Positions 1-64,000 of a DNA stretch of 64,000 nucleotides are shown here, piece after piece. The position numbers were made by a program, and so were the translations under genes. Below the pieces are notes generated by a model. It saw only the letters and a program-made list of their open reading frames with translations. It did no database searches and was not told the DNA's origin. Origin of the DNA: Cenococcum geophilum (taxonomy: Eukaryota); the NCBI GenBank assembly GCA_050273025.1, contig CP158635.1, positions 13,330,001-13,394,000 of the forward strand. Direction: 5' to 3'. Within the stretch, counting starts at the first letter, position 1, and each line of letters begins with the position of its first letter.

Positions 1-3000
1 AAAAATTTAGCTAATTAGATAACTTTGACTACTGGTTAAAGTTCTATAACATCTTAACTACTATAAATTTTAATGCGGTAGTTGGCCGTAACTTTAGCGT
101 AACTTTTCCTTATTTTATGCCCAGTCTGGGGGTCCTAGCTTCTTAGGGTGTTACTTATAAAAGCGTTGTATAGCTTATTTGTAACCCTTTAGGTCTTCCT
201 CTAGCTGCTAAGTTATATCCTTATAATATTTCCATTTAATCTTATAAGTTAGGCCCTAGGGGTCTTCGTTATATATATTAAGGATTTTCTTAAACTCCTA
301 TTTGTCTTCTATATTGCCGTTATTATCTCTTTCTGCCACTTGTCCTTATATATTACGGCGCTCTACGGTATTAATATTTACTTAGCCAGGGATCTCTTTA
401 GTAGCTTAGAGGCGGACCTTAGATATATAAAAGGATTTATTTACTTAGATATAGTCTAGGAGGTTTACTATAACTGCCCCTTAGTATACTACGAGTATAG
501 GGTACGGGCCGTCCTATTTATTGTCCTATTTCTTCTTAGGTCTATTTATTTTTATATTTTCTAAGCTAACTATAACTATATTACCTTTATAGAATAACAC
601 GCTCTTATCTCTATAGGTATTAGTATTATCTTTATAGTGTTACTATAAAATCTAGGCTAGGGCCTTAAGCTATATTAATATCCGCTTAAAGTGGTTAGCC
701 ATAGAGTCTACGCGGAAGAACTCCTTCTTTGTTTATGCTAATAGTGTTAGTAAGCGGGGGCTAGTAGGCTTAATTCTAAGGCAAGGGTTAAAGCCATAGT
801 TTATAAAAAACGGGGAAATGCCTATACTTTTATTAACTTAGTTATTCGTAGTAAACTTAGTAAGTAGCAGGTAGTTAACCTAGTCGTCCTATATAAAGCT
901 AACAAAAGCATAAAGGTATTTATTTACGGCGGCGTTAATAATTTTAGTTTAGCCGTCCGTTTCTAGGTACTAGGCTAAGCTTAATTACAAGATTGTCTTA
1001 AGGCGTTTACTTAGTCGTCGCCAGAAGTTACTAACAAATTATATACCGCGATTAGAGATAATTATGCTTAGTGCACCGTAGAGCTTATATATATTATTAA
1101 TAAAGCTATTAACTAACTCCTCTATTAAGAGTCCTATTACTAAAATAAGGTATTATATTTTAGTTAGGCGGTCTATAATAATAAGGATATATTTATATGC
1201 CTTGCTATAGCGTTAGTATACTAGCAGCGTTATGATATAGTTAATTAAGATATTGGTTTATAGGTAGGCGGGTAATTTTAGTAGCTTTAGGAAACCGGGC
1301 GGGGTAGAACGGGGGGTTTTAGTACGAAAGTATAGGGCATAGTCTTTAATAAAGGTAGCCGTAAACTGGGAGATTCCTAACTACTAGTATATTTAGTTTA
1401 AGAGGTTAAGAGTCTTAACCCGGCCAAAGTAACTAGTGGGGCTACTGCTATAAGAGTAATAGGTAACTTCTAGGTAGAGGTCTAGAGTGTTAAGGACGAA
1501 GAGATATTAGCGGAAGTAGATCTGTCCGTTGATAATACTATATTCTAACTTATCGTAACGGAATAATTTCCTAATTTTCTTTAGCTAACGGCAAGCTTTT
1601 TAATTACGTAGGGCTGCCACTATATTTCTTACGAGTTTGTTCTCCTAGTATCCTAGCCAAATTAACTTGTCTAGTGACTTTTCGGCTATTTTGGGGTCTA
1701 GAGCGGCTATAAACTCTGTGTTATTAAAGTTACGGGACTTATATAGTAATTCTTCTAAAATTGTAGGGTTAACTTTCTAGGGCGGTATAATAACTTAGGC
1801 TTAGTAGCGGAGGCGTTTATTATTAGCGTCCTTAGGCCTTATTCCTAGTAGCCAGCTTAGGGCGTTAGGGAGCGTAGCTTTACTGCTAGGTCTATATATA
1901 ATTACAAAGTTAAACTATAAAAGGAACTCTGCCTACCAGACTTAGCGCTAGTTTAGCTACTTAGTAGTTATAAACATCTATAGGTTCTTATAGTCGGTAA
2001 TAATTTTAAACGGCTCCTTAGTCCCTTATAGCTTAGGACGCTATTCCTCTAAAGCCTTAATAATAGCTAGGAGTTTTTTATTATAGATCTTATAGTTACA
2101 TTCTAGCGCAGAGTGCTTTACAGAGAAGAATGTAACTAGTTTTAATTTTCCGTTGTTATTATACTGGGAAAGGACTCTGCTGGAAGCCTAATTCGATATA
2201 TCTATCTTTACTACTATTTTCTTTATATAGTTATAGTATGCTAGTACTAGTGCTAAAGTAAAGGCTCCCTTAAGGGCCTTAAACGATTTAGCTTATTCTA
2301 GTCCCTATAGCCATTTAATATCCTTCTTTATAAGTTTTGTTATAGGTATAGCGATGGCAGAGTAGCCTTAGATAAATTGTTAGTAGAAGTTTATAAAGCC
2401 AAGAAATTATTATAGTTCTTTAATTAATGTTGGGTCCTTTTATTCCTATAAGGCCTATATCTTCTTAGGGTCTATAGTTATACTATTAGTTAAGATAATT
2501 AAGCTAAGGTATTTTATTTTAGTAGAGTAGAACTTAGACTTATTAATATTAATCTAAAGTCCAGCATTACTAAATCTTTGGATGACTTTATTTATATACT
2601 TAGTGTGCTTGGCACGTGTTTTAAAAAAGATAAGGATATTATTAAGGTAGGTAGTATAGTAGTTGTTAAGGGCGTTATATAGAATATGGTTAATATAGTT
2701 TTAGAATATAGTGGGTATATTATAGAGGCTAAATGGTATAACTAGTATCTTATAGAGTCTGAACTGGGTAATAAATGCTATAAGCTACTTATAGCCCTTT
2801 ATAATCCGGATCTGGTTAAACGCAGCAATTATATTAAGTTTAGTAAAGTACTTAGCGCTATAAAGTGCGTTAAATATCTCGCGGATTAGTGGCAGTAGGT
2901 ATCAATTCTTAATAGTAACTATATTTAGGCCTCGGTAGTTATAGTAGATTTATATACCGCCACTAGGCTTAGTAGCAAGGAGGAGTGGTATAGCAGCTAG

Positions 3001-6000
3001 TAAGGTTAATTTGCGGATAAAACCCTTATCCAGCATCTTATTAATCCACTTCTTTATACACCTAAGTTTAGCAGGTAAAAGTAGTCTATTTTTATAGTAC
3101 GGGGCCTAGTTTTTAGGGGTGATCTTAATTTTATAGTCCTATAGTTAGTAAGGGGGCAGCTTATCTACGTTTTTAGGGAGGAAGTGCTTAATATATTTAC
3201 TAAACTCCTTTAGTAGGCGTTATAGAATATCTTTACGGGTCAATCCTAGTTTACCTTTTAGGAATTTTTTAACATTAGTGTTAACTATCTTCCAATATAA
3301 AAGCTTGGGTTTAGTTTTTAGATTTATCTTAAGGAAGTTATAGAAATAGGGGGAAAGCGCTTTATAGGCTTCCTTTATTATATAGTCGCCTTCTACTAGC
3401 TAGTAGAAAGACCTTTCTAATAAGTTTGGTACTTCTATTAGGCCTATAGGCAGCTCTTTAAGCAGCTATTAGTACTTATCTTATTTAACTAGTTCTACTA
3501 GCTCCGCTATATAAATCCTTATTACCTTTATATCTTTTTATTTACAGAACTAGGTAAAATTAATAGCATAGGTGCATTTAATATTGTCTAGGTTAGGGCG
3601 TATCTAACTCTCTAGTGCTACGGCTAGGCTAGCACGGCTTAGTTGGCCCAGGGGGGCGGAAACAAGGCGGCGGCCCTATATAGTACGCGCGGGAGACGGG
3701 TATAAGGTTAGGCGTTGCAGTAGCGCGGTTTCTATTATCCGGGTCTTAGTAGTTCTATAGCCAGTCCTTACTATAACGCGAGCTGTAGTATGCGTATATA
3801 GTATATAGCTTAGTTCTGGGTATTAGGCTAAGTAGCTAGGGTTTAAATAATGCCTAGGTTAGGGTTAGTTTCTTAGTAGTAGCAGTATAAAGCAGACCTT
3901 CTTCCTTAGTCTTAGTAGGGCTGGCTAGCCCATTATTTTAGTCTTAAGTACTAGGTTAGTCTAGTCTTCCACTATCTTATTTCTTTGCAGCTATATAGGC
4001 TCCCCTTTATTAGGAACGTCTTCTACTATTAAGGCTTTATATATAGTCCTAGGCACTAGGCTTAGTAGTGCTAAGTATCTATATAGGGCGTCCCTGCTAA
4101 CGTCGGCTATCCCCTATAGGAGGTAGTGCCTAGAGTAGTAGTCTAAGTTAAAGCGGATCTTAAGTTTCCTAAAGCTAGGATAGGGCTTGTACTTCTAAAG
4201 CTAGGGCATACCTAGGATAATTAGGGTAGTAGGTAAGAGTTTAGTAATAAAAAAGAGCATAGCTTTAGTATAGAGGCCGATTAATATTTAGGCGGTAAAG
4301 TAGTTTATAATAAGTGAAGTTAGGATGCTGTCTGCGAGGTGTAGTGGCCTAGGTACTAGCAGCTTCTTAGTTATAATGTTATACTTTCTTATAATAGACT
4401 CTGCGTTAGTAAATACTATTATAGTACTACCGGAGTTTACTAGGCTTACTATATTAATATAAACTTAGGGGTATAGGTTACGTAATAAGGAGAGTTAGGT
4501 TTAAATAAGGATTAATTTCTTATTACTATTTACTGATCTAAAATTAAGTGGTAGTTTACTAATAAAAAGGACTAATTAATCTAGTAACAGGGACCTAATC
4601 TTCTTATCTTCCTCCTTATATAGTTTAAACCCTTAGGCGCAACTTAGTCTAAGGATTTACCTTTTAACGACTAGGGTATAAGGCTGTCTTAACGGGGCGG
4701 TCTAGTGTCTATCTGGCTAGCGGTGTCTATCTCTATTTTGGTTAGGGTATAGGAAGATAATACCTTACTAACGACGTGGCTGTGTTTGTATTTGCTAGCA
4801 TAAAGTTACTAATACTAGGCGTTATTAACGGGTTAGGCTCCTATATAGGGTATAGTTTAAAGTAACTAAGCTATAGGGTTAAAGGGGGGGGGTCGTCTGC
4901 CGCGGCTATAATAGGCTCCGCGGTCGCCGCGTTTATAATAGACTTTATAGTCGCCACGTCTGCGGTTATTTATTTACGTTATTTAATAGGGTGGCATTAG
5001 GACTAGGTTTGCTGTCTTAGTGAGGTTATAGGTATCCTTTTAGTAGCCAGGCAGGCCATAAGTAAGGCACAGTTTATTATTAACGTGGCGCTTATGTTCT
5101 GTGTCTAAGATTTTATTAAGGTCTATAGGTTCTCTAGTTACTACTAGGGTTAGGGTTAATATAGGGGCAGGGGCTTAAGCAGGTAGGCGGTGGTTAGTAT
5201 TCTTCTTAAGGTTAGCTTAGTGTGTATAGTTCGCGAGGTTTTTAGTAAATATATTTATCTGCTTACTCCAACCTATATAGTTACTGTTATTAATTTTATA
5301 GGCTAGTCTAAGTACCAGCTCTTCTATCTTTAGAGAGATAAACTTTTAGAGTAGGTCCACCTTCTATTTATCTATCTTCTTAGCGCGGACTATTAGCTTA
5401 TTAAGCTCTCCCTTCTAGGACTAGTAATTACGCTCGCCTTAGGGGAAATAGTTAAGCTTATTCTTTGCGACCTAGGTTATATTAAGGACCTTATAGTAAG
5501 TAGTAAGGTCTTTAAATATATCTTCCTTAGTAGGCTATTTTTACGTAGATATATTGTTTAGGTTCTTATATATAAGCTCTAGGCCCTACTTAATAAACTT
5601 ATAGGCCTTATTCTCTAGTATATCTAAGATGTAAAGGATCTGGGACTAAACTATATTAAAGTAGTCCTAGTCCTAGTTAAAGACTCCCTTAATCTTAATA
5701 TACTAGGTCTTAAAATTAGCTTATTATTCTAGCGGGGTACCTTTTCCGCTAAATATTAGCGGGTCTTTAGATCTCCGTTTTTTCTGCTAGGTTACTACCG
5801 TTATTATAGGGGTTAATTGTTTTAGAACGGTAATAGTCTCTATCTAGAAGTTAATAGTTCCTATTTGGGAAGCGATAAGGGTACTAAGGTTTTCGTTAGC
5901 TTTTTTATTAGCGGTGTTTGTATTATATATACACTATAGTCCTACTTTAATATTATTAAGGAACTTATTAGTATAGTTAATAAGGGTAAGGTAAGCTTTG

Positions 6001-6492
6001 CTAGGCTTAAAGGTCTTAGGGTATAGTAGGGAGCAGCGGATTGTCCACGCGATATTAGGGTATATCTCTATAAATAGGTCTACAAAAACATCGCAGGGGT
6101 TCTAGGTTTCGGCTATTTCGGCGTTATTAGTGTCGCCCATCTAGGTACTAGGTAAAAACTAAGGATTATTCTAGGACTATGCTAGGGACGTGTTGGTTTT
6201 AGCAGAGGCGTATATAGGTTATAATTGCTCTAAGGCGGAGGTTAATTAGCTAGGGTACGGGGAATCAGTGATCGCGATAGGGCGTAAATTAAAGATACCA
6301 CAAACTGTCATAGTGCTGCAATAAAGTAGACTAAATAACTACGTTATGGTATAAAGAGGGGAAGAAGGTAGAAAGGGGGTATTATATATAAATAGTAGGG
6401 CCGGCCGCCAAGTCGCTAGTGGTGGGCCAGCTAACAGTAGGGAATAGTACGAGACAGTATGAAACAGTATGCGTCAGGTCAGTGCCGTGACA
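1..6492 (-). mobile_element. Ty3/gypsy chromovirus family A, copy 1 (RIP-inactivated; 3' LTR lies left of the window)
   Basis: Reverse complement of 22389 to ~28880. The 5' LTR is at 6306-6492. Gag, protease, RT, RNase H, integrase and chromodomain relics lie on the minus strand. The TSD cannot be checked because the other end is outside the window. Confidence 0.93.
6306..6492 (-). repeat. LTR of gypsy family A (187 bp)
   Basis: TG...CA termini; reverse complement of 22389-22575 and 29118-29304. Confidence 0.95.
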
Positions 6493-8798
6493 GCCTATTA
6501 GGATATACTAAAGATGCGAGTAGCTAGAGCTTAAAGAAAAATCTAAGACAAGAAGAAGCTTAATATAATAACTTAAGCACGAGATAACGTAATTTAGGGT
6601 ACTATATTACTGCTATACGGCGACAAATTCTATGCAAAAAATAAGCAGGTAACCTGTATTTAGAGGCTAATCTATAATCGCATTAATATTATCCTTATTA
6701 TATAAACTGGCTTTAGTAAAAGCCTTATTATACAAGTAATTTTAATCCTTTATAAAAATACTATATTGCTAATATTTCTTCCTCTAAATAAGATTGCAAA
6801 AGAGCAAGTTTAAAAGGTTAATTAAATTGGTGGTAATGCGCTACTCCTTAACGCCGACGTTAAGGATATAGATAAAGCGCTTAAGAATGCAAGAGCCGGC
6901 CTATATATTTATATCTTTATTAGTCCTAAGCTTACTAGTACACCATCTTTCCGAGATTTACTTAAAGACCCTAAGTTTAAGAAGTAATTGGCCTTAGTCG
7001 CTGTTAATAAAGCTTATCTTGTTATATAATAGGGCAAGAAGTTTTGCCCCAAGTATGCGCAGCTATGCTATATACGCAATCTAATTAGAAGCTTAGTTCT
7101 ATAGTTTACCTATTCTATAACTTTTAATCCGGAAACGTTAGAAACGGTAAAGAAGTCCTTAGGCTTTAATAACACCAATATATACCTTAAGTAGACTTCT
7201 ATTTCCCGTAGAGAGCTTGTCTTTCGTCTTAGCTAAATACTAAAGGATATAATTACTAAATATACCTCGCTTCGCTTCCTTCTTAATAAGGCTGTCAATC
7301 CTCTAACTATTAAAACATATATTAATCCTGCCGTCTTTTAGGGAGGGAGCCGCTTAGCTACTCCGCATAAGATTCTAAAGACTATTACATTCTTTAACAC
7401 TAGAGTCTAAGCTATAGAGGCGCATAAAAGCATATCTAAGTACCTACAGTAGCTATATTTAGCTTAATATACTAAGAATATCACCCGCTTAATTATGGCC
7501 GTATTCCATTAAACAACCTTATTATTTAGCAAGAAGTTAATACTAGATAAGTTTAAGAAACTAGCAGAATCTTCTAAGATTTAAATTATTTTTGCTATAG
7601 AGGCTATTAGGATTAGTGTTAATCTTCTAGACGTCTATAGAGTGGTTATATATGTAATACCGGCGCTTAAATAACATTTCTCTTTTCTTCTACAGCGTGG
7701 TAGTTAAGCCGGTCGCAATGGTAGAAGGGCTAAAGTAATCTTTTTATTTAAATACTGGTGCTTTAGTAAATAAGACCTACTCCTATAGCTAAAGCCGAAG
7801 GTAGTATACCGTTTAAATTCTCGCCGACAGTAATAGTCTTACGCACTATTATTCTACCCCTTTTCTACCTCTTAGCCATTACCATCACGCGGATCCCAAT
7901 TACCGTTAGTTAATTCTATAAACTCGGACGACTTATTAGCCAGCGACACTATCTAGTTAAAGTAGGGAGGTAAAAAGGAAAACAAGTAGAAGCGTATAGA
8001 GATAAGAGATAAGTTTTTCCAGCTATGTAACGATTATAAGTATATTAAAGAAACACTATATAAGTATTTCGCCGAGCTTAACGCTTTAATTGCTGCCAAT
8101 ACTAATAAAGGCTCCTGCTGTAGTCACTATAATAACTCCCTTTAGTTAAGAACGCCCAAACGTAAAATATATAATAAAAAGGGGGCAAATCTGGATGCCA
8201 AAAAGAATTATATCCTTAAGAGACTTTAGATATAGGCTTAGACATCAGCAGTACCTATAGCTATTAGTAGATCTACTCTATTTCCAATATATTACACTAT
8301 TGCCGTTCTATATACTATGCTATATTAAATAGCATATTAATTCCACCTAATTACTATATATGAACACCTTAATAACTATATAAACAAATAGGAGCACGCA
8401 GATCTACTATCTAAAAGTCTATAGCAGAAGCTGTGTACGGCCAGTCTTAAATATAATTATATACTACACCCTTCTTTATAGGGTATAGATGCGATATTTA
8501 GGATTTCTAGTATTAATCTAACGCTAAGCTAGAGTTAAACTTTATTAATTAACTCCCTGTTTAATACTGCTATATCTACCGCTATTACTAGTTAAGCTAT
8601 ATTAGTTGCTACCGTATCCGCTATATAACCGCGACTCTCTTTAAGCCTACCCCCGCGCCAGTCTCCTCTGCGCAATACTTAGGTACTATTACCTACAAAA
8701 TATAGCCCATTAAGCTTATAAAGCCTAAATATGCAATATATCTAGAATATACTAGATATAAGAAAGAGAAAGAGGTTTTAGTCATTGTCGCGGTTATA
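6493..8798 (+). pseudogene. RecQ-like superfamily 2 helicase, RIP-degraded (candidate AcademH helicase)
   Basis: De-RIPed motifs occur in order: TGFGKS (6706-6723), PL..IAKEQV, SPE, VAVDEAHLV..WG.KFRP.Y (~7000-7055), ATEAIGIGVNLPDV (~7593-7635), QRGGRAGR (7693-7716) and a Cys cluster (~8026-8130). The 5' end abuts the gypsy LTR; boundaries are approximate. Confidence 0.88.
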
Positions 8799-9229
8799 AA
8801 GGGAAGGTAAGTTATTACTATTCTAATAATATTTTTGCACCCTATATGTTCCGCTAAGCCCTATTACTAATAAGCTGTTTAATATATATATAGTAGTATA
8901 TAAGGAGCTTTGGCTTTATAACTAGATTAATATTACTGCTATTATAGGTAGTATAGAAGGGCAAAGCCCGACACTAAAAGATAATACTTAATTAAGTATT
9001 GTAAATATAAGAACGGAATAACTTAAGTTATACTAGAGAAGTCGTTAATTAATAGAGGGTAGAGGAGAAGTTATATTAAGGTAAGGTAAAGTTAAAACCT
9101 AAGCTCTTTCTAAAATATATATAACCCTAAGTCTTATATATGTAATAAAAAAACGAACCAAAATAACTAAGGGGCATTTAACACCACTATATTACCTCCC
9201 CTACCTAAAACGTTGTCCCCTAACGTTTC

Positions 9230-12200
9230 CTTATATCTCCCAAAGTGGGTAATAAATGCCCTAAAAAAGAAGACACCTTAACGCCTAATACTCCTCCAAC
9301 TTATCGAAAGCTGCCTATACTCCCTCCTTAATTATTGCCTCTACTTCTTCCGTATTATCCTTATCTATTATACCTTCTACTTTAAGTTCTGCACTCCTAT
9401 TATCCTACATATTAATATCTCTAGCTTAGAGGTTTAAAGATACTCTTTCTCTAACAGTATATATTTCTGCTTATATTTTCTTTTATAAGGGAGATTATAG
9501 AATACTAGAGTTAATTACCTACTCTCCTAAAGCAGCACCCCTTTCTGAAATTGGTAAAGGCGTTAGGCGGTATAATGCTGCTAGTTTATTAGTGTCTTCT
9601 AAGGTACTAATAACTTTTAATAATTGTTTAGGGGCAGTATCCCAGAGGCTATCTCCCTTAGGCTTACTTAGATCCTTTAATTTACGATTAATCTCTATAG
9701 GCACTACTTTGTTATTAAAGATATTAGGACTAAGGTTTAGAGCAGTAGTCCTAGCGCCTTAAGGCGTAATAGCCCTATTCTCGCCTTTAGTATAGCCTTT
9801 GGAACTATGCTTGGTTAACAAAGAAGCGCTAAAAGTTATACCCTCGTTTTCTGGATCTGAACTTAGGTCTTTAAGGTATTCTAAGTCATCTACGGGACGC
9901 CCATAGCCTTGTTCTTTTACTAAAAAGTAAGACCTTACCCTAAATACCTCTTATTTAAATTCCTTAAGCTCTTTAAAACTGTTACGAACAGCCTCAGTAA
10001 CACGCGCCCTATGTCTTTCCCAAAATGCTTCGTATTCATTATTTAAGGTAGAATTTAGAATTACCCGCTGTTTTGCCCTTACTTAAGGATTATCTTATAA
10101 AAGTCTTCCAACTAAAGCATTTAAAAGGGCACTCTTTGCCTGCAGTTATATATAGGCTGGGAATTTATATAAAGGAATACTAGTAATAGGTTCGCTAGTA
10201 GGAGTTAAAACCGGGGGAAGACTAGTTAGATTTATCTATATAACCTCCTACTAGCTCTTAAGCCTAGGGATTTCTAATTTCCTAGTATTTGGTAGGATTG
10301 CGATTAAGTTTAGAGTAACAATTAAGCGGCTTAATGTTGCTTAAGATGCTCCTTATGTAATAGTAGCTTTTATAAACCGTACTTCTTTAGTTTTTAACGC
10401 AATAGGCATCTAGTTAAGCTTAAACCTCTTAGCATTAGCCCTAGTCCAGGCCGTCTCTATATTCTTAATACGCCCCCTACTATTAAGTTCTCCGCGCTTT
10501 TAAAGTAAATCTACCTATTCTGGTATATACTGATGCATTCTAGGTAGGAGTTCTGCATAAGACTAACTCCCTTCCTTAACTAAGGAAATACAAGAATAAA
10601 GCTAGCTATCTCTAGAATTTGGCCCTCCTTCGCGTACCTGGAGAAGATTAATTTCTAAGTTCCGTTTTTTAGGAAGATGGCTATTAAGAAACCGGAGCGC
10701 GTAGCTTAGATATGTAATGAAATGAGTAGTATTATTAGTGCGTAAAGCTATAGTGTGTCTATAGTGCTCTAGATCTATATAAACTACCTATTATAGTAAG
10801 GAATAATATATAGTCTGGAGGATATCATCTTTCTCTTCCCTAGTAGTCTTTCGTAAATGGTGTGCGTATATATTAAACTCTTCCTTAAAAATACCTAGAA
10901 TTCCAACGTCTTCCTACTATTTAAATAAATTGGCGTGGTGGATTCTGAGCAGGTCCTATTTAAGTTCCCCTTTTAAGCCTAATATAAGCTTTTTTAATCC
11001 TACGCGGTCTACTAGATAATTGCTAGGCTATATAGTAGAATAAGCGTAAATTCCGAGGTTATTATTTATATACTTTAGGCGACTATTCTTTTTAAACTAG
11101 AAATAGGAGCTTTTAGCTATCTAGAGAATATTAACAGTATTATAGTTCTTAAAGACTAAGTGGATTTATAAATATAAATTAGTAGAAGAAACGCTAGTAT
11201 CTAATCCTAATAACCCTGCCATTTTCTAAAGATATATCTAGCATAACGCGCGGACTTCTGTTCTATTTCCTTGCCAGGCTGTAATAAATTAGTGTAAAAT
11301 AGAAAAGATACTATCTTTTAGCTCTTTCTTGGAATTAAGGGCCTTAATTAATTCAGCTAGCGTTTTAGAATAATACAAGTATTTTATTTTCCGCTTCGGC
11401 TATACTTTTACAACAATCACCTCTTCTTTAGCAATTATTGTTGCTTTTTCCTTCCGCCTATTAGCTCTACCAGAAGCTAGAGGCTCCGTAGGTCCTATCT
11501 TTAACTTTTTTCTTAGGGATTTCTTAGAAGCTTTCTTAGCCCTACGTTTCTATAGGGAGCTAGCGACAAGGTTATCCTCTAAAGACGTAAATTTATTAGA
11601 TTTGGAGTCTTCTCCTTACGCTTTAGGTACCTTGCCTCTAAATAGAAACGAGCTACACAGCATTCTTACGTTTAAGCCTTTAACCTCCTTAAAAGGTAAT
11701 AGTAGAGGTGCCGGAGCAACTGGCTCTAGTGCAGATTTCTCTTTAGTTTTAATAGTTAAGGCTAGCACTAAAAGCTTATAGCCTTAGCTTAGATAACAAA
11801 CGAGCTTCTATTTCTTAATTAACTCCTTATTAACTACCGATCTGAATTTATAGGCGGTAAGAAAGTCTAAGGGTATTAGGTATAGGGTCCTTAAGATCCT
11901 AACCTTTAAGAGTTCTAGGCGGCTTAGTATTATATTATTAATTATTTCTAATATATCTTTCTTAGAGATCTAACTTTTTTTTACCTAATTAATAAAGATA
12001 TAGATACTTTTTAGTGTATAATACGTGTAGAAGAGCTTATAGGGACCTTCTAAAAGTTCCTCTCCCTACTCCTTTTTAATTGTATTTCACACCGCCTTAA
12101 TCTTATTAATCTTATAGGTAATCTTAGAGAGCTTTTTAATGTCCGCAAAGGCGTTTTCCTAATCTTTATTTCCCAAATTTCCCTTAAGCTTATTATCCTT

Positions 12201-12467
12201 CTTAATCTTAACCATTGTATTTTTCGCAGCCTTAACTACATTATGCTCCTGGTTTATAATAGCCTATATTAAACCATAATAGATATTTACGCGCTAATTA
12301 ACTGGGTGGCTTTAGGCGGCCCTAAGAATAACCTCTATTATTTGCGCCTTTCCTTAGTATATAAGGGCCATTAACCGGATAGTAGAAGGCAGAGGCGCGG
12401 GAGGCAGAGGCATAGGAGGTAGAGGCGGCGGCTTTCCTTTTAAGCGGAGTTCCATGGTTCTAGACAT
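9230..12467 (-). pseudogene. Unknown ~1000-aa protein, copy A; Pro-rich N-terminus and a possible degenerate PhyH/2OG-Fe(II) dioxygenase-like central domain
   Basis: ATG at 12467 gives MSRTMELR.KGKPPPLPPMPLPPAP. One long frame is broken by RIP-type stops. The central region reads LFEWW...EEFDMYAHHLRK...SLLQQAV.MDPEHY...ALR...YPSYA...CISL.EE...ELLPGMH...EVRF. The 3' end is approximate and the domain call is unverified. Confidence 0.6.
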
Positions 12468-12671
12468 TTTTATAGTAATATTTCGTATGCGTAACGGGCG
12501 TATAGGTAGTATTTTAAGACAAGAGTTATAATAGTGTTTTCTTAACGTGAGAGAAAAGTAAATAGGTATATATAACTAAATAAGACGAGATAACAAGAAA
12601 TCGAAATAAAGGCCTTATAGTATTTTTTAGAAAAAGGTAAATTAAAAAGGACTGTTATGTGAATTATTAAT

Positions 12672-12734
12672 ATATTAAGGAACTTTAACCGGCGGTCAAA
12701 GTTATTTAATTAGTTAGATTTTCCTTGCCAAGAC
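12672..12734. promoter_or_regulatory. Palindromic ~60-bp motif (AACTTT[G/A]ACC-N3-GGT[C/T]AAAGTT plus conserved flank), about 200 bp upstream of the cassette gene ATG
   Basis: Hairpin at 12681-12703. Further copies at 31066-31088, 28839-28861 and 21-43. A regulatory role is inferred only from position. Confidence 0.4.
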
Positions 12735-12869
12735 TTTTCCATAATAATAACATTAGTTAGTACTAAAAATTGACTTTAACCTCTAATATGCTTAACCAAG
12801 GTTTCTTAAAGTAAGTAGCTCTTCTCTTAACTTAAAAGGAAATAAAAATGCTAAATTAAAAATTATAGA

Positions 12870-14680
12870 GCGTGAAAATATAAAATACTTATAAGAGATA
12901 GTTACTAGTAATAAGGATAAAAGGAAGAAGACTATGCATAAAGTTATTCTTTATAAGAGCAGTTATTAAGACTAAGGATTTAGAACTAGCTTTAAAGAAG
13001 TAAACTCTTTTCCTAATTACTTATGGCAGTAAGGTAGGAGTATAGTAGAAGACTCTTAGTCTTTAAGAATGCTAGCTATTATAGTGCCAAGTATTCCTTA
13101 GATAAGCCTTACTTATAATTACTTTACGCGTTCGTTATAGAGATAAAGAGAAAAAAGAGAAAGAGTTGCTGCTTATAGTAATAGGTGTCCTAAGTAACGG
13201 CTTGCCTATAAAAGGATCTTTATAGAAGACCGTCTCTTAGTAGAGCTATAATCCTTAAGACGTAATAAGATTATAATATAATTAGAAGGGAGAAACGCAT
13301 ATAAAGAATAGGTAGAATTAACTATAACTATAATATAATCTTGGTTAATTACTATTTATAAAGGCTTTCTCTCTTACTTCTTTCCTTCTGCTTTCTTTCC
13401 TTAAAAGGGTTTAATTAAGCTTAGCTTGTATAATCTTTATACTAATAGAGTAGTACGGCGCTATACCGGTATAGTAGGAAACTGGCTGTTTATCTTTTAG
13501 GAAGCTTAAAGGAACTCTTTTAATAAGTAGTGGCGATTAAGTTGCTTAAATAAGAGGGCAGGAGGACTTTTATAGATAAGAACTCGGCTAATTCTTCCTA
13601 GAGATTACCTTTTCTCTACCTACGCTACGGCCTCCTCCTTAAGTGCCTCCTCTTCTGTAGGGACCTCTTCTATATTATGTTACTTTTATTTATATAGCCT
13701 TCCAGTCTAACTTCCTTAAGATTTTATATAAGGAACCGTTTCAACCTATTCCTATATAGATTGCCTCTTATTTTAATACTATTAAGTTTATAGAACCCTT
13801 TTTCTAATACCATTTTAATCCGGAAGGGACCCTGCTATTTTAGCTGTAGCTTTTGCCACCGCGATATATCTTTTGCCTTCTTTGCATCCTATACTAGTAT
13901 AAGCCCCCTAGACTTAAGCTTGCCCTTATAGGTATTCTCTATTAGCTAGATAATAGCGGCGCATCCTCTCCTAAGCTTCTTTGTTATTTATCTCTTATTA
14001 CTTAAACTATTTCATTCTTAGAATAATTAACTCTTCTATTATTTTTACCTTATTCTATAGAAGTGTCTGCTATATAGGAAGGTAGAGCTTAATTAGGGGT
14101 ATATGTTCTTATCTATAGAGTATTTAAGCTAGTGTTATTCCCGTTATTACCTTAACCGTTATTTAGTCAGCCTAAAGCGCTTTTATTAGATTCTATACCT
14201 AGTCGCCTCCGTACTTCGCTAACGCTACTACTAGATGCTAATATTCTCTCTTAACTAGGCCTTGTTCTTATAGATAGTAGGCTAATACAACTACTTAATA
14301 AATCCTATATGTTTTTGCGAGAATAGTAACTACATCCTTATTCTCTAGTCCTCTGTTAATAGAGAGTTATCTAAACACTCCCTATCTTAGATAACCTCTT
14401 CTTATAGAAATTTCGCTACTGCTTTAGATGTTGCATTTATTAGAGCTCTTGCCTCTAGCTAGCCTAAAAGGTACTCTTTAGCTACCACCAGATACTGCTT
14501 TCCCGATTTAGCCGTTGGCGTATAGATAATATCCATTAAGGCCTGTTCCTAAAGGGCAGCCGTCTAAGTTAGATATAAGGCTTCCTCCGTGGAGGTAGTG
14601 GAGAAAGTAGTAGAAGCTATAGTGGAAGCTAAGGAAGAGGAGTAGATTTAAGAATCTCATTAAGAATATTATTGAAGTTA
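12870..14680 (-). pseudogene. Unknown low-complexity (S/T-rich start, K/E/R-rich) gene relic, copy A
   Basis: Coding-like minus-strand frame; its 3' part is duplicated at ~31290-32043. No family recognised and boundaries are approximate. Confidence 0.35.
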
Positions 14681-17600
14681 AACTAAGTATCTAATATTTT
14701 AATAAGCTTATAGGTAAAACTATAGGTTAATTAAATCTAGCTGCTTTTTAAAAGGGAAGGTAATATATAGACACTAATCTAATTATAGCAGTAAATAATA
14801 GAGAGCTAGTATAGAAGGGCAAAGCCTAATACTAAAAGATAATACTTAATTAAGCATTATAAGGGGAATAGAACTAGATAAGTTACGCTAGAAAGGTAGA
14901 AGAATAACTAAAGGGTAAGTTGGATTTTTTTTGGGATGAGGTTAAAGCCTAGGTTGTTTTTATAATATATATAACCCTAAGCCCCCTATACGTAATAAGA
15001 AATAAACTAAAATAACTAAAGAGCGTTCCATACTACTATATTACTACCCCTACCTAAAACGTTATCCCCTAACGTTTCTTTATAGACCCTATTTAGTAGG
15101 TAAGGAACGCTTAAGGATAAAAAAAAATAACCTAATACCTAGTACACCTTTAACTCCTCTAAAGCTGCCTACACCCCTTCCCTATTTATCGCCTCTGTTC
15201 CATATTATCTACGCCTTCCGCCTTAAGCTTTGCATTTATATTATCCTATATATTAATGACACTAACCTAGGGTTTTAAAGACACCTTTTTACGGACAGTA
15301 TTTATTTCCGCTTGTATTGTCTTCTATATAGGAGGTTAGAGAACACTGGAATTAATTATCTATTCTTCTAAAGCAGTACCCTTTTTTGAAATTGGTGAAG
15401 GCGTTGGGCGGTGTAATATTGCTGGCTTATTAATATTCTCTAAAGCATTAATAAATGCCGGTGAATGTTTAGAAGTAGCATTTCGGAAGCTATCTTCTTT
15501 AAGCTTACTTATATCCTTTAGCTCTCGGTCGATTTCTATAGGCGCTACCTTATTATTAAATATATTAGGACTAAGGTTTAGCGCAGCAGTCCTAGCGCCT
15601 TAAGGTGTAATAGCCCTAGCCTCGCCTTTAGAATAGCCTTTGGAACTATAATCGGTTAGCGGGGGAGCGCTAAAAGTTATACTAGCTGGGTTATATTTGT
15701 ATTCTAGATCCAAAACTAAGTCTTTAGGATATTCTAGGTCATCTATAGGACGCTTACGCCCTTATTCTTTTGCTAAAAAGTAAAACTTTACCCTAAATAC
15801 CTCCCGCTTAAATTCCTTTAGCTCTTTAAAGCTCTTATAAATAGCCTTAGTAATACACTCCTATGTCTTTCCTAAAATACTTTATATTTATTATTTAATA
15901 AAGGATCTAGGATTAACTATTACTCTCTTCTTACTTAAGGGTCGTCCTATAAAAGTCTTTTAACTAAAGTATTTAAAATAGTGCTCTTTACCTATAGCTG
16001 TATATAGGCCGGAAACTTATATAGAGGAGCGTTAGAAATAGGTTTGCTAGTAGGAGTTAAAACTAGGGGAAAAGCGTCTAGATTTATCTATATAACGGCC
16101 TGATAGCTCTTAAGCCTAGGAATCTTTAATCTCTTAGTATTTAGTAGGATTACGATTAAGTTTAGTGTAATAATTAAGCGACTTAATGTTGCTTAAGAGG
16201 ATCCTTATGCAATAGTAGCTTTTATAAACCGCACTTTACTAGTCCTTAACGTAATGGGCATCTAGTTAAGCTTAAACTTCTTAGCATTAGCTTTAGTCTA
16301 GGTAGTTTCCATATTCTTAATATGCCCTTTACTATTAAGTTCCCTACGTTCTTAAAGTAAGCCTACCTATTCCGGTATATACTAATATATACTAGGTAGG
16401 AACTCTATATAAGACTAACTCCCCTTATTAATTAAGGAGATATAAGAATAAAGCTAGCTTTCTCCAGAATTTGGCCCTCCTTTATGCACTTATAGAAGGT
16501 TAATTTCTAAGTTCCGCTTTTTAAGGAGATGGCTACTAAGGAACTGGAGTGTATAGCTTGGATATGTAATAAAACGAGTAGCGCTATTGGCGCGTAAAGC
16601 CACTGTGTGCCGGTAGTGCTCTAGATCTATCTAAACTGCCTACTATAGTAGAGAATGGCATATAGTCCGAAGGATACCGCTATTTCCCTCTCTAGCGGTT
16701 TTATGTAAATGATGCGCATATATATTAAACTCCTCTTTAAAAATATCTAGAATCCTAGTATCTTTTTACCATTTAAATAAATCGGCCTAGTGGATTCTAA
16801 GTAAGTCCTATTTTATTTCCCCTTTTAAGCCTAATATAAGCTTCCTTAACCCTATATAATCTACTTAATAATTACTAGGTCGTATAGTAGAATAAGCGTA
16901 AATCCTAAGACCATCGTTTGCATACTTAGGACGACTATCCCTTTTAAACCAAAAATAAGAGCTTTTGGCTGTCCGGAGAATATTAATAGCATTATAGTTC
17001 TTAGAGACTAAGTGAATTCGTAAATATAAATTTATAGAGGAAGTACTGGCATCTAGTCCTAGCAATCCTACTATTTTCTAAAGATATATCCAGTATAGCG
17101 CGTGGACTTCTGTCCTATTTCCTTGCCAGGTTATAATAAACTATTATAAGACGGAAGAGACACCGCCTTCTAGTTCTTTCTTTAAATTAAGAGCCTTTAT
17201 TAATTTAACTAGCGTTTTAGAATAGCATAAGCATTTTATTTTTTATTTTGGCCGTAGTTTCCTAATAATCACCTCTTTATTAGCTTTAGCAATTATAGCT
17301 GCTTTTCCCTTTTGTTTATTAGCTTCACTAAAAGCTAAAGGTTCCGTAAGTCCTATTTTTAGCTTTTTTTTAGGAGATTTCTTAGAAGCTTTTCTAGCCT
17401 TATGTTTCTATAAGGAGCTAGCAACAAAGATATCCTCTAAAGACGTAGATTTATTAGATTTAGAGTTCTCTTTATTAGCTTTAGGAACCTTACCTCTAAA
17501 TAGAAACGTACTACGCAGCATTTTTGTGTTTAAGCCTTTAACCTCTTTAAAAGGTACTAATAGAGGTCCTAGAGTAACTGGCTCTAGTATAAATCCCTTT

Positions 17601-20600
17601 TCTCTAGCTTTAACGGTTAAGGCTAGTACTAAAAGCTTATAGCCCTAGCTTGGATAATAAGCGAGCCTCTATTTCTTAACTAGCTCCTTATTAACTTCTA
17701 GTCCGAATTTATAAGCATTAAGGAAATCCGAAGGTGTTGGGTATAGAGTCCTTAAGATCCTAGCCTTTAAGAGTTTTAGGCGGTTTAGCATTGTATTATT
17801 AACTATTTTTAACATATTCTCTCTGGCGATCTCGCTCTTTTTAGCTTAATTAATAAGGATATAAATGCTTTTTAGTGCGTAATATATGTAAAAGAGCTTA
17901 TAGGGACCTTCTAAAAGTTCCTCTCCCTACTCCTTCTTAACTATATCCCGCACCGTCTTAATCTTATTAATCTTATAAGTAATCTTAGAAAGCTTCCTAA
18001 TATCTATAAAGGCATTTTCCCACTCTTTACTTTCTAAGTTTCCTTTAAGCTCTCCATCCTTTTTAATCTTAATTATAGTATTTTTTGCAGCCTTAACTAT
18101 ATTATGCTCCTATTAGCAATATGCCGCAATTCTTATATTAATAAGAGAAGTTAAAGTAAAAAAAAGGAGCTCTTGCTGCACCCGGCCTAAAAAGACCAAA
18201 ACCAACCAAAAGAACCCTGAAAAACACCTAGAGAATCCCCCTAAGATGCATGCATTGCAGGGGAGGCACATATTAAACGACGGTGGCTCGCACTCGCGCG
18301 CGACCGCTAGAACTATGCCTAGCAATGGCCCTCTATAATAAAGACGGGCGAATACCACACTATAAAGCGGAAATACCTCTATTAAGAAGGCATCTAACAA
18401 AATATAAAGCCTATTAGATGCGTCTAGTATCTAGAATTGTGGGGGAGTAACCGTTAGCTATAATAAACTAATATAGCTAGCAGAATGGCTCCGCCAGTCT
18501 AGCGAACCTTAGGCGCCCCTTTAGTAAACCCTTAATTAAATTCTTTAACGGCTAAGTAAAATTAAAAATAAGTATAACCCCCTTTTACTGGCGAACCGCA
18601 CCTAGGCCGCCGTAGCTGCGCTTTTATAGCATAGGGAACTTATCCCCCTTAAGTTAATAAACGGGTATATAATTATAATATAACCAAATATAGAATAAGT
18701 AGAGGGGCTTAGGGGATAATTAGAAACAGAAGTCCTTATAAAGATACGTAAAGAGGTCTATAACACTATTATAGTCCAATACCTTAAGAGTGGAGATATT
18801 AGAGTTACCCTAAAGGACTAATAGGTAAAGGAATAAGCTATAAGGGTAGGGGATAGGCTAGGAGAATGTATTAGTATAAAAGTACTCTATAAGGATTACC
18901 TGGTTAAAGTCCCAGCGGTTCCTATAAGCCTTAGGGTAGAAAAGGGACGCTAGGTGGATAACATAGTAATTATATAGGAGATAGTAAGACAAATGGAACG
19001 CCTTATACTAGGACTTAAAATTACCTAAATCTAATAGCTTTAACAGGAAAATATAAACTAAGTATATAATAAGAATAATAAGAGGACACAAGGGTTATTA
19101 AAGACTTACTAGGGAGACGCCGGACGAACATATAGCTCCCTTATCGTCAGCATATATATACTAGGAATACAAAAACTCCTTATCTAAAAAGGAATAATTA
19201 TAAATGGCCTTATATACAACACAAGGCTTTATAACTATAGACTACGCCTAAAACAATACTATTGCTATATATAATAGGGACACACCCAATCTATATACGC
19301 AGTATAGGTATACTGCGGCCACTATATAGGCCCCTATAATATAAGATACTGCTTAAATTAAGACTAAATAAAATGCGTGAACTGCCACTAAAGCATACAT
19401 AAGGCGTAGGAGAGAGAAGACTATATTAAATATAGGAGACGGAAGGTAAGGGCTTAATAGCTGCGGGAATAACTATATACTAGGTTATATAAATAGAAAC
19501 AATAGGCAATAAGCTAGGGGGATATAGGCGCCTTCCTAGCGTTTCCTACTTTTAATACTAGAGGGCTAGGCCAGCTATCCCAAGCCTTAACGGGCCAGAA
19601 GCGACGCCGCGTAATATTACTAGACTAATTAGGGATATAAGGGTTACAGGGGACATAAGGGAGAGGACGCCCTATAGGAAGACCCTTATAGATAGTAATA
19701 GTAGGCTTAAGACCAGGATAATTAAGAATTAAACTTAATGCGGCAAATATAATATTTGCAGCCAACCTATAAAGGGTATATAGCCGACTAGTAAGAATAG
19801 GGGAAGAACTGGTAATAATAATAGATTTAGATATAGAAGCGCTAATAAGAATATAAAATACGGGAATGGAAAGCTTTATATAAAATAAGTAGTAACTAGG
19901 GTGTAGATATAAAAGATAGAAGCTCCAAATATTTTAAAAAAAGTAAAAATAAAAGAAGTAAGGAATAAAGAAGAGTTAAAGAACCCTTACTAGGGGTCCG
20001 CTACCTATTTATTATACAGTATAACTGCGGTAATACAAACTACCGCCTTGCAAGGCCCCTACTAGACAGTTTAGACCTAGAGAAATACTATATCCTTACT
20101 ATATAAGAACCGTATTATAATACCTTTACACAATCAACATACTACCCTTAAGGATTCCAGCTCCTATATAAACCAAAAGCAGCTATACGCGTGTGCTTTA
20201 TAATTAGCAAGACTATTAGCCTATCCTTATAGTTATAGCAGGCAGTTAACCTAGATATTATAGTTATAATAATTTAAATATATAGGGGACCGGTATAAAT
20301 TATTAATGTATATAACCCTAGGGTTAAAGGGGTCCTATAAATAGAGAATATTATATTAGCAATAAGCTTACTAGAAACCGAAGGTATAGAGTTTATTCTA
20401 CTAGGAGATATAAACCTCTACTACCCGCAGTAGGGGGGTATCTATATTACTATAGATTAACAGTTAGAGTGCCTACTAAAAGCTATAAATATCTAGGGCC
20501 TTAAGCTAGCTACCCCCCTAGGAGTAATTATATAGCAACGAGGCACCGCCAAAAGTATAATTAACCTTATATTTATAGATAAAGGCCTATACTAGAGACT

Positions 20601-22388
20601 TAAAAGGTATAACCTTAAAGAAGAATGGGCACTTACCCTAGACTATATCCCTATCTAGATATAGCTAGACCTAGATACTAAAGCGTAACTAAATAGAAAA
20701 AGATATGTAATAAGGAAGCTTAAGATAAATAGTTTCCTTAATATAGTTAAATAATAACTCTAAGACCTAGAAGAAATCCACCTAATACTAAATAAGTAAG
20801 GCTTATTGGCTACCCCTAAGGAAATTAACCGAAGACTAGAAAGGATCTAGGTAGCAATTAAAAATAGGCTAAAAGAGCACTGCCTGATTTTAAAACTAGG
20901 CCCTTACACGCGATATATATAGTCTATATAATGCGCAGTTCTAATTACTAGCTAATAACGAGTAAGAAGGAAATATATAAGTAGCTATAACCCTAAAGAT
21001 AAGAGATAATATAAAGACATAAGAAACTAGCTAAAGAATACCCTAAAAAAAGAAGTAAGGAATAACTGGAGATGGTTTATAAATAAGTATACTTCTAACC
21101 CAAGCCTCCCCTATAATAAGGGCCTTTAGGCTATAGCGAAATAGGTAAAGAAAAAGGTAGGGCGCCTAGTAGAAGATCTATACCTATTACCCCTATAAAG
21201 AGCAGGAGAATTATAGGCTATAAACGATAATAATAAGAAGGCAAAGATCCTTATAAAAAGGTTCTTCCCCTAACCGGCTTTAGTAGACCTTAGTAATATT
21301 ACAAGCGAAACATTAATAACTTACCTATGGGTCGACAGCGATATAACAATAGAGGAAATGGCTAGAACTATTAGCCGCCTTTTAAATAATATAGTATTAG
21401 GACCAGATGGGATTCTAAATAAGGCCCTAAAAACCTATAGGCCACTTATAGCACCTTAGCTTACAGATATAGCTAGAGCATACTTTGCTATAGGCTACTA
21501 CCCGCGACTCGGAAGATCTATAATAATAGTTATCCTATAAAAAGAAGGTAAAGTAAATTACTTAATCCCAGGAAGCTACCGCCCTATTGCCTTAGAAAAC
21601 ACCCTTAGTAAGATCTTAGAAAGGGTAATAGTAGAACACATAGTAGACACGGTAGAGGAATACGCCCTACTACCACAAAGCTAAATAGGGGCAAGAAAGA
21701 ACCACTTAATACTATTAGCACTTACGCTACTCACTACCACCATTAAATCTGCATGGGCGATACGAAAGGACTTTATAGTATTAATGCTTAGCCTAGATAT
21801 TAGTGGTGCCTACGATAATATACCCTATAAGCGTCTCCTATATATCCTTAGGGCAAAGGGCTTCCTAGAATGGATTATATAATTTGTCCAAGGGTTTATA
21901 GGCTAGAAAGAAACATTATTGGTCTTTAGCGAATACCAGAGCCCCCCTATTGCAGTTATAATAGGAATACTATAAGGATTACCCCTCTTGCCTATACTCT
22001 TCCTTTTCTTTATAAGCAACCTACTTAACTTCTTTAAGGAAGGGGCGACCTAGGGGATAGGCTTTATTAACGACATAAACCTAATTATATACGGGCTAAT
22101 AGCCGTAGAGAATTATAGAATACTAGAGAAAGCCTATAACACTTATATAGAATGGGCAAAACGTTATAGAGTCTAATTCTTACCAGAGAAATACTAGCTA
22201 ATCTATTTTATAAGAAAACGCAACTAATCTATAGATTTTTAGTATATAATTTGCATCTAAGGCTTTAAAGGTTAACTAGTTTAGGGCCTAAGGGTATTAG
22301 GAGTATGGGTAGATAGCAAGCTCCAGTAGAGCGCATATACGGCATAAGCGGCCCGTAAAGGCTAAGTACAGTTTATCGCTTTATCTAG

Positions 22389-22575
22389 TGTCACGGCACT
22401 GACCTAACGCATACTGTTTCATACTGTCTCGTACTGTTCCCTACTGTTGGCTAGCCCACTACTAGCGACTTAGCGGCCGGCCCTACTATTTGTATATAAT
22501 ACCCCCTTTCTACCTTCTTCCCCTCTTTATACCACAACGTAGTTATTTAGTTTACTTTATTGCAGCACTATAACA
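22389..22575 (+). repeat. 5' LTR, gypsy family A
   Basis: 187 bp with TG...CA termini; direct repeat of 29118-29304. Confidence 0.96.
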
Positions 22576-25500
22576 GTTTATAGTATCTTTAATTTGCGCC
22601 CCGTCGCGATCACTAATTCCCTATACCCTAGCCAATTAACCTCCGCCTTAGAGCAATCGCGACCTATACGCGCCTCTGCTAAAACCAACACGTCCCTAGT
22701 ACAGTTTTAGAACAATCCTTAGTTTTTACCTAGCGCCTAAATAGGCGACACTAATAACGCCAAAATAGCCGAAACCTAGAACCCCTACGACGTTTTTGTA
22801 GACCTATTTATAGAGATATACCCTAATATTACGTGGACAATTTGCCGCTCCCTACTGTACCCTAAGACCTTTAAGCCCAATAAAGCTTACCTTACCCTTA
22901 TTAACTATACCAATGAGTTCCTTAATAATATTAAAGTAGGACTATAGTATATATATAACACAAACACCGCCAATAAAAAAGCTAATAAAAACCTTAGTGC
23001 CCTTATTGCTTCCTAGACAGGAACTATTAACTCCTAGGTAGAGACTATTACCGTTCTAAAATAATTAACCCCTATAATAACGGTAGTAACCTAGCAGAAA
23101 AAACGGAAATCTAAAGACCCGCTAATATTTAGCAGAAAAGGCACCCCGCTAGAACGATAAGCTAATTTTAAGACCTAGTATATTAAGATTAAGGGAGTCT
23201 TTAACCGGGACTGGGACTACTTTAACATAGTTTAGTCCCAGATCCTTTATATCTTGGATATGCTAGAGGATAAGGCCTATAAGTTTATTAAGTAGGGCCT
23301 AGAGCTTATACATAAGAACCTAAATAATATATCTATGTGGAAATGGCCTACTAAGGAAAATATACTTAAAAACCTTACTGCCTACTATAAGGTCCTTAAT
23401 ATAACCCAGGTTGTAAAGAATAAGCTTAACTATTTCCCCTAAGGCGAGCATAATTACTGGTCCTAAAAGGGAGAGCTTAATAAGCTAATGGTTCGCGCTA
23501 AAAAGATAGATAAATAGAAGGTGGATCTACTTTAAAAGTTTATCTCTCTAAAGATAGAAGAGCTGGTACTTGGACTGGCCTATAAAATTAATAATAGCGA
23601 CTATATAGGTTGGAGTAAGCAGATGGATATATTCGCTAAGAACCTCGCGAACTATGCACACTAAGCTAACCTTAAGAAGAACGCTAACTACTGCCTACCT
23701 GCCTAAGCCACTGCCCCTATATTAACCCTAACCCTAGTAGTAACTAGAGAACCTATAGACCTTAATAGAATCTTAAATATAGAGCGTAAGTACCGCGTTA
23801 ATAATAGACTATGTTTTACCTATAGCCTACCCAGCCACTAGAAGGATGCCTATAACCCTACTAAAATAGTAAACTTAGTTCTAATACTACCCTATTAAAT
23901 AACGCGAACAAATAACTGCGGACGTGGTAACTATAAAGTCTATTATAGACGCGGCAACCGCGGAGCCTATTATAGCCGCGGCGGATAACCCCCCCCCCTT
24001 TAACCCTATGGCTTAGTTACTTTAAACTATGCCCTATATAGGAGCCCAACCTGTTAATAACGCCTAGCATTAGCGACTTTACGCTAGCGAATATAAACAC
24101 GGCTATATTATTAGTAAGGTATTGTCTTTCTATACCCTAACTAAAATAGAGATAAACACCGCCAGCTAGATAGACACTAGACCGCCCTGCTAAGACAGCC
24201 CTATACCCTAGTCGTTAAAAGGCAGACTCTTAAACTAAGTCGCGCTTAAGGGTCTAAACCATATAAGGAGGAAGACGAGAAGATTAGGTCCCTATTACTA
24301 GATTAATTAGTCCTTTCTATTAGTAAACTACTACTTAATCTTAGATTAGCAAACAGTAATAAAAAATTAATCCTTATTTAAACCTAACTCTTTTTATTAC
24401 ATAACCTATACCCCTAAGTTTATATTAATACAGTAAGCCTAGTAGACTTTAGTAGTACTGTAATAGCATTTACTAACGCAGAGTCTATTATAAGAAAGTA
24501 TAACGTTATAACTAAGAAGCTGCTAGCACCTAGGCTACTATGCCTTATAGATAGTATCCTAACTTCACTTATTACGGACTACTTTACTACCTAAATATTA
24601 ATCGGCCTCTATACTAAAGCCATACTCTTTTTTATTACCAAACTCTCGCCTACTACCCTAATTATCCTAGGTATACCCTAGCTTTAGAAGCACGAGCCCT
24701 GTCCTAGCTTTAGGAAACTTAAAATCCGCTTTAACTTAGACTACTACTCTAGGCACTGCCTCCCAAAGGGGATAGCCAACGTTAGTAAGGACGCCCTATA
24801 TGGATACTTAGTACTACTAAGCCTAGTGCCTAGGACTATATATAAAGCCCTAATAGTAAAAGACATTCCTAATAAAGGGGAGCTTGTATAGCTGCAAAGA
24901 AATAAGATAGTAGAAGACTGGACTAACCTAGCACTTAAGACTAAAATAATGGGCTAGCTAGCCCTGCCGAGACCAAGGAAGAAGGTTTACTTTACGCCGC
25001 TACTACTAAGAAACCAACCCTAACCTAGGCACTATTTAAACCCTAGCCGCCTAGCCTAATACCTAGAACTAAGCTATATGCCATATACGCACACTATAGC
25101 TCGCGTTATAGTAAGGACTGGCTATAGAACTACCAAGACCTAAATAATAGAAACCGCGCTACTATAACGCCTAACCTCACACCTATCTCCCGCGCGTACC
25201 GTATAGGGCTGCCGCCTTATTTCCGCCCCCCCGGGCTAACTAAGCTGTGCTAGCCCAGCCGTAGCACTAAAGAGCTAGATACGCCCTAACCTAAACGATA
25301 TTAAATACACCCGTACTGTTAATTTTACCCAGTTCTATAAATAAAAAGACGTAAAGGTAATAAGGATCTATATAGCGGAGCTAGTAGAACTAGTTAAATA
25401 AGATAAGTACTAATAGCTGCTTAAAGAGCTGCCTATAGGCCTAATAGAAGTACTAAACCTATTAAAAAGGTCTTTCTACCGGCTAGTAGAAGGCGACTAT

Positions 25501-28500
25501 ATAATAAAGGAAGCCCATAAAGCGCTTCCCCCCTATTTCTATAACTTTCTTAAGATAAATCTAAAAACTAAACCCAAGCTTTTACGTCGGAAGATAGTCG
25601 ACACTAATGTTAAAAAATTCCTAAAAGGTAAACTAGGATTGACCTATGAAGATATTCTATAATACTTATTAAAGGAGTTTAGTAAATATATTAAGCACTT
25701 CTTTCCTAAAAACGTAGATAAGCTACCCCTTTACCGACCATAGGACTATAAAATTAAGATTACCCCCAGAAACTAGGCCCCATACTATAAAAATAGACTA
25801 CTCTCACCTACTAAACTTAGGTGTGTAAAAAAGTGGATTAATAAAATACTGAATAAGGGTTTTATCCGTAAATCGACCTTACTAGCTATTATACCACTCT
25901 TCCTTACTACTAAGCCTAGCGGCGGTATACGAATCTGCTATAACTATTAAGGCCTAAATACAGTCACTATTAAGAATTAATACCTACTGCTACTAATCCG
26001 CGAGACACTTGACGCACTTTATAGCGCCAAGTACTTTACTAAACTTAATATAATTGCTGTATTTAACCGGATCCGGATTACGGAGGGCTATAAATAGCTT
26101 ATAGCATTTATTACCCAGTTCGGACTCTATAAGATACTAGTTATACTATTTAGCCTCTATAACATACCCGCTATATTCTAAAACTATATTAACCATATTC
26201 TATATAACGCCCTTAATAACTACTATACTACCTACCTTAATAATATCCTTGTCTTTTCTAAAACATATATTAAGTATACTAAGTATATAAATAAAGTTAT
26301 CTAAAGACTTAGCAATGCTGGACTTTAAATTAATATTAATAAGTCTAAGTTCTACTTTACTAAAATAAAATACCTTGGCTTAATTATCTTAACTAATAGT
26401 ATAACTATAGACCCTAAGAAGATATAGGCCTTACAGGAATAGAAGGACCCGATATTAATTAAAGAACTATAACAATTTCTTGGCTTCGCGAACTTCTACT
26501 AACAATTTATCTAAGGCTACTCTACTATTGCTATACCTATAATAAAACTTCTAAAGAAGGATATTGGATGGCTATAGGGACTAGAATAAGCTAAATTATT
26601 TAAGGCCTTTAAGGGAGCCTTTACTTTAGCACTAGTACTAGCATACTATAACTACACGAAGAAAATAGTGGTAGAGATAGATATATTAAATTAGGCTTCC
26701 GGCGAAGTCCTTTCCCAATATAATAATAACGGAAAATTAAGACTGGTTGCATTCTTCTCTATAAAGCACTCCACGCCAAAATATAACTACGAGATCTATA
26801 ATAAAGAACTTCTAGCTATTGTTAAGGCTTTAGAGGAATGGCGTCCTAAGCTATAAGGGACTAAGGAGCTGTTTGAAATTATTACCGACTATAAGAACCT
26901 ACAGATGTTTATAACTACTAAGTAGCTAAACTAGCGCTAAGTCCGGTAGGCAGAGTTCCTTTTATAGTTTAACTTTGTAATTATATATAGACCTAGTAGT
27001 AAAGCCACGCTCCCTAATACCCTAAGCTAGCTACTAGGAATAAGGCCTAAGGATGCTAATAATAAACACCTCCGCCACCGAGCCTAAGTCATTATACTAC
27101 CCCAGAAAGTTAACCCTATAATCTTAGAAGAATTACTATATAAGTCCCGTAACTTTAATAACGTAGAGTTTATAGCCGCTTTAGACCCTAAAATAGCCGA
27201 AAAGTTATTAAATAAGTTAATCTAGCTGGGATACTAGGAGAATAAACTCGCAAGAGATATAGTAGCAGCCCTGCGTAATTAGAAAGCTTACTATTAGCTA
27301 AAGAAAATTAGGAAATTACTCTATTGCGATAAGTTAGAATATAGTATTATTAATGGATAGATCTACTTCCGCTAACGTCTCTTTATCCCTAACGCCCTAG
27401 ACCTCTACCTAAAAGTTACCCATTGCTCTTATAGCAGCGGCCCCACTAGTTACCCTAGCTGGGTTAAGACTCTTAACCTCTTAAACTAAATATACTGGTA
27501 GCCAAGAATCTCCTAGTTTATGGCTACCTTTATTAAAGACTATGCCCTATGCTTTCGTACTAAAACCCCCCGTTTTGCTCTACCTAGTTTTCTAAAGCTA
27601 CTAGAATTACCTACCTACCCGTAAACTAATATCTTAATTAACTATATTATAACGCTACTAATATGCTAATGCTACGGTAAGGCATATAAATATATCCTTA
27701 TTATTGTGGACCGCCTAACTAAAATATAATACCTTATTTTAGTAACAGGACTCTTAATAGAGGAGTTAGTTAATAACTTTGTTAATAACGTATATAAGCT
27801 CTATAGTGTACTAAGCACGATTATCTCTAATCACGGTATATAATTTGTTAGCGACTTCTAGCGACGACTAAGTAAACGCCTTAAGATAACCTTATAATTA
27901 AGCTTAGCCTAGTACCTAAAAATAAACAGCTAAACTAAAATTATTAACGCCGCCGTAAATAAATACCTTTATGCTTTTATTAGCTTTATATAGGACGACT
28001 AGGTTAACTACCTACCGCTTACTAAGTTTGCTATAAATAACTAAGTTAATAAAAGTATAGGCATCTTCCCGTTTTTTATAAACTATAGCTTTAACCCTTA
28101 CCTTAGAATTAAGCCTACTAGCCCCTACCTACTAATACTATTAGTATAAGTAAAGAAGGAGTTTTTCCGCGTAGACTCTATGGCTAACCGCTTTAAGCAG
28201 ATATTAATATAGCTTAAGGCCCTAGCCCGGATTTTATAGTAACGCTATAAAGATAATGCTAATACCTATAGGGATAAGAGCGTGTTATTCTATAAAGGTA
28301 ATATAGTTATAGTTAGCTTAGAAAATATAAAGATAAATAGACCTAAGAAGAAATGGGATAATAAATGGGACGGCCTGTACCCCGTTCTCGTAGTATACTA
28401 AGGGGCAGTTATAGTAGACCTTCTAAACTACATCTAAGTAAATAAATCCTTTTATATATCTAAGGTCCGCCTTTAGGCTGCTAAAGAGATCTCTGGCTAA

Positions 28501-29117
28501 GCAAATATTAATACTATAGAGCGCTATAATATATAAGGACGAGTGGTAGAGAAAGATAATAACGGCAATATAGAAGATAAATGAGAGTTTAAGAAAATCC
28601 TTAATATATATAACGAAGACCCCTAGGGCCTAACTTATGAGATTAAATGGAAATATTATAAGGATATAACCTGGTAGCTAGAGGAAGACCTAAAGGGTTA
28701 TAAATAAGCTGTATAGCGCTTTTATAAGTAACACCCTAAGAAGCTAGAACCCCTAGACTAGGTATAAGATAAGGAAAAGTTACGCTAAGGTTGCGGCCGA
28801 CCACCGCATTAAAATTTGTGGTGGTTGAGATGTTATAAAACTTTAACTAGTGGTTAAAGTTGTCTAATTAGCTAAATTCTTACTAAGAAATGCTATATAG
28901 ACCGATTTGGGTGGCGGTGTGGAGTTCTGCCGACCTTATTTACTAAACTAACTAATTAGGATTTTCCATGCCCGGTATAGAAAATCGCTATTAGCTCGGT
29001 TAAGGGCGGTGAGTAGAACTAATATCTTTGCGGTAGAAAATAGACAACCCCGTATACTGCCTATTTTTAAGTTATTTATTTGGTTTAGGGACCAAACCAT
29101 CTAGGGGAGAGGAGTAC

Positions 29118-29304
29118 TGTTATGGCACTGACCTAATGCATACTGTTTTATACTATCTTGTACTATTCCCTACTATTAGCTAGCCCACTACTAGCGACTT
29201 GGCGGCCGGCCCTACTATTTATATATAATACCCCCTTTCCACCTTCTTCCCCTCTTTATACTATAACGTAGTTATTCAGTCTACTTTATTACAGCACTGT
29301 GACA
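29118..29304 (+). repeat. 3' LTR, gypsy family A
   Basis: 187 bp, preceded by the PPT and followed by the TSD. Confidence 0.96.
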
Positions 29305-32049
29305 TCTAGGATTGTTAATTCTATATAGGGCCTATGCTTTTAAAGGTTACGCCTACTATATATAGCAGTTGTCTAGCCAACCATAATATATAGATCTAGT
29401 ATTTGGGCCATTGGAGAAACTAAGAAGGGCCCCCCTAAATTACTTCTTAAACTACTTTAAAAGGTCTAAACAGCCTACCTTTAGAGTATTATAGGCGGGT
29501 ATAAGCGAACGGCTATAGTACTACTTAAGAAGGAATCCAATATTCCCCCCCTATAGTTATATATTAAAGCCGCTGCAATATAAAGGACGTAAAATAAACA
29601 TAACTCTAATGTTATAAAGTATATTAAGACACGCCTAAGTAAACTATAGAGGGACCCTAGGGTGCCCCATAGGAGAATAAACCAATAACCCTAAAGTAGG
29701 GAAGAGATATTAGAGAAACAGGTAAAGAAAGTAGAAGAAGAATAGTACCGCTTTAGGGCCCAGGCCTATATAGAGGAGAAAGGGAGACGTGTAAGAGGTT
29801 AGTAAAGATAATAGTAAGATAGAGAAAGGAGCTAAAGTAAAACACGTAAGAATGCTAGGAAACTATCTACCGTAATATAATACTGGTTGGACCAACGCTA
29901 GAGAGGTAAATAGGAGTTAAAGGTATAGAGGCTGACTTAAGTAAGATAAACCTAAGCTATAGTATAGTTAATACTATGGGGGGTAAATACCTAAGGGCTC
30001 TAAGAAGGCCTAATAAAGGTAGAAAATATAATAGCAATACTTTTAAGAACAGGAATAATAGGACTAAAAGATTGGCTTTACTGGGTGGGTGTCCTAGTAG
30101 GTAGCCTAAGATGCAAATATGGCTGGCTAAGACAGACACTAAAATATATAATACTGCTATGCCCCCTACGCACCAATTGAGAAATAATGCTCTTAGTAGC
30201 TAGTATAGAGAACTATAATACACTGCTCTTAATATAAAAAGGCCGTAAGGCGGTTACCCAGTGGCTTATTAGTTAAAATGTGCTAAATTAGTTCTGGGTT
30301 ATAAGGGAAATGGTAATAAAAGGCAAGGGGGCGAGTAGTAGGTGCCCCCTAGTAACTCTACAGTAGTAGAGTAATAGTTTGTAATACTAGCGCGTCCGTA
30401 GGCTTGTTACGGTAGCAGTGGTTCCTAAGGAGGTTAAATAGTAAGGTAGTAGAGCACTATAGGTAACTTATAGGCGCTAAGTAGGCAAGTCCTAAAAGGC
30501 GGGGAGATGGATTACGGGGTTTTCTTATTTTTCTTAAATAGAGTTTTCTCCCTATATGTAAATAAGGAGTAGTCCGCGTGGGCCCAATAGGGATCCGAAT
30601 CGGACGTTAAGTAATAAATTATTATTATTATATTATGCTCCTGGTTTAAAATAACCTACGTTAAACTATAATAGATATTTATGCGCTGATTGACTAGGTG
30701 GCTTTAGGTAGCTTTAAGGATAACCTTTATTGTCTGCGCCTTTCCTTAGTATATAAGGGCTATTAACCGGATAGTAGGAGGTGGAGGCGTAGGAGGCAGA
30801 GGCGGCGGCCTTCCTTTTAAGCGGAGTTCTATAGTTCTAGGCATTTTTGCAGTAAAATTCCGCGTGCGTAATAGGCAATTTAAGAGAAGGGTAATAATAG
30901 TGCTTTTTAACGTAAAGAAAGGTAAACGGGCGCGTATAATTAAATGAGATAGGGTAACAGAATGACAGGATAATAGGATAACAGGAAGTTAAAATAAAGA
31001 TCTTGTGGTATTTACCAAAAAGGTGAATTAAAAGGGTCGTTATATGAAATCTTAAGATATTAAGGAACTTTAACCGCCGGTTAAAGTTATCTAATTAGTT
31101 AGATTTTCCTTGCTAAGACATTTACATAACAATAACTTTAACATTAACTATTTTTTAAAAGAATAAATAAGACTTAGATAATGCCTGTCTCTAACCTCTA
31201 ATATGCTTAACTAAGACTTCTTAAAGTAAAGTAGCTCTTCTCTTAACTTAAAAGGAAACGAAAATATTAATTCGAAAATTATAGAACGTAAAAATGTAAA
31301 ATACTTATAAGAGATAGTTATTAGTAATAAAGGTGGAAGGAAGAAGACCGCGTGTGTAGTTATTCCTTATAAGAGTAGTTGCCAAGATAGAGGATTTAAA
31401 ACCAGCTTTAAAGAGCTAAATTCTTTTCCTAATTCCTCGTGCCAGTGGGATAAGGTAGGAGTGTAGTAGAAGACTCTAATCCTTATAGTTGCTTTGCGTA
31501 TTTATTATAAAGGTAGAGAGAAGAAAGTAAATAAGTTGCTGCTTATAGTAATAGGTGTCTTAAGTAACAGCCTGTTTATAGAAGAATCTTTATAAAAGAC
31601 TACCTTTTTAGTAGGGTTATGTGATCCTTAAGATGCGGTAAGATTGTGGTGTAGTTAGAAAAAAGAGACGCTGCTATAGCCTCCTCTTTAGGTGCTTCTT
31701 CTTCTGTAAAGACTTCTTCTATATTATAGTTGCTTTTATTTATACGGTCTTCTGGTCTAATCCCCTTAGGATCTTGTATATAAAACCGTTTCGACCGATT
31801 CCTATATAGGGTGCCTCCTACTTTAGTGCTATTAAGGTCCTTAATTTTATAGAACCCTTTTTCTAATAACCTTTTAATCCGGAGGGGGCCCTGCCATTTT
31901 GGCTGTAGCTTTTACTATTGCGATATATCCTTTGCCTTTTTTGCATCCTATACCGGCATAAGCTCTCTAGGCTTAAGCTTACTTTTACGGGTATTCTTTG
32001 TCTTATTAAAGTATTCTTTATTGGCTAGATAATAGCCGCGCATATAATA

Positions 32050-34955
32050 CTAGAACTAGATAGGAAGTCTATAAGATTAGGTATTAAGTGCAGCTCTATT
32101 AAGTAAGGTATTAATTAGTGTTGTCTTAGGCTTATCTGCGTTAATATTGTTAAGGCCTTCTACTATAGGAATACGCCCTTGCAGCTTTGCATTAAAGCCA
32201 TTAATAAGCGAGTCGTAGTAAGCTGGTTGCTTTGGAATTCTTTGCTTTCTAGCTCTAGAAGGTTCTGATTGTGATAAGGCTGATTTAGAAGGTAGCTTTA
32301 TAGGCTGTCCTTCCTTTAAACCCCTAGAGAGCCTTTAGGTTCCAATATTAACAATATCCTTGCAGCTAAGGTGACTCTTTCATTCGCTAGGCCGCCTTGT
32401 GATAGTAGTTAATAGCTTAAGCGTAAGATGATATACATTAGTAGCTGCGTTAGCTGGCGTATGATATGTGCTGTTAAACTGGCTAAACGCGTCCTCTATA
32501 GCATACCGCAGCTCTAGGTAGTAACTAGCGGTAAGTAACACTTAAGTAAATAACTCTGTCACATTTAAACTAGTTCACCATCAGCCTTAAAGAAGAAGCT
32601 TAAGAATAAGGTTGTGATATTTATTAAGTCAATTTATCTTAAACTAACTATCTTGCTGGCCTCTATAATTAACCAACATGCTAGCAAGTAATAATCTTTA
32701 AAGGACTTAATCTGCGGCTTTAGTTATGAGCAATCTAGTAAGGTATAAAGCTAACTATGTATATTAACTCTTTATACTGCCAGTAAAGAGAAGATAGTAG
32801 TAAATAATCACCCGTTTAATAAGCCTAATATTAGCGTACTTAATAGCAAACTTTAATATAAGGTAGACCTCTATATCTTATATAAATTAAACATAGTTTT
32901 AGAATACCTTATTAACTAGTTTATTACTATAGGACCGTTAGCTGGGCAAGAAGAACTCCTCTTAAATACGCTGTAAGGTAGTAAGGAATCTTACTCTTAC
33001 TACTGCCGTTTTATTACCTCTTTTAATATCTTGTCCAGTAATCTAATTATTAACCCCCTTATTACCCTAGTCCTTAATATTTTAAGGAAAAAGACTAAGG
33101 AAGTAGGCAGTAATTCGGGCGTTAAAGGACTTAATTATGACCTCCTCTTTATAATGGAACGGCGTCCTATAACCCTAATACGCGCTAAGGTAGACCTTGC
33201 TATAATCTAACAATTTAAAGCAGTTGGATGGTCCGCCGTAAATGTCGTGTATTATATCTATATAGTTAGTTCGCTAATAGAACAATCTAGCCACAGGAAG
33301 AAACCATTTTAGCTATTTATAGTAACGCTCTTTAAGATAACGCTCTTGCTATATAGATTAGAGGAGGCCTATGGTCTTCTAATCGCCATTAATTAAGACT
33401 AATTTACTATTGTTAAAGGATCCTTCCTTATACCCCAGCTGGCCCTCTTAAAACCCGTATTCGCCGTTATTGCCACTAAATATATTCCTAAGAATACTAT
33501 ACGTGCCCTCTAGAGTGCCCTTATTCTCTAGAATTAGACCTAATGCAAAGTAGCGTAGCTTTCGTGGAAGGAGATAATCTATAATAGGCATATTGGGCCA
33601 GAAGTCTGCAACAATATTAAGCTCTTTAACTTTTGGTATTATATATATAATAGCCTTAGCAATCTAATATAACTAGTACTGTTCTGTATAGCTATCTGCC
33701 TAATTACTAGGATAATTAAAGATCACGCTATAAGTAAGCTATTCCGTAGGTTTAAGTATAGAAGTATAAAGACCGTTATATGGAAACTTAGGGTTAAGTA
33801 TAAGCTTAGAAGTAGTAGCGGAGAGGTGCTTATTAGTATTTAGTGTAGTCTTATATTAAACCCTTTTATTCTAGTTAAAGTTATTATATATAACCGTTAG
33901 CTGGTTCCGGTTCTTTAAAGTAGTTACCTTAATTATGCGCTATAAGAAAGTTACTATTTATTATACTAGCAATAACTAAGAAGCCTTAAGTGCGCGATCT
34001 ATAGCTAAAATACCTTAACTATACCCTCCGCTCGCAGTAACGGAGGCGTCTTATCTAAACCCTTAAGTATGGAAGTATATACCCTACTAACTTCCTCTAG
34101 TTCCTTTTGTATTTTAGTAAAACTGATATACGATATTATAACTCCTAACTTATAAAGAAGCGCAATACACCTTCTTTTAACACCTATATTGTGTAAATAA
34201 ACCCCTAAAGTAGTATGGAACTGGTAGCTAGCTTAAGGGGCTTATATGTTCGCTAGGATTGCGCACACCATAAAGAGCTTATTATAGTAAGGCGTGATAT
34301 TACGAGAATTAGTATATGGCCTTTGCTAAACTAAAGCTATAAGGAAGCTTTATAGCGTTAGAGCAAGGCACTATATATTAGCAGTAATCGTATTAAGCTT
34401 AAGCTTTTTAACTGGTTCTTTGGCGTTAAATTATTTAAGCCTGCTAGGAATAATAACTCTATTCTCTTTTTTTAGGCGTATAAGATCCTCTAACTCTTGC
34501 TCTATCTGCTTATATAGAGGTTCTTAATAGAGCCTTCTTAGCTGGCGATCACTATATACTATAAGCCGTTCCTTAACTTCTGGCTCTTTAAATATTGCCT
34601 TCTATAGCCTATTTATACGTCGCTCTGGCGTATTATAATTAAAAGGGCTAGAAGCGGTTATATAATACTTAATAAAAGTTATAATGCCCTAGCGGTGCTT
34701 ATACAGCTGTTCTAATATTAAGTTAACTCTTTCGCATTCTAAATAAAAGACTTATAGTCCTTAATTTTTATTTAAAGCTGGCTTATTGGTTTAGGTACTC
34801 TGGCTACGGTAGGAAGAGGGCGGCGGTAGTTGTGGGAGAGGTGCGGCTGCTATGACTTGGGGGCGTTAAGCGCAACAACGAGATAACAAATTGGAATTGG
34901 GCAAATTGGGCAACGTAGTCTTCTTTACTAGGTTTAATTTGGTAATTCTGGCCAT
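32050..34955 (-). pseudogene. Academ-type (DUF6589-like) DDE transposase, RIP-degraded
   Basis: Candidate ATG at 34955. De-RIPed motifs occur in order: YDNF...RV.H.T (~33890-33845), ENEGTLEGT (~33530-33500), GDQKT..LLRS (~33387), PVAGLFHW..N (~33298-33265), AIKYADIG (~32850) and LVN.RG...WF..D.LNEYHN (~32675-32610). This is the motif series I associate with fungal Academ/DUF6589 proteins. Confidence 0.78.
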
Positions 34956-35145
34956 CAGGAATAGCTTAGGGAGCTATAGAAGTTAAGATAATTTGGCTTA
35001 AAGTAGGTGTATATAGGCCTAAATGCCCCGCGCGGGACTAATAAAAATCCGAACCGTGTACTAGACCTTCTAACGAAGGTCTTACCAAAAGCGGCTAGCG
35101 GCTTGGCAAGGTAAGCCTTGGTAAGAAGGTCTGGGAACAAGACAA

Positions 35146-35205
35146 ACATTTATCCTATACATTTAAGATTAGTAAGCGCTTACTAAGTTACGCACGGGCC
35201 ACTAT
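35146..35205 (+). repeat. 60-bp terminal inverted repeat, left copy (contains the palindrome TTAGTAAGCGCTTACTAA)
   Basis: Reverse complement of 47930-47989 apart from C>T changes. Confidence 0.92.
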
Positions 35206-38200
35206 TAAGAATGCGGAAGAACTTTAAAAAAGCATGTCCTTACCGTAACTTACACTATAGAATATCTATATAACTACGCAGTAAATAGACTAGTCTAGGG
35301 CATGGAATTAATAGCTTATTATGCAGACTAAAAGTCCTAAATAGCTTATAAAGTAAACATTAGTGCTAGGCTTAAAGATATAACGCCAAATCGGACGGCT
35401 TTAACGGCAAGTTTTTAGAAGTTTTCTACTATAAAGTTGCTCTAAATCTACACCTTGCAAAGCCTATATTAGCTTCCTACTATATAATATAGCCGATAGC
35501 TCTTTGTTTAATATTAATTTGACTCTTCCTGACGTTAATAAGCTCCTATAGCGTCGCCCTACTACCTATACTGCCTTTGCTGCCTATACTACCTCTACTA
35601 CCCTAGTGCGAAAACCTGGTAACCGCCAGAGCAACCCTATTAAAATCCTTGATATTCTATCCCCCCTTTATTAGGCTATTCCGGCTACTTAGTATAAGGT
35701 TCCTTAGGCTCCGTCAACTCTATCCTAGTTTCGCCAGCTATAGCGTATAGTGTATAATTGTTAGGTGGTTGTAGAGAGCTTAACGCAGGCCTCTATATAG
35801 GAGTCGTTCTCTCCTCTACCCCCTCCTATAACTCTACCCCCTAGCCGTTATAAATATCACGCTGCTTTTACTGCTTTGGTATATAATATAAATAATCCTC
35901 TTCTACTATGGCTTTAATCGCCGTCACTAAAAGTTAAGATCTAACGTCTAGAGTGGTAGCCGAACCCCCGGTTATACTAGGACCTAGCTCTAGTAGTAAA
36001 AAATATAGTTAATTCTATACCCGCCTACTACCTTCTAGAGCCGTATAAGGGCGAGATCTTTAAGGATATTAACGCCGCGTTTAACCGGTACTAGGACTAT
36101 GCTTTTAGCAAAGGCTTCTTTATTATTATACTGTCCTCTAGTAATAAAACTACCCTACGGCTATACTATATCTTTGGCTGTAAACACTATAGTAAGCACA
36201 CCCGGAATTACCGTAAGTTAGATAACTTTTATAGTAAGAATAGCAACTAGCAGCGAGAGGCTACTAAGGTACACTAAAAGAACTGCGGCTGGTGTATTTA
36301 GGTGGCCTAAAAGAAGCTTCCTGGCTATATAGGTAATATTAAAAGATGGGTAGCGACTATTATATATGCTAAGTACTCTAATCTAGAGGCTTTAGAGGCT
36401 CTAAAGGCTCTAGAATACGACTTTATTACAAATCCCCTTGCTTATATTGGCTATTAGGATCGACTACTAGAGGCTAAAGAGGTAGCCGCAGAAGCCTACG
36501 CTCTTAGGGCAACTTGAGAGACCTATTTTACTATATAGCGTTAGCTTTCTGCCCAAGAGTTATACATAAGTAAGAAGAAATACTATAGCTTAACGCGATC
36601 GTTAAGCGGCCCTTCTAGTGGAGCTAAGGGCCAGCCGCGAGCACTTGGCGCGCTTAAGCTACTTCTCCACTAGCATAGATTTAAGTACCGGTCTTAATAT
36701 ACCTATATAATTAATCTAGAATTAGGTCGTCTAATTACCCGGAGTCTCTAGCAGCTTATATTCTGGCTTCCTATCTAGGTAGATTTAGCGCAGAGGTTTA
36801 TTACCGACTTTGGCTGCTAAATAGATACTATATTTAATACCAGTTAATCTAAGCTCCTATTAGCTATTATTACTAGCGTTACTAATATAGGGTCCTCTTT
36901 TCTAGTAATATAGTCATTTATTAAGAGCGAGTCTTAGCTAGATTAGACCTTTTTACTAGAGTCTACTTAGCAGAAACTTTGGAAACGGCCACCTAAAGTT
37001 ATTATTGCTAATTTTAGTAAGGGCCTTGCAGCCGCCTTATTAGTAGGGCAGTTAATTATAGTTATTCTCTAGTACTGCTAGTGGTATGCTGCAAAGGCAA
37101 TAAAAAAGCGGATTAATGAGGGGATCTAGACAAAGGTTAAGAGGCCGTACGGCTACTTGGCGGAAGAGAGGAAGGTAGTAAAGGAACTATTTTGGCCCTA
37201 CCTAAAATCTAAAACGGTAGTAGAGCTTAAAGTTAATTAAAAGGTAGTTCTAGATAAGCTACACCCGTGTAATAAGGTATAGTTTTAGACTATATATATT
37301 AAAAAGGAGAGCTAGATAATTACCTACTATATTAGGTAAGTTTTATTTTAAGCTAGGAAGTAAAATACTTAGAAATATCCTAGAAATAAGTTTTACTATA
37401 GGCCGGCCTATAGTAAAGCTTATTTCTAAGATGCCTTTAAGCATCCTACTCTCCAGCTTAAAAACCTTATTTTAACGTTAACTCTTCTTTAACCGCTTAC
37501 TCCCTCACTAGATACCTTCCAAATTTAGGTATAGTAGCAAGCTAATAAGGCAAGGGTATTAACAGAAGATTAAAATGCTTTACCAATTATCAATTAAGCC
37601 TTAATAATGCTATAATTAAGCTAAAGAGGTAGATTTTAATACTATATAAGAAGTTAATTAAATCCGAATATATATCCAAAATATCCCTCCCCTGAATTAT
37701 TACCCTAGACCTCTTTTAACACCACTTCGCGCAGGTTAACGGTATAGTGACATACTACGCGCTTTAGTGAATCTTTAACTCCATGTGTGGCGTAAGAGCT
37801 TTAATAAATAAGGAAAAGTAGGAGTGGGCCGATTGGGAGTAGAAGTAGGACGACTGCGACTGTGAGGACCCCTACCGATATGGCCTCCCCTATTATTATA
37901 TGCTTATTTAGTACTTAATATAGAGGCTTCCTATATTACTAGCTTTAATCCACCCTCGCTAGTGTATTATAATAAAGCTAATTACCGCTCTAGATTGGCA
38001 GCCGCAATATATTAAGGATATAGTGTTTAAGGGTAACCCTCTGCTAAAGCACCTGGAAGCTCTTACTAGGATCTAGCTATTAGTTCTCCGCCTCCTTAAT
38101 ATTATTAAGGACCTTTCTACTAAAAAAATAGGCGAGCTTGCTAATAAATTTAAAGACTTTAAGGTAGCCTAAATGGCTATTTTAATTAAACAGGTAGAGC

Positions 38201-38339
38201 TTCAATCGCTACTTAAGGGCGCTCCATTTAAGGTTCCTTAAAAGGCTCGCTGGCAGCTACTACCTAAAAAGAAGTATAGTAAGGCCAACTAGCGGGGTAA
38301 AATAAGTGCTAAGATTGCTAAACGTGCTGCCGATATAGC

Positions 38340-38554
38340 TGTAAGGGATATTATTGCGGACACCTCGGGTTGCCCTTAGGACAACCCCCGGACGCCCCTT
38401 AGATAGTCGCCAATCACGTACCGGAGGCACGTGCCCGTAGTATATAGTCTCCACGATCCCAAAGGTCTTACCTCCTTAAGGATTCGTCTCTCTTACCAAT
38501 CTATCCTGTTCTAATTGTGTCCTTATAGCCCCCTATCTATAAGATCCCCTTACA
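38340..38554 (+). repeat. 5' LTR, gypsy family B
   Basis: TG...CA termini; direct repeat of 47031-47245. Confidence 0.96.
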
Positions 38555-41500
38555 TTTAAATCCTTTCTACTCTTTTTTAAAAGGGTAGTTGGCTCTAAGG
38601 ACCAGATTATTTATCTATATCTTTTATTTATAACCACCATTCTCCCTTAAAAATCTCGCAATAACCTAAATGGAAACCCCACGGATACCTTATAGAAAGC
38701 CGTTGCGTAAAGGCAGAAAGGTCCCTCTAATAGTAAGAGATTGCGATAATATAACCCTCTAGGCAAGACGGCCGAACGAGCCCCAATACCTAGATGCTCT
38801 AGGAGCTCGAAGACTCTCGCATACCTATAGTCACCGCTAAGGAAAACGTAGATACCCTCTATAACGGTTATAACGCTACCAGAAAGCAACCGGAACCCCT
38901 CTAGCCCCACCTAGGCTAATCGGAAGATTAAGCGCCAGAGGCAACTCTAAGATCTTCCCCTAAGCTAAAAATGCCAGAGGAATATACTAACGCGTCTAAC
39001 TAGGGAACCAACCGGAACCCTCCCGGAAGACCACCGGCCTACAATTAGCATAGTAGCGGTGCATAAACTGCTTACGAGCTAAGCGGGCCTACCCCTTTAG
39101 GTAATCTAAGCCAATTACTAACTTAGGACCTAAGCCTTATTGGGAAGCTTATACCAGCTACTAGTACTAACACTACCTCTATAGTAGAAGCCTCCCTAGG
39201 CCCAAGTTTGGAAGGTTAAGAGCCCTATACTAATCTCCTTTAAAATAGATATTGGGAAGCTATTATAAGGCTCTTAAAAGCTATACGGGAGGAAGCTACT
39301 AATAAACATATTAAAACCCTTTAAGGGTAAATCTAGATCTAGTAGGGTCTAATCTAAGCCAGGTAAATTCTTTTATAACCTAGTTAAGGCTAAGGGCTTC
39401 CTAGGAGCTACCTAGTACCTACCTAAAGAGGTGTAGAAAACTTAGAGAGTTATTTACGCTATAAATAGAAAAAGGATATAGACTAACTAGCTAAGGCCTC
39501 TAGTAATTTAGAACTCCGCTATAGACCTAACGCCTAACAGTTAGACGATTGGGTTCGTAAGGTAGACAACTTCTTTAAGATACTAATAATACGAGATAAT
39601 ACCAAAGAGCGTATACGCTAGATTATTAGCAAGATTAAAGACCAATCACTAAACTAGATTACACTTAATTAGCTTAATAAAAAGCAAATTACTATATAGC
39701 TATAGCTGTAAACCTTCCTAAAGAAATAGACTTAAGATCCGTATATTATATAATATAATAATATAAAGCTATTCTAGAATGGGACATAGCTAAACCGCCA
39801 TAACTTCCGCCAGTTTATAAACTTCGTAGAAACTTATGCTTAATAGATAAATCTAGAGCCCTTTAAAAACAAGGACGGTAGCATCTATAAGAAGGAGAAG
39901 ATCGGGTTTATCTAGGCTAGAATTAAGCTAGCAATTCGTGACAAAATAAAGCGCGTGGGAGCCCTATTGCGGATCACTATATATACGGATTTTAAACGAG
40001 CAGTTCTAAACGCTAAAGACATAGTAAGGAACTAGACCTCTTCCAGTAGGAAGCTAGGGGGTCACTAAAAGCGCGGGCACTTTAGTAGTAATATAGGGCA
40101 GACCTAACCTTTAAAGAAGCCGTTCTTAAAGAGAACTTTAAAAGGGTTAAAGTTAGGAACCTTAAATAACGGGAAAGACTTCTAGGGCCAACCTAACACC
40201 CATCTAGCACCTTTATAGAAACACTCTAAGAAGTTAAGAGAAAACTCTAAAGGCAGATCTTATTAGAAAAACAAGTAGGGCAATAACCGCACTAACAATC
40301 TAAAAAAAGAAAAGCCCTAGTTACGGACCTCTTCTGGCTATAACTAGGGCAAGATATAAAAAAAGAGACTCTCTATATTACTATTAAGCTAGAAATAACA
40401 CTCCCTATGGGTAAGATATAACAGTTCTAAGCACTATACAACAGCGGCGCCGAAATCAATCTCATACAATATAATTTGGTAAAAGAGCATAAACTTATCC
40501 TATTATAAAGGTGGCGAAAACCTATTATAGGCTTCCTAAATAAGTATTAGATTAAGCTATATAGTACCCATAAGCTTATAGTGTTAGTAGCCAATATATA
40601 TAACTATACTAAGGCGGTCGGCCCGTAACCCTTCTAGGCGGCTAACTTCATAGGTTACAACCTTATCCTTAGATACCCTTGGCTTACAAAAGTAGATCTT
40701 AAGATACACTTTAAAACAGGAGCCTTTAAATAATAGAATAATAAAAATTCGGAAGGGCGCATATTACTAACAAGCCTAAAGGACATTCTAAAAATATAGC
40801 CCTAGGCAAAATAGTATACGCTCTATACCTAAAGAAGTATCAGATCTAACCCCTATTTAATAGCAAGATAGGTATAGAGCTTAGTATAGGTAATAACCCC
40901 TCTATAATAGAGACCCTATAGGGAACTACCGGATAAGTCGCGGAGACATTACAGGGAGGCAGCAATCTTAAGGATCTTATAAGATACTTTAACCGCCATG
41001 GGTTACTCTAGCTCAAGCAATATGCAAAGAGTATACTACAGTACCTCAAACGCTACGTTAAGGAGTTCCCTACCCTCTATTAGCTACTATATAAAACGGT
41101 TTAATATACGGTGGCAACTATATATAAGCAACTACTATAGCATATAACGCTGCCCGCAAGTATTCTAAGGGAGCTCCGGGACCTACTTAATAATAACGCG
41201 GAGAACAAACGCGACCCCAATTTATTAAATATTCCAGTAGGCCTAAGGGACTTACTAAGGGTATTTTCAGGCAGGAGAGCTAAAGTCCTACCATAGAACT
41301 CAGAGTACGATCACGTAATTAATCTAAAAGAAGGTAAATAACCACCAAACCTTTCTATTTACAACCTCTCGCGTAAAGAGCTTAAGATCCTATAGGAGTA
41401 CCTTAATAGCTTACTAGAAAAGGGATGGATCCAGCCCAGTAAGTTACCATTAGGCGCGCCGATCCTCTTTATCCCAAAACCAAATAGAACTATAAGGCTA

Positions 41501-44500
41501 TATATAAACTATCGCGGTCTTAATAAGATTATAATTAAGAACCATTACCTACTACTACTAGTTAGTAAAATGCTAGATCGACTATTTAGGGCAAAGATCT
41601 TTACAAAGTTAGATTTACAAGACGCCTATTATAGGCTCCGTATTAAAGAAGGAAATAAGTAGAAAACCGCTTTTAAGACCTAATACAGCCACTTTAAGTA
41701 TCTAGTGATGCCTTTTAGGCTAGCTAATGCGCCTACGACATTCTAATTGTATATTTACAGAGCCTTAGGGGGACTAGTCGACCGCATATACGTCATCTAT
41801 TTGGATAACATCTTAATCTACTTAAAAGACAAGAATTAATACAAGTAACACGTCCACAAAGTACTAGAACGTTTAGATAATTAGGGCCTCTACGCTAAAG
41901 CGTTAAAATATATCTTTAATACTAAGTAGGTCAAGTTCCTGGGTTATATCATAACGCCTATAGGTGTAGTTATGGACCTAGTACGGGTGCAGACAATTTA
42001 GAAGTGGCTAGAGCTAGAGAGCTATTAGGATGTTTAAGTGTTCCTAGGCTTTACCAATTTCTATAGGCGCTTTATCTATAACTACTTAGACGTCGCCCGA
42101 TACCTATCCAACTATATTATAAAAGCTTCCTAAGACCCAACCTAAGGAGTAAAAAGCTTAAAGGCGGTAAGGAAGAAAACTAAGAAGGGACTAACTAAAT
42201 AGTATAAGCCATAGTTATAGCCCGGAAAGGTTTAGGAGGCCTTTTAGGAACTTTATATAAAGTTTACGGAAGCTCTATTACTGCGGCATTTTAACCTAGA
42301 TTAGCCATTAATAATAATCACTAATATATTAAATTTTGCCCTTACTAGTATCCTACTATAACCTAATAGGCATCCGGACGCTACCTAGCTCTATTAAAGA
42401 CTAGTAGCATTTTATAGCAGAAAATTCTAGGGACCTAAAGTTAGGTATTATACCCACGATAAGGAACTACTGGCTATAGTCAACTGCTTTAAATAGTGGC
42501 AACATTACCTTAAGCACGCGAGCTATACCACTTATATACTCTTAGATCACCATAATTTACGCTACTTTATAACTATAAAGGAGCTTATACCTTAACAAGC
42601 TAGATAGGCAGAGGAGCTTATACAATTTAATTTTAAAATTAAATATAAGCTAGGGGAAAATAACCCTACTAATAGACTGTTATAACGGCCAGACTATACC
42701 AAAGGCTTTAAAACGGGAGAAGGAAAACAGATAATAGATATCTTACTCCCTATATTATAAAACAAGCTCTAGGTATAGGATGCTTAAACACCCATAGCTC
42801 CATATACTAAGTCTTAGGCGGTATAAGCCCTATTAGTTTCCACTAACGTTCCGGCTAGTACCCGGTCCGTTACTAATAAGGGTCCAAATATACCTAGACA
42901 GGACGTTCCCAATATATTCTCGGAACCTAGTAATACACCATCCCTAATTACTAAGCTATCCCCTTAAACTAATAGCAAAGCCATAGAGCAATCGGAACTT
43001 AGAGCCCTATAATAACTAAAGGACTTTAATTTCATAGCGGCCTTCCTAATATATACGCATTAAAGAGTTGCAAGATCCATGGTACTATCTAGTCTTATAC
43101 TTAAAGCAGTATAGGACGAAATAGCTTTTACCTAGGAACCATCCAAAGGGTTAACGGATCTCATCCGTAAGGTGCAATAGAGGGACGCTTTCTATGCTAT
43201 TCTTAATACGGAAGTAGACTAGAAATATAACGGAAAGGAAGCTGCTAGGCGCTACCATTAGGAACTAAACCCGATGGGCCTACTACATAGAGGTAGCAAG
43301 GTTTAGGTGCCATAAAAAGCAAATCTACAATAGAAGATTCTTATAAAGAATTACGATAATCCTCTAGGCGGCCACTATGGTTAAGCAAAGATAGTAGAAT
43401 TACTTTAGCGTAAATACTATTGGCTAAGGCTTAATTAAGAAGCAAAGGAGTATATTAGCTATTATAAGAAGTGTTAAGTATACAAGATCCGTAGGTATAA
43501 GCTATAGGGTCTACTTAAATTAGTTCCCCCTACTAGTAAGCCATAGTAACATTACGCCATAAACTTTATTACGGATCTCCCGCCATCTAAAGATAGCTAA
43601 GGACGAATATACAATTTAGTCCTCGTACTTATTAATAGGTTTTTAAAGTACGTCTAATACCTTTCCATTAATAAGACAATTAACGCACAAAAGCTTACCA
43701 ACCTAATTAAGAAGAAATGCTTTCTTAAAGTAAATTAGCCGCACTCTATTATTACTAATAGGGGCAGCGTCTTTATAAGCCAGTACTAGTCGGATCTATA
43801 CTTCCATTTAAAGATAGACTACTATTATAGTACAGCTTTCTACCCGCAGATAGATAGGCAAACAAAACACCAGAACTAGGAACTGGAGTCTTACCTACAG
43901 ATATATTTAAACTACTAGTAAGACAACTAGTGCGAGCTACTTCCGTACACGGAGTACGCTTACAATTTAAAGCAATATATATTATATAAGTATGCACCAA
44001 TCCAGATTGCCTATAGCGTCTAACTATTTAGGTTTAATAATATACCCAACGATTACTAGCTAAGGCCGCATAATTAGTTATAGGATCCTACCGGGAAGTC
44101 TAAAAACATCTACCAGAGAGTATAAGGATACCTCCAGGAATAGAAAAAACAATAAAAGTATGCGAAGTAAAGCCTATAAGATGCCTAAGAGCAGCAGAGA
44201 CTTTAATACAACCGTAAGCACCAGGATAAGTATTTCGGAGTAGGCGATAAGGTTCTATTACATTTAACAAATATTAAGACCTGTTAACCATCAAAGAAGC
44301 TTAATATAAGATACCTAGGTCCCTTCTAAGTTAAGGAACAAATTAGTAAGCTAGCCTATTGTCTCTAGCTACCCCCATCTATAGCCTATATACATCTAGT
44401 GTTTCACATAAACCTACTAGAGCTATAGCATAAACCACTACTAGAAAAGAACTTCCATCTAGGCCTAATTAAACACCCTAAGGTGGTGGGCGAGCGGTAC

Positions 44501-47030
44501 GAGGTTAAAGCTATACTATACCATAAGTCTATTAAGAACAAGCTTTAATTTAAAGTTAAATGGCTAGGCTAGCCTGCTAAGGACTCTATATAGGAACTAG
44601 AGGATTACCTTAATTATTACGAAGATATTCTAAAAGAATATTAGGACTAAGGTCTACAATCTATAAATCGCAGAAAGCGCTCTAATACTATAGTATTATC
44701 GCAACCTATAAAGAAAGCTCACGAAAAGAGTAAATAGGTTAAATCAGATATAGAACGGACAAGCTCCGGAAACCATAAGGATTAGGGCTATATAGCCTAA
44801 GGTAGGACAGGTCCTTAGCCTTTTTATATATATAGCATAGAGTTAATAGGGCATTTTGCTAGAATTGCATTCCTATTTATTAATTTATACTAGAAATATT
44901 ATTCCTAGGGCTTCTAAGCCCTTCCTAAAAGCCTTCCAAGGCCTTCCCAAGCACCTAATTAAGGTCCTTAATTGCTACTATATATAAGAACAAATCCTAA
45001 AAGTCCAAACCACAAATGCCCAATCTAAAAAGCCACTACGCCCCATTATTATCAGGAGTAGGATTAGTATCCATCGGGCCACCAAGTGATGGCTAACAAG
45101 AATAGGATCCAGATGTCTTAGTAGGCGTATAAGTAGGCATAAAAACAGGGGTAAGATAATAAGGTATAGCTAGAGCAGAGACTCTTAAACGCTTAATACT
45201 AACATTAGGTCCAAACCAATACCAACAAAGCTCTTATGGCGTAAGCTTATAGTTAATAAAGACACGCTTAAGCCTAAAATAAATAGAGATGTTAGCTAGC
45301 TAGCACAGTCCAAAACCACCAAGACCTTGCTACGGCAACCGTTAGTTACCTATCCGCTAGGTACCCGAAGGGTAACCTACCTAATACCGCATTATATTAT
45401 GCTCTTTTAAAACTTAACGCGTATACGCGAACTCCTTCCTATAGTAGACGGCAACCTTCTTCTTATTACCCCCATCCCTTACCCTATCCTCAGTATACTA
45501 ACCTTACTCTTATATTAGGCGTTACTAGCTAGCTTACTAGGAATTATAGGCAGTATAGATAGCCGTGGCATAGTCTTAAATTCAGCTAAGTCGTTTAGCA
45601 TTTATGCTAAAATAAGAGAGAGCCCAGGCAATATAGTAGTTAAGGACATTAAAGGAACGTCGCCACTTAGGCCCAGGCTATTATTAAAGCTTAAAGTTAG
45701 CAATGGAAATCTATTAAGAATAGAAAAACTCACCTTAACGCAACTACCGCTCTTAGTACGTATGCATTAATTATAAGGACTAAAGGTATTAGATCTAACG
45801 TAGTGCGTCTTATTACAAGCCTCCAGAATCCTGTTATTAGATTTCTAGTCTTTTAAAGATATACAGGCAAAATTATTTAGGTAGGACCAGCACTAGTTGC
45901 GGGTTAGTAGGGGTTAGGGTTCCATATATAAAGGTAGGGCCAGGATACGCTATAGAATTTGCTTAAAAGAGTAGTTAGTAGGAGAATAAAGAGGTATATT
46001 AAATTATTAATGAAAAAGAAGAAAATCTTAATAATATATTGAAGATACGTCTAAAATTGGACGACGGTTGATGGCGAGAAGTAAGGTATTTAAGAAAAGG
46101 AGCAGCTTAATAAGCAAAGTGTCTTTATACTTTACCTTCCAATACCCTTCCGGTAAATAGCCGCAACCTTACCAATATAACTCCGTTATAATAGCGCTAT
46201 TTAGAAGAAAGGAAACACGCGTATAAGTTATTTAACCATTACCTCCTTATAAAAACTAACTACGCGGCTGGGGGAAGGCAATTAAGATGTTAAATCAAAG
46301 ACGCATATAGGTTAAATTAGGCCTAAAACGATACTACAGTATTAAAGAATAACGTTATAGACGTTTTTAATAATTATACAATAGCTATAATTACTATCGC
46401 AAAATGTCCCTATTTGCTAGGCAGTAGAGCTACACTAAATATACGGTATAGGACTACTAGATTTAAAACCATATACACCAAATCTTAAGAGACAAGTCTC
46501 TTTAACTAACTAATTAATACCTTAACCGCATCTAATAACCTAAGGGCAAATGCGGGAGCAATGCGTCAGTGACGTAGGGGATTATAAGAAAAGATTATAG
46601 ACCATATTTTAGCAGTTAAAGACGACGGCAAGCCAAGGCTTCGTACGTTAAATCCCATACCAAAGGTTCTACGGAACTATACTAAAACACCAAATTACCT
46701 ATAATACTCATGATTAATTATAGACCGGCATAAAGGCTTAGAAGCAGAGTTGTATAAAAATCCCTATATTAGCCTAGGTAGTCACCAGCATGCTTCTAGT
46801 AGGCTTCCAATAGGTCTCCTAGCAATCCTCGCGTCTTTTCTCCAGTTATATTTTTTCCTTATTAAGGTTTTTTAGAAGTTTAAAGCAGGGGTTAGATAGA
46901 TAGATAATATACAGCGGTATACCAACACCTCTCTAATATCTCTCCGAACCTCTTCTGGGATAAGCCCTTATAATCTCCCTACCGTAAGGTAATAGCGATC
47001 GGGGGCCGACCGTAAGAAGGGGGGGGGTAA

Positions 47031-47245
47031 TGTAAGGGATATTATTGCGGACACCTTAGGTTGCCCTTAGGACAACCCCCGGACGCCCCTTGGATGGTCA
47101 CCGGTTACGTACCAAAGGTACGTGCCCGTAGTATATAGTCTCCACGATCCCAAAGGTCTTACCTCCTTAAGGATTCGTCTCTCTCACCAATCTATCCTGT
47201 TCCAATCGTGTCCTTATAGCCCCCTGTCTACAAGATCCCCTCACA
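47031..47245 (+). repeat. 3' LTR, gypsy family B
   Basis: Follows the PPT and is followed by the TSD ATAGC. Confidence 0.96.
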
Positions 47246-47297
47246 ATAGCCAAGTAAAAGCTCTAAAAGAAAAGGTAGGAGGAGGCCCAGAAGCAAA

Positions 47298-47371
47298 AGG
47301 ATATTAAGGTAGATGAGGATATTAAGGTGGATGAGGATATTAAGGAGGATAAGGATATTAAGGAGGATAAG
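47298..47371 (+). repeat. 18-bp minisatellite (about 4 copies of AGGATATTAAGGWRGATR) in the acidic MULE C-terminus
   Basis: Directly visible tandem repeat that translates to acidic hexapeptides. Confidence 0.8.
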
Positions 47372-47929
47372 CAGCAACCGTTTAACGAGCCGTTGGTGCT
47401 ATATAACGAAGTTTTAGGGGGGTTAGAGGATAAGGTGGTTATTTTAGAAGCAAAGAACAACGACTTGTGGCTTAATAACGCGGAAGTACTCCAAGGTACC
47501 ATATTAGACGACCCTCACCAAAATATTAGTAAGAAGGAGCCTATCGCGAACTATTTGGCATCTAACAATTATTAAGAGCCGCCACCTCTCCTACTCTATT
47601 AATTTGGCAGAGCGGCGCGCACTAGAGCTTGGAGGACCTATACTTAATTAGCCCGTGGTAATTTTATATTAATCTTAAGTAATACTAATAAGGGTCCTAG
47701 TGATACCAAGCTAAAAGAGATTATTATTCCATTAAAATTAAAGCGACTATAATAGGGAGCTTCTATAGACGCGTATAAGGCTTATAAAGCTAGTATACTT
47801 GCTATTAGGTCCCCTTAGGCTAAGCGAACGCGTAGTAATAAAAAGGGAAAAGATCCTATTAAAATAGACGGCCGAATATTGGAGTATTATATATGTAAAT
47901 AGTGCTTTGTTATTTAAATTAAGTTCGCG

Positions 47930-47989
47930 ATAGTGGCCCGTGCGTAACTTAGTAAGCGCTTACTAATCTTGAATGTGTGGGATGAATGT
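47930..47989 (-). repeat. 60-bp terminal inverted repeat, right copy (less mutated)
   Basis: Inverted copy of 35146-35205; retains the TpG dinucleotides lost on the left. Confidence 0.92.
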
Positions 47990-48227
47990 GCCCAGAGACT
48001 GCCCGTATCTGGAGCCTTACCGAACAGTCGACTCAATTACAGATTCAAATGAGCCACGGTAGTAGCCGCCACTAATTACAAAACGGGTGACACTAAAAGG
48101 CGCGCGGATTGGTGTAGAGGCGATTTGCGGCCGAACAGCCCGTCACCCAAAATTATACCAAAATCAGTTAACTTTATATATATTAATAACTTCACCACTA
48201 CTTAATATAATTTTTATTAAAGTTATA

Positions 48228-48334
48228 ACGTGAGCGATAGGGTTATGACGGTTCCTAACAATTTCCTCTGTGCGTAGTTTTGATCATAACTATGCCGACC
48301 GCCATAACCCTATCACCTACGTTATCGCTCACGT
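48228..48334. mobile_element. Tiny Fot1/pogo-like MITE or deletion derivative (107 bp)
   Basis: TA|ACGTGAGCGATA ... TATCGCTCACGT|TA gives a perfect 12-bp TIR with TA flanks. There is also an internal inverted copy of GATAGGGTTATGRCGGT. ACGT termini with a TA TSD are typical of fungal Fot1-type elements. Confidence 0.65.
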
Positions 48335-48624
48335 TAAAATTTTTACGGGATAAACAGAATTTTTTATGGTGGGCCTGATTAAGCGAGATTTAGGTGAGCT
48401 CTTAGCGTGGTCGGGTGAAGTAAGGCCTCGTCCCCTCCAAAAATATTTTTTTATTGATACACCACCTCCATGAATATGCGAGACTGATTGATGCGCTTAT
48501 AGGAAATACAGATATGGTTTCTGAGACTCTTATGGACCATACAAAACTATCATAACTGTAGCACTGAGATAATAATGGTTTAGCACTTATTCCTATGCTT
48601 TCAGAACCTTAACACGATTAAAAG

Positions 48625-51600
48625 ATGTCTGGTTCCCTAAGCTCACGATCTGTTCCTGTGGATGAGGATACTCTCCGCGCACTCAGTAAAAGTGTGTCTA
48701 AACTTGTTCCAGATGGTGACAATTCTGAGAGCATCAGTTCTGAGAAAGTAAAGTAAGATCTGTGAAATCCTGAAGGCCAGTTGACTACAAAGACAGCAAC
48801 CTCTAGTTACTGACATTTGTTTATTGCCAGGCAATTGGAAGGGGTCATCGACTGCCTTTTGCAAACGGCCGCGCTTGTGAATATCTCAGCTGCACATCGT
48901 GCTGCAGCATGCAATTCACTTTGTGCCATTATTGAACGTTGTCAGCTTTCTACAGATGAGGGGTTTCACGGTATTGTCTGGGAGAATGATCTGTGGACAA
49001 GGCTTTTTGAAATCTTCCTCGAACGTTCAGACAATGCGAAAGCAAAGTCAATGAGACAGGTTTTACTCGTCCTAACTGGGATGCTCTTGAAAGACGCCCC
49101 GCCGCAATCTTCTGACCTCCAAGATGACGCGGTATCCCGACTTCTCGATATTATTTGCAAATACCAAAATCGCACGAAAATTAAGCCAGCGCTGCAAGCA
49201 CTGGCTCACTTCATATCAAAAGATCTTATCTCAATCAACCAGCTCGTTGATATTCATCGGAATTATTCCGGGGATGGCACCGACCCAGATGGAGGATTGA
49301 GCGCGTACCAGCTCTTGTTGCGTCAATTCCTTGCTTGGGTACGGCATCATGACACTGCGCCCGCAGCCAGTCACCTTATCACGAATTTCCTCACCAAATC
49401 CACTCCACAGCGAAGATGTGCAGAAGAGAAAACAGGAGTACTTGCGGTGTGGATAGAACCGCTAGAGGGCAGCATTCGAGATTCTCCGGAGGCGATTAAC
49501 GAATTCAAACATCATGTCTTCCCTGAAGTATTTCGCCTTGGCCTGGACGGCTATCTGCAATTTCTATGTCATCTTCAACTTGATCGTCACCTAGGAATAA
49601 AGTCTACCATCCACTCACCGAATCCAAGCGTGTTTACTGCCAACGGCTGTTTCGAATTAACGCTCCTGTTCGCAGCCCTACAGGTAGGCAAAGAGTTGGG
49701 ACTGGTCGAGGATGTCGGTTGGTTACTCTCCCTTACCTGATAGAAGTCCGCCACTGACGGACCAAGATTACGAGACCTTTAAAACCGTTGAAGTGCAAGG
49801 AGGGGCTCTGAAAATCCCGGATATTTTATTTGGGCGTCTTTTAGCCCATACCTTACCGGCTGTAAGGCTTGCTGCCCTTTCTTTACTCGTATCTTCTACC
49901 GCTGTCACAAGACCAATCACCAGTGGCACTTTTCAGTGCCTAAAGCGGCACCTTTCACATCTCCATGCAGAAACGGATGCAAACTTTCGCGGAGAATTGT
50001 TAAGTCTCATGCAACGTCTCTTCGGCCGCTTAAGAGCATCGATCGCTACTTTAAGTAAAGCTCTTGCAAACAACCGGACTTCTCCAAAGCCGATCAGCAG
50101 CCAAGGGGTAGTAGCCGGAAGAGGCAATGAGTTGTCTTCATGCGAAATCCTCGATAAGTTGCAGTGCCATACAGAATTCGTTTCATGGTACCTCCAGTTT
50201 CTTTCCCTGGAACTTCGGCCGACATCATCTTATCAACGGCACATATTAGCACTGAAATCACTGAATTTCGTGCTGAAGTCCGGGTTGGATTCCAGCATTC
50301 CACATCGGAATCTTTCTAAGCAAGCACAAGGATATTTAAAATGGGAACACCAATGGGACGTATTTAGTCCTCGGCTTGTTAGATTATTGTTTGACCTGAT
50401 GCTCGATCCGTTTGACGATGTACGGAATGGGGCAGCGTTGAATCTAAAGCTGAAGTCTGAAAGATTTGGCAAAGATTTAACAGTTGTGACACTCCGAGTC
50501 CCTACTACCAGCACGTGTTCATCTTTAGTATTAGGGCCTACGAGGTTTCGGTATGTTGAGCTAGCAAATGTTGTTCAGTTCATAGGAAGAGCGGAGACAA
50601 TGATGCTTCGAACAGGCCGAGCAGATCATGCTGATGGCGTAGCACGTGCGTACGAATATGCCTTCTCACAGTGTGCTGTCGCATTACAATTAAACAGAGA
50701 AATGAAGCAGACAGAGGAGCATTGGTGGAGTACCAAATCTGGTGTTGTAATTCATTTGATAGAGCAGTTGGAAAGAACAATAGCAATCGCGAGCAGAAAT
50801 TTATCAACAGCCGTTAACGGATATCCAGTACACGGTATATTTGCTAGTTTTAGGTATGAATCACGGCGCGTCTTGACGTAGCTTGACTAATGCTAGCTAG
50901 ATATATCGTCGATCTACCCGAATTTTACCCCTTGCTGAACACGTTTTCGCGAGAGGAAATCCAGCCGTGGAAGGACATACACCGGCGCATCTTCGTTTGT
51001 CTTGAGTCCATTTGGTCCTGCGTTAGGGAGGTACTGTGTAGTGATGCTCCCGAAGGCCATGTTCCGGAAGAATTAGAAGATGAACTTGAGATAAATACCA
51101 AGGATATTTTAAGTTATTCGTGGAGGGCTCTTAAAGAAGCAAGGTGCGTAACCTATCAAGTTCACCCTACTTTGCTTACAAACGTAGTGCTCTCCTACGG
51201 GCCGTAATATCTAAAGCTTCAGTGTGTACTTCGTCAAGAGATTCCATTCTCGAACCATCGGATTTCAATATTCTTGGAAAGCTATGCTTTGCTCAGCTGG
51301 CGGAACTTCGACATCGTGGCGCATTCTCTACAGTGTCACAGACATTTGCTGCCTGCTGCTCTCGCTGCATTGGAATGGATAATGTCTCAATCCAAGAGCT
51401 GCCGAACCTTTGGTATCAAGTAAGGCTGAATTCCTACTCTTCTATCTGAGATAACTGATTGAACAGGACGCGCTCCTATGTATTCGTAATAAGGCTTCCA
51501 TGATAACCCGCCGTTCAGCCGGCATACCTTCATTAATATCAGGCATCGTAAGCGCTGAGCCTGGCGGTCGACTTTTTAGAAAAGCTATGGGAGATCTTTT

Positions 51601-54114
51601 TGTCGAGGCATCTCCTGATGCTGAAAGTTCCAACATTCAAGAGAGCCGGCTACCTCAGGTACATGCGTTGAACTGTCTCAAAGAAATTTTTACGACCACA
51701 AAACTAGGGCAATCTTCAGAGTCGTATATAGGACAAGGTCTCGATCTTGCTGCAAGCAAGTTAGGGTCGAAGAAGTAAGTTACGAAAGGCTGGATGAGTG
51801 AAGACGATAATTTACTTATTCTTTGTAGTTGGCCTATTCGGAACTGCGGCCTGATGCTTTTCAAAGCTTTGCTTGATAGACTGCTCGGGAGTAGCGACAC
51901 TCAAAAATGGAAGGAGCAGAAGCTAGCCAAGATCTCACGCCTCTCCTATGGCAATTACCCAAACCTCCTTGAGATCGTGGCCAAGCTTCTTGTCCCAAGG
52001 GACTCTAGAGGCAGGTCTGAAGTAGAAGTGCACAAAAGTGTGTCAACATCTATGATTCGCGCCACCGAGGGAGTTTTTCCTGCTTTGCAAATCCTTCAAC
52101 AGGCTCCACCTCCAGAAACAAATCGCGAAACAATTCGTGGATTAATCCTGCATCTCACGCGAAGTCCGTACTGGCATGTGCGTGACATGGCTGCACGTAC
52201 TTTCGCATCTGGACTTCGCCAAACAGAATGCGTCAGTGTGATACGAAACATGCTATCTTCTCTGGATAAGAGGCAGAATTCGTTTCATGGTCTACTTTTA
52301 TGCGTAAAATACTCCCTAATAACTCATATAGAGTCTTCACACAGCTCCACCACAAGTAAGGCTCAGCTCATTTAATATTCGTTGCGTACTAACTGTTACA
52401 GGTGCGTGTTGTGTTATGGAGGATTTATTAGAAAGATTTGACGATATCTTCCGAAAAAACACATGCCCTCTCATAAAAGCCACTTATTTGGACCTGATCA
52501 ATTTATTCCAGAAGGCGATGATACTGCAAAACACCACTTCGCCAAAACTGATAGAAATCCTCGATAAGAATACTCGACAGCTCACCGCTGAGGTCCATAC
52601 CCAATTCGAGGCCTTATGCTACAATAAACACTCCGGGGTCACGTCTGCGTTAGCTCTTCTTTGGAGGTCAATGAGCTACTATTTGGTCATTAATTTCATT
52701 CTTGCAGGCACAGCCCATTTCACGGTGGGCGAAGCCTCAGGCAATAAGGTTGACTCGTTACAAAGCATCTTGTATGAACTTGGAGAAGCCGATCCGGACA
52801 ATTGCTGCGCAATTCTTGACGAGTTGGGAGAGATGCTTAACCATTCGCCCTTTGAAGTAGTTATCACCCTTAACCCCGAAATACCAGTTAGTATATATCG
52901 GCTCTCGCTAAACACAAAGGACCTCGAGGTCAGATCGACTGCTCAATCTGTTTTAGCTAATCTCCTTAGTGAAGATGAAGTACGACGTGGCTTTTTCGCA
53001 GGTCTAGATGGAAATTCCGCTGGCCAAACGTTCGATAGTCTTAAGACCCAGTGTCTCTATGGACCTCCCTCATGTATGGAAAGTGCAATACGCCTCCAAG
53101 GTTTTTTTCTGGATCATCAGCTTCGGCTACTACAATTCTGGAACCAAAAGATTCTTCATGACCAAGCGCAGTACGTTCGTACACTACAAAAGTTACTTCA
53201 TGAGTCAAATGTATTACCTTTCCACTCCAACAGGAACATTCGAGCTAACTGCTATTTGCTAGTCAATTTCAACAAGGCACGCTGCCGTGCTCTCCATTTC
53301 TGGATTGCGCTATATTTGGACAATGGAGAATGAATCTGTCGTAATGCCATCTCCATTACTCAGCTTTGGTCTAGTAGTTTATGATATCCTAAACGATGAC
53401 GATGATGAAATCCGCGAACTCGCCTCCCGCATTGCTACCAGAGTCATCATGGGCAAACGATATCGACGAGGCATGAGAGATGCAATTCCTCTTCTTGCGA
53501 GCCAACGGCTGGCCGAATACCTTGCACGCGTTTACCCGGATTCTCCAGAGCTGTGCGATGGGGCTATGCGCCGTCTTATGGGATTTGATGAAGAGACTGC
53601 TCTGTTTAAAATTTCGTTTCAGGAAACATTAGCGCGTGCACAAAAGGAAGATACGGCACTATTCGTACAAGAGAAACAAAATCTATTTATTGACGGGGCG
53701 AGGGAGATTGTAATCTGGTCTCGTGTCTTGAAAAGTGTCTCTTCGAAAGCCATTCCCCGTAATCTTGCCCAGAATTTCACAAAGTGGGTTATGGACGGTA
53801 TTTCACTTCTAGCCGCGACAGGAAAGGTGGAAATAGATGGCCCATTGGGCTGGGCCAGCAAAGCAGAAGTGTTTACGCTAGGTATGCGGGTGATATATGG
53901 GGCGGAGGTACTGCTGAATTGGAGAATGCGCTCAAGGGAAGTGAGTGTAAGAGGCTCAGAGATTAGGAGGAAGTTGAGGGACTTTGCGGATGCAGGAAGG
54001 AGTGGGATACATGAACTTTGGATTGATAGAGTTGAAGCGGTCTTGGCGTACTCGGTGCTTGTAAGGTTGGCGTTGGTAAAAGAAAAGATAGAGATGGTCG
54101 TTAATGGGAGTTAG
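48625..54114 (+). CDS. TRM732: tRNA 2'-O-methylation regulator Trm732/THADA (HEAT/ARM repeat protein, DUF2428), multi-exon
   Basis: Consecutive plus-strand ORFs are joined by GT..CTRAC..AG introns; the first intron (~48753-48830) keeps frame from the ATG at 48625. Hallmark motifs SYSWRALKE, ELRHRGAF, ITRRSAGIP, VHALNCLK and W.IRNCGLMLF are present. Stop at 54114. Confidence 0.9.
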
Positions 54115-54835
54115 GATGCTGGGGTCAAGGTTAAAAAGTCTATCTTAACTCATAATTAGGCCTAGTGCCAGGACCCATAATGTCCTCGAGTATGACGTTG
54201 CTTAGCACAGTGAATTGATGAAATTGAAGGGAAAATCCCTTATGCCAACGGAATGCTTTTCGTCTTCGCATTCACAGCTGTCAGAATAACACGTTCAAAA
54301 TTATATCTTGAATGCCTACCAGAACCCCACCGCAACTTCCGTGTTCAATTCTCCTTTCTTGTGCAACGACACCAAAACTATTAGCACCGTGTAACACCTT
54401 ATAGAGCCTCCGTCATACCGCGAAATCAATCAAGAGGCTTGTCTCCTAACCATACTCTTTCTCTTGAACAGGCCAGCCATGTCTTTCCCTAAAATATCTG
54501 GCCATCTTCTAGACCGCCACGCTGGCTTCAATCTCTAAACAACCCACCAAGACGGTAGTCAAATCCAGCAGTCGTCAGCCAGCATCGCCGCCTCCTCCTC
54601 TACAGCACGACCCTTACGACGGGTGGAGGTACCCAGACAGCACGACTGAGTACACGGACGAAAGTACCCAACCGGAGACTATAGTCGAGAAGAGTGAGCC
54701 GACTGAAGTAGGATCGGTGTTTGGTCCCATCTGATCACTCACTTCCTTAAACTGAGAGAATTCCGGCACCTCTTTGGAGGAGAGCTAAGGCAAGATCAAA
54801 GGGCGAGTAGGGATTCTCAGAGTGGGAAAGCCAGG

Positions 54836-55024
54836 ATGAAGCGCACTAGTGTCATCATTCTGATCCTTTTCGTTACCGTAACCGTTGTCTGTCTGCTTGC
54901 GTGGTGGATGATGGGGCGGCTGATGAGGGATACGCGGAGAGTTCTTGATCGGAAGAGGCCATATGATGGGGCGATTGCTCACGCTAGTGGTAGCGGACAT
55001 ATTGTGGTGGTGGAGGAAGCTTAA
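54836..55024 (+). CDS. Possible small single-pass membrane protein (62 aa)
   Basis: ATG-initiated ORF with one hydrophobic segment followed by basic residues; no family recognised. Confidence 0.25.
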   Translation: MKRTSVIILILFVTVTVVCLLAWWMMGRLMRDTRRVLDRKRPYDGAIAHASGSGHIVVVEEA

Positions 55025-57583
55025 GGTGGTGGGGCCATCGACAGCGCTGGATTGAAAGGGGTATTGTGCATAGGGGGTTCGTGGGTTTGGAGGTGAGCTG
55101 TGAATTGGTGGGCGGTTACGGGGGAGGGAATCCTAAGGCTGGGGAGATAACAGGTAGAGTGAGATTCGGGTGCGGTGATGGAAGGAGCACATGGAAAAAC
55201 AACCTTGGAAGGTGGTGTAGTGAGGGTGGTAGGGGGCAGAGGGAGGACGGTTTTGTCTTATGCAAACTTGAAACTACAAACCACAAACCAGTAAGCTGTG
55301 CCTAAGCAGAGAAAGGATGATAATAACAACCTTTCGGGATGGATGGTACACGTGGTAAAATATTTGAAATGACGCACCATGTAATACTAAAGTAATACAG
55401 CATGGATATACATGGCCGACGTAACAAATAGTTGGTTGATTGCCCACCACGATGCAGGTTTGCGGTACGAATAGATTGCGTTAAATGTTAACAAACGGAA
55501 GATTCGACAACCGCAATACTCGGCAATGATTTAACGCTTCTTTAGTAATGGCGGAACCGTTTGTGATTCTAATTCTCCTAGGGAACCGGAATTTTTGGCC
55601 CAATTCTCTTGAAATAACGACGCTACAGCTGTGATGATATTACCATTCACAAAAATTTTGTATCAGTAGCTCTGATCGCTTCCTAAAAATGGGTGCTGGT
55701 GGAGGTACTGCTGTTGCTATTGTATTCGCACTTGGAATTTATTTCGTCCATAAATGGACGGGAAGAAGAGGTCGACAAGTTGACAAAAAAAAGAGGAAAT
55801 CACGGAAGGGGGTTGGGGCCTAGCTATACAGAGCGGACTGCTCGCCATCTCTGGCACCCTCCTCACTAATCTCAGCCATCTTATCCTGAACGCCTTATTT
55901 TCATCCACGAAGCCGGCTTACCTCTAGATAATCCACTGCAGCACGCCGGCGGAATGCCACGCCAACCAAACAGAACCCCTGAACACGCCCACACAAACTA
56001 CATCGAAGAAGTAGCAGAATTACCTCAAGAAATATTTGGCCAGCGAGTTGTAGGACAGGATCATCCGGATGATCAGAGTGACTCTCCTGAGTCATCCTTG
56101 AATGAGAATCGCGGGCACAGTCTGCAAGGCAACGGACAAGTACGCCAAAACAAAATCTTACGAAGATACTAGCCGGAGAGAACCAGCACCAGAGCTCCTG
56201 AGCCCAGTCCTCAGAGCCCTCCTCAAACGGGACGACCGACAAGGCAATCAGTCACGGTCCCGAAATTTTCGAGGAATCCCAAAAACTGCTGAGCAGCAAT
56301 ATGAGATGGATGAAATTCGTCCGCTCCCGGGACAAATAGTAAGACGAGGGATAGAGCACGATAGGAATGGGCAACAGAGGTATGCATTTACTAAATCGAG
56401 ACTGCAGAGGGGGAAGTTGAGAGATTTAGATATTAGGCGATTGACAACGAGTAAAGCTCCTCCGTGACCCAGAACTGAATATCTAAAGGGGCAGTCCTTC
56501 AACTGTTAGCGTTTCTTAGTACGGAGGCTTGCTGACACCCGGTTTTTCTCATCACAATGATCGAACTACCCTAGCATACTTCATGGTATTTTGACGCACG
56601 GAACAGCCCAAGACAAATGTCGCAGTCGGTTATCTTAACATCGGATCCTCACACTGGAACGCAGCTCCTTTCCCCCGACCGCCGACCGCTGAGCACCGTA
56701 AATCCGGCCACTTTTGCAGAGTGAGTTCTCTCCGCGAAATCCACAGGCGGAAAGTGTAGGATCAGAGTTCGTAGAAGAGTACGTTTTCCCTAAGGTCAGC
56801 AATGAGGAACAAATGGCCTTGCTCTGACCGGAATTATAAGGGGAGTGTTTAGGCTTAGGAATAGAGTCTTCTTTGCCAAAGACTAGCCTCGAAGTGCCAA
56901 CGACTCCGCCACGTACAGGAGTCCAGAGTGTGGCTTTAGGCTCACGCATTGAGCCTGATTTCCTTGACCCTAACTTTCGCGCAGCTAATCCTCAAGGCCC
57001 AGGAGTCATTCACAGTCCAGTGCGCTTTCAACGCTGATAGATAGCCTACACGTGGGTAGTTACTCCACTAAAATTCCCGGACGGAGCATCGATCTCTTTG
57101 AAGTAGTTAATCGGTGTAGTGAGGGGGTGGACGATATTTTACGGCTGAGCGGTAGTGCTGAGGTAGTATCAGGTAGGGCACCATCGAGCGTGTCGTCTTT
57201 GGGTGGTTACGGAAGTCATTCAGCGGGATGCCCGTAAACAAGTGTTACGAAATGGAATAATTAGCAAGACTATGAGGTTTTCACGTGCGCAGTGAGATAA
57301 TGAAAACTTGACCCCAAATATGCCTGCCCTAATATTCCCAGGGTTATGGGTGTACTTGTATGAATAGCTGTGGAGCGTTTGGTATGCTCGAGGCACTCGG
57401 TGTTCGTCGTGTTGATGCTGAGGAACGTCATTCGCCTCTCCAGCCTGCTTGCGCTCCACCAAGTTGTCAAACCTCCACCAAGGGCACCTTACGATTCATT
57501 CATGCACGACAATCGCTATTAACAGCGCAGACACCATCCTTCCAACCCAGGTAACCCCGCCATCTTTCTGACAACATAACAGT

Positions 57584-59792
57584 ATGTGGGACGATGAGGA
57601 CAATAACCCCTACGGTTCGTTTGCCCGTCATGATTCAAACAGCTCGGATGCGCCTCCCATGGGCTCACCCCCAGGACGTAAGCCTGTACTATTCTTATAC
57701 TTCATTGGTGGTCTGAGCAACTAACTCTAATGACATGCGCAGTAGGCTTCCATCGACCGACAACCCCACCGTCTACGAGTTCCTCACCCCGCAATGAATC
57801 CCCAGAGTTCATTTCACAGCCTCGAGATATGAGTGATGTCGACTACGATGAGGACCATCCTAGGGGGGCCCGTGTTGAGCCAAGGAAGGGTGGCTATGAC
57901 AGCCGAATTGAGCAAATACTCTATGAAAATCCTGATCTCCCAATCCTCATTACTTATGCTGGGAAGAATCTAGAAAGTGGGGGAAGCTATATTGCATACA
58001 CTATCAGGACAGGCGTATGAGTCCCAGATGAATCTCTCGACGGCTTTCGCTGAGTTTTGATATTAGGATTTAGAAGTGCGGCGAAGATATTCTGAATTCG
58101 CATCTCTCAGGTCAACACTGGTCAACCTCCATCCGACTTTAATTATTCCTCCTATACCCGAGAAACATACAATGGCCGACTATGCTGCAAAACCAACCAA
58201 GGCAAAAGAAGATGCCGGCATTATTGAACTGAGAAAGCGAATGTTAGCGGTCTTTCTCAACCGATGCAGGAGGATGAAAGAGGTCCGAGAAGACGGAGTG
58301 TGGTGGAGGTTCCTTGACCCGAATGCAAGCTGGGTTAGTTATTTTCTATTTACCTTCAAAAATTTGAGGGAAAGCTAAATAGAGGTTCATCAGAGCGAAG
58401 TGCTTCACTCTCATCCGGTAGCTTCGATACCAAAGAACGTCCTGAAAGCCCCACCGCTCGATACAGCAAATCCAACGGTTTCTCACAGTTACCTTCCAAT
58501 CCCATCATCCTCGGCGAGATTAAGGACAGCAAATGCTGCGACTACCATGACTGGAACACCTACCGCTTCTAGCTACGCCGCTCAACCATCACCTGCTGCG
58601 CATACAACACCAGGGCCGCAGGTCTTCGGGCGCTTTCCCCCATCCTCTCAAAATCTATCCGAAGAGGAACTCGATCCGTATTTTGTCAATTTTGAGGCAT
58701 CATCTCGAGAATTGGAGGCACTTCTTCAGGGAAGCATGGAAAAAGCCAACCGAAGGACACTTTCACACCTCACATCTTGGGGAGAGGACATGGCTGAGCT
58801 TGGCGCTCGGTACAATGCATTTTCACTGTCGGAGCAGTCACATACAGTTGCGGCAGCTATCGAGAAGATGGGACAGGCAGTGGATTCAACCTACATTGCC
58901 ACGGCTGAGCTATCGTCTTCACTCAGCGCAAGTTTCGCCGAGCCAATGCGGGAAAGTGCGCAGTTTGCGGGTGTAGTGCGGAGTGTACTCCGATATCGGG
59001 TGCTCAAGCGCGTCCAGGAGGAGATGACGAAGGATGAACTCGAGAAAAAAAAGAACCTCTTGGATTCGCTGGAAAGGAGCGAGATGGAAGCACGACGGCT
59101 GGAACAACATCTTAGTGGTACCGGTGGGCATTCTAGCCCAGGACCAAGGCGTTCTGTATCCTCTGGCTCACAACGCAACAGTCAGGAAAGGCAAAAGCGA
59201 GAGGAGGACACAGCATCAATAGATTCAGACTTCCCTCCCACACATGGAGATACACAACCGCCTTCAGCGTCTCAAGGGATTCCCGCACCCTCAGATACCA
59301 CCTCACCACCTGGTAGTCATAAAAAGAGCCCGAGTGGAAACTTCGTGACGAGCAAGATTTTTGGTAGGATAAGTCATGCTTTCCAAGGCATGGCCGATGT
59401 AGACCCTGAGCGGACAAGGAGAGATCAGATAGGGAAGACGCGCGAAACCTTGGTGCAAGTGAGTACATCAAACATTCTCGTCAGTCAAACAGTAGACTGA
59501 TATTAGCATAGCTCGAGCAAGCCCTGGAGGCTGCTGAGAAGGACACCAAGGATGCGAGTATGGGAGTCATGAAAGATCTCAAGAGGTTTCAGCAAGAGAA
59601 GGAAGAGGATTTGAAGCGTTACATGGTACGCTCGAGATTCCAAGCACCTGACTAATCTCGAATCATTACTGACTGCTTCAGGTTGCTTTCGCCAGGTGTC
59701 ATATTGACTGGGCAAAGAGGAATCAAGCATCGTGGGGAGAAGCTAAGGCTGAGGTGCGAAATATTGAAGCGCGGCCACAACCTGAGATGTAA
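57584..59792 (+). CDS. ATG20: PX-BAR sorting nexin, autophagy protein Atg20/Snx42, multi-exon
   Basis: N-terminus MWDDEDNNPYGSF; PX domain (RRRYSEFASLR..L..LHPTLIIPPIPEKH; RKRMLAVFLNRC); BAR-like helical region. The last exon VAFARCHIDWAKRN... ends at TAA 59790-59792. Introns are canonical. Confidence 0.88.
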
Positions 59793-60213
59793 GACTTCGG
59801 ACCAGCTGCGCTGGTCGGGCTAGGCCTTTTTGAGGCCACCATACAATGTGTACCAAATAGACATAATTAATGCTCAATTGGAGTAAACCATTTCGCGCCC
59901 TATTCATTTAGAATAAACCTACAATCACTTCTAGTGAAAACACCAATACACTGTTTTGCGGAGACAGTTTGGACATAAGTGGTGATGGCGAGCAGATGGT
60001 GGTAGCACAAGACTTTATTAATCGCAGGGACTGCGGTGCCAAGCTTGGTGTCCTTGAACGTTGAACGTTCAACGATCCTTTGACCTTTCAACCCCATTAT
60101 CAAACTTGGTATCCTTAACACCTTTATAGTAATTAGTATCTGAGTGTCCGGAGCCAACGGAAACGCCCATCCGTTTACGCCACAGAAAAAGGAACTCCTG
60201 GTCTTGATCCAAG

Positions 60214-61934
60214 ATGATGTTGGATAACGACACTCGAGGATGGATCATGACAGCCGTAAGCGGAATAGGTGCGAGACATCAGACTCATGCTCTTCAAAGG
60301 CCGCTAATTATATTTTGCCTCAGCGTGCATCTTTGGGGGTGAGCGAACGGCATACCTAAAATCCCTCCATGCACATAGCACTCTAACAGCGGGAAAAAGC
60401 ATCTATAATATGCGTAGATATTCTAATCCGACTTCTACCGGGTAAAAGACATTTCAAAATTCAGGACAGCAACCTGTTTCTATCTTCTTCGCTAAGTCTA
60501 AGTTTTGGTGTCATGGTTGGTCACCTTTATCCAATCCATATACTGCTCCCTGTTCACCGTTGCTAGATCTTCTCCTCTTTGTACAGCATGCTGCCATCAG
60601 CAAAGTCTTCTTTGCAGAGAGGGGGGTTTTCGTCTAGAGCTGCTGCTTGGACGTTAATAGGATGTTTCTTAGCTGGGGTTATCGGGATTCAAGTAGTCTC
60701 TCGTGTTTTACATCACTACATTCCCCACTCAGTGGTTGATTGTGATCATTCTCACGATAACGAAGATTCACACCAGATGCCAGATGAGGAGTTTCACAAA
60801 AATATACACCGAGGAAACGATTTAGCTGGACGGAGGATGTCGCATCGATGGAGGGGTAGTGGATCGTATCCCGCACATCAGGAAACTGGCCAACAGACAC
60901 CCAACAGTGGCCATCAGCAACCATCTCATAGTACTAATTTGGAAGAAGCCGGCTTCCCTACGCTGTCACGAAGACACTCGTTACAGACGCAAATTTCGGC
61001 AAAAGTCTCCCAGCTTGTGTCTGGTTCAAAAGCTTTGTGCGATGAAAACGGACAGTGTTTTGGCTATTCGGATCCATGTGGTCAAGAATGTTTCAAGATA
61101 GTGCAGGCAAGAGGAGGATCTAGATTACATCTTAGCATATCACGGCCGCCAGGTATCAGTGTGACGACACCTCATGTCCCTGCCGTGTCAGGCGAGCGCC
61201 AACCACTCCTACCTGACGTCGACGAAAACGCTCCTCTTGCACCTATTCAATCCAATCCTCCCAATGCAGACCACCCATCCCACGAGGTCTACAGCGATGA
61301 AATATCAACGACACTCAATGGGTCTCTAGACCCCGGATTCTACTCCGGCCTCCGCAACACTCGGAGCAAAAGTTCCATATCTACACACTCTACGCATTCC
61401 CATCAGTCCAATACCCATTCCGCCTATCATTCACATGCCCACCACCACCACGTCCCGACAAATGCTTTCCTCTCGATAGGTCTGCAAACCTCTATTGCCA
61501 TTGCCCTCCACAAGCTTCCCGAAGGCTTCATAACCTATGCCACCAACCATGCCAACCCGCGCCTCGGATTCTCGGTTTTTCTCGCCCTGTTTATTCATAA
61601 CATCACTGAAGGCTTCGCTATGGCTCTTCCTCTTTACCTTGCTATAAACAGCCGGTGGAAAGCTATGTTCTGGTCATCCCTTCTTGGAGGTGCATCCCAG
61701 CCGCTAGGCGCCGGGGTGGCGGCGCTTTGGTTCCGATTGGCAGGGCATGGAGATAGTGCACCGGGGGAGGGTGTTTATGGAGCAATGTTTGCGGTTACGG
61801 CCGGGATTATGGCGAGTGTCGCACTCCAGCTCTTTGGCGAGAGTTTGGATTTGACGCATAGTCGCAATTTATGTATGGTATTTGCATTTGTGGGTATGGG
61901 TATACTTGGAGCTAGTTCAGCTTTGACCGCGTAG
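60214..61934 (+). CDS. ZRT3: ZIP-family zinc transporter, Zrt3-like, multi-exon
   Basis: N-terminus MMLDNDTRGWIMTAVSGI, short 5' exons and a long His-rich loop. ZIP signature motifs IALHKLPEG and FIHNITEG are present, followed by C-terminal TM helices. Confidence 0.85.
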
Positions 61935-62138
61935 CTCCTGCTGTTCTTTTAGATACGGATATACAGCAGTCGATCTACGGTATGGACTGTAAGTCAAAAA
62001 TTTATGTTGCATGGCGTTGAAGCTCCAAATCTGTTCATCTTGTTCTTGAAGCTTTTCTCACCGTTCTACTCTATCCTATCCTTCCTATGTTCATCCCCGG
62101 TGTTATCAGCATTCACTGGAGATCATTTACCTGTTATG

Positions 62139-63833
62139 TCATGACCGCACCAGAACTCTCACACCCTTAGTGTCACTGCTGGGCGCAGGATTAAAATAAT
62201 CATGCACACAATCAATATCCTTCCTTGATGTCCCGGTTAGCTCCATCTCAACGCCCTGTGCCCCAAAAAGTGCACCGAGTGTAAGAAATAACTCAGCATA
62301 CGCCAGATTCATCCCGACGCACTGGCGTGTACCGCGGCTAAAAGGGACAAGGAAGTGCTTCATACGCGCTAAACCTTCAGGCGATCCAGACAGCCACCGC
62401 TCTGGACTGAAAGAGTGTGGATCTGAAAATATATATTCGTTTTGGTGGATCAGCATCTGTGTCATACTAACAGGCACACCGGGGTCGATTTTGTGTTGGC
62501 GATAGTAGAGCGGCGCATCGGGGGATATGCGTGCGAGCCGGTGTGATATACCGTAACTAAGGCGGAGGCCCTCGCTAACCACGGCCGTCAAGTAGGGTAG
62601 TTGCTCCAGTGCGCGCCAGGTTACTTTGTGGGTGGAAATCACATTGGGGGAACCGAGGGATTTGGCAAGGGTGGCGAGCTCACCGCGGAGTCGGGAAAGT
62701 TTAGTAGGATTGGAGAGGAGGTAATATACCGTTACTGATAGTGTCCAGGCAGTGGTGACAGTGCCGGCCCCAATAAGGGTCAGGCCTTCATCCATAAGGC
62801 GCCGAACAGTAAGTTCATGAGGCGGCAGGAGGCTCGTGGTGCTGAGGTGGCCGAGAAGTGTTCGATGGTTTCTCTCACTTGGAGACCGGTCCGCTTGGTC
62901 TTTCTCGGTGCTTTGATGTGTGGTACTTTGGATCAAGCGGATTTGACTCGCAATGGAGGATTGAAGTGCGAAGAGCTCTCTTGTAAGAGGGTGCAGGAGT
63001 GACACTAGTCTCTGTGGGAGGACCGTTAGGACGGTGTAGAGCCAGCTGAACTGCTTCATGAGATGGCTGTTGCGGCTTAGGTCCTAAATACACAGGGCAT
63101 TAACCTCGAATTCGTAGTATAAGGCACTCTAAAACAGACCATCATGAATTCGTGCCATCTTGGATTGAAATCCGGCGTCTCCAAGAAGCCATAAGAACGC
63201 CCGAAGGCAAAACTCCCTATAATATCTGCAGAAAGACAGGTAAAAGCATCGACTAAGTTTACCGGCTTCCGAGTATTTTTGAATTCTCTAAGCCTCCTGA
63301 GAAGTCTATCTATATCCTCTTGAATAACGGGCTCTATTCTCATGACCGACTGCTTTGAAAATAACGGGTTAAGCGCAGACCGGCGTAGCCGGTGCAATTC
63401 ATGACTAGTCGTGCTCACGGTAGCGAGGGTTGTCCCGAACATTCTTGCGGACCATTCCCACTTCTCTGTACGCCTGGTGGGGCCGACGTAGATTTGGTCG
63501 TAGATTTCTGGGTCGTTTGTATGGAGTTCGCAGGGATTTATACGGATAATGGGACCTGGTAATCACCAAATCGATATTTGGTATGAGACGGTAGGAAGCA
63601 AGGTTTTTTTATGTGTACAACGAACCGTACTTCCTATGCATTTTCTCAATCTCCCATGTATATCGCCCTCGTCGAATAACATCGTAGTAGAATTCGTACC
63701 AGAAGGTTAAAGCAGCTAGACGCGGACCGGGAAAGCTAGAGATAGGGCAGAGATAGAGGCGGTAGATGGCGCCGGAAATTAGATATAAGAGGATGGCTAA
63801 GAAAGCGAGTGAAAGGATGAGATGCAATTCCAT
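62139..63833 (-). CDS. Cytochrome P450 monooxygenase (trichodiene-oxygenase/CYP58-like clan), three exons
   Basis: N-terminal TM segment, FPGP.LAA.T.WYEFYYD, I-helix AGTVTT, EGLR (ExxR), PERW and the heme motif [10 protein letters not shown]. Two introns lie at about 63560-63630 and 63085-63140. Confidence 0.92.
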
Positions 63834-64000
63834 AACACCAACTGCTGTGATACACCGAGACAGGAGGGACAGGAGAGAAGGATCCTACAAAGGGGAGAGC
63901 AATACTCGCGTGGCGTCCACGACGGCCGTTTTGGCTAATCGATGTCTGACATTATTGGATACATTGGTGACGTGCTAAAGTCCACCCTAGCATGTGAAAT

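Follow-up and report, generated by a model that had tools for sequence, protein, structure and literature searches.

Deep in RIP-mutated DNA of Cenococcum geophilum, we found the relics of a RecQ-family helicase gene and of an Academ-type (DUF6589) DDE transposase gene, which face each other across two diverged copies of a discrete unit of ~5.0 kb coding for a dioxygenase-fold protein. The window analysed here is a 64,000-nucleotide stretch of contig CP158635.1; its features are listed in Table 1. The helicase and the transposase probably belonged to one element. The whole region, which would start outside the window on its left and end near ~34.7–35.1 kb, may be the RIP-inactivated remnant of one helicase-encoding, AcademH-like Academ DNA transposon with the units as passengers, a reading whose chances we regard as evenly balanced; whether the units travelled inside the element, and were not inserted later, is at best an even question. 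An earlier note on this DNA had proposed such a single cargo-carrying element, and its helicase, transposase and repeat are indeed present. Since the window shows neither a terminus nor a TIR or TSD of the proposed element, whose left end lies outside it, the single element and its cargo are inferred: the adjacency of helicase, units and transposase, and the gene content published for AcademH, suggest that these parts moved as one.

Table 1. Features of the window, in order of position (RIP index: composite RIP index).
Feature	Position	Strand	Remarks
Gypsy-type LTR retrotransposon	1..6492	+	Truncated by the window's left edge; outside the proposed element
RecQ-family SF2 helicase gene relic	6493..8250	+	PDB RecQ match; 3' limit approximate
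Spacer between helicase 3' end and unit A	8251..8948	.	RIP-mutated, RIP index 0.96
Unit A	8949..13964	-	5016 bp; gene relic ~12455-9288 and ~1.5 kb upstream
Spacer between units A and B	13965..14806	.	842 bp, single occurrence in the window; RIP index 1.22
Unit B, left part	14807..18112	-	Codons ~65 to gene end; one frameshift near 15855
LINE with nested gypsy (later insertion)	18113..30626	+	RVT_1, ~15 bp TSD; outside the proposed element
Unit B, right part	30627..32043	-	First ~65-69 codons and upstream region; matches 12235-13964 of unit A
Academ-type (DUF6589) DDE transposase gene relic	32050..34707	-	PF20231; 5' limit approximate
Region upstream of transposase gene	34708..35086	.	RIP-mutated, RIP index 1.01
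Mutator-like element	~35087..48010	+	MULE PF10551; with nested LTR retrotransposon 38340-47245; outside the proposed element

Helicase and Transposase Relics

The helicase relic, placed on the + strand in the earlier note, was confirmed against PDB, where RecQ-family proteins make up 29 of the 32 matches at E ≤ 1 (best RecQ: 4tmu, E = 4.7e-9); in Pfam, Helicase_C (E = 7e-4) and DEAD (E = 1.2e-3) both fall below the cut-offs. Its intact relatives P0009 and P0010 (75–77% identity) are found on three contigs each and are thus multi-copy, and P0009 itself matches RecQ in PDB with E = 1e-20. Relative to these two proteins, the relic carries 17–18 stops and 4.9–6.1% of codons that RIP does not explain; its composite RIP index is 1.0. 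The 5' end (~65 codons) lies beyond the gypsy element, outside the window, leaving residues 1–59 of P0010 unmatched right of 6493, and ~65 residues precede the helicase core.

The transposase gene converges on the helicase gene from the opposite strand, in agreement with the earlier description, and taking out the LINE and the units would leave only ~1.6 kb between the two. At its 3' end, the transposase gene comes to within ~10 codons of unit B. The protein at 32–35 kb had been called Academ/DUF6589-like, and Pfam bears this out with a match to PF20231 (DUF6589) at ~33711–32485 (E = 1.5e-31, 110 bits), its intact relatives giving DUF6589 scores of 8.5e-58 and 7e-61. P0001 (9 member sequences) is 76% identical to the relic, which holds 29 stops and 13 RIP-incompatible codons out of 447 (2.9%) in this comparison.

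On sequence grounds, the identification of this relic as an Academ transposase is supported, since the catalytic motifs in the published RNase H-like profile of Academ (the HMM of Supplementary File S1, PMC5751038) recur in DUF6589 proteins in the same order. The blocks concerned, namely GDQ at the second D, W-L-V-P-x-x-G-x-F-H and L-L-S...W...D-x3-E, are kept in order and with similar spacing, and the GDQ, W-x-x-P-x-x-G-x-F-H and D-x3-E blocks of the relic match the profile. With a two-block score built from the emission rows of this HMM, a comparison of motif blocks picked after inspection and not a full profile search, all three DUF6589 proteins scored 27.9–29.6 bits, against a maximum of 22.0 for 145 control proteins and of 25.2 for 1000 shuffles. 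The position of the E block in the DUF6589 proteins was predicted in advance, and the block was then found there. The AlphaFold model of the transposase has a pLDDT of 33.

RIP, Nested Insertions and the Right End

RIP-type AT-rich DNA makes up the entire block from 1 to ~48010 (composite RIP index 1.0–1.4), and the index drops outside it, to 0.08 at 48022–48800 and to −0.53 in the genes that follow. At least six other elements are piled up around the two relics. The gypsy element at the left edge, with an LTR copy at 6306–6493, entered the helicase gene at ~codon 65; it is 90% identical to 28881–22389, and 99.9% in purine/pyrimidine coding, the pair differing by 630 transitions, 4 transversions and 1 gap column. 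This second copy (22386–29320, with LTRs at 22386–22594 and 29115–29320) splits a LINE into 18113–22385 and 29321–30626. Pfam recognises the RVT_1 domain of the LINE on the + strand at ~21541–22240 (E = 2.7e-18), and its TSD of ~15 bp (18096–18112/30627–30643) has a matching, uninterrupted site in unit A; a LINE with a nested gypsy had been correctly described in the middle of the region.

The right end previously assigned to the AcademH-like element, at 35204, had to be rejected. The inverted repeat of 60–118 bp to which it belongs (35087/35145–35204 against 47923–47989/48010) encloses the relic of a MULE transposase (PF10551, E = 2.1e-6, ~36818–37040) and a nested LTR element (LTRs of 215 bp, 5-bp TSD), and is hence the TIR of a Mutator-like neighbour, with 35204 as the inner edge of its left copy. 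A candidate 11-bp TSD of this neighbour (35076–35086/48011–48021) holds transition differences only, with ~0.2 such pairs expected by chance. The true right end of the AcademH-like element probably lies within 34708–35086, a region with no repeat partner in the window and no Pfam match, or just past the Mutator-like insertion.

The later history comprises the insertion of a gypsy element into the helicase 5' region, of a LINE into unit B, itself then hit by gypsy, and of a Mutator-like element just right of the transposase gene, then hit by an LTR element; RIP mutated the whole region.

The Repeated Unit and Its Protein

Both units lie in the transposase's orientation; their left and right ends are sharp and are the same in A as in B. 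Their gene relics were located by tblastn with P0004–P0008; the HSPs of the left part of unit B run from 18109 to 15857 and from 15854 to 15189, residues 1–69 of P0004 map to 30832–30626, and the right edge of unit B is at 32043. We sought TIRs and TSDs at the ends and found none at either unit. The ~1.5 kb upstream of the gene has no Pfam match on either strand, and no transposase, recombinase, reverse transcriptase or Rep/helicase could be recognised in the units. The "two-gene cassette" of the earlier note is thus a real repeated unit in which only one gene is detectable by homology, and its "several extra genes" amount to two diverged copies from a single gene family. The spacer between the units has no match in the window, in nucleotide or in purine/pyrimidine coding, and none in Pfam; likewise, 8251–8948 has no Pfam match and no repeat elsewhere in the window.

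The unit protein (~1050 aa) has a helical domain at its N-terminus, a zinc motif of the form CxC...CxxH and the fold of a PhyH-class Fe(II)/2-oxoglutarate dioxygenase. Residues ~350–855 of P0004 share the latter with TlxI, SnoN/SnoK, KanJ, PrhA, AusE and SyrB2 (Foldseek E ~5e-7, probability 1.0, target TM-score 0.5–0.6); the Foldseek matches listed are Fe/2OG dioxygenases, except for the putative oxidoreductases 2csg and 7twe. The unit protein differs from these PhyH-class enzymes by a sequence identity of 8–18% and by its added helical N-domain and CxC...CxxH motif. Its family numbers 609 representative relatives at E ≤ 1e-3, with PhyH matches in 5 of the 42 scanned, and has the consensus F-R-H-x-D, P-H-G-S-T, R-R-T; the relatives retain H-x-D...H and R-R-T. 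The window's sublineage has lost both the metal ligands and the 2OG-binding arginine, and its catalysis is unlikely, judging from the N-x-E...Q that replaces H-x-D...H.

Passengers, Later Insertions or Neighbours

The earlier note called the cassette tandemly duplicated; on this reading it was doubled in situ, its copies then diverging via RIP alone. The two copies do form a direct repeat on one strand, with 79–80% nucleotide identity and 95% in purine/pyrimidine coding, and a maximum-likelihood tree pairs A with B (support 100/100, with a composition warning), a pairing made unreliable either way by RIP convergence and skewed composition. However, the copies stand 842 bp apart and the spacer is not duplicated, which excludes a simple tandem duplication; moreover, their alignment of 4587 bases shows 141 transversions and 548 gap columns, as compared with 4 and 1 in the gypsy pair, and 6–10% of A–B codon pairs hold a transversion. 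The RIP-corrected codon test largely refutes this reading, as unit A is P0008-like (14/627 RIP-incompatible codons, 2.2%, vs 107/1027, 10.4%, against P0004) and unit B P0004-like (20/1027, 1.9%, vs 61/627, 9.7%, against P0008). Because the near-identical intact relative is not the same protein for the two copies, their split is old and predates RIP: by this codon evidence, A and B are old paralogues of two sublineages, not a recent duplication, and we consider doubling in place highly improbable.

The same near-identities and the unduplicated spacer would suit another scenario, in which the two units are later, independent insertions into AcademH-like remains, and not cargo; they would belong to a separate repeat family with defined ends and without TIR or TSD, moving alone or in trans. 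It is a live rival because the units share sharp ends and because P0005, a third sublineage member, sits on a contig of 5044 bp, close to the unit's own length, although a contig size is an indirect clue. The family is also very large, and it is hard to see how A and B, so diverged, could have stayed together for long inside one element when the genome is RIP-competent. On the other hand, nothing in the units resembles a mobility enzyme of the kinds sought, their sole protein being a dioxygenase fold devoid of catalytic residues; no TSD or terminal structure marks them, and it would be a coincidence for a target of ~6.5 kb to be hit twice on the same strand at sites 842 bp apart. The TET/JBP genes in the cited section of PMC12730594 likewise lack termini, yet were judged passengers. 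We hold later insertion to be possible, with some doubt.

Finally, the helicase and DUF6589 relics may be of separate origin, such as a RecQ-like gene from the host or a subtelomere and a helicase-less Academ fragment brought together in this repeat-rich, RIP-mutated region. RecQ-like genes do occur outside transposons, no shared termini were seen, and the surrounding pile-up of elements would favour such an encounter. Nevertheless, RIP has mutated this helicase as it does a repeat, several copies of its close relatives exist on short contigs, and only a short stretch of residues precedes its core. A helicase beside an Academ-type transposase gene is, besides, the gene content given for AcademH in the cited passages of PMC10799480, and we find a chance neighbourhood unlikely.

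Comparison with Known Systems

According to the earlier note, the helicase of AcademH is RecQ-like and its gene opposite (convergent) to that of the transposase. The lineage is reportedly that of Kojima 2020, Mob DNA 11:15. As characterised in the cited passages, AcademH elements are Academ transposons with a gene for a DEAD/Helicase_C helicase, are low copy in Ascomycota (PMC10799480) and have a TSD of 9–10 bp (PMC10799480, PMC10045372); these passages make no mention of dioxygenase-fold genes. Our locus resembles them by an Academ-type DDE transposase gene and an SF2 (DEAD/Helicase_C) helicase gene at one place, by its fungal host and by the multi-copy relatives of both genes elsewhere. It differs by termini and a 9–10-bp TSD that are not visible here, by ~10.9 kb of extra DNA with two dioxygenase-fold genes between helicase and transposase, and by the death of all its genes from RIP.

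Starships move by a tyrosine recombinase (DUF3435) and carry tens of kilobases of varied cargo genes. Like these giant cargo elements, named in the cited part of PMC12210899, the locus would be a mobile element of a fungus that carries more genes than movement requires. Unlike them, its movement enzyme is a DDE transposase and its "cargo" is one ~5 kb gene family, present twice; the frames scanned yielded no tyrosine-recombinase or DUF3435 domain (a scan of low sensitivity on RIP-mutated DNA), in line with the earlier note. We read the module as not being a Starship-like multi-gene cargo.

A parallel in layout is offered by the TET/JBP-carrying fungal transposons, in which, according to section 4.1 of Kojima 2025 (PMC12730594, where the word "Academ" has 0 occurrences), a dioxygenase gene lies between the transposase and an oppositely oriented second gene, in the transposase's orientation and without termini or TSDs of its own. 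The units agree with this description in position, orientation and absence of own termini and TSDs, and a 2OG-dioxygenase-fold gene would here too sit inside a DNA transposon; they differ in that Pfam and Foldseek place the protein in the PhyH class and not in Tet_JBP, that its metal ligands are missing and that there are two diverged copies. If the single-element reading is right, the intact element would move by cut-and-paste with its DUF6589/Academ-type DDE transposase, assisted by its own RecQ-family helicase, and the ~5 kb module would be a passenger gene inside the transposon, much as other fungal DNA transposons carry TET/JBP dioxygenase genes.

The RIP-Mutated Block and Its Repeat Map

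We built a repeat map by comparing the window with itself, both as nucleotides and in a purine/pyrimidine coding that ignores the transitions caused by RIP (C to T and G to A mutation); the features are collected in the table below. Positions 1 to ~48010 are AT-rich (GC ~0.33–0.40) and carry a strong RIP signature, which stops at the right end of a Mutator-like element. The composite RIP index, 1.0–1.4 in all segments tested within this block, falls to 0.08 at 48022–48800 and to −0.53 further on, among ordinary genes (THADA/Trm732, a Vps5-like gene, a ZIP transporter, and a P450). Only two open frames of at least 120 aa exist inside 6493–35204, so every gene there was read through stops; what the earlier note had observed in this interval, described there as an element hidden under RIP and later insertions, largely holds. 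Relics were scanned against Pfam in short pieces, with TAA/TAG read as Q and TGA as W; stops read as X over 6 kb gave no match.

Features of the window, with strand and repeat evidence
Feature	Position	Strand	Evidence
Gypsy copy	1–6492		Matches 28881–22389; 90% nucleotide, 99.9% recoded identity; 630 transitions vs. 4 transversions
RecQ-family helicase relic	6493–~8250	+	
Unit A	8949–13964		Direct repeat of unit B; 79–80% nucleotide, ~95% recoded identity
Unit A gene	~12455–9288	−	One gene
Unit B	14807–18112 + 30627–32043		Direct repeat of unit A
Unit B gene	30832–30626 + 18109–15189	−	One gene, one frameshift
Insertion splitting unit B	18113–30626		TSD ~15 bp; matching site in unit A uninterrupted; LINE (RVT_1 E = 2.7e-18) enclosing a second gypsy copy
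DUF6589 transposase relic	~34707–32050	−	
Palindrome	35062–35080		7-bp stem (GACCTTC...GAAGGTC); adjoins the candidate TSD of the Mutator-like element
Mutator-like DNA transposon relic	35087–48010		TIRs ~60–118 bp, MULE domain (+), candidate 11-bp TSD
Inverted repeat	35145–35204 vs. 47923–47989		
MULE transposase relic	~36818–37040	+	PF10551 E = 2.1e-6, just above cut-off; in 35205–38339
Palindrome	37346–37463		~118 bp, 59-bp arms, centre GGCCGGCC; perfect in purine/pyrimidine coding; within the Mutator-like element, 3′ of the MULE domain
LTR element	38340–47245		215-bp LTRs, 5-bp TSD ATAGC
THADA/Trm732 homologue	48814–52372	+	Six consecutive frames, probably split by introns; starts ~800 bp from the RIP-block edge

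A DUF6589 Transposase Relic with Academ-Like Blocks

Read on the − strand from 35400, the frame gives a match to Pfam DUF6589 (E = 1.5e-31, 110 bits, ~33711–32485), and the same domain (PF20231) is found in three protein relatives, namely P0001, which is 76% identical to the relic, P0002, and P0003. P0002 maps to 33918–32083, the relic frame stays protein-like up to ~34707, and the 3′ end of the gene lies at most ~10 codons from the edge of unit B at 32043; beyond that edge, neither the spacer nor the helicase-side flank showed a recognizable continuation of the transposase frame. In the Protein Atlas, P0002 has as its neighbors DUF6589 clusters of cnidarian, arthropod, and Mucoromycota origin, a spread that is typical for a transposon protein. 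P0002 has no match among PDB sequences at E ≤ 10, and its AlphaFold2 model, computed from a 4-row alignment, reaches a pLDDT of only 33.

None of the literature searched states that DUF6589 (PF20231) is the Academ transposase. A point of comparison is provided by the published HMM for the RNase H-like domain of Academ (465 states, 44 sequences; Muszewska et al. 2017, PMC5751038, Supplementary File S1); the comparison is one of blocks and covers states 16–40, 169–245, and 424–455 (~127 of 465). Within these states, v-l-t-G-D-Q (D being state 191) has its counterpart in I-N-G-D-Q-K-T of the DUF6589 proteins, W-L-V-P-f-l-G-f-F-H (states 214–223) in W-F-L-P-V-P-G-L-F-H, and l-l-S (430)...W (444)...D (450)-e-a-l-E (454) in F-L-S-S...W...D-R-L-N-E. 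The blocks follow the same order in P0001–P0003 with similar spacing, the distance from D to W being 23 HMM states vs. 27 DUF6589 residues and that from D to E 263 vs. 254. Scored with the emission rows of the HMM, two blocks give 27.9–29.6 bits in all three DUF6589 proteins, against a maximum of 22.0 bits in 145 other proteins and 25.2 bits in 1000 shuffles of P0002; both scored blocks were picked after being seen, and the position of the E block was predicted before it was read. The Pfam match and these ordered blocks support the view that the protein at 32–35 kb belongs to Academ/DUF6589; on such sequence comparisons, the assignment of the relic as an Academ transposase is supported but not closed.

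A RecQ-Family Helicase Relic

On the + strand from 6493, RecQ, RecQ1, RecQ5, or WRN make up 29 of the 32 PDB matches at E ≤ 1 (best E = 4.7e-9), and Pfam Helicase_C and DEAD are matched below their cut-offs only. P0009 and P0010, which are partial but intact, are its relatives (75–77% identical, three short contigs each). P0009 matches RecQ in the PDB at E = 1e-20, its best 37 matches being all RecQ-family; in P0010, 59 residues precede the point where the gypsy copy cuts the helicase gene, which indicates that the window misses only a short 5′ piece of it. Read by eye, a Cys-rich stretch at ~8000–8150 resembles the RecQ zinc-binding region; Pfam reports no such region there. AcademH elements encode an SF2 helicase (DEAD plus Helicase_C) in the same element as the transposase; here, a RecQ-family relic lies beside the transposase gene and is convergent with it.

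The Gene of Units A and B

The single genes of units A and B have five intact relatives, P0004–P0008 (658–1114 aa, 63–74% identical), of which two are named “hypothetical protein” at the source and three are nameless. No Pfam domain was found in any of the five, and the unit protein has no match in a PDB sequence search and no usable match in the Protein Atlas. A full HMMER search returned 609 representative relatives (50% identity) at E ≤ 1e-3, 84 of them at E ≤ 1e-30, with a common core at residues ~350–870; Pfam PhyH is present in 5 of the 42 relatives scanned (best E = 1e-8) and Tet_JBP in none. The family comprising P0014–P0163 and kin (relatives of 9288–12455) has members of ~700–1000 aa and no Pfam model of its own. 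An alignment of 77 members keeps C-x-C...C-x-x-H, F-R-H-x-D-x-N, P-H-G-S-T, and R-R-T-x-L-P-W. The core of an AlphaFold model of P0004 has a pLDDT > 90, and Foldseek matches the model to Fe/2OG dioxygenases of the PhyH class (E ~5e-7, probability 1.0), including TlxI, SnoN/SnoK, KanJ, PrhA, AusE, and SyrB2.

An active PhyH-class Fe(II)/2OG dioxygenase has an H-x-D/E...H metal triad and a 2OG-binding arginine, and of the 77 family members aligned, 85% or more keep H, D, H, and R. In P0004, these positions read N, E, Q, and S-R-L, so that the metal triad and the 2OG-binding arginine are lost. Window copy A likewise has N, E, and Q at the ligand positions, and N-x-E, Q-G, and S-R-L are motifs of the sublineage. 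As these changes are not of the RIP type, the unit protein is probably not an enzyme and, judging from the residues, this sublineage is probably non-catalytic.

Outside the gene, each unit has 1.5 kb that is richer in indels, including a 324-bp gap in unit B, and that gave no sign of a second gene, with no Pfam match on either strand and no tblastn match. By Pfam and tblastn, one gene per unit is detectable where the earlier note had seen a two-gene cassette. The 324 bp in question (13299–13622, in the upstream region of unit A) are absent from unit B at 31671/31672, having been inserted in A or deleted from B. A 58-bp stretch of both units (12666–12723 and 31052–31108) matches an internal piece of both gypsies (1–58 and 28824–28881) at ~97% after recoding; it could be a short fragment common to units and gypsies or simply of low complexity.

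The cassette had also been taken for a tandem duplication, a view that had to be abandoned: the 842-bp spacer is present once only, which excludes a simple tandem duplication. Comparing A with B over 4587 aligned bases gives 772 transitions, 141 transversions, and 548 gap columns, and 6–10% of their codon pairs hold a transversion. We called a codon RIP-incompatible if it is not derivable from the residue of a relative by C to T and G to A changes. Against P0004, such codons number 20 of 1027 in B (1.9%) and 107 of 1027 in A (10.4%); against P0008, the order is reversed, with 14 of 627 in A (2.2%) and 61 of 627 in B (9.7%). A and B are therefore old paralogues of two sublineages, both of which are intact elsewhere. 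A maximum-likelihood tree of the unit proteins joins A and B at 100/100 with skewed composition flagged; because RIP acts at the same sites in both copies and composition is skewed, this pairing is unreliable and was not used.

The Right Boundary

The inverted repeat at 35145–35204/47923–47989 encloses both the MULE relic and the nested LTR element, and hence we read it as the TIR of a Mutator-like element; weaker TIR similarity extends outward to ~35087 and ~48010. The copies of the candidate 11-bp TSD differ by transitions only, and ~0.2 chance matches would be expected; over all TSD lengths tried, the expectation rises to ~3, hence its grading as weak. A longer outer TIR (34955–35125 vs. 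48010–48162), which had looked good in the purine/pyrimidine alignment, was rejected: its score of 40.5 does not exceed those of shuffles (mean 44.4) or control segments (mean 44.6, n = 128).

Position 35204, proposed earlier as the right end of the Academ-like element, turns out to be the inner edge of the left TIR of this Mutator-like neighbor. The Academ-like end must consequently lie left of ~35086 or within a few hundred bases past 48022. AcademH elements have a TSD of 9 or 10 bp according to PMC10045372; no Academ-like terminus is recognizable in either of the two places, and the window holds no other candidate inverted repeat bounding helicase and transposase. The missing TIR counts against the proposed coordinates and not against the Academ family, the true left end being outside the window.

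A Probable Single Element and Its Possible Passenger

Close intact relatives exist for each of the three relics, with RIP-incompatible codons amounting to 2.9% for the transposase (vs. P0001), 4.9–6.1% for the helicase (vs. P0009 and P0010), and 1.9–2.2% for the units, which implies that the same gene set exists unmutated in related genomes. We consider it likely that helicase and transposase form one AcademH-like element. In Starships, one end is occupied by the “captain”, a gene for a tyrosine recombinase with DUF3435; no such recombinase was detected in the frames scanned in 6001–18200 and 30627–38339, a scan of low sensitivity on RIP-mutated DNA, and to that extent the element would, as anticipated, not be of the Starship type. 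One has to keep in mind that the locus is a lead, being a single dead, RIP-mutated locus without visible ends.

Tentatively, and at close to even chances, we favor the reading that the units moved inside the AcademH-like element. Their ends are sharp and identical in A and B, and a contig of 5044 bp, against 5016 bp for the unit, carries P0005, a member of a third sublineage; such common ends, distinct sublineages, and a 5-kb contig fit an independently repeated element, and the units may then be later independent insertions. Against an independent element stands the fact that the units encode nothing known to move DNA, and we hold later insertion to be the less likely explanation. No TIR or TSD is seen at the ends of either unit. 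We think it unlikely that the 5-kb unit is itself a mobile module, free of TIR and TSD and encoding a zinc-motif protein with a catalytically dead PhyH-like fold, from a family of hundreds of fungal members, that would spread alone by an unknown mechanism or hop between DNA transposons, e.g., Academ; on that reading, the non-catalytic passenger protein might serve to bind or divert components of genome defense, as a decoy, instead of working as an enzyme. A Helitron-like unit was considered and rejected: a small hairpin is present near one end, but the termini are unlike the Helitron consensus, and a Rep/helicase domain is lacking. As for cargo, an extra gene does lie between helicase and transposase; the several genes announced reduce to a single dioxygenase-like gene family in two old copies.

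Movement inside the AcademH-like element would have a parallel in the TET/JBP gene of fungal DNA transposons, which, according to Kojima 2025 (PMC12730594), is placed between the transposase and an oppositely oriented second gene, in the orientation of the transposase and without termini or TSDs of its own; these genes were judged to be passively passed among transposon families, and Academ is absent from the carrier lineages listed there. The units resemble these cases in their layout between two opposed genes, in the orientation of the transposase, and in that no TIR or TSD is seen at their ends; unlike them, they encode a protein of the PhyH class (Pfam in 5 of 42 relatives, Foldseek) and not TET/JBP.

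If the units did move inside an AcademH-like element, the Academ superfamily would join the fungal DNA transposons known to carry dioxygenase genes, and a second class of such genes would be added, PhyH-like rather than TET/JBP and here without catalytic residues. A catalytically dead passenger would raise the question of its use to the transposon. Whatever the reading, the locus provides evidence that Pfam DUF6589 is the core of the Academ transposase and, if so, Academ elements would be annotatable with a standard Pfam model.
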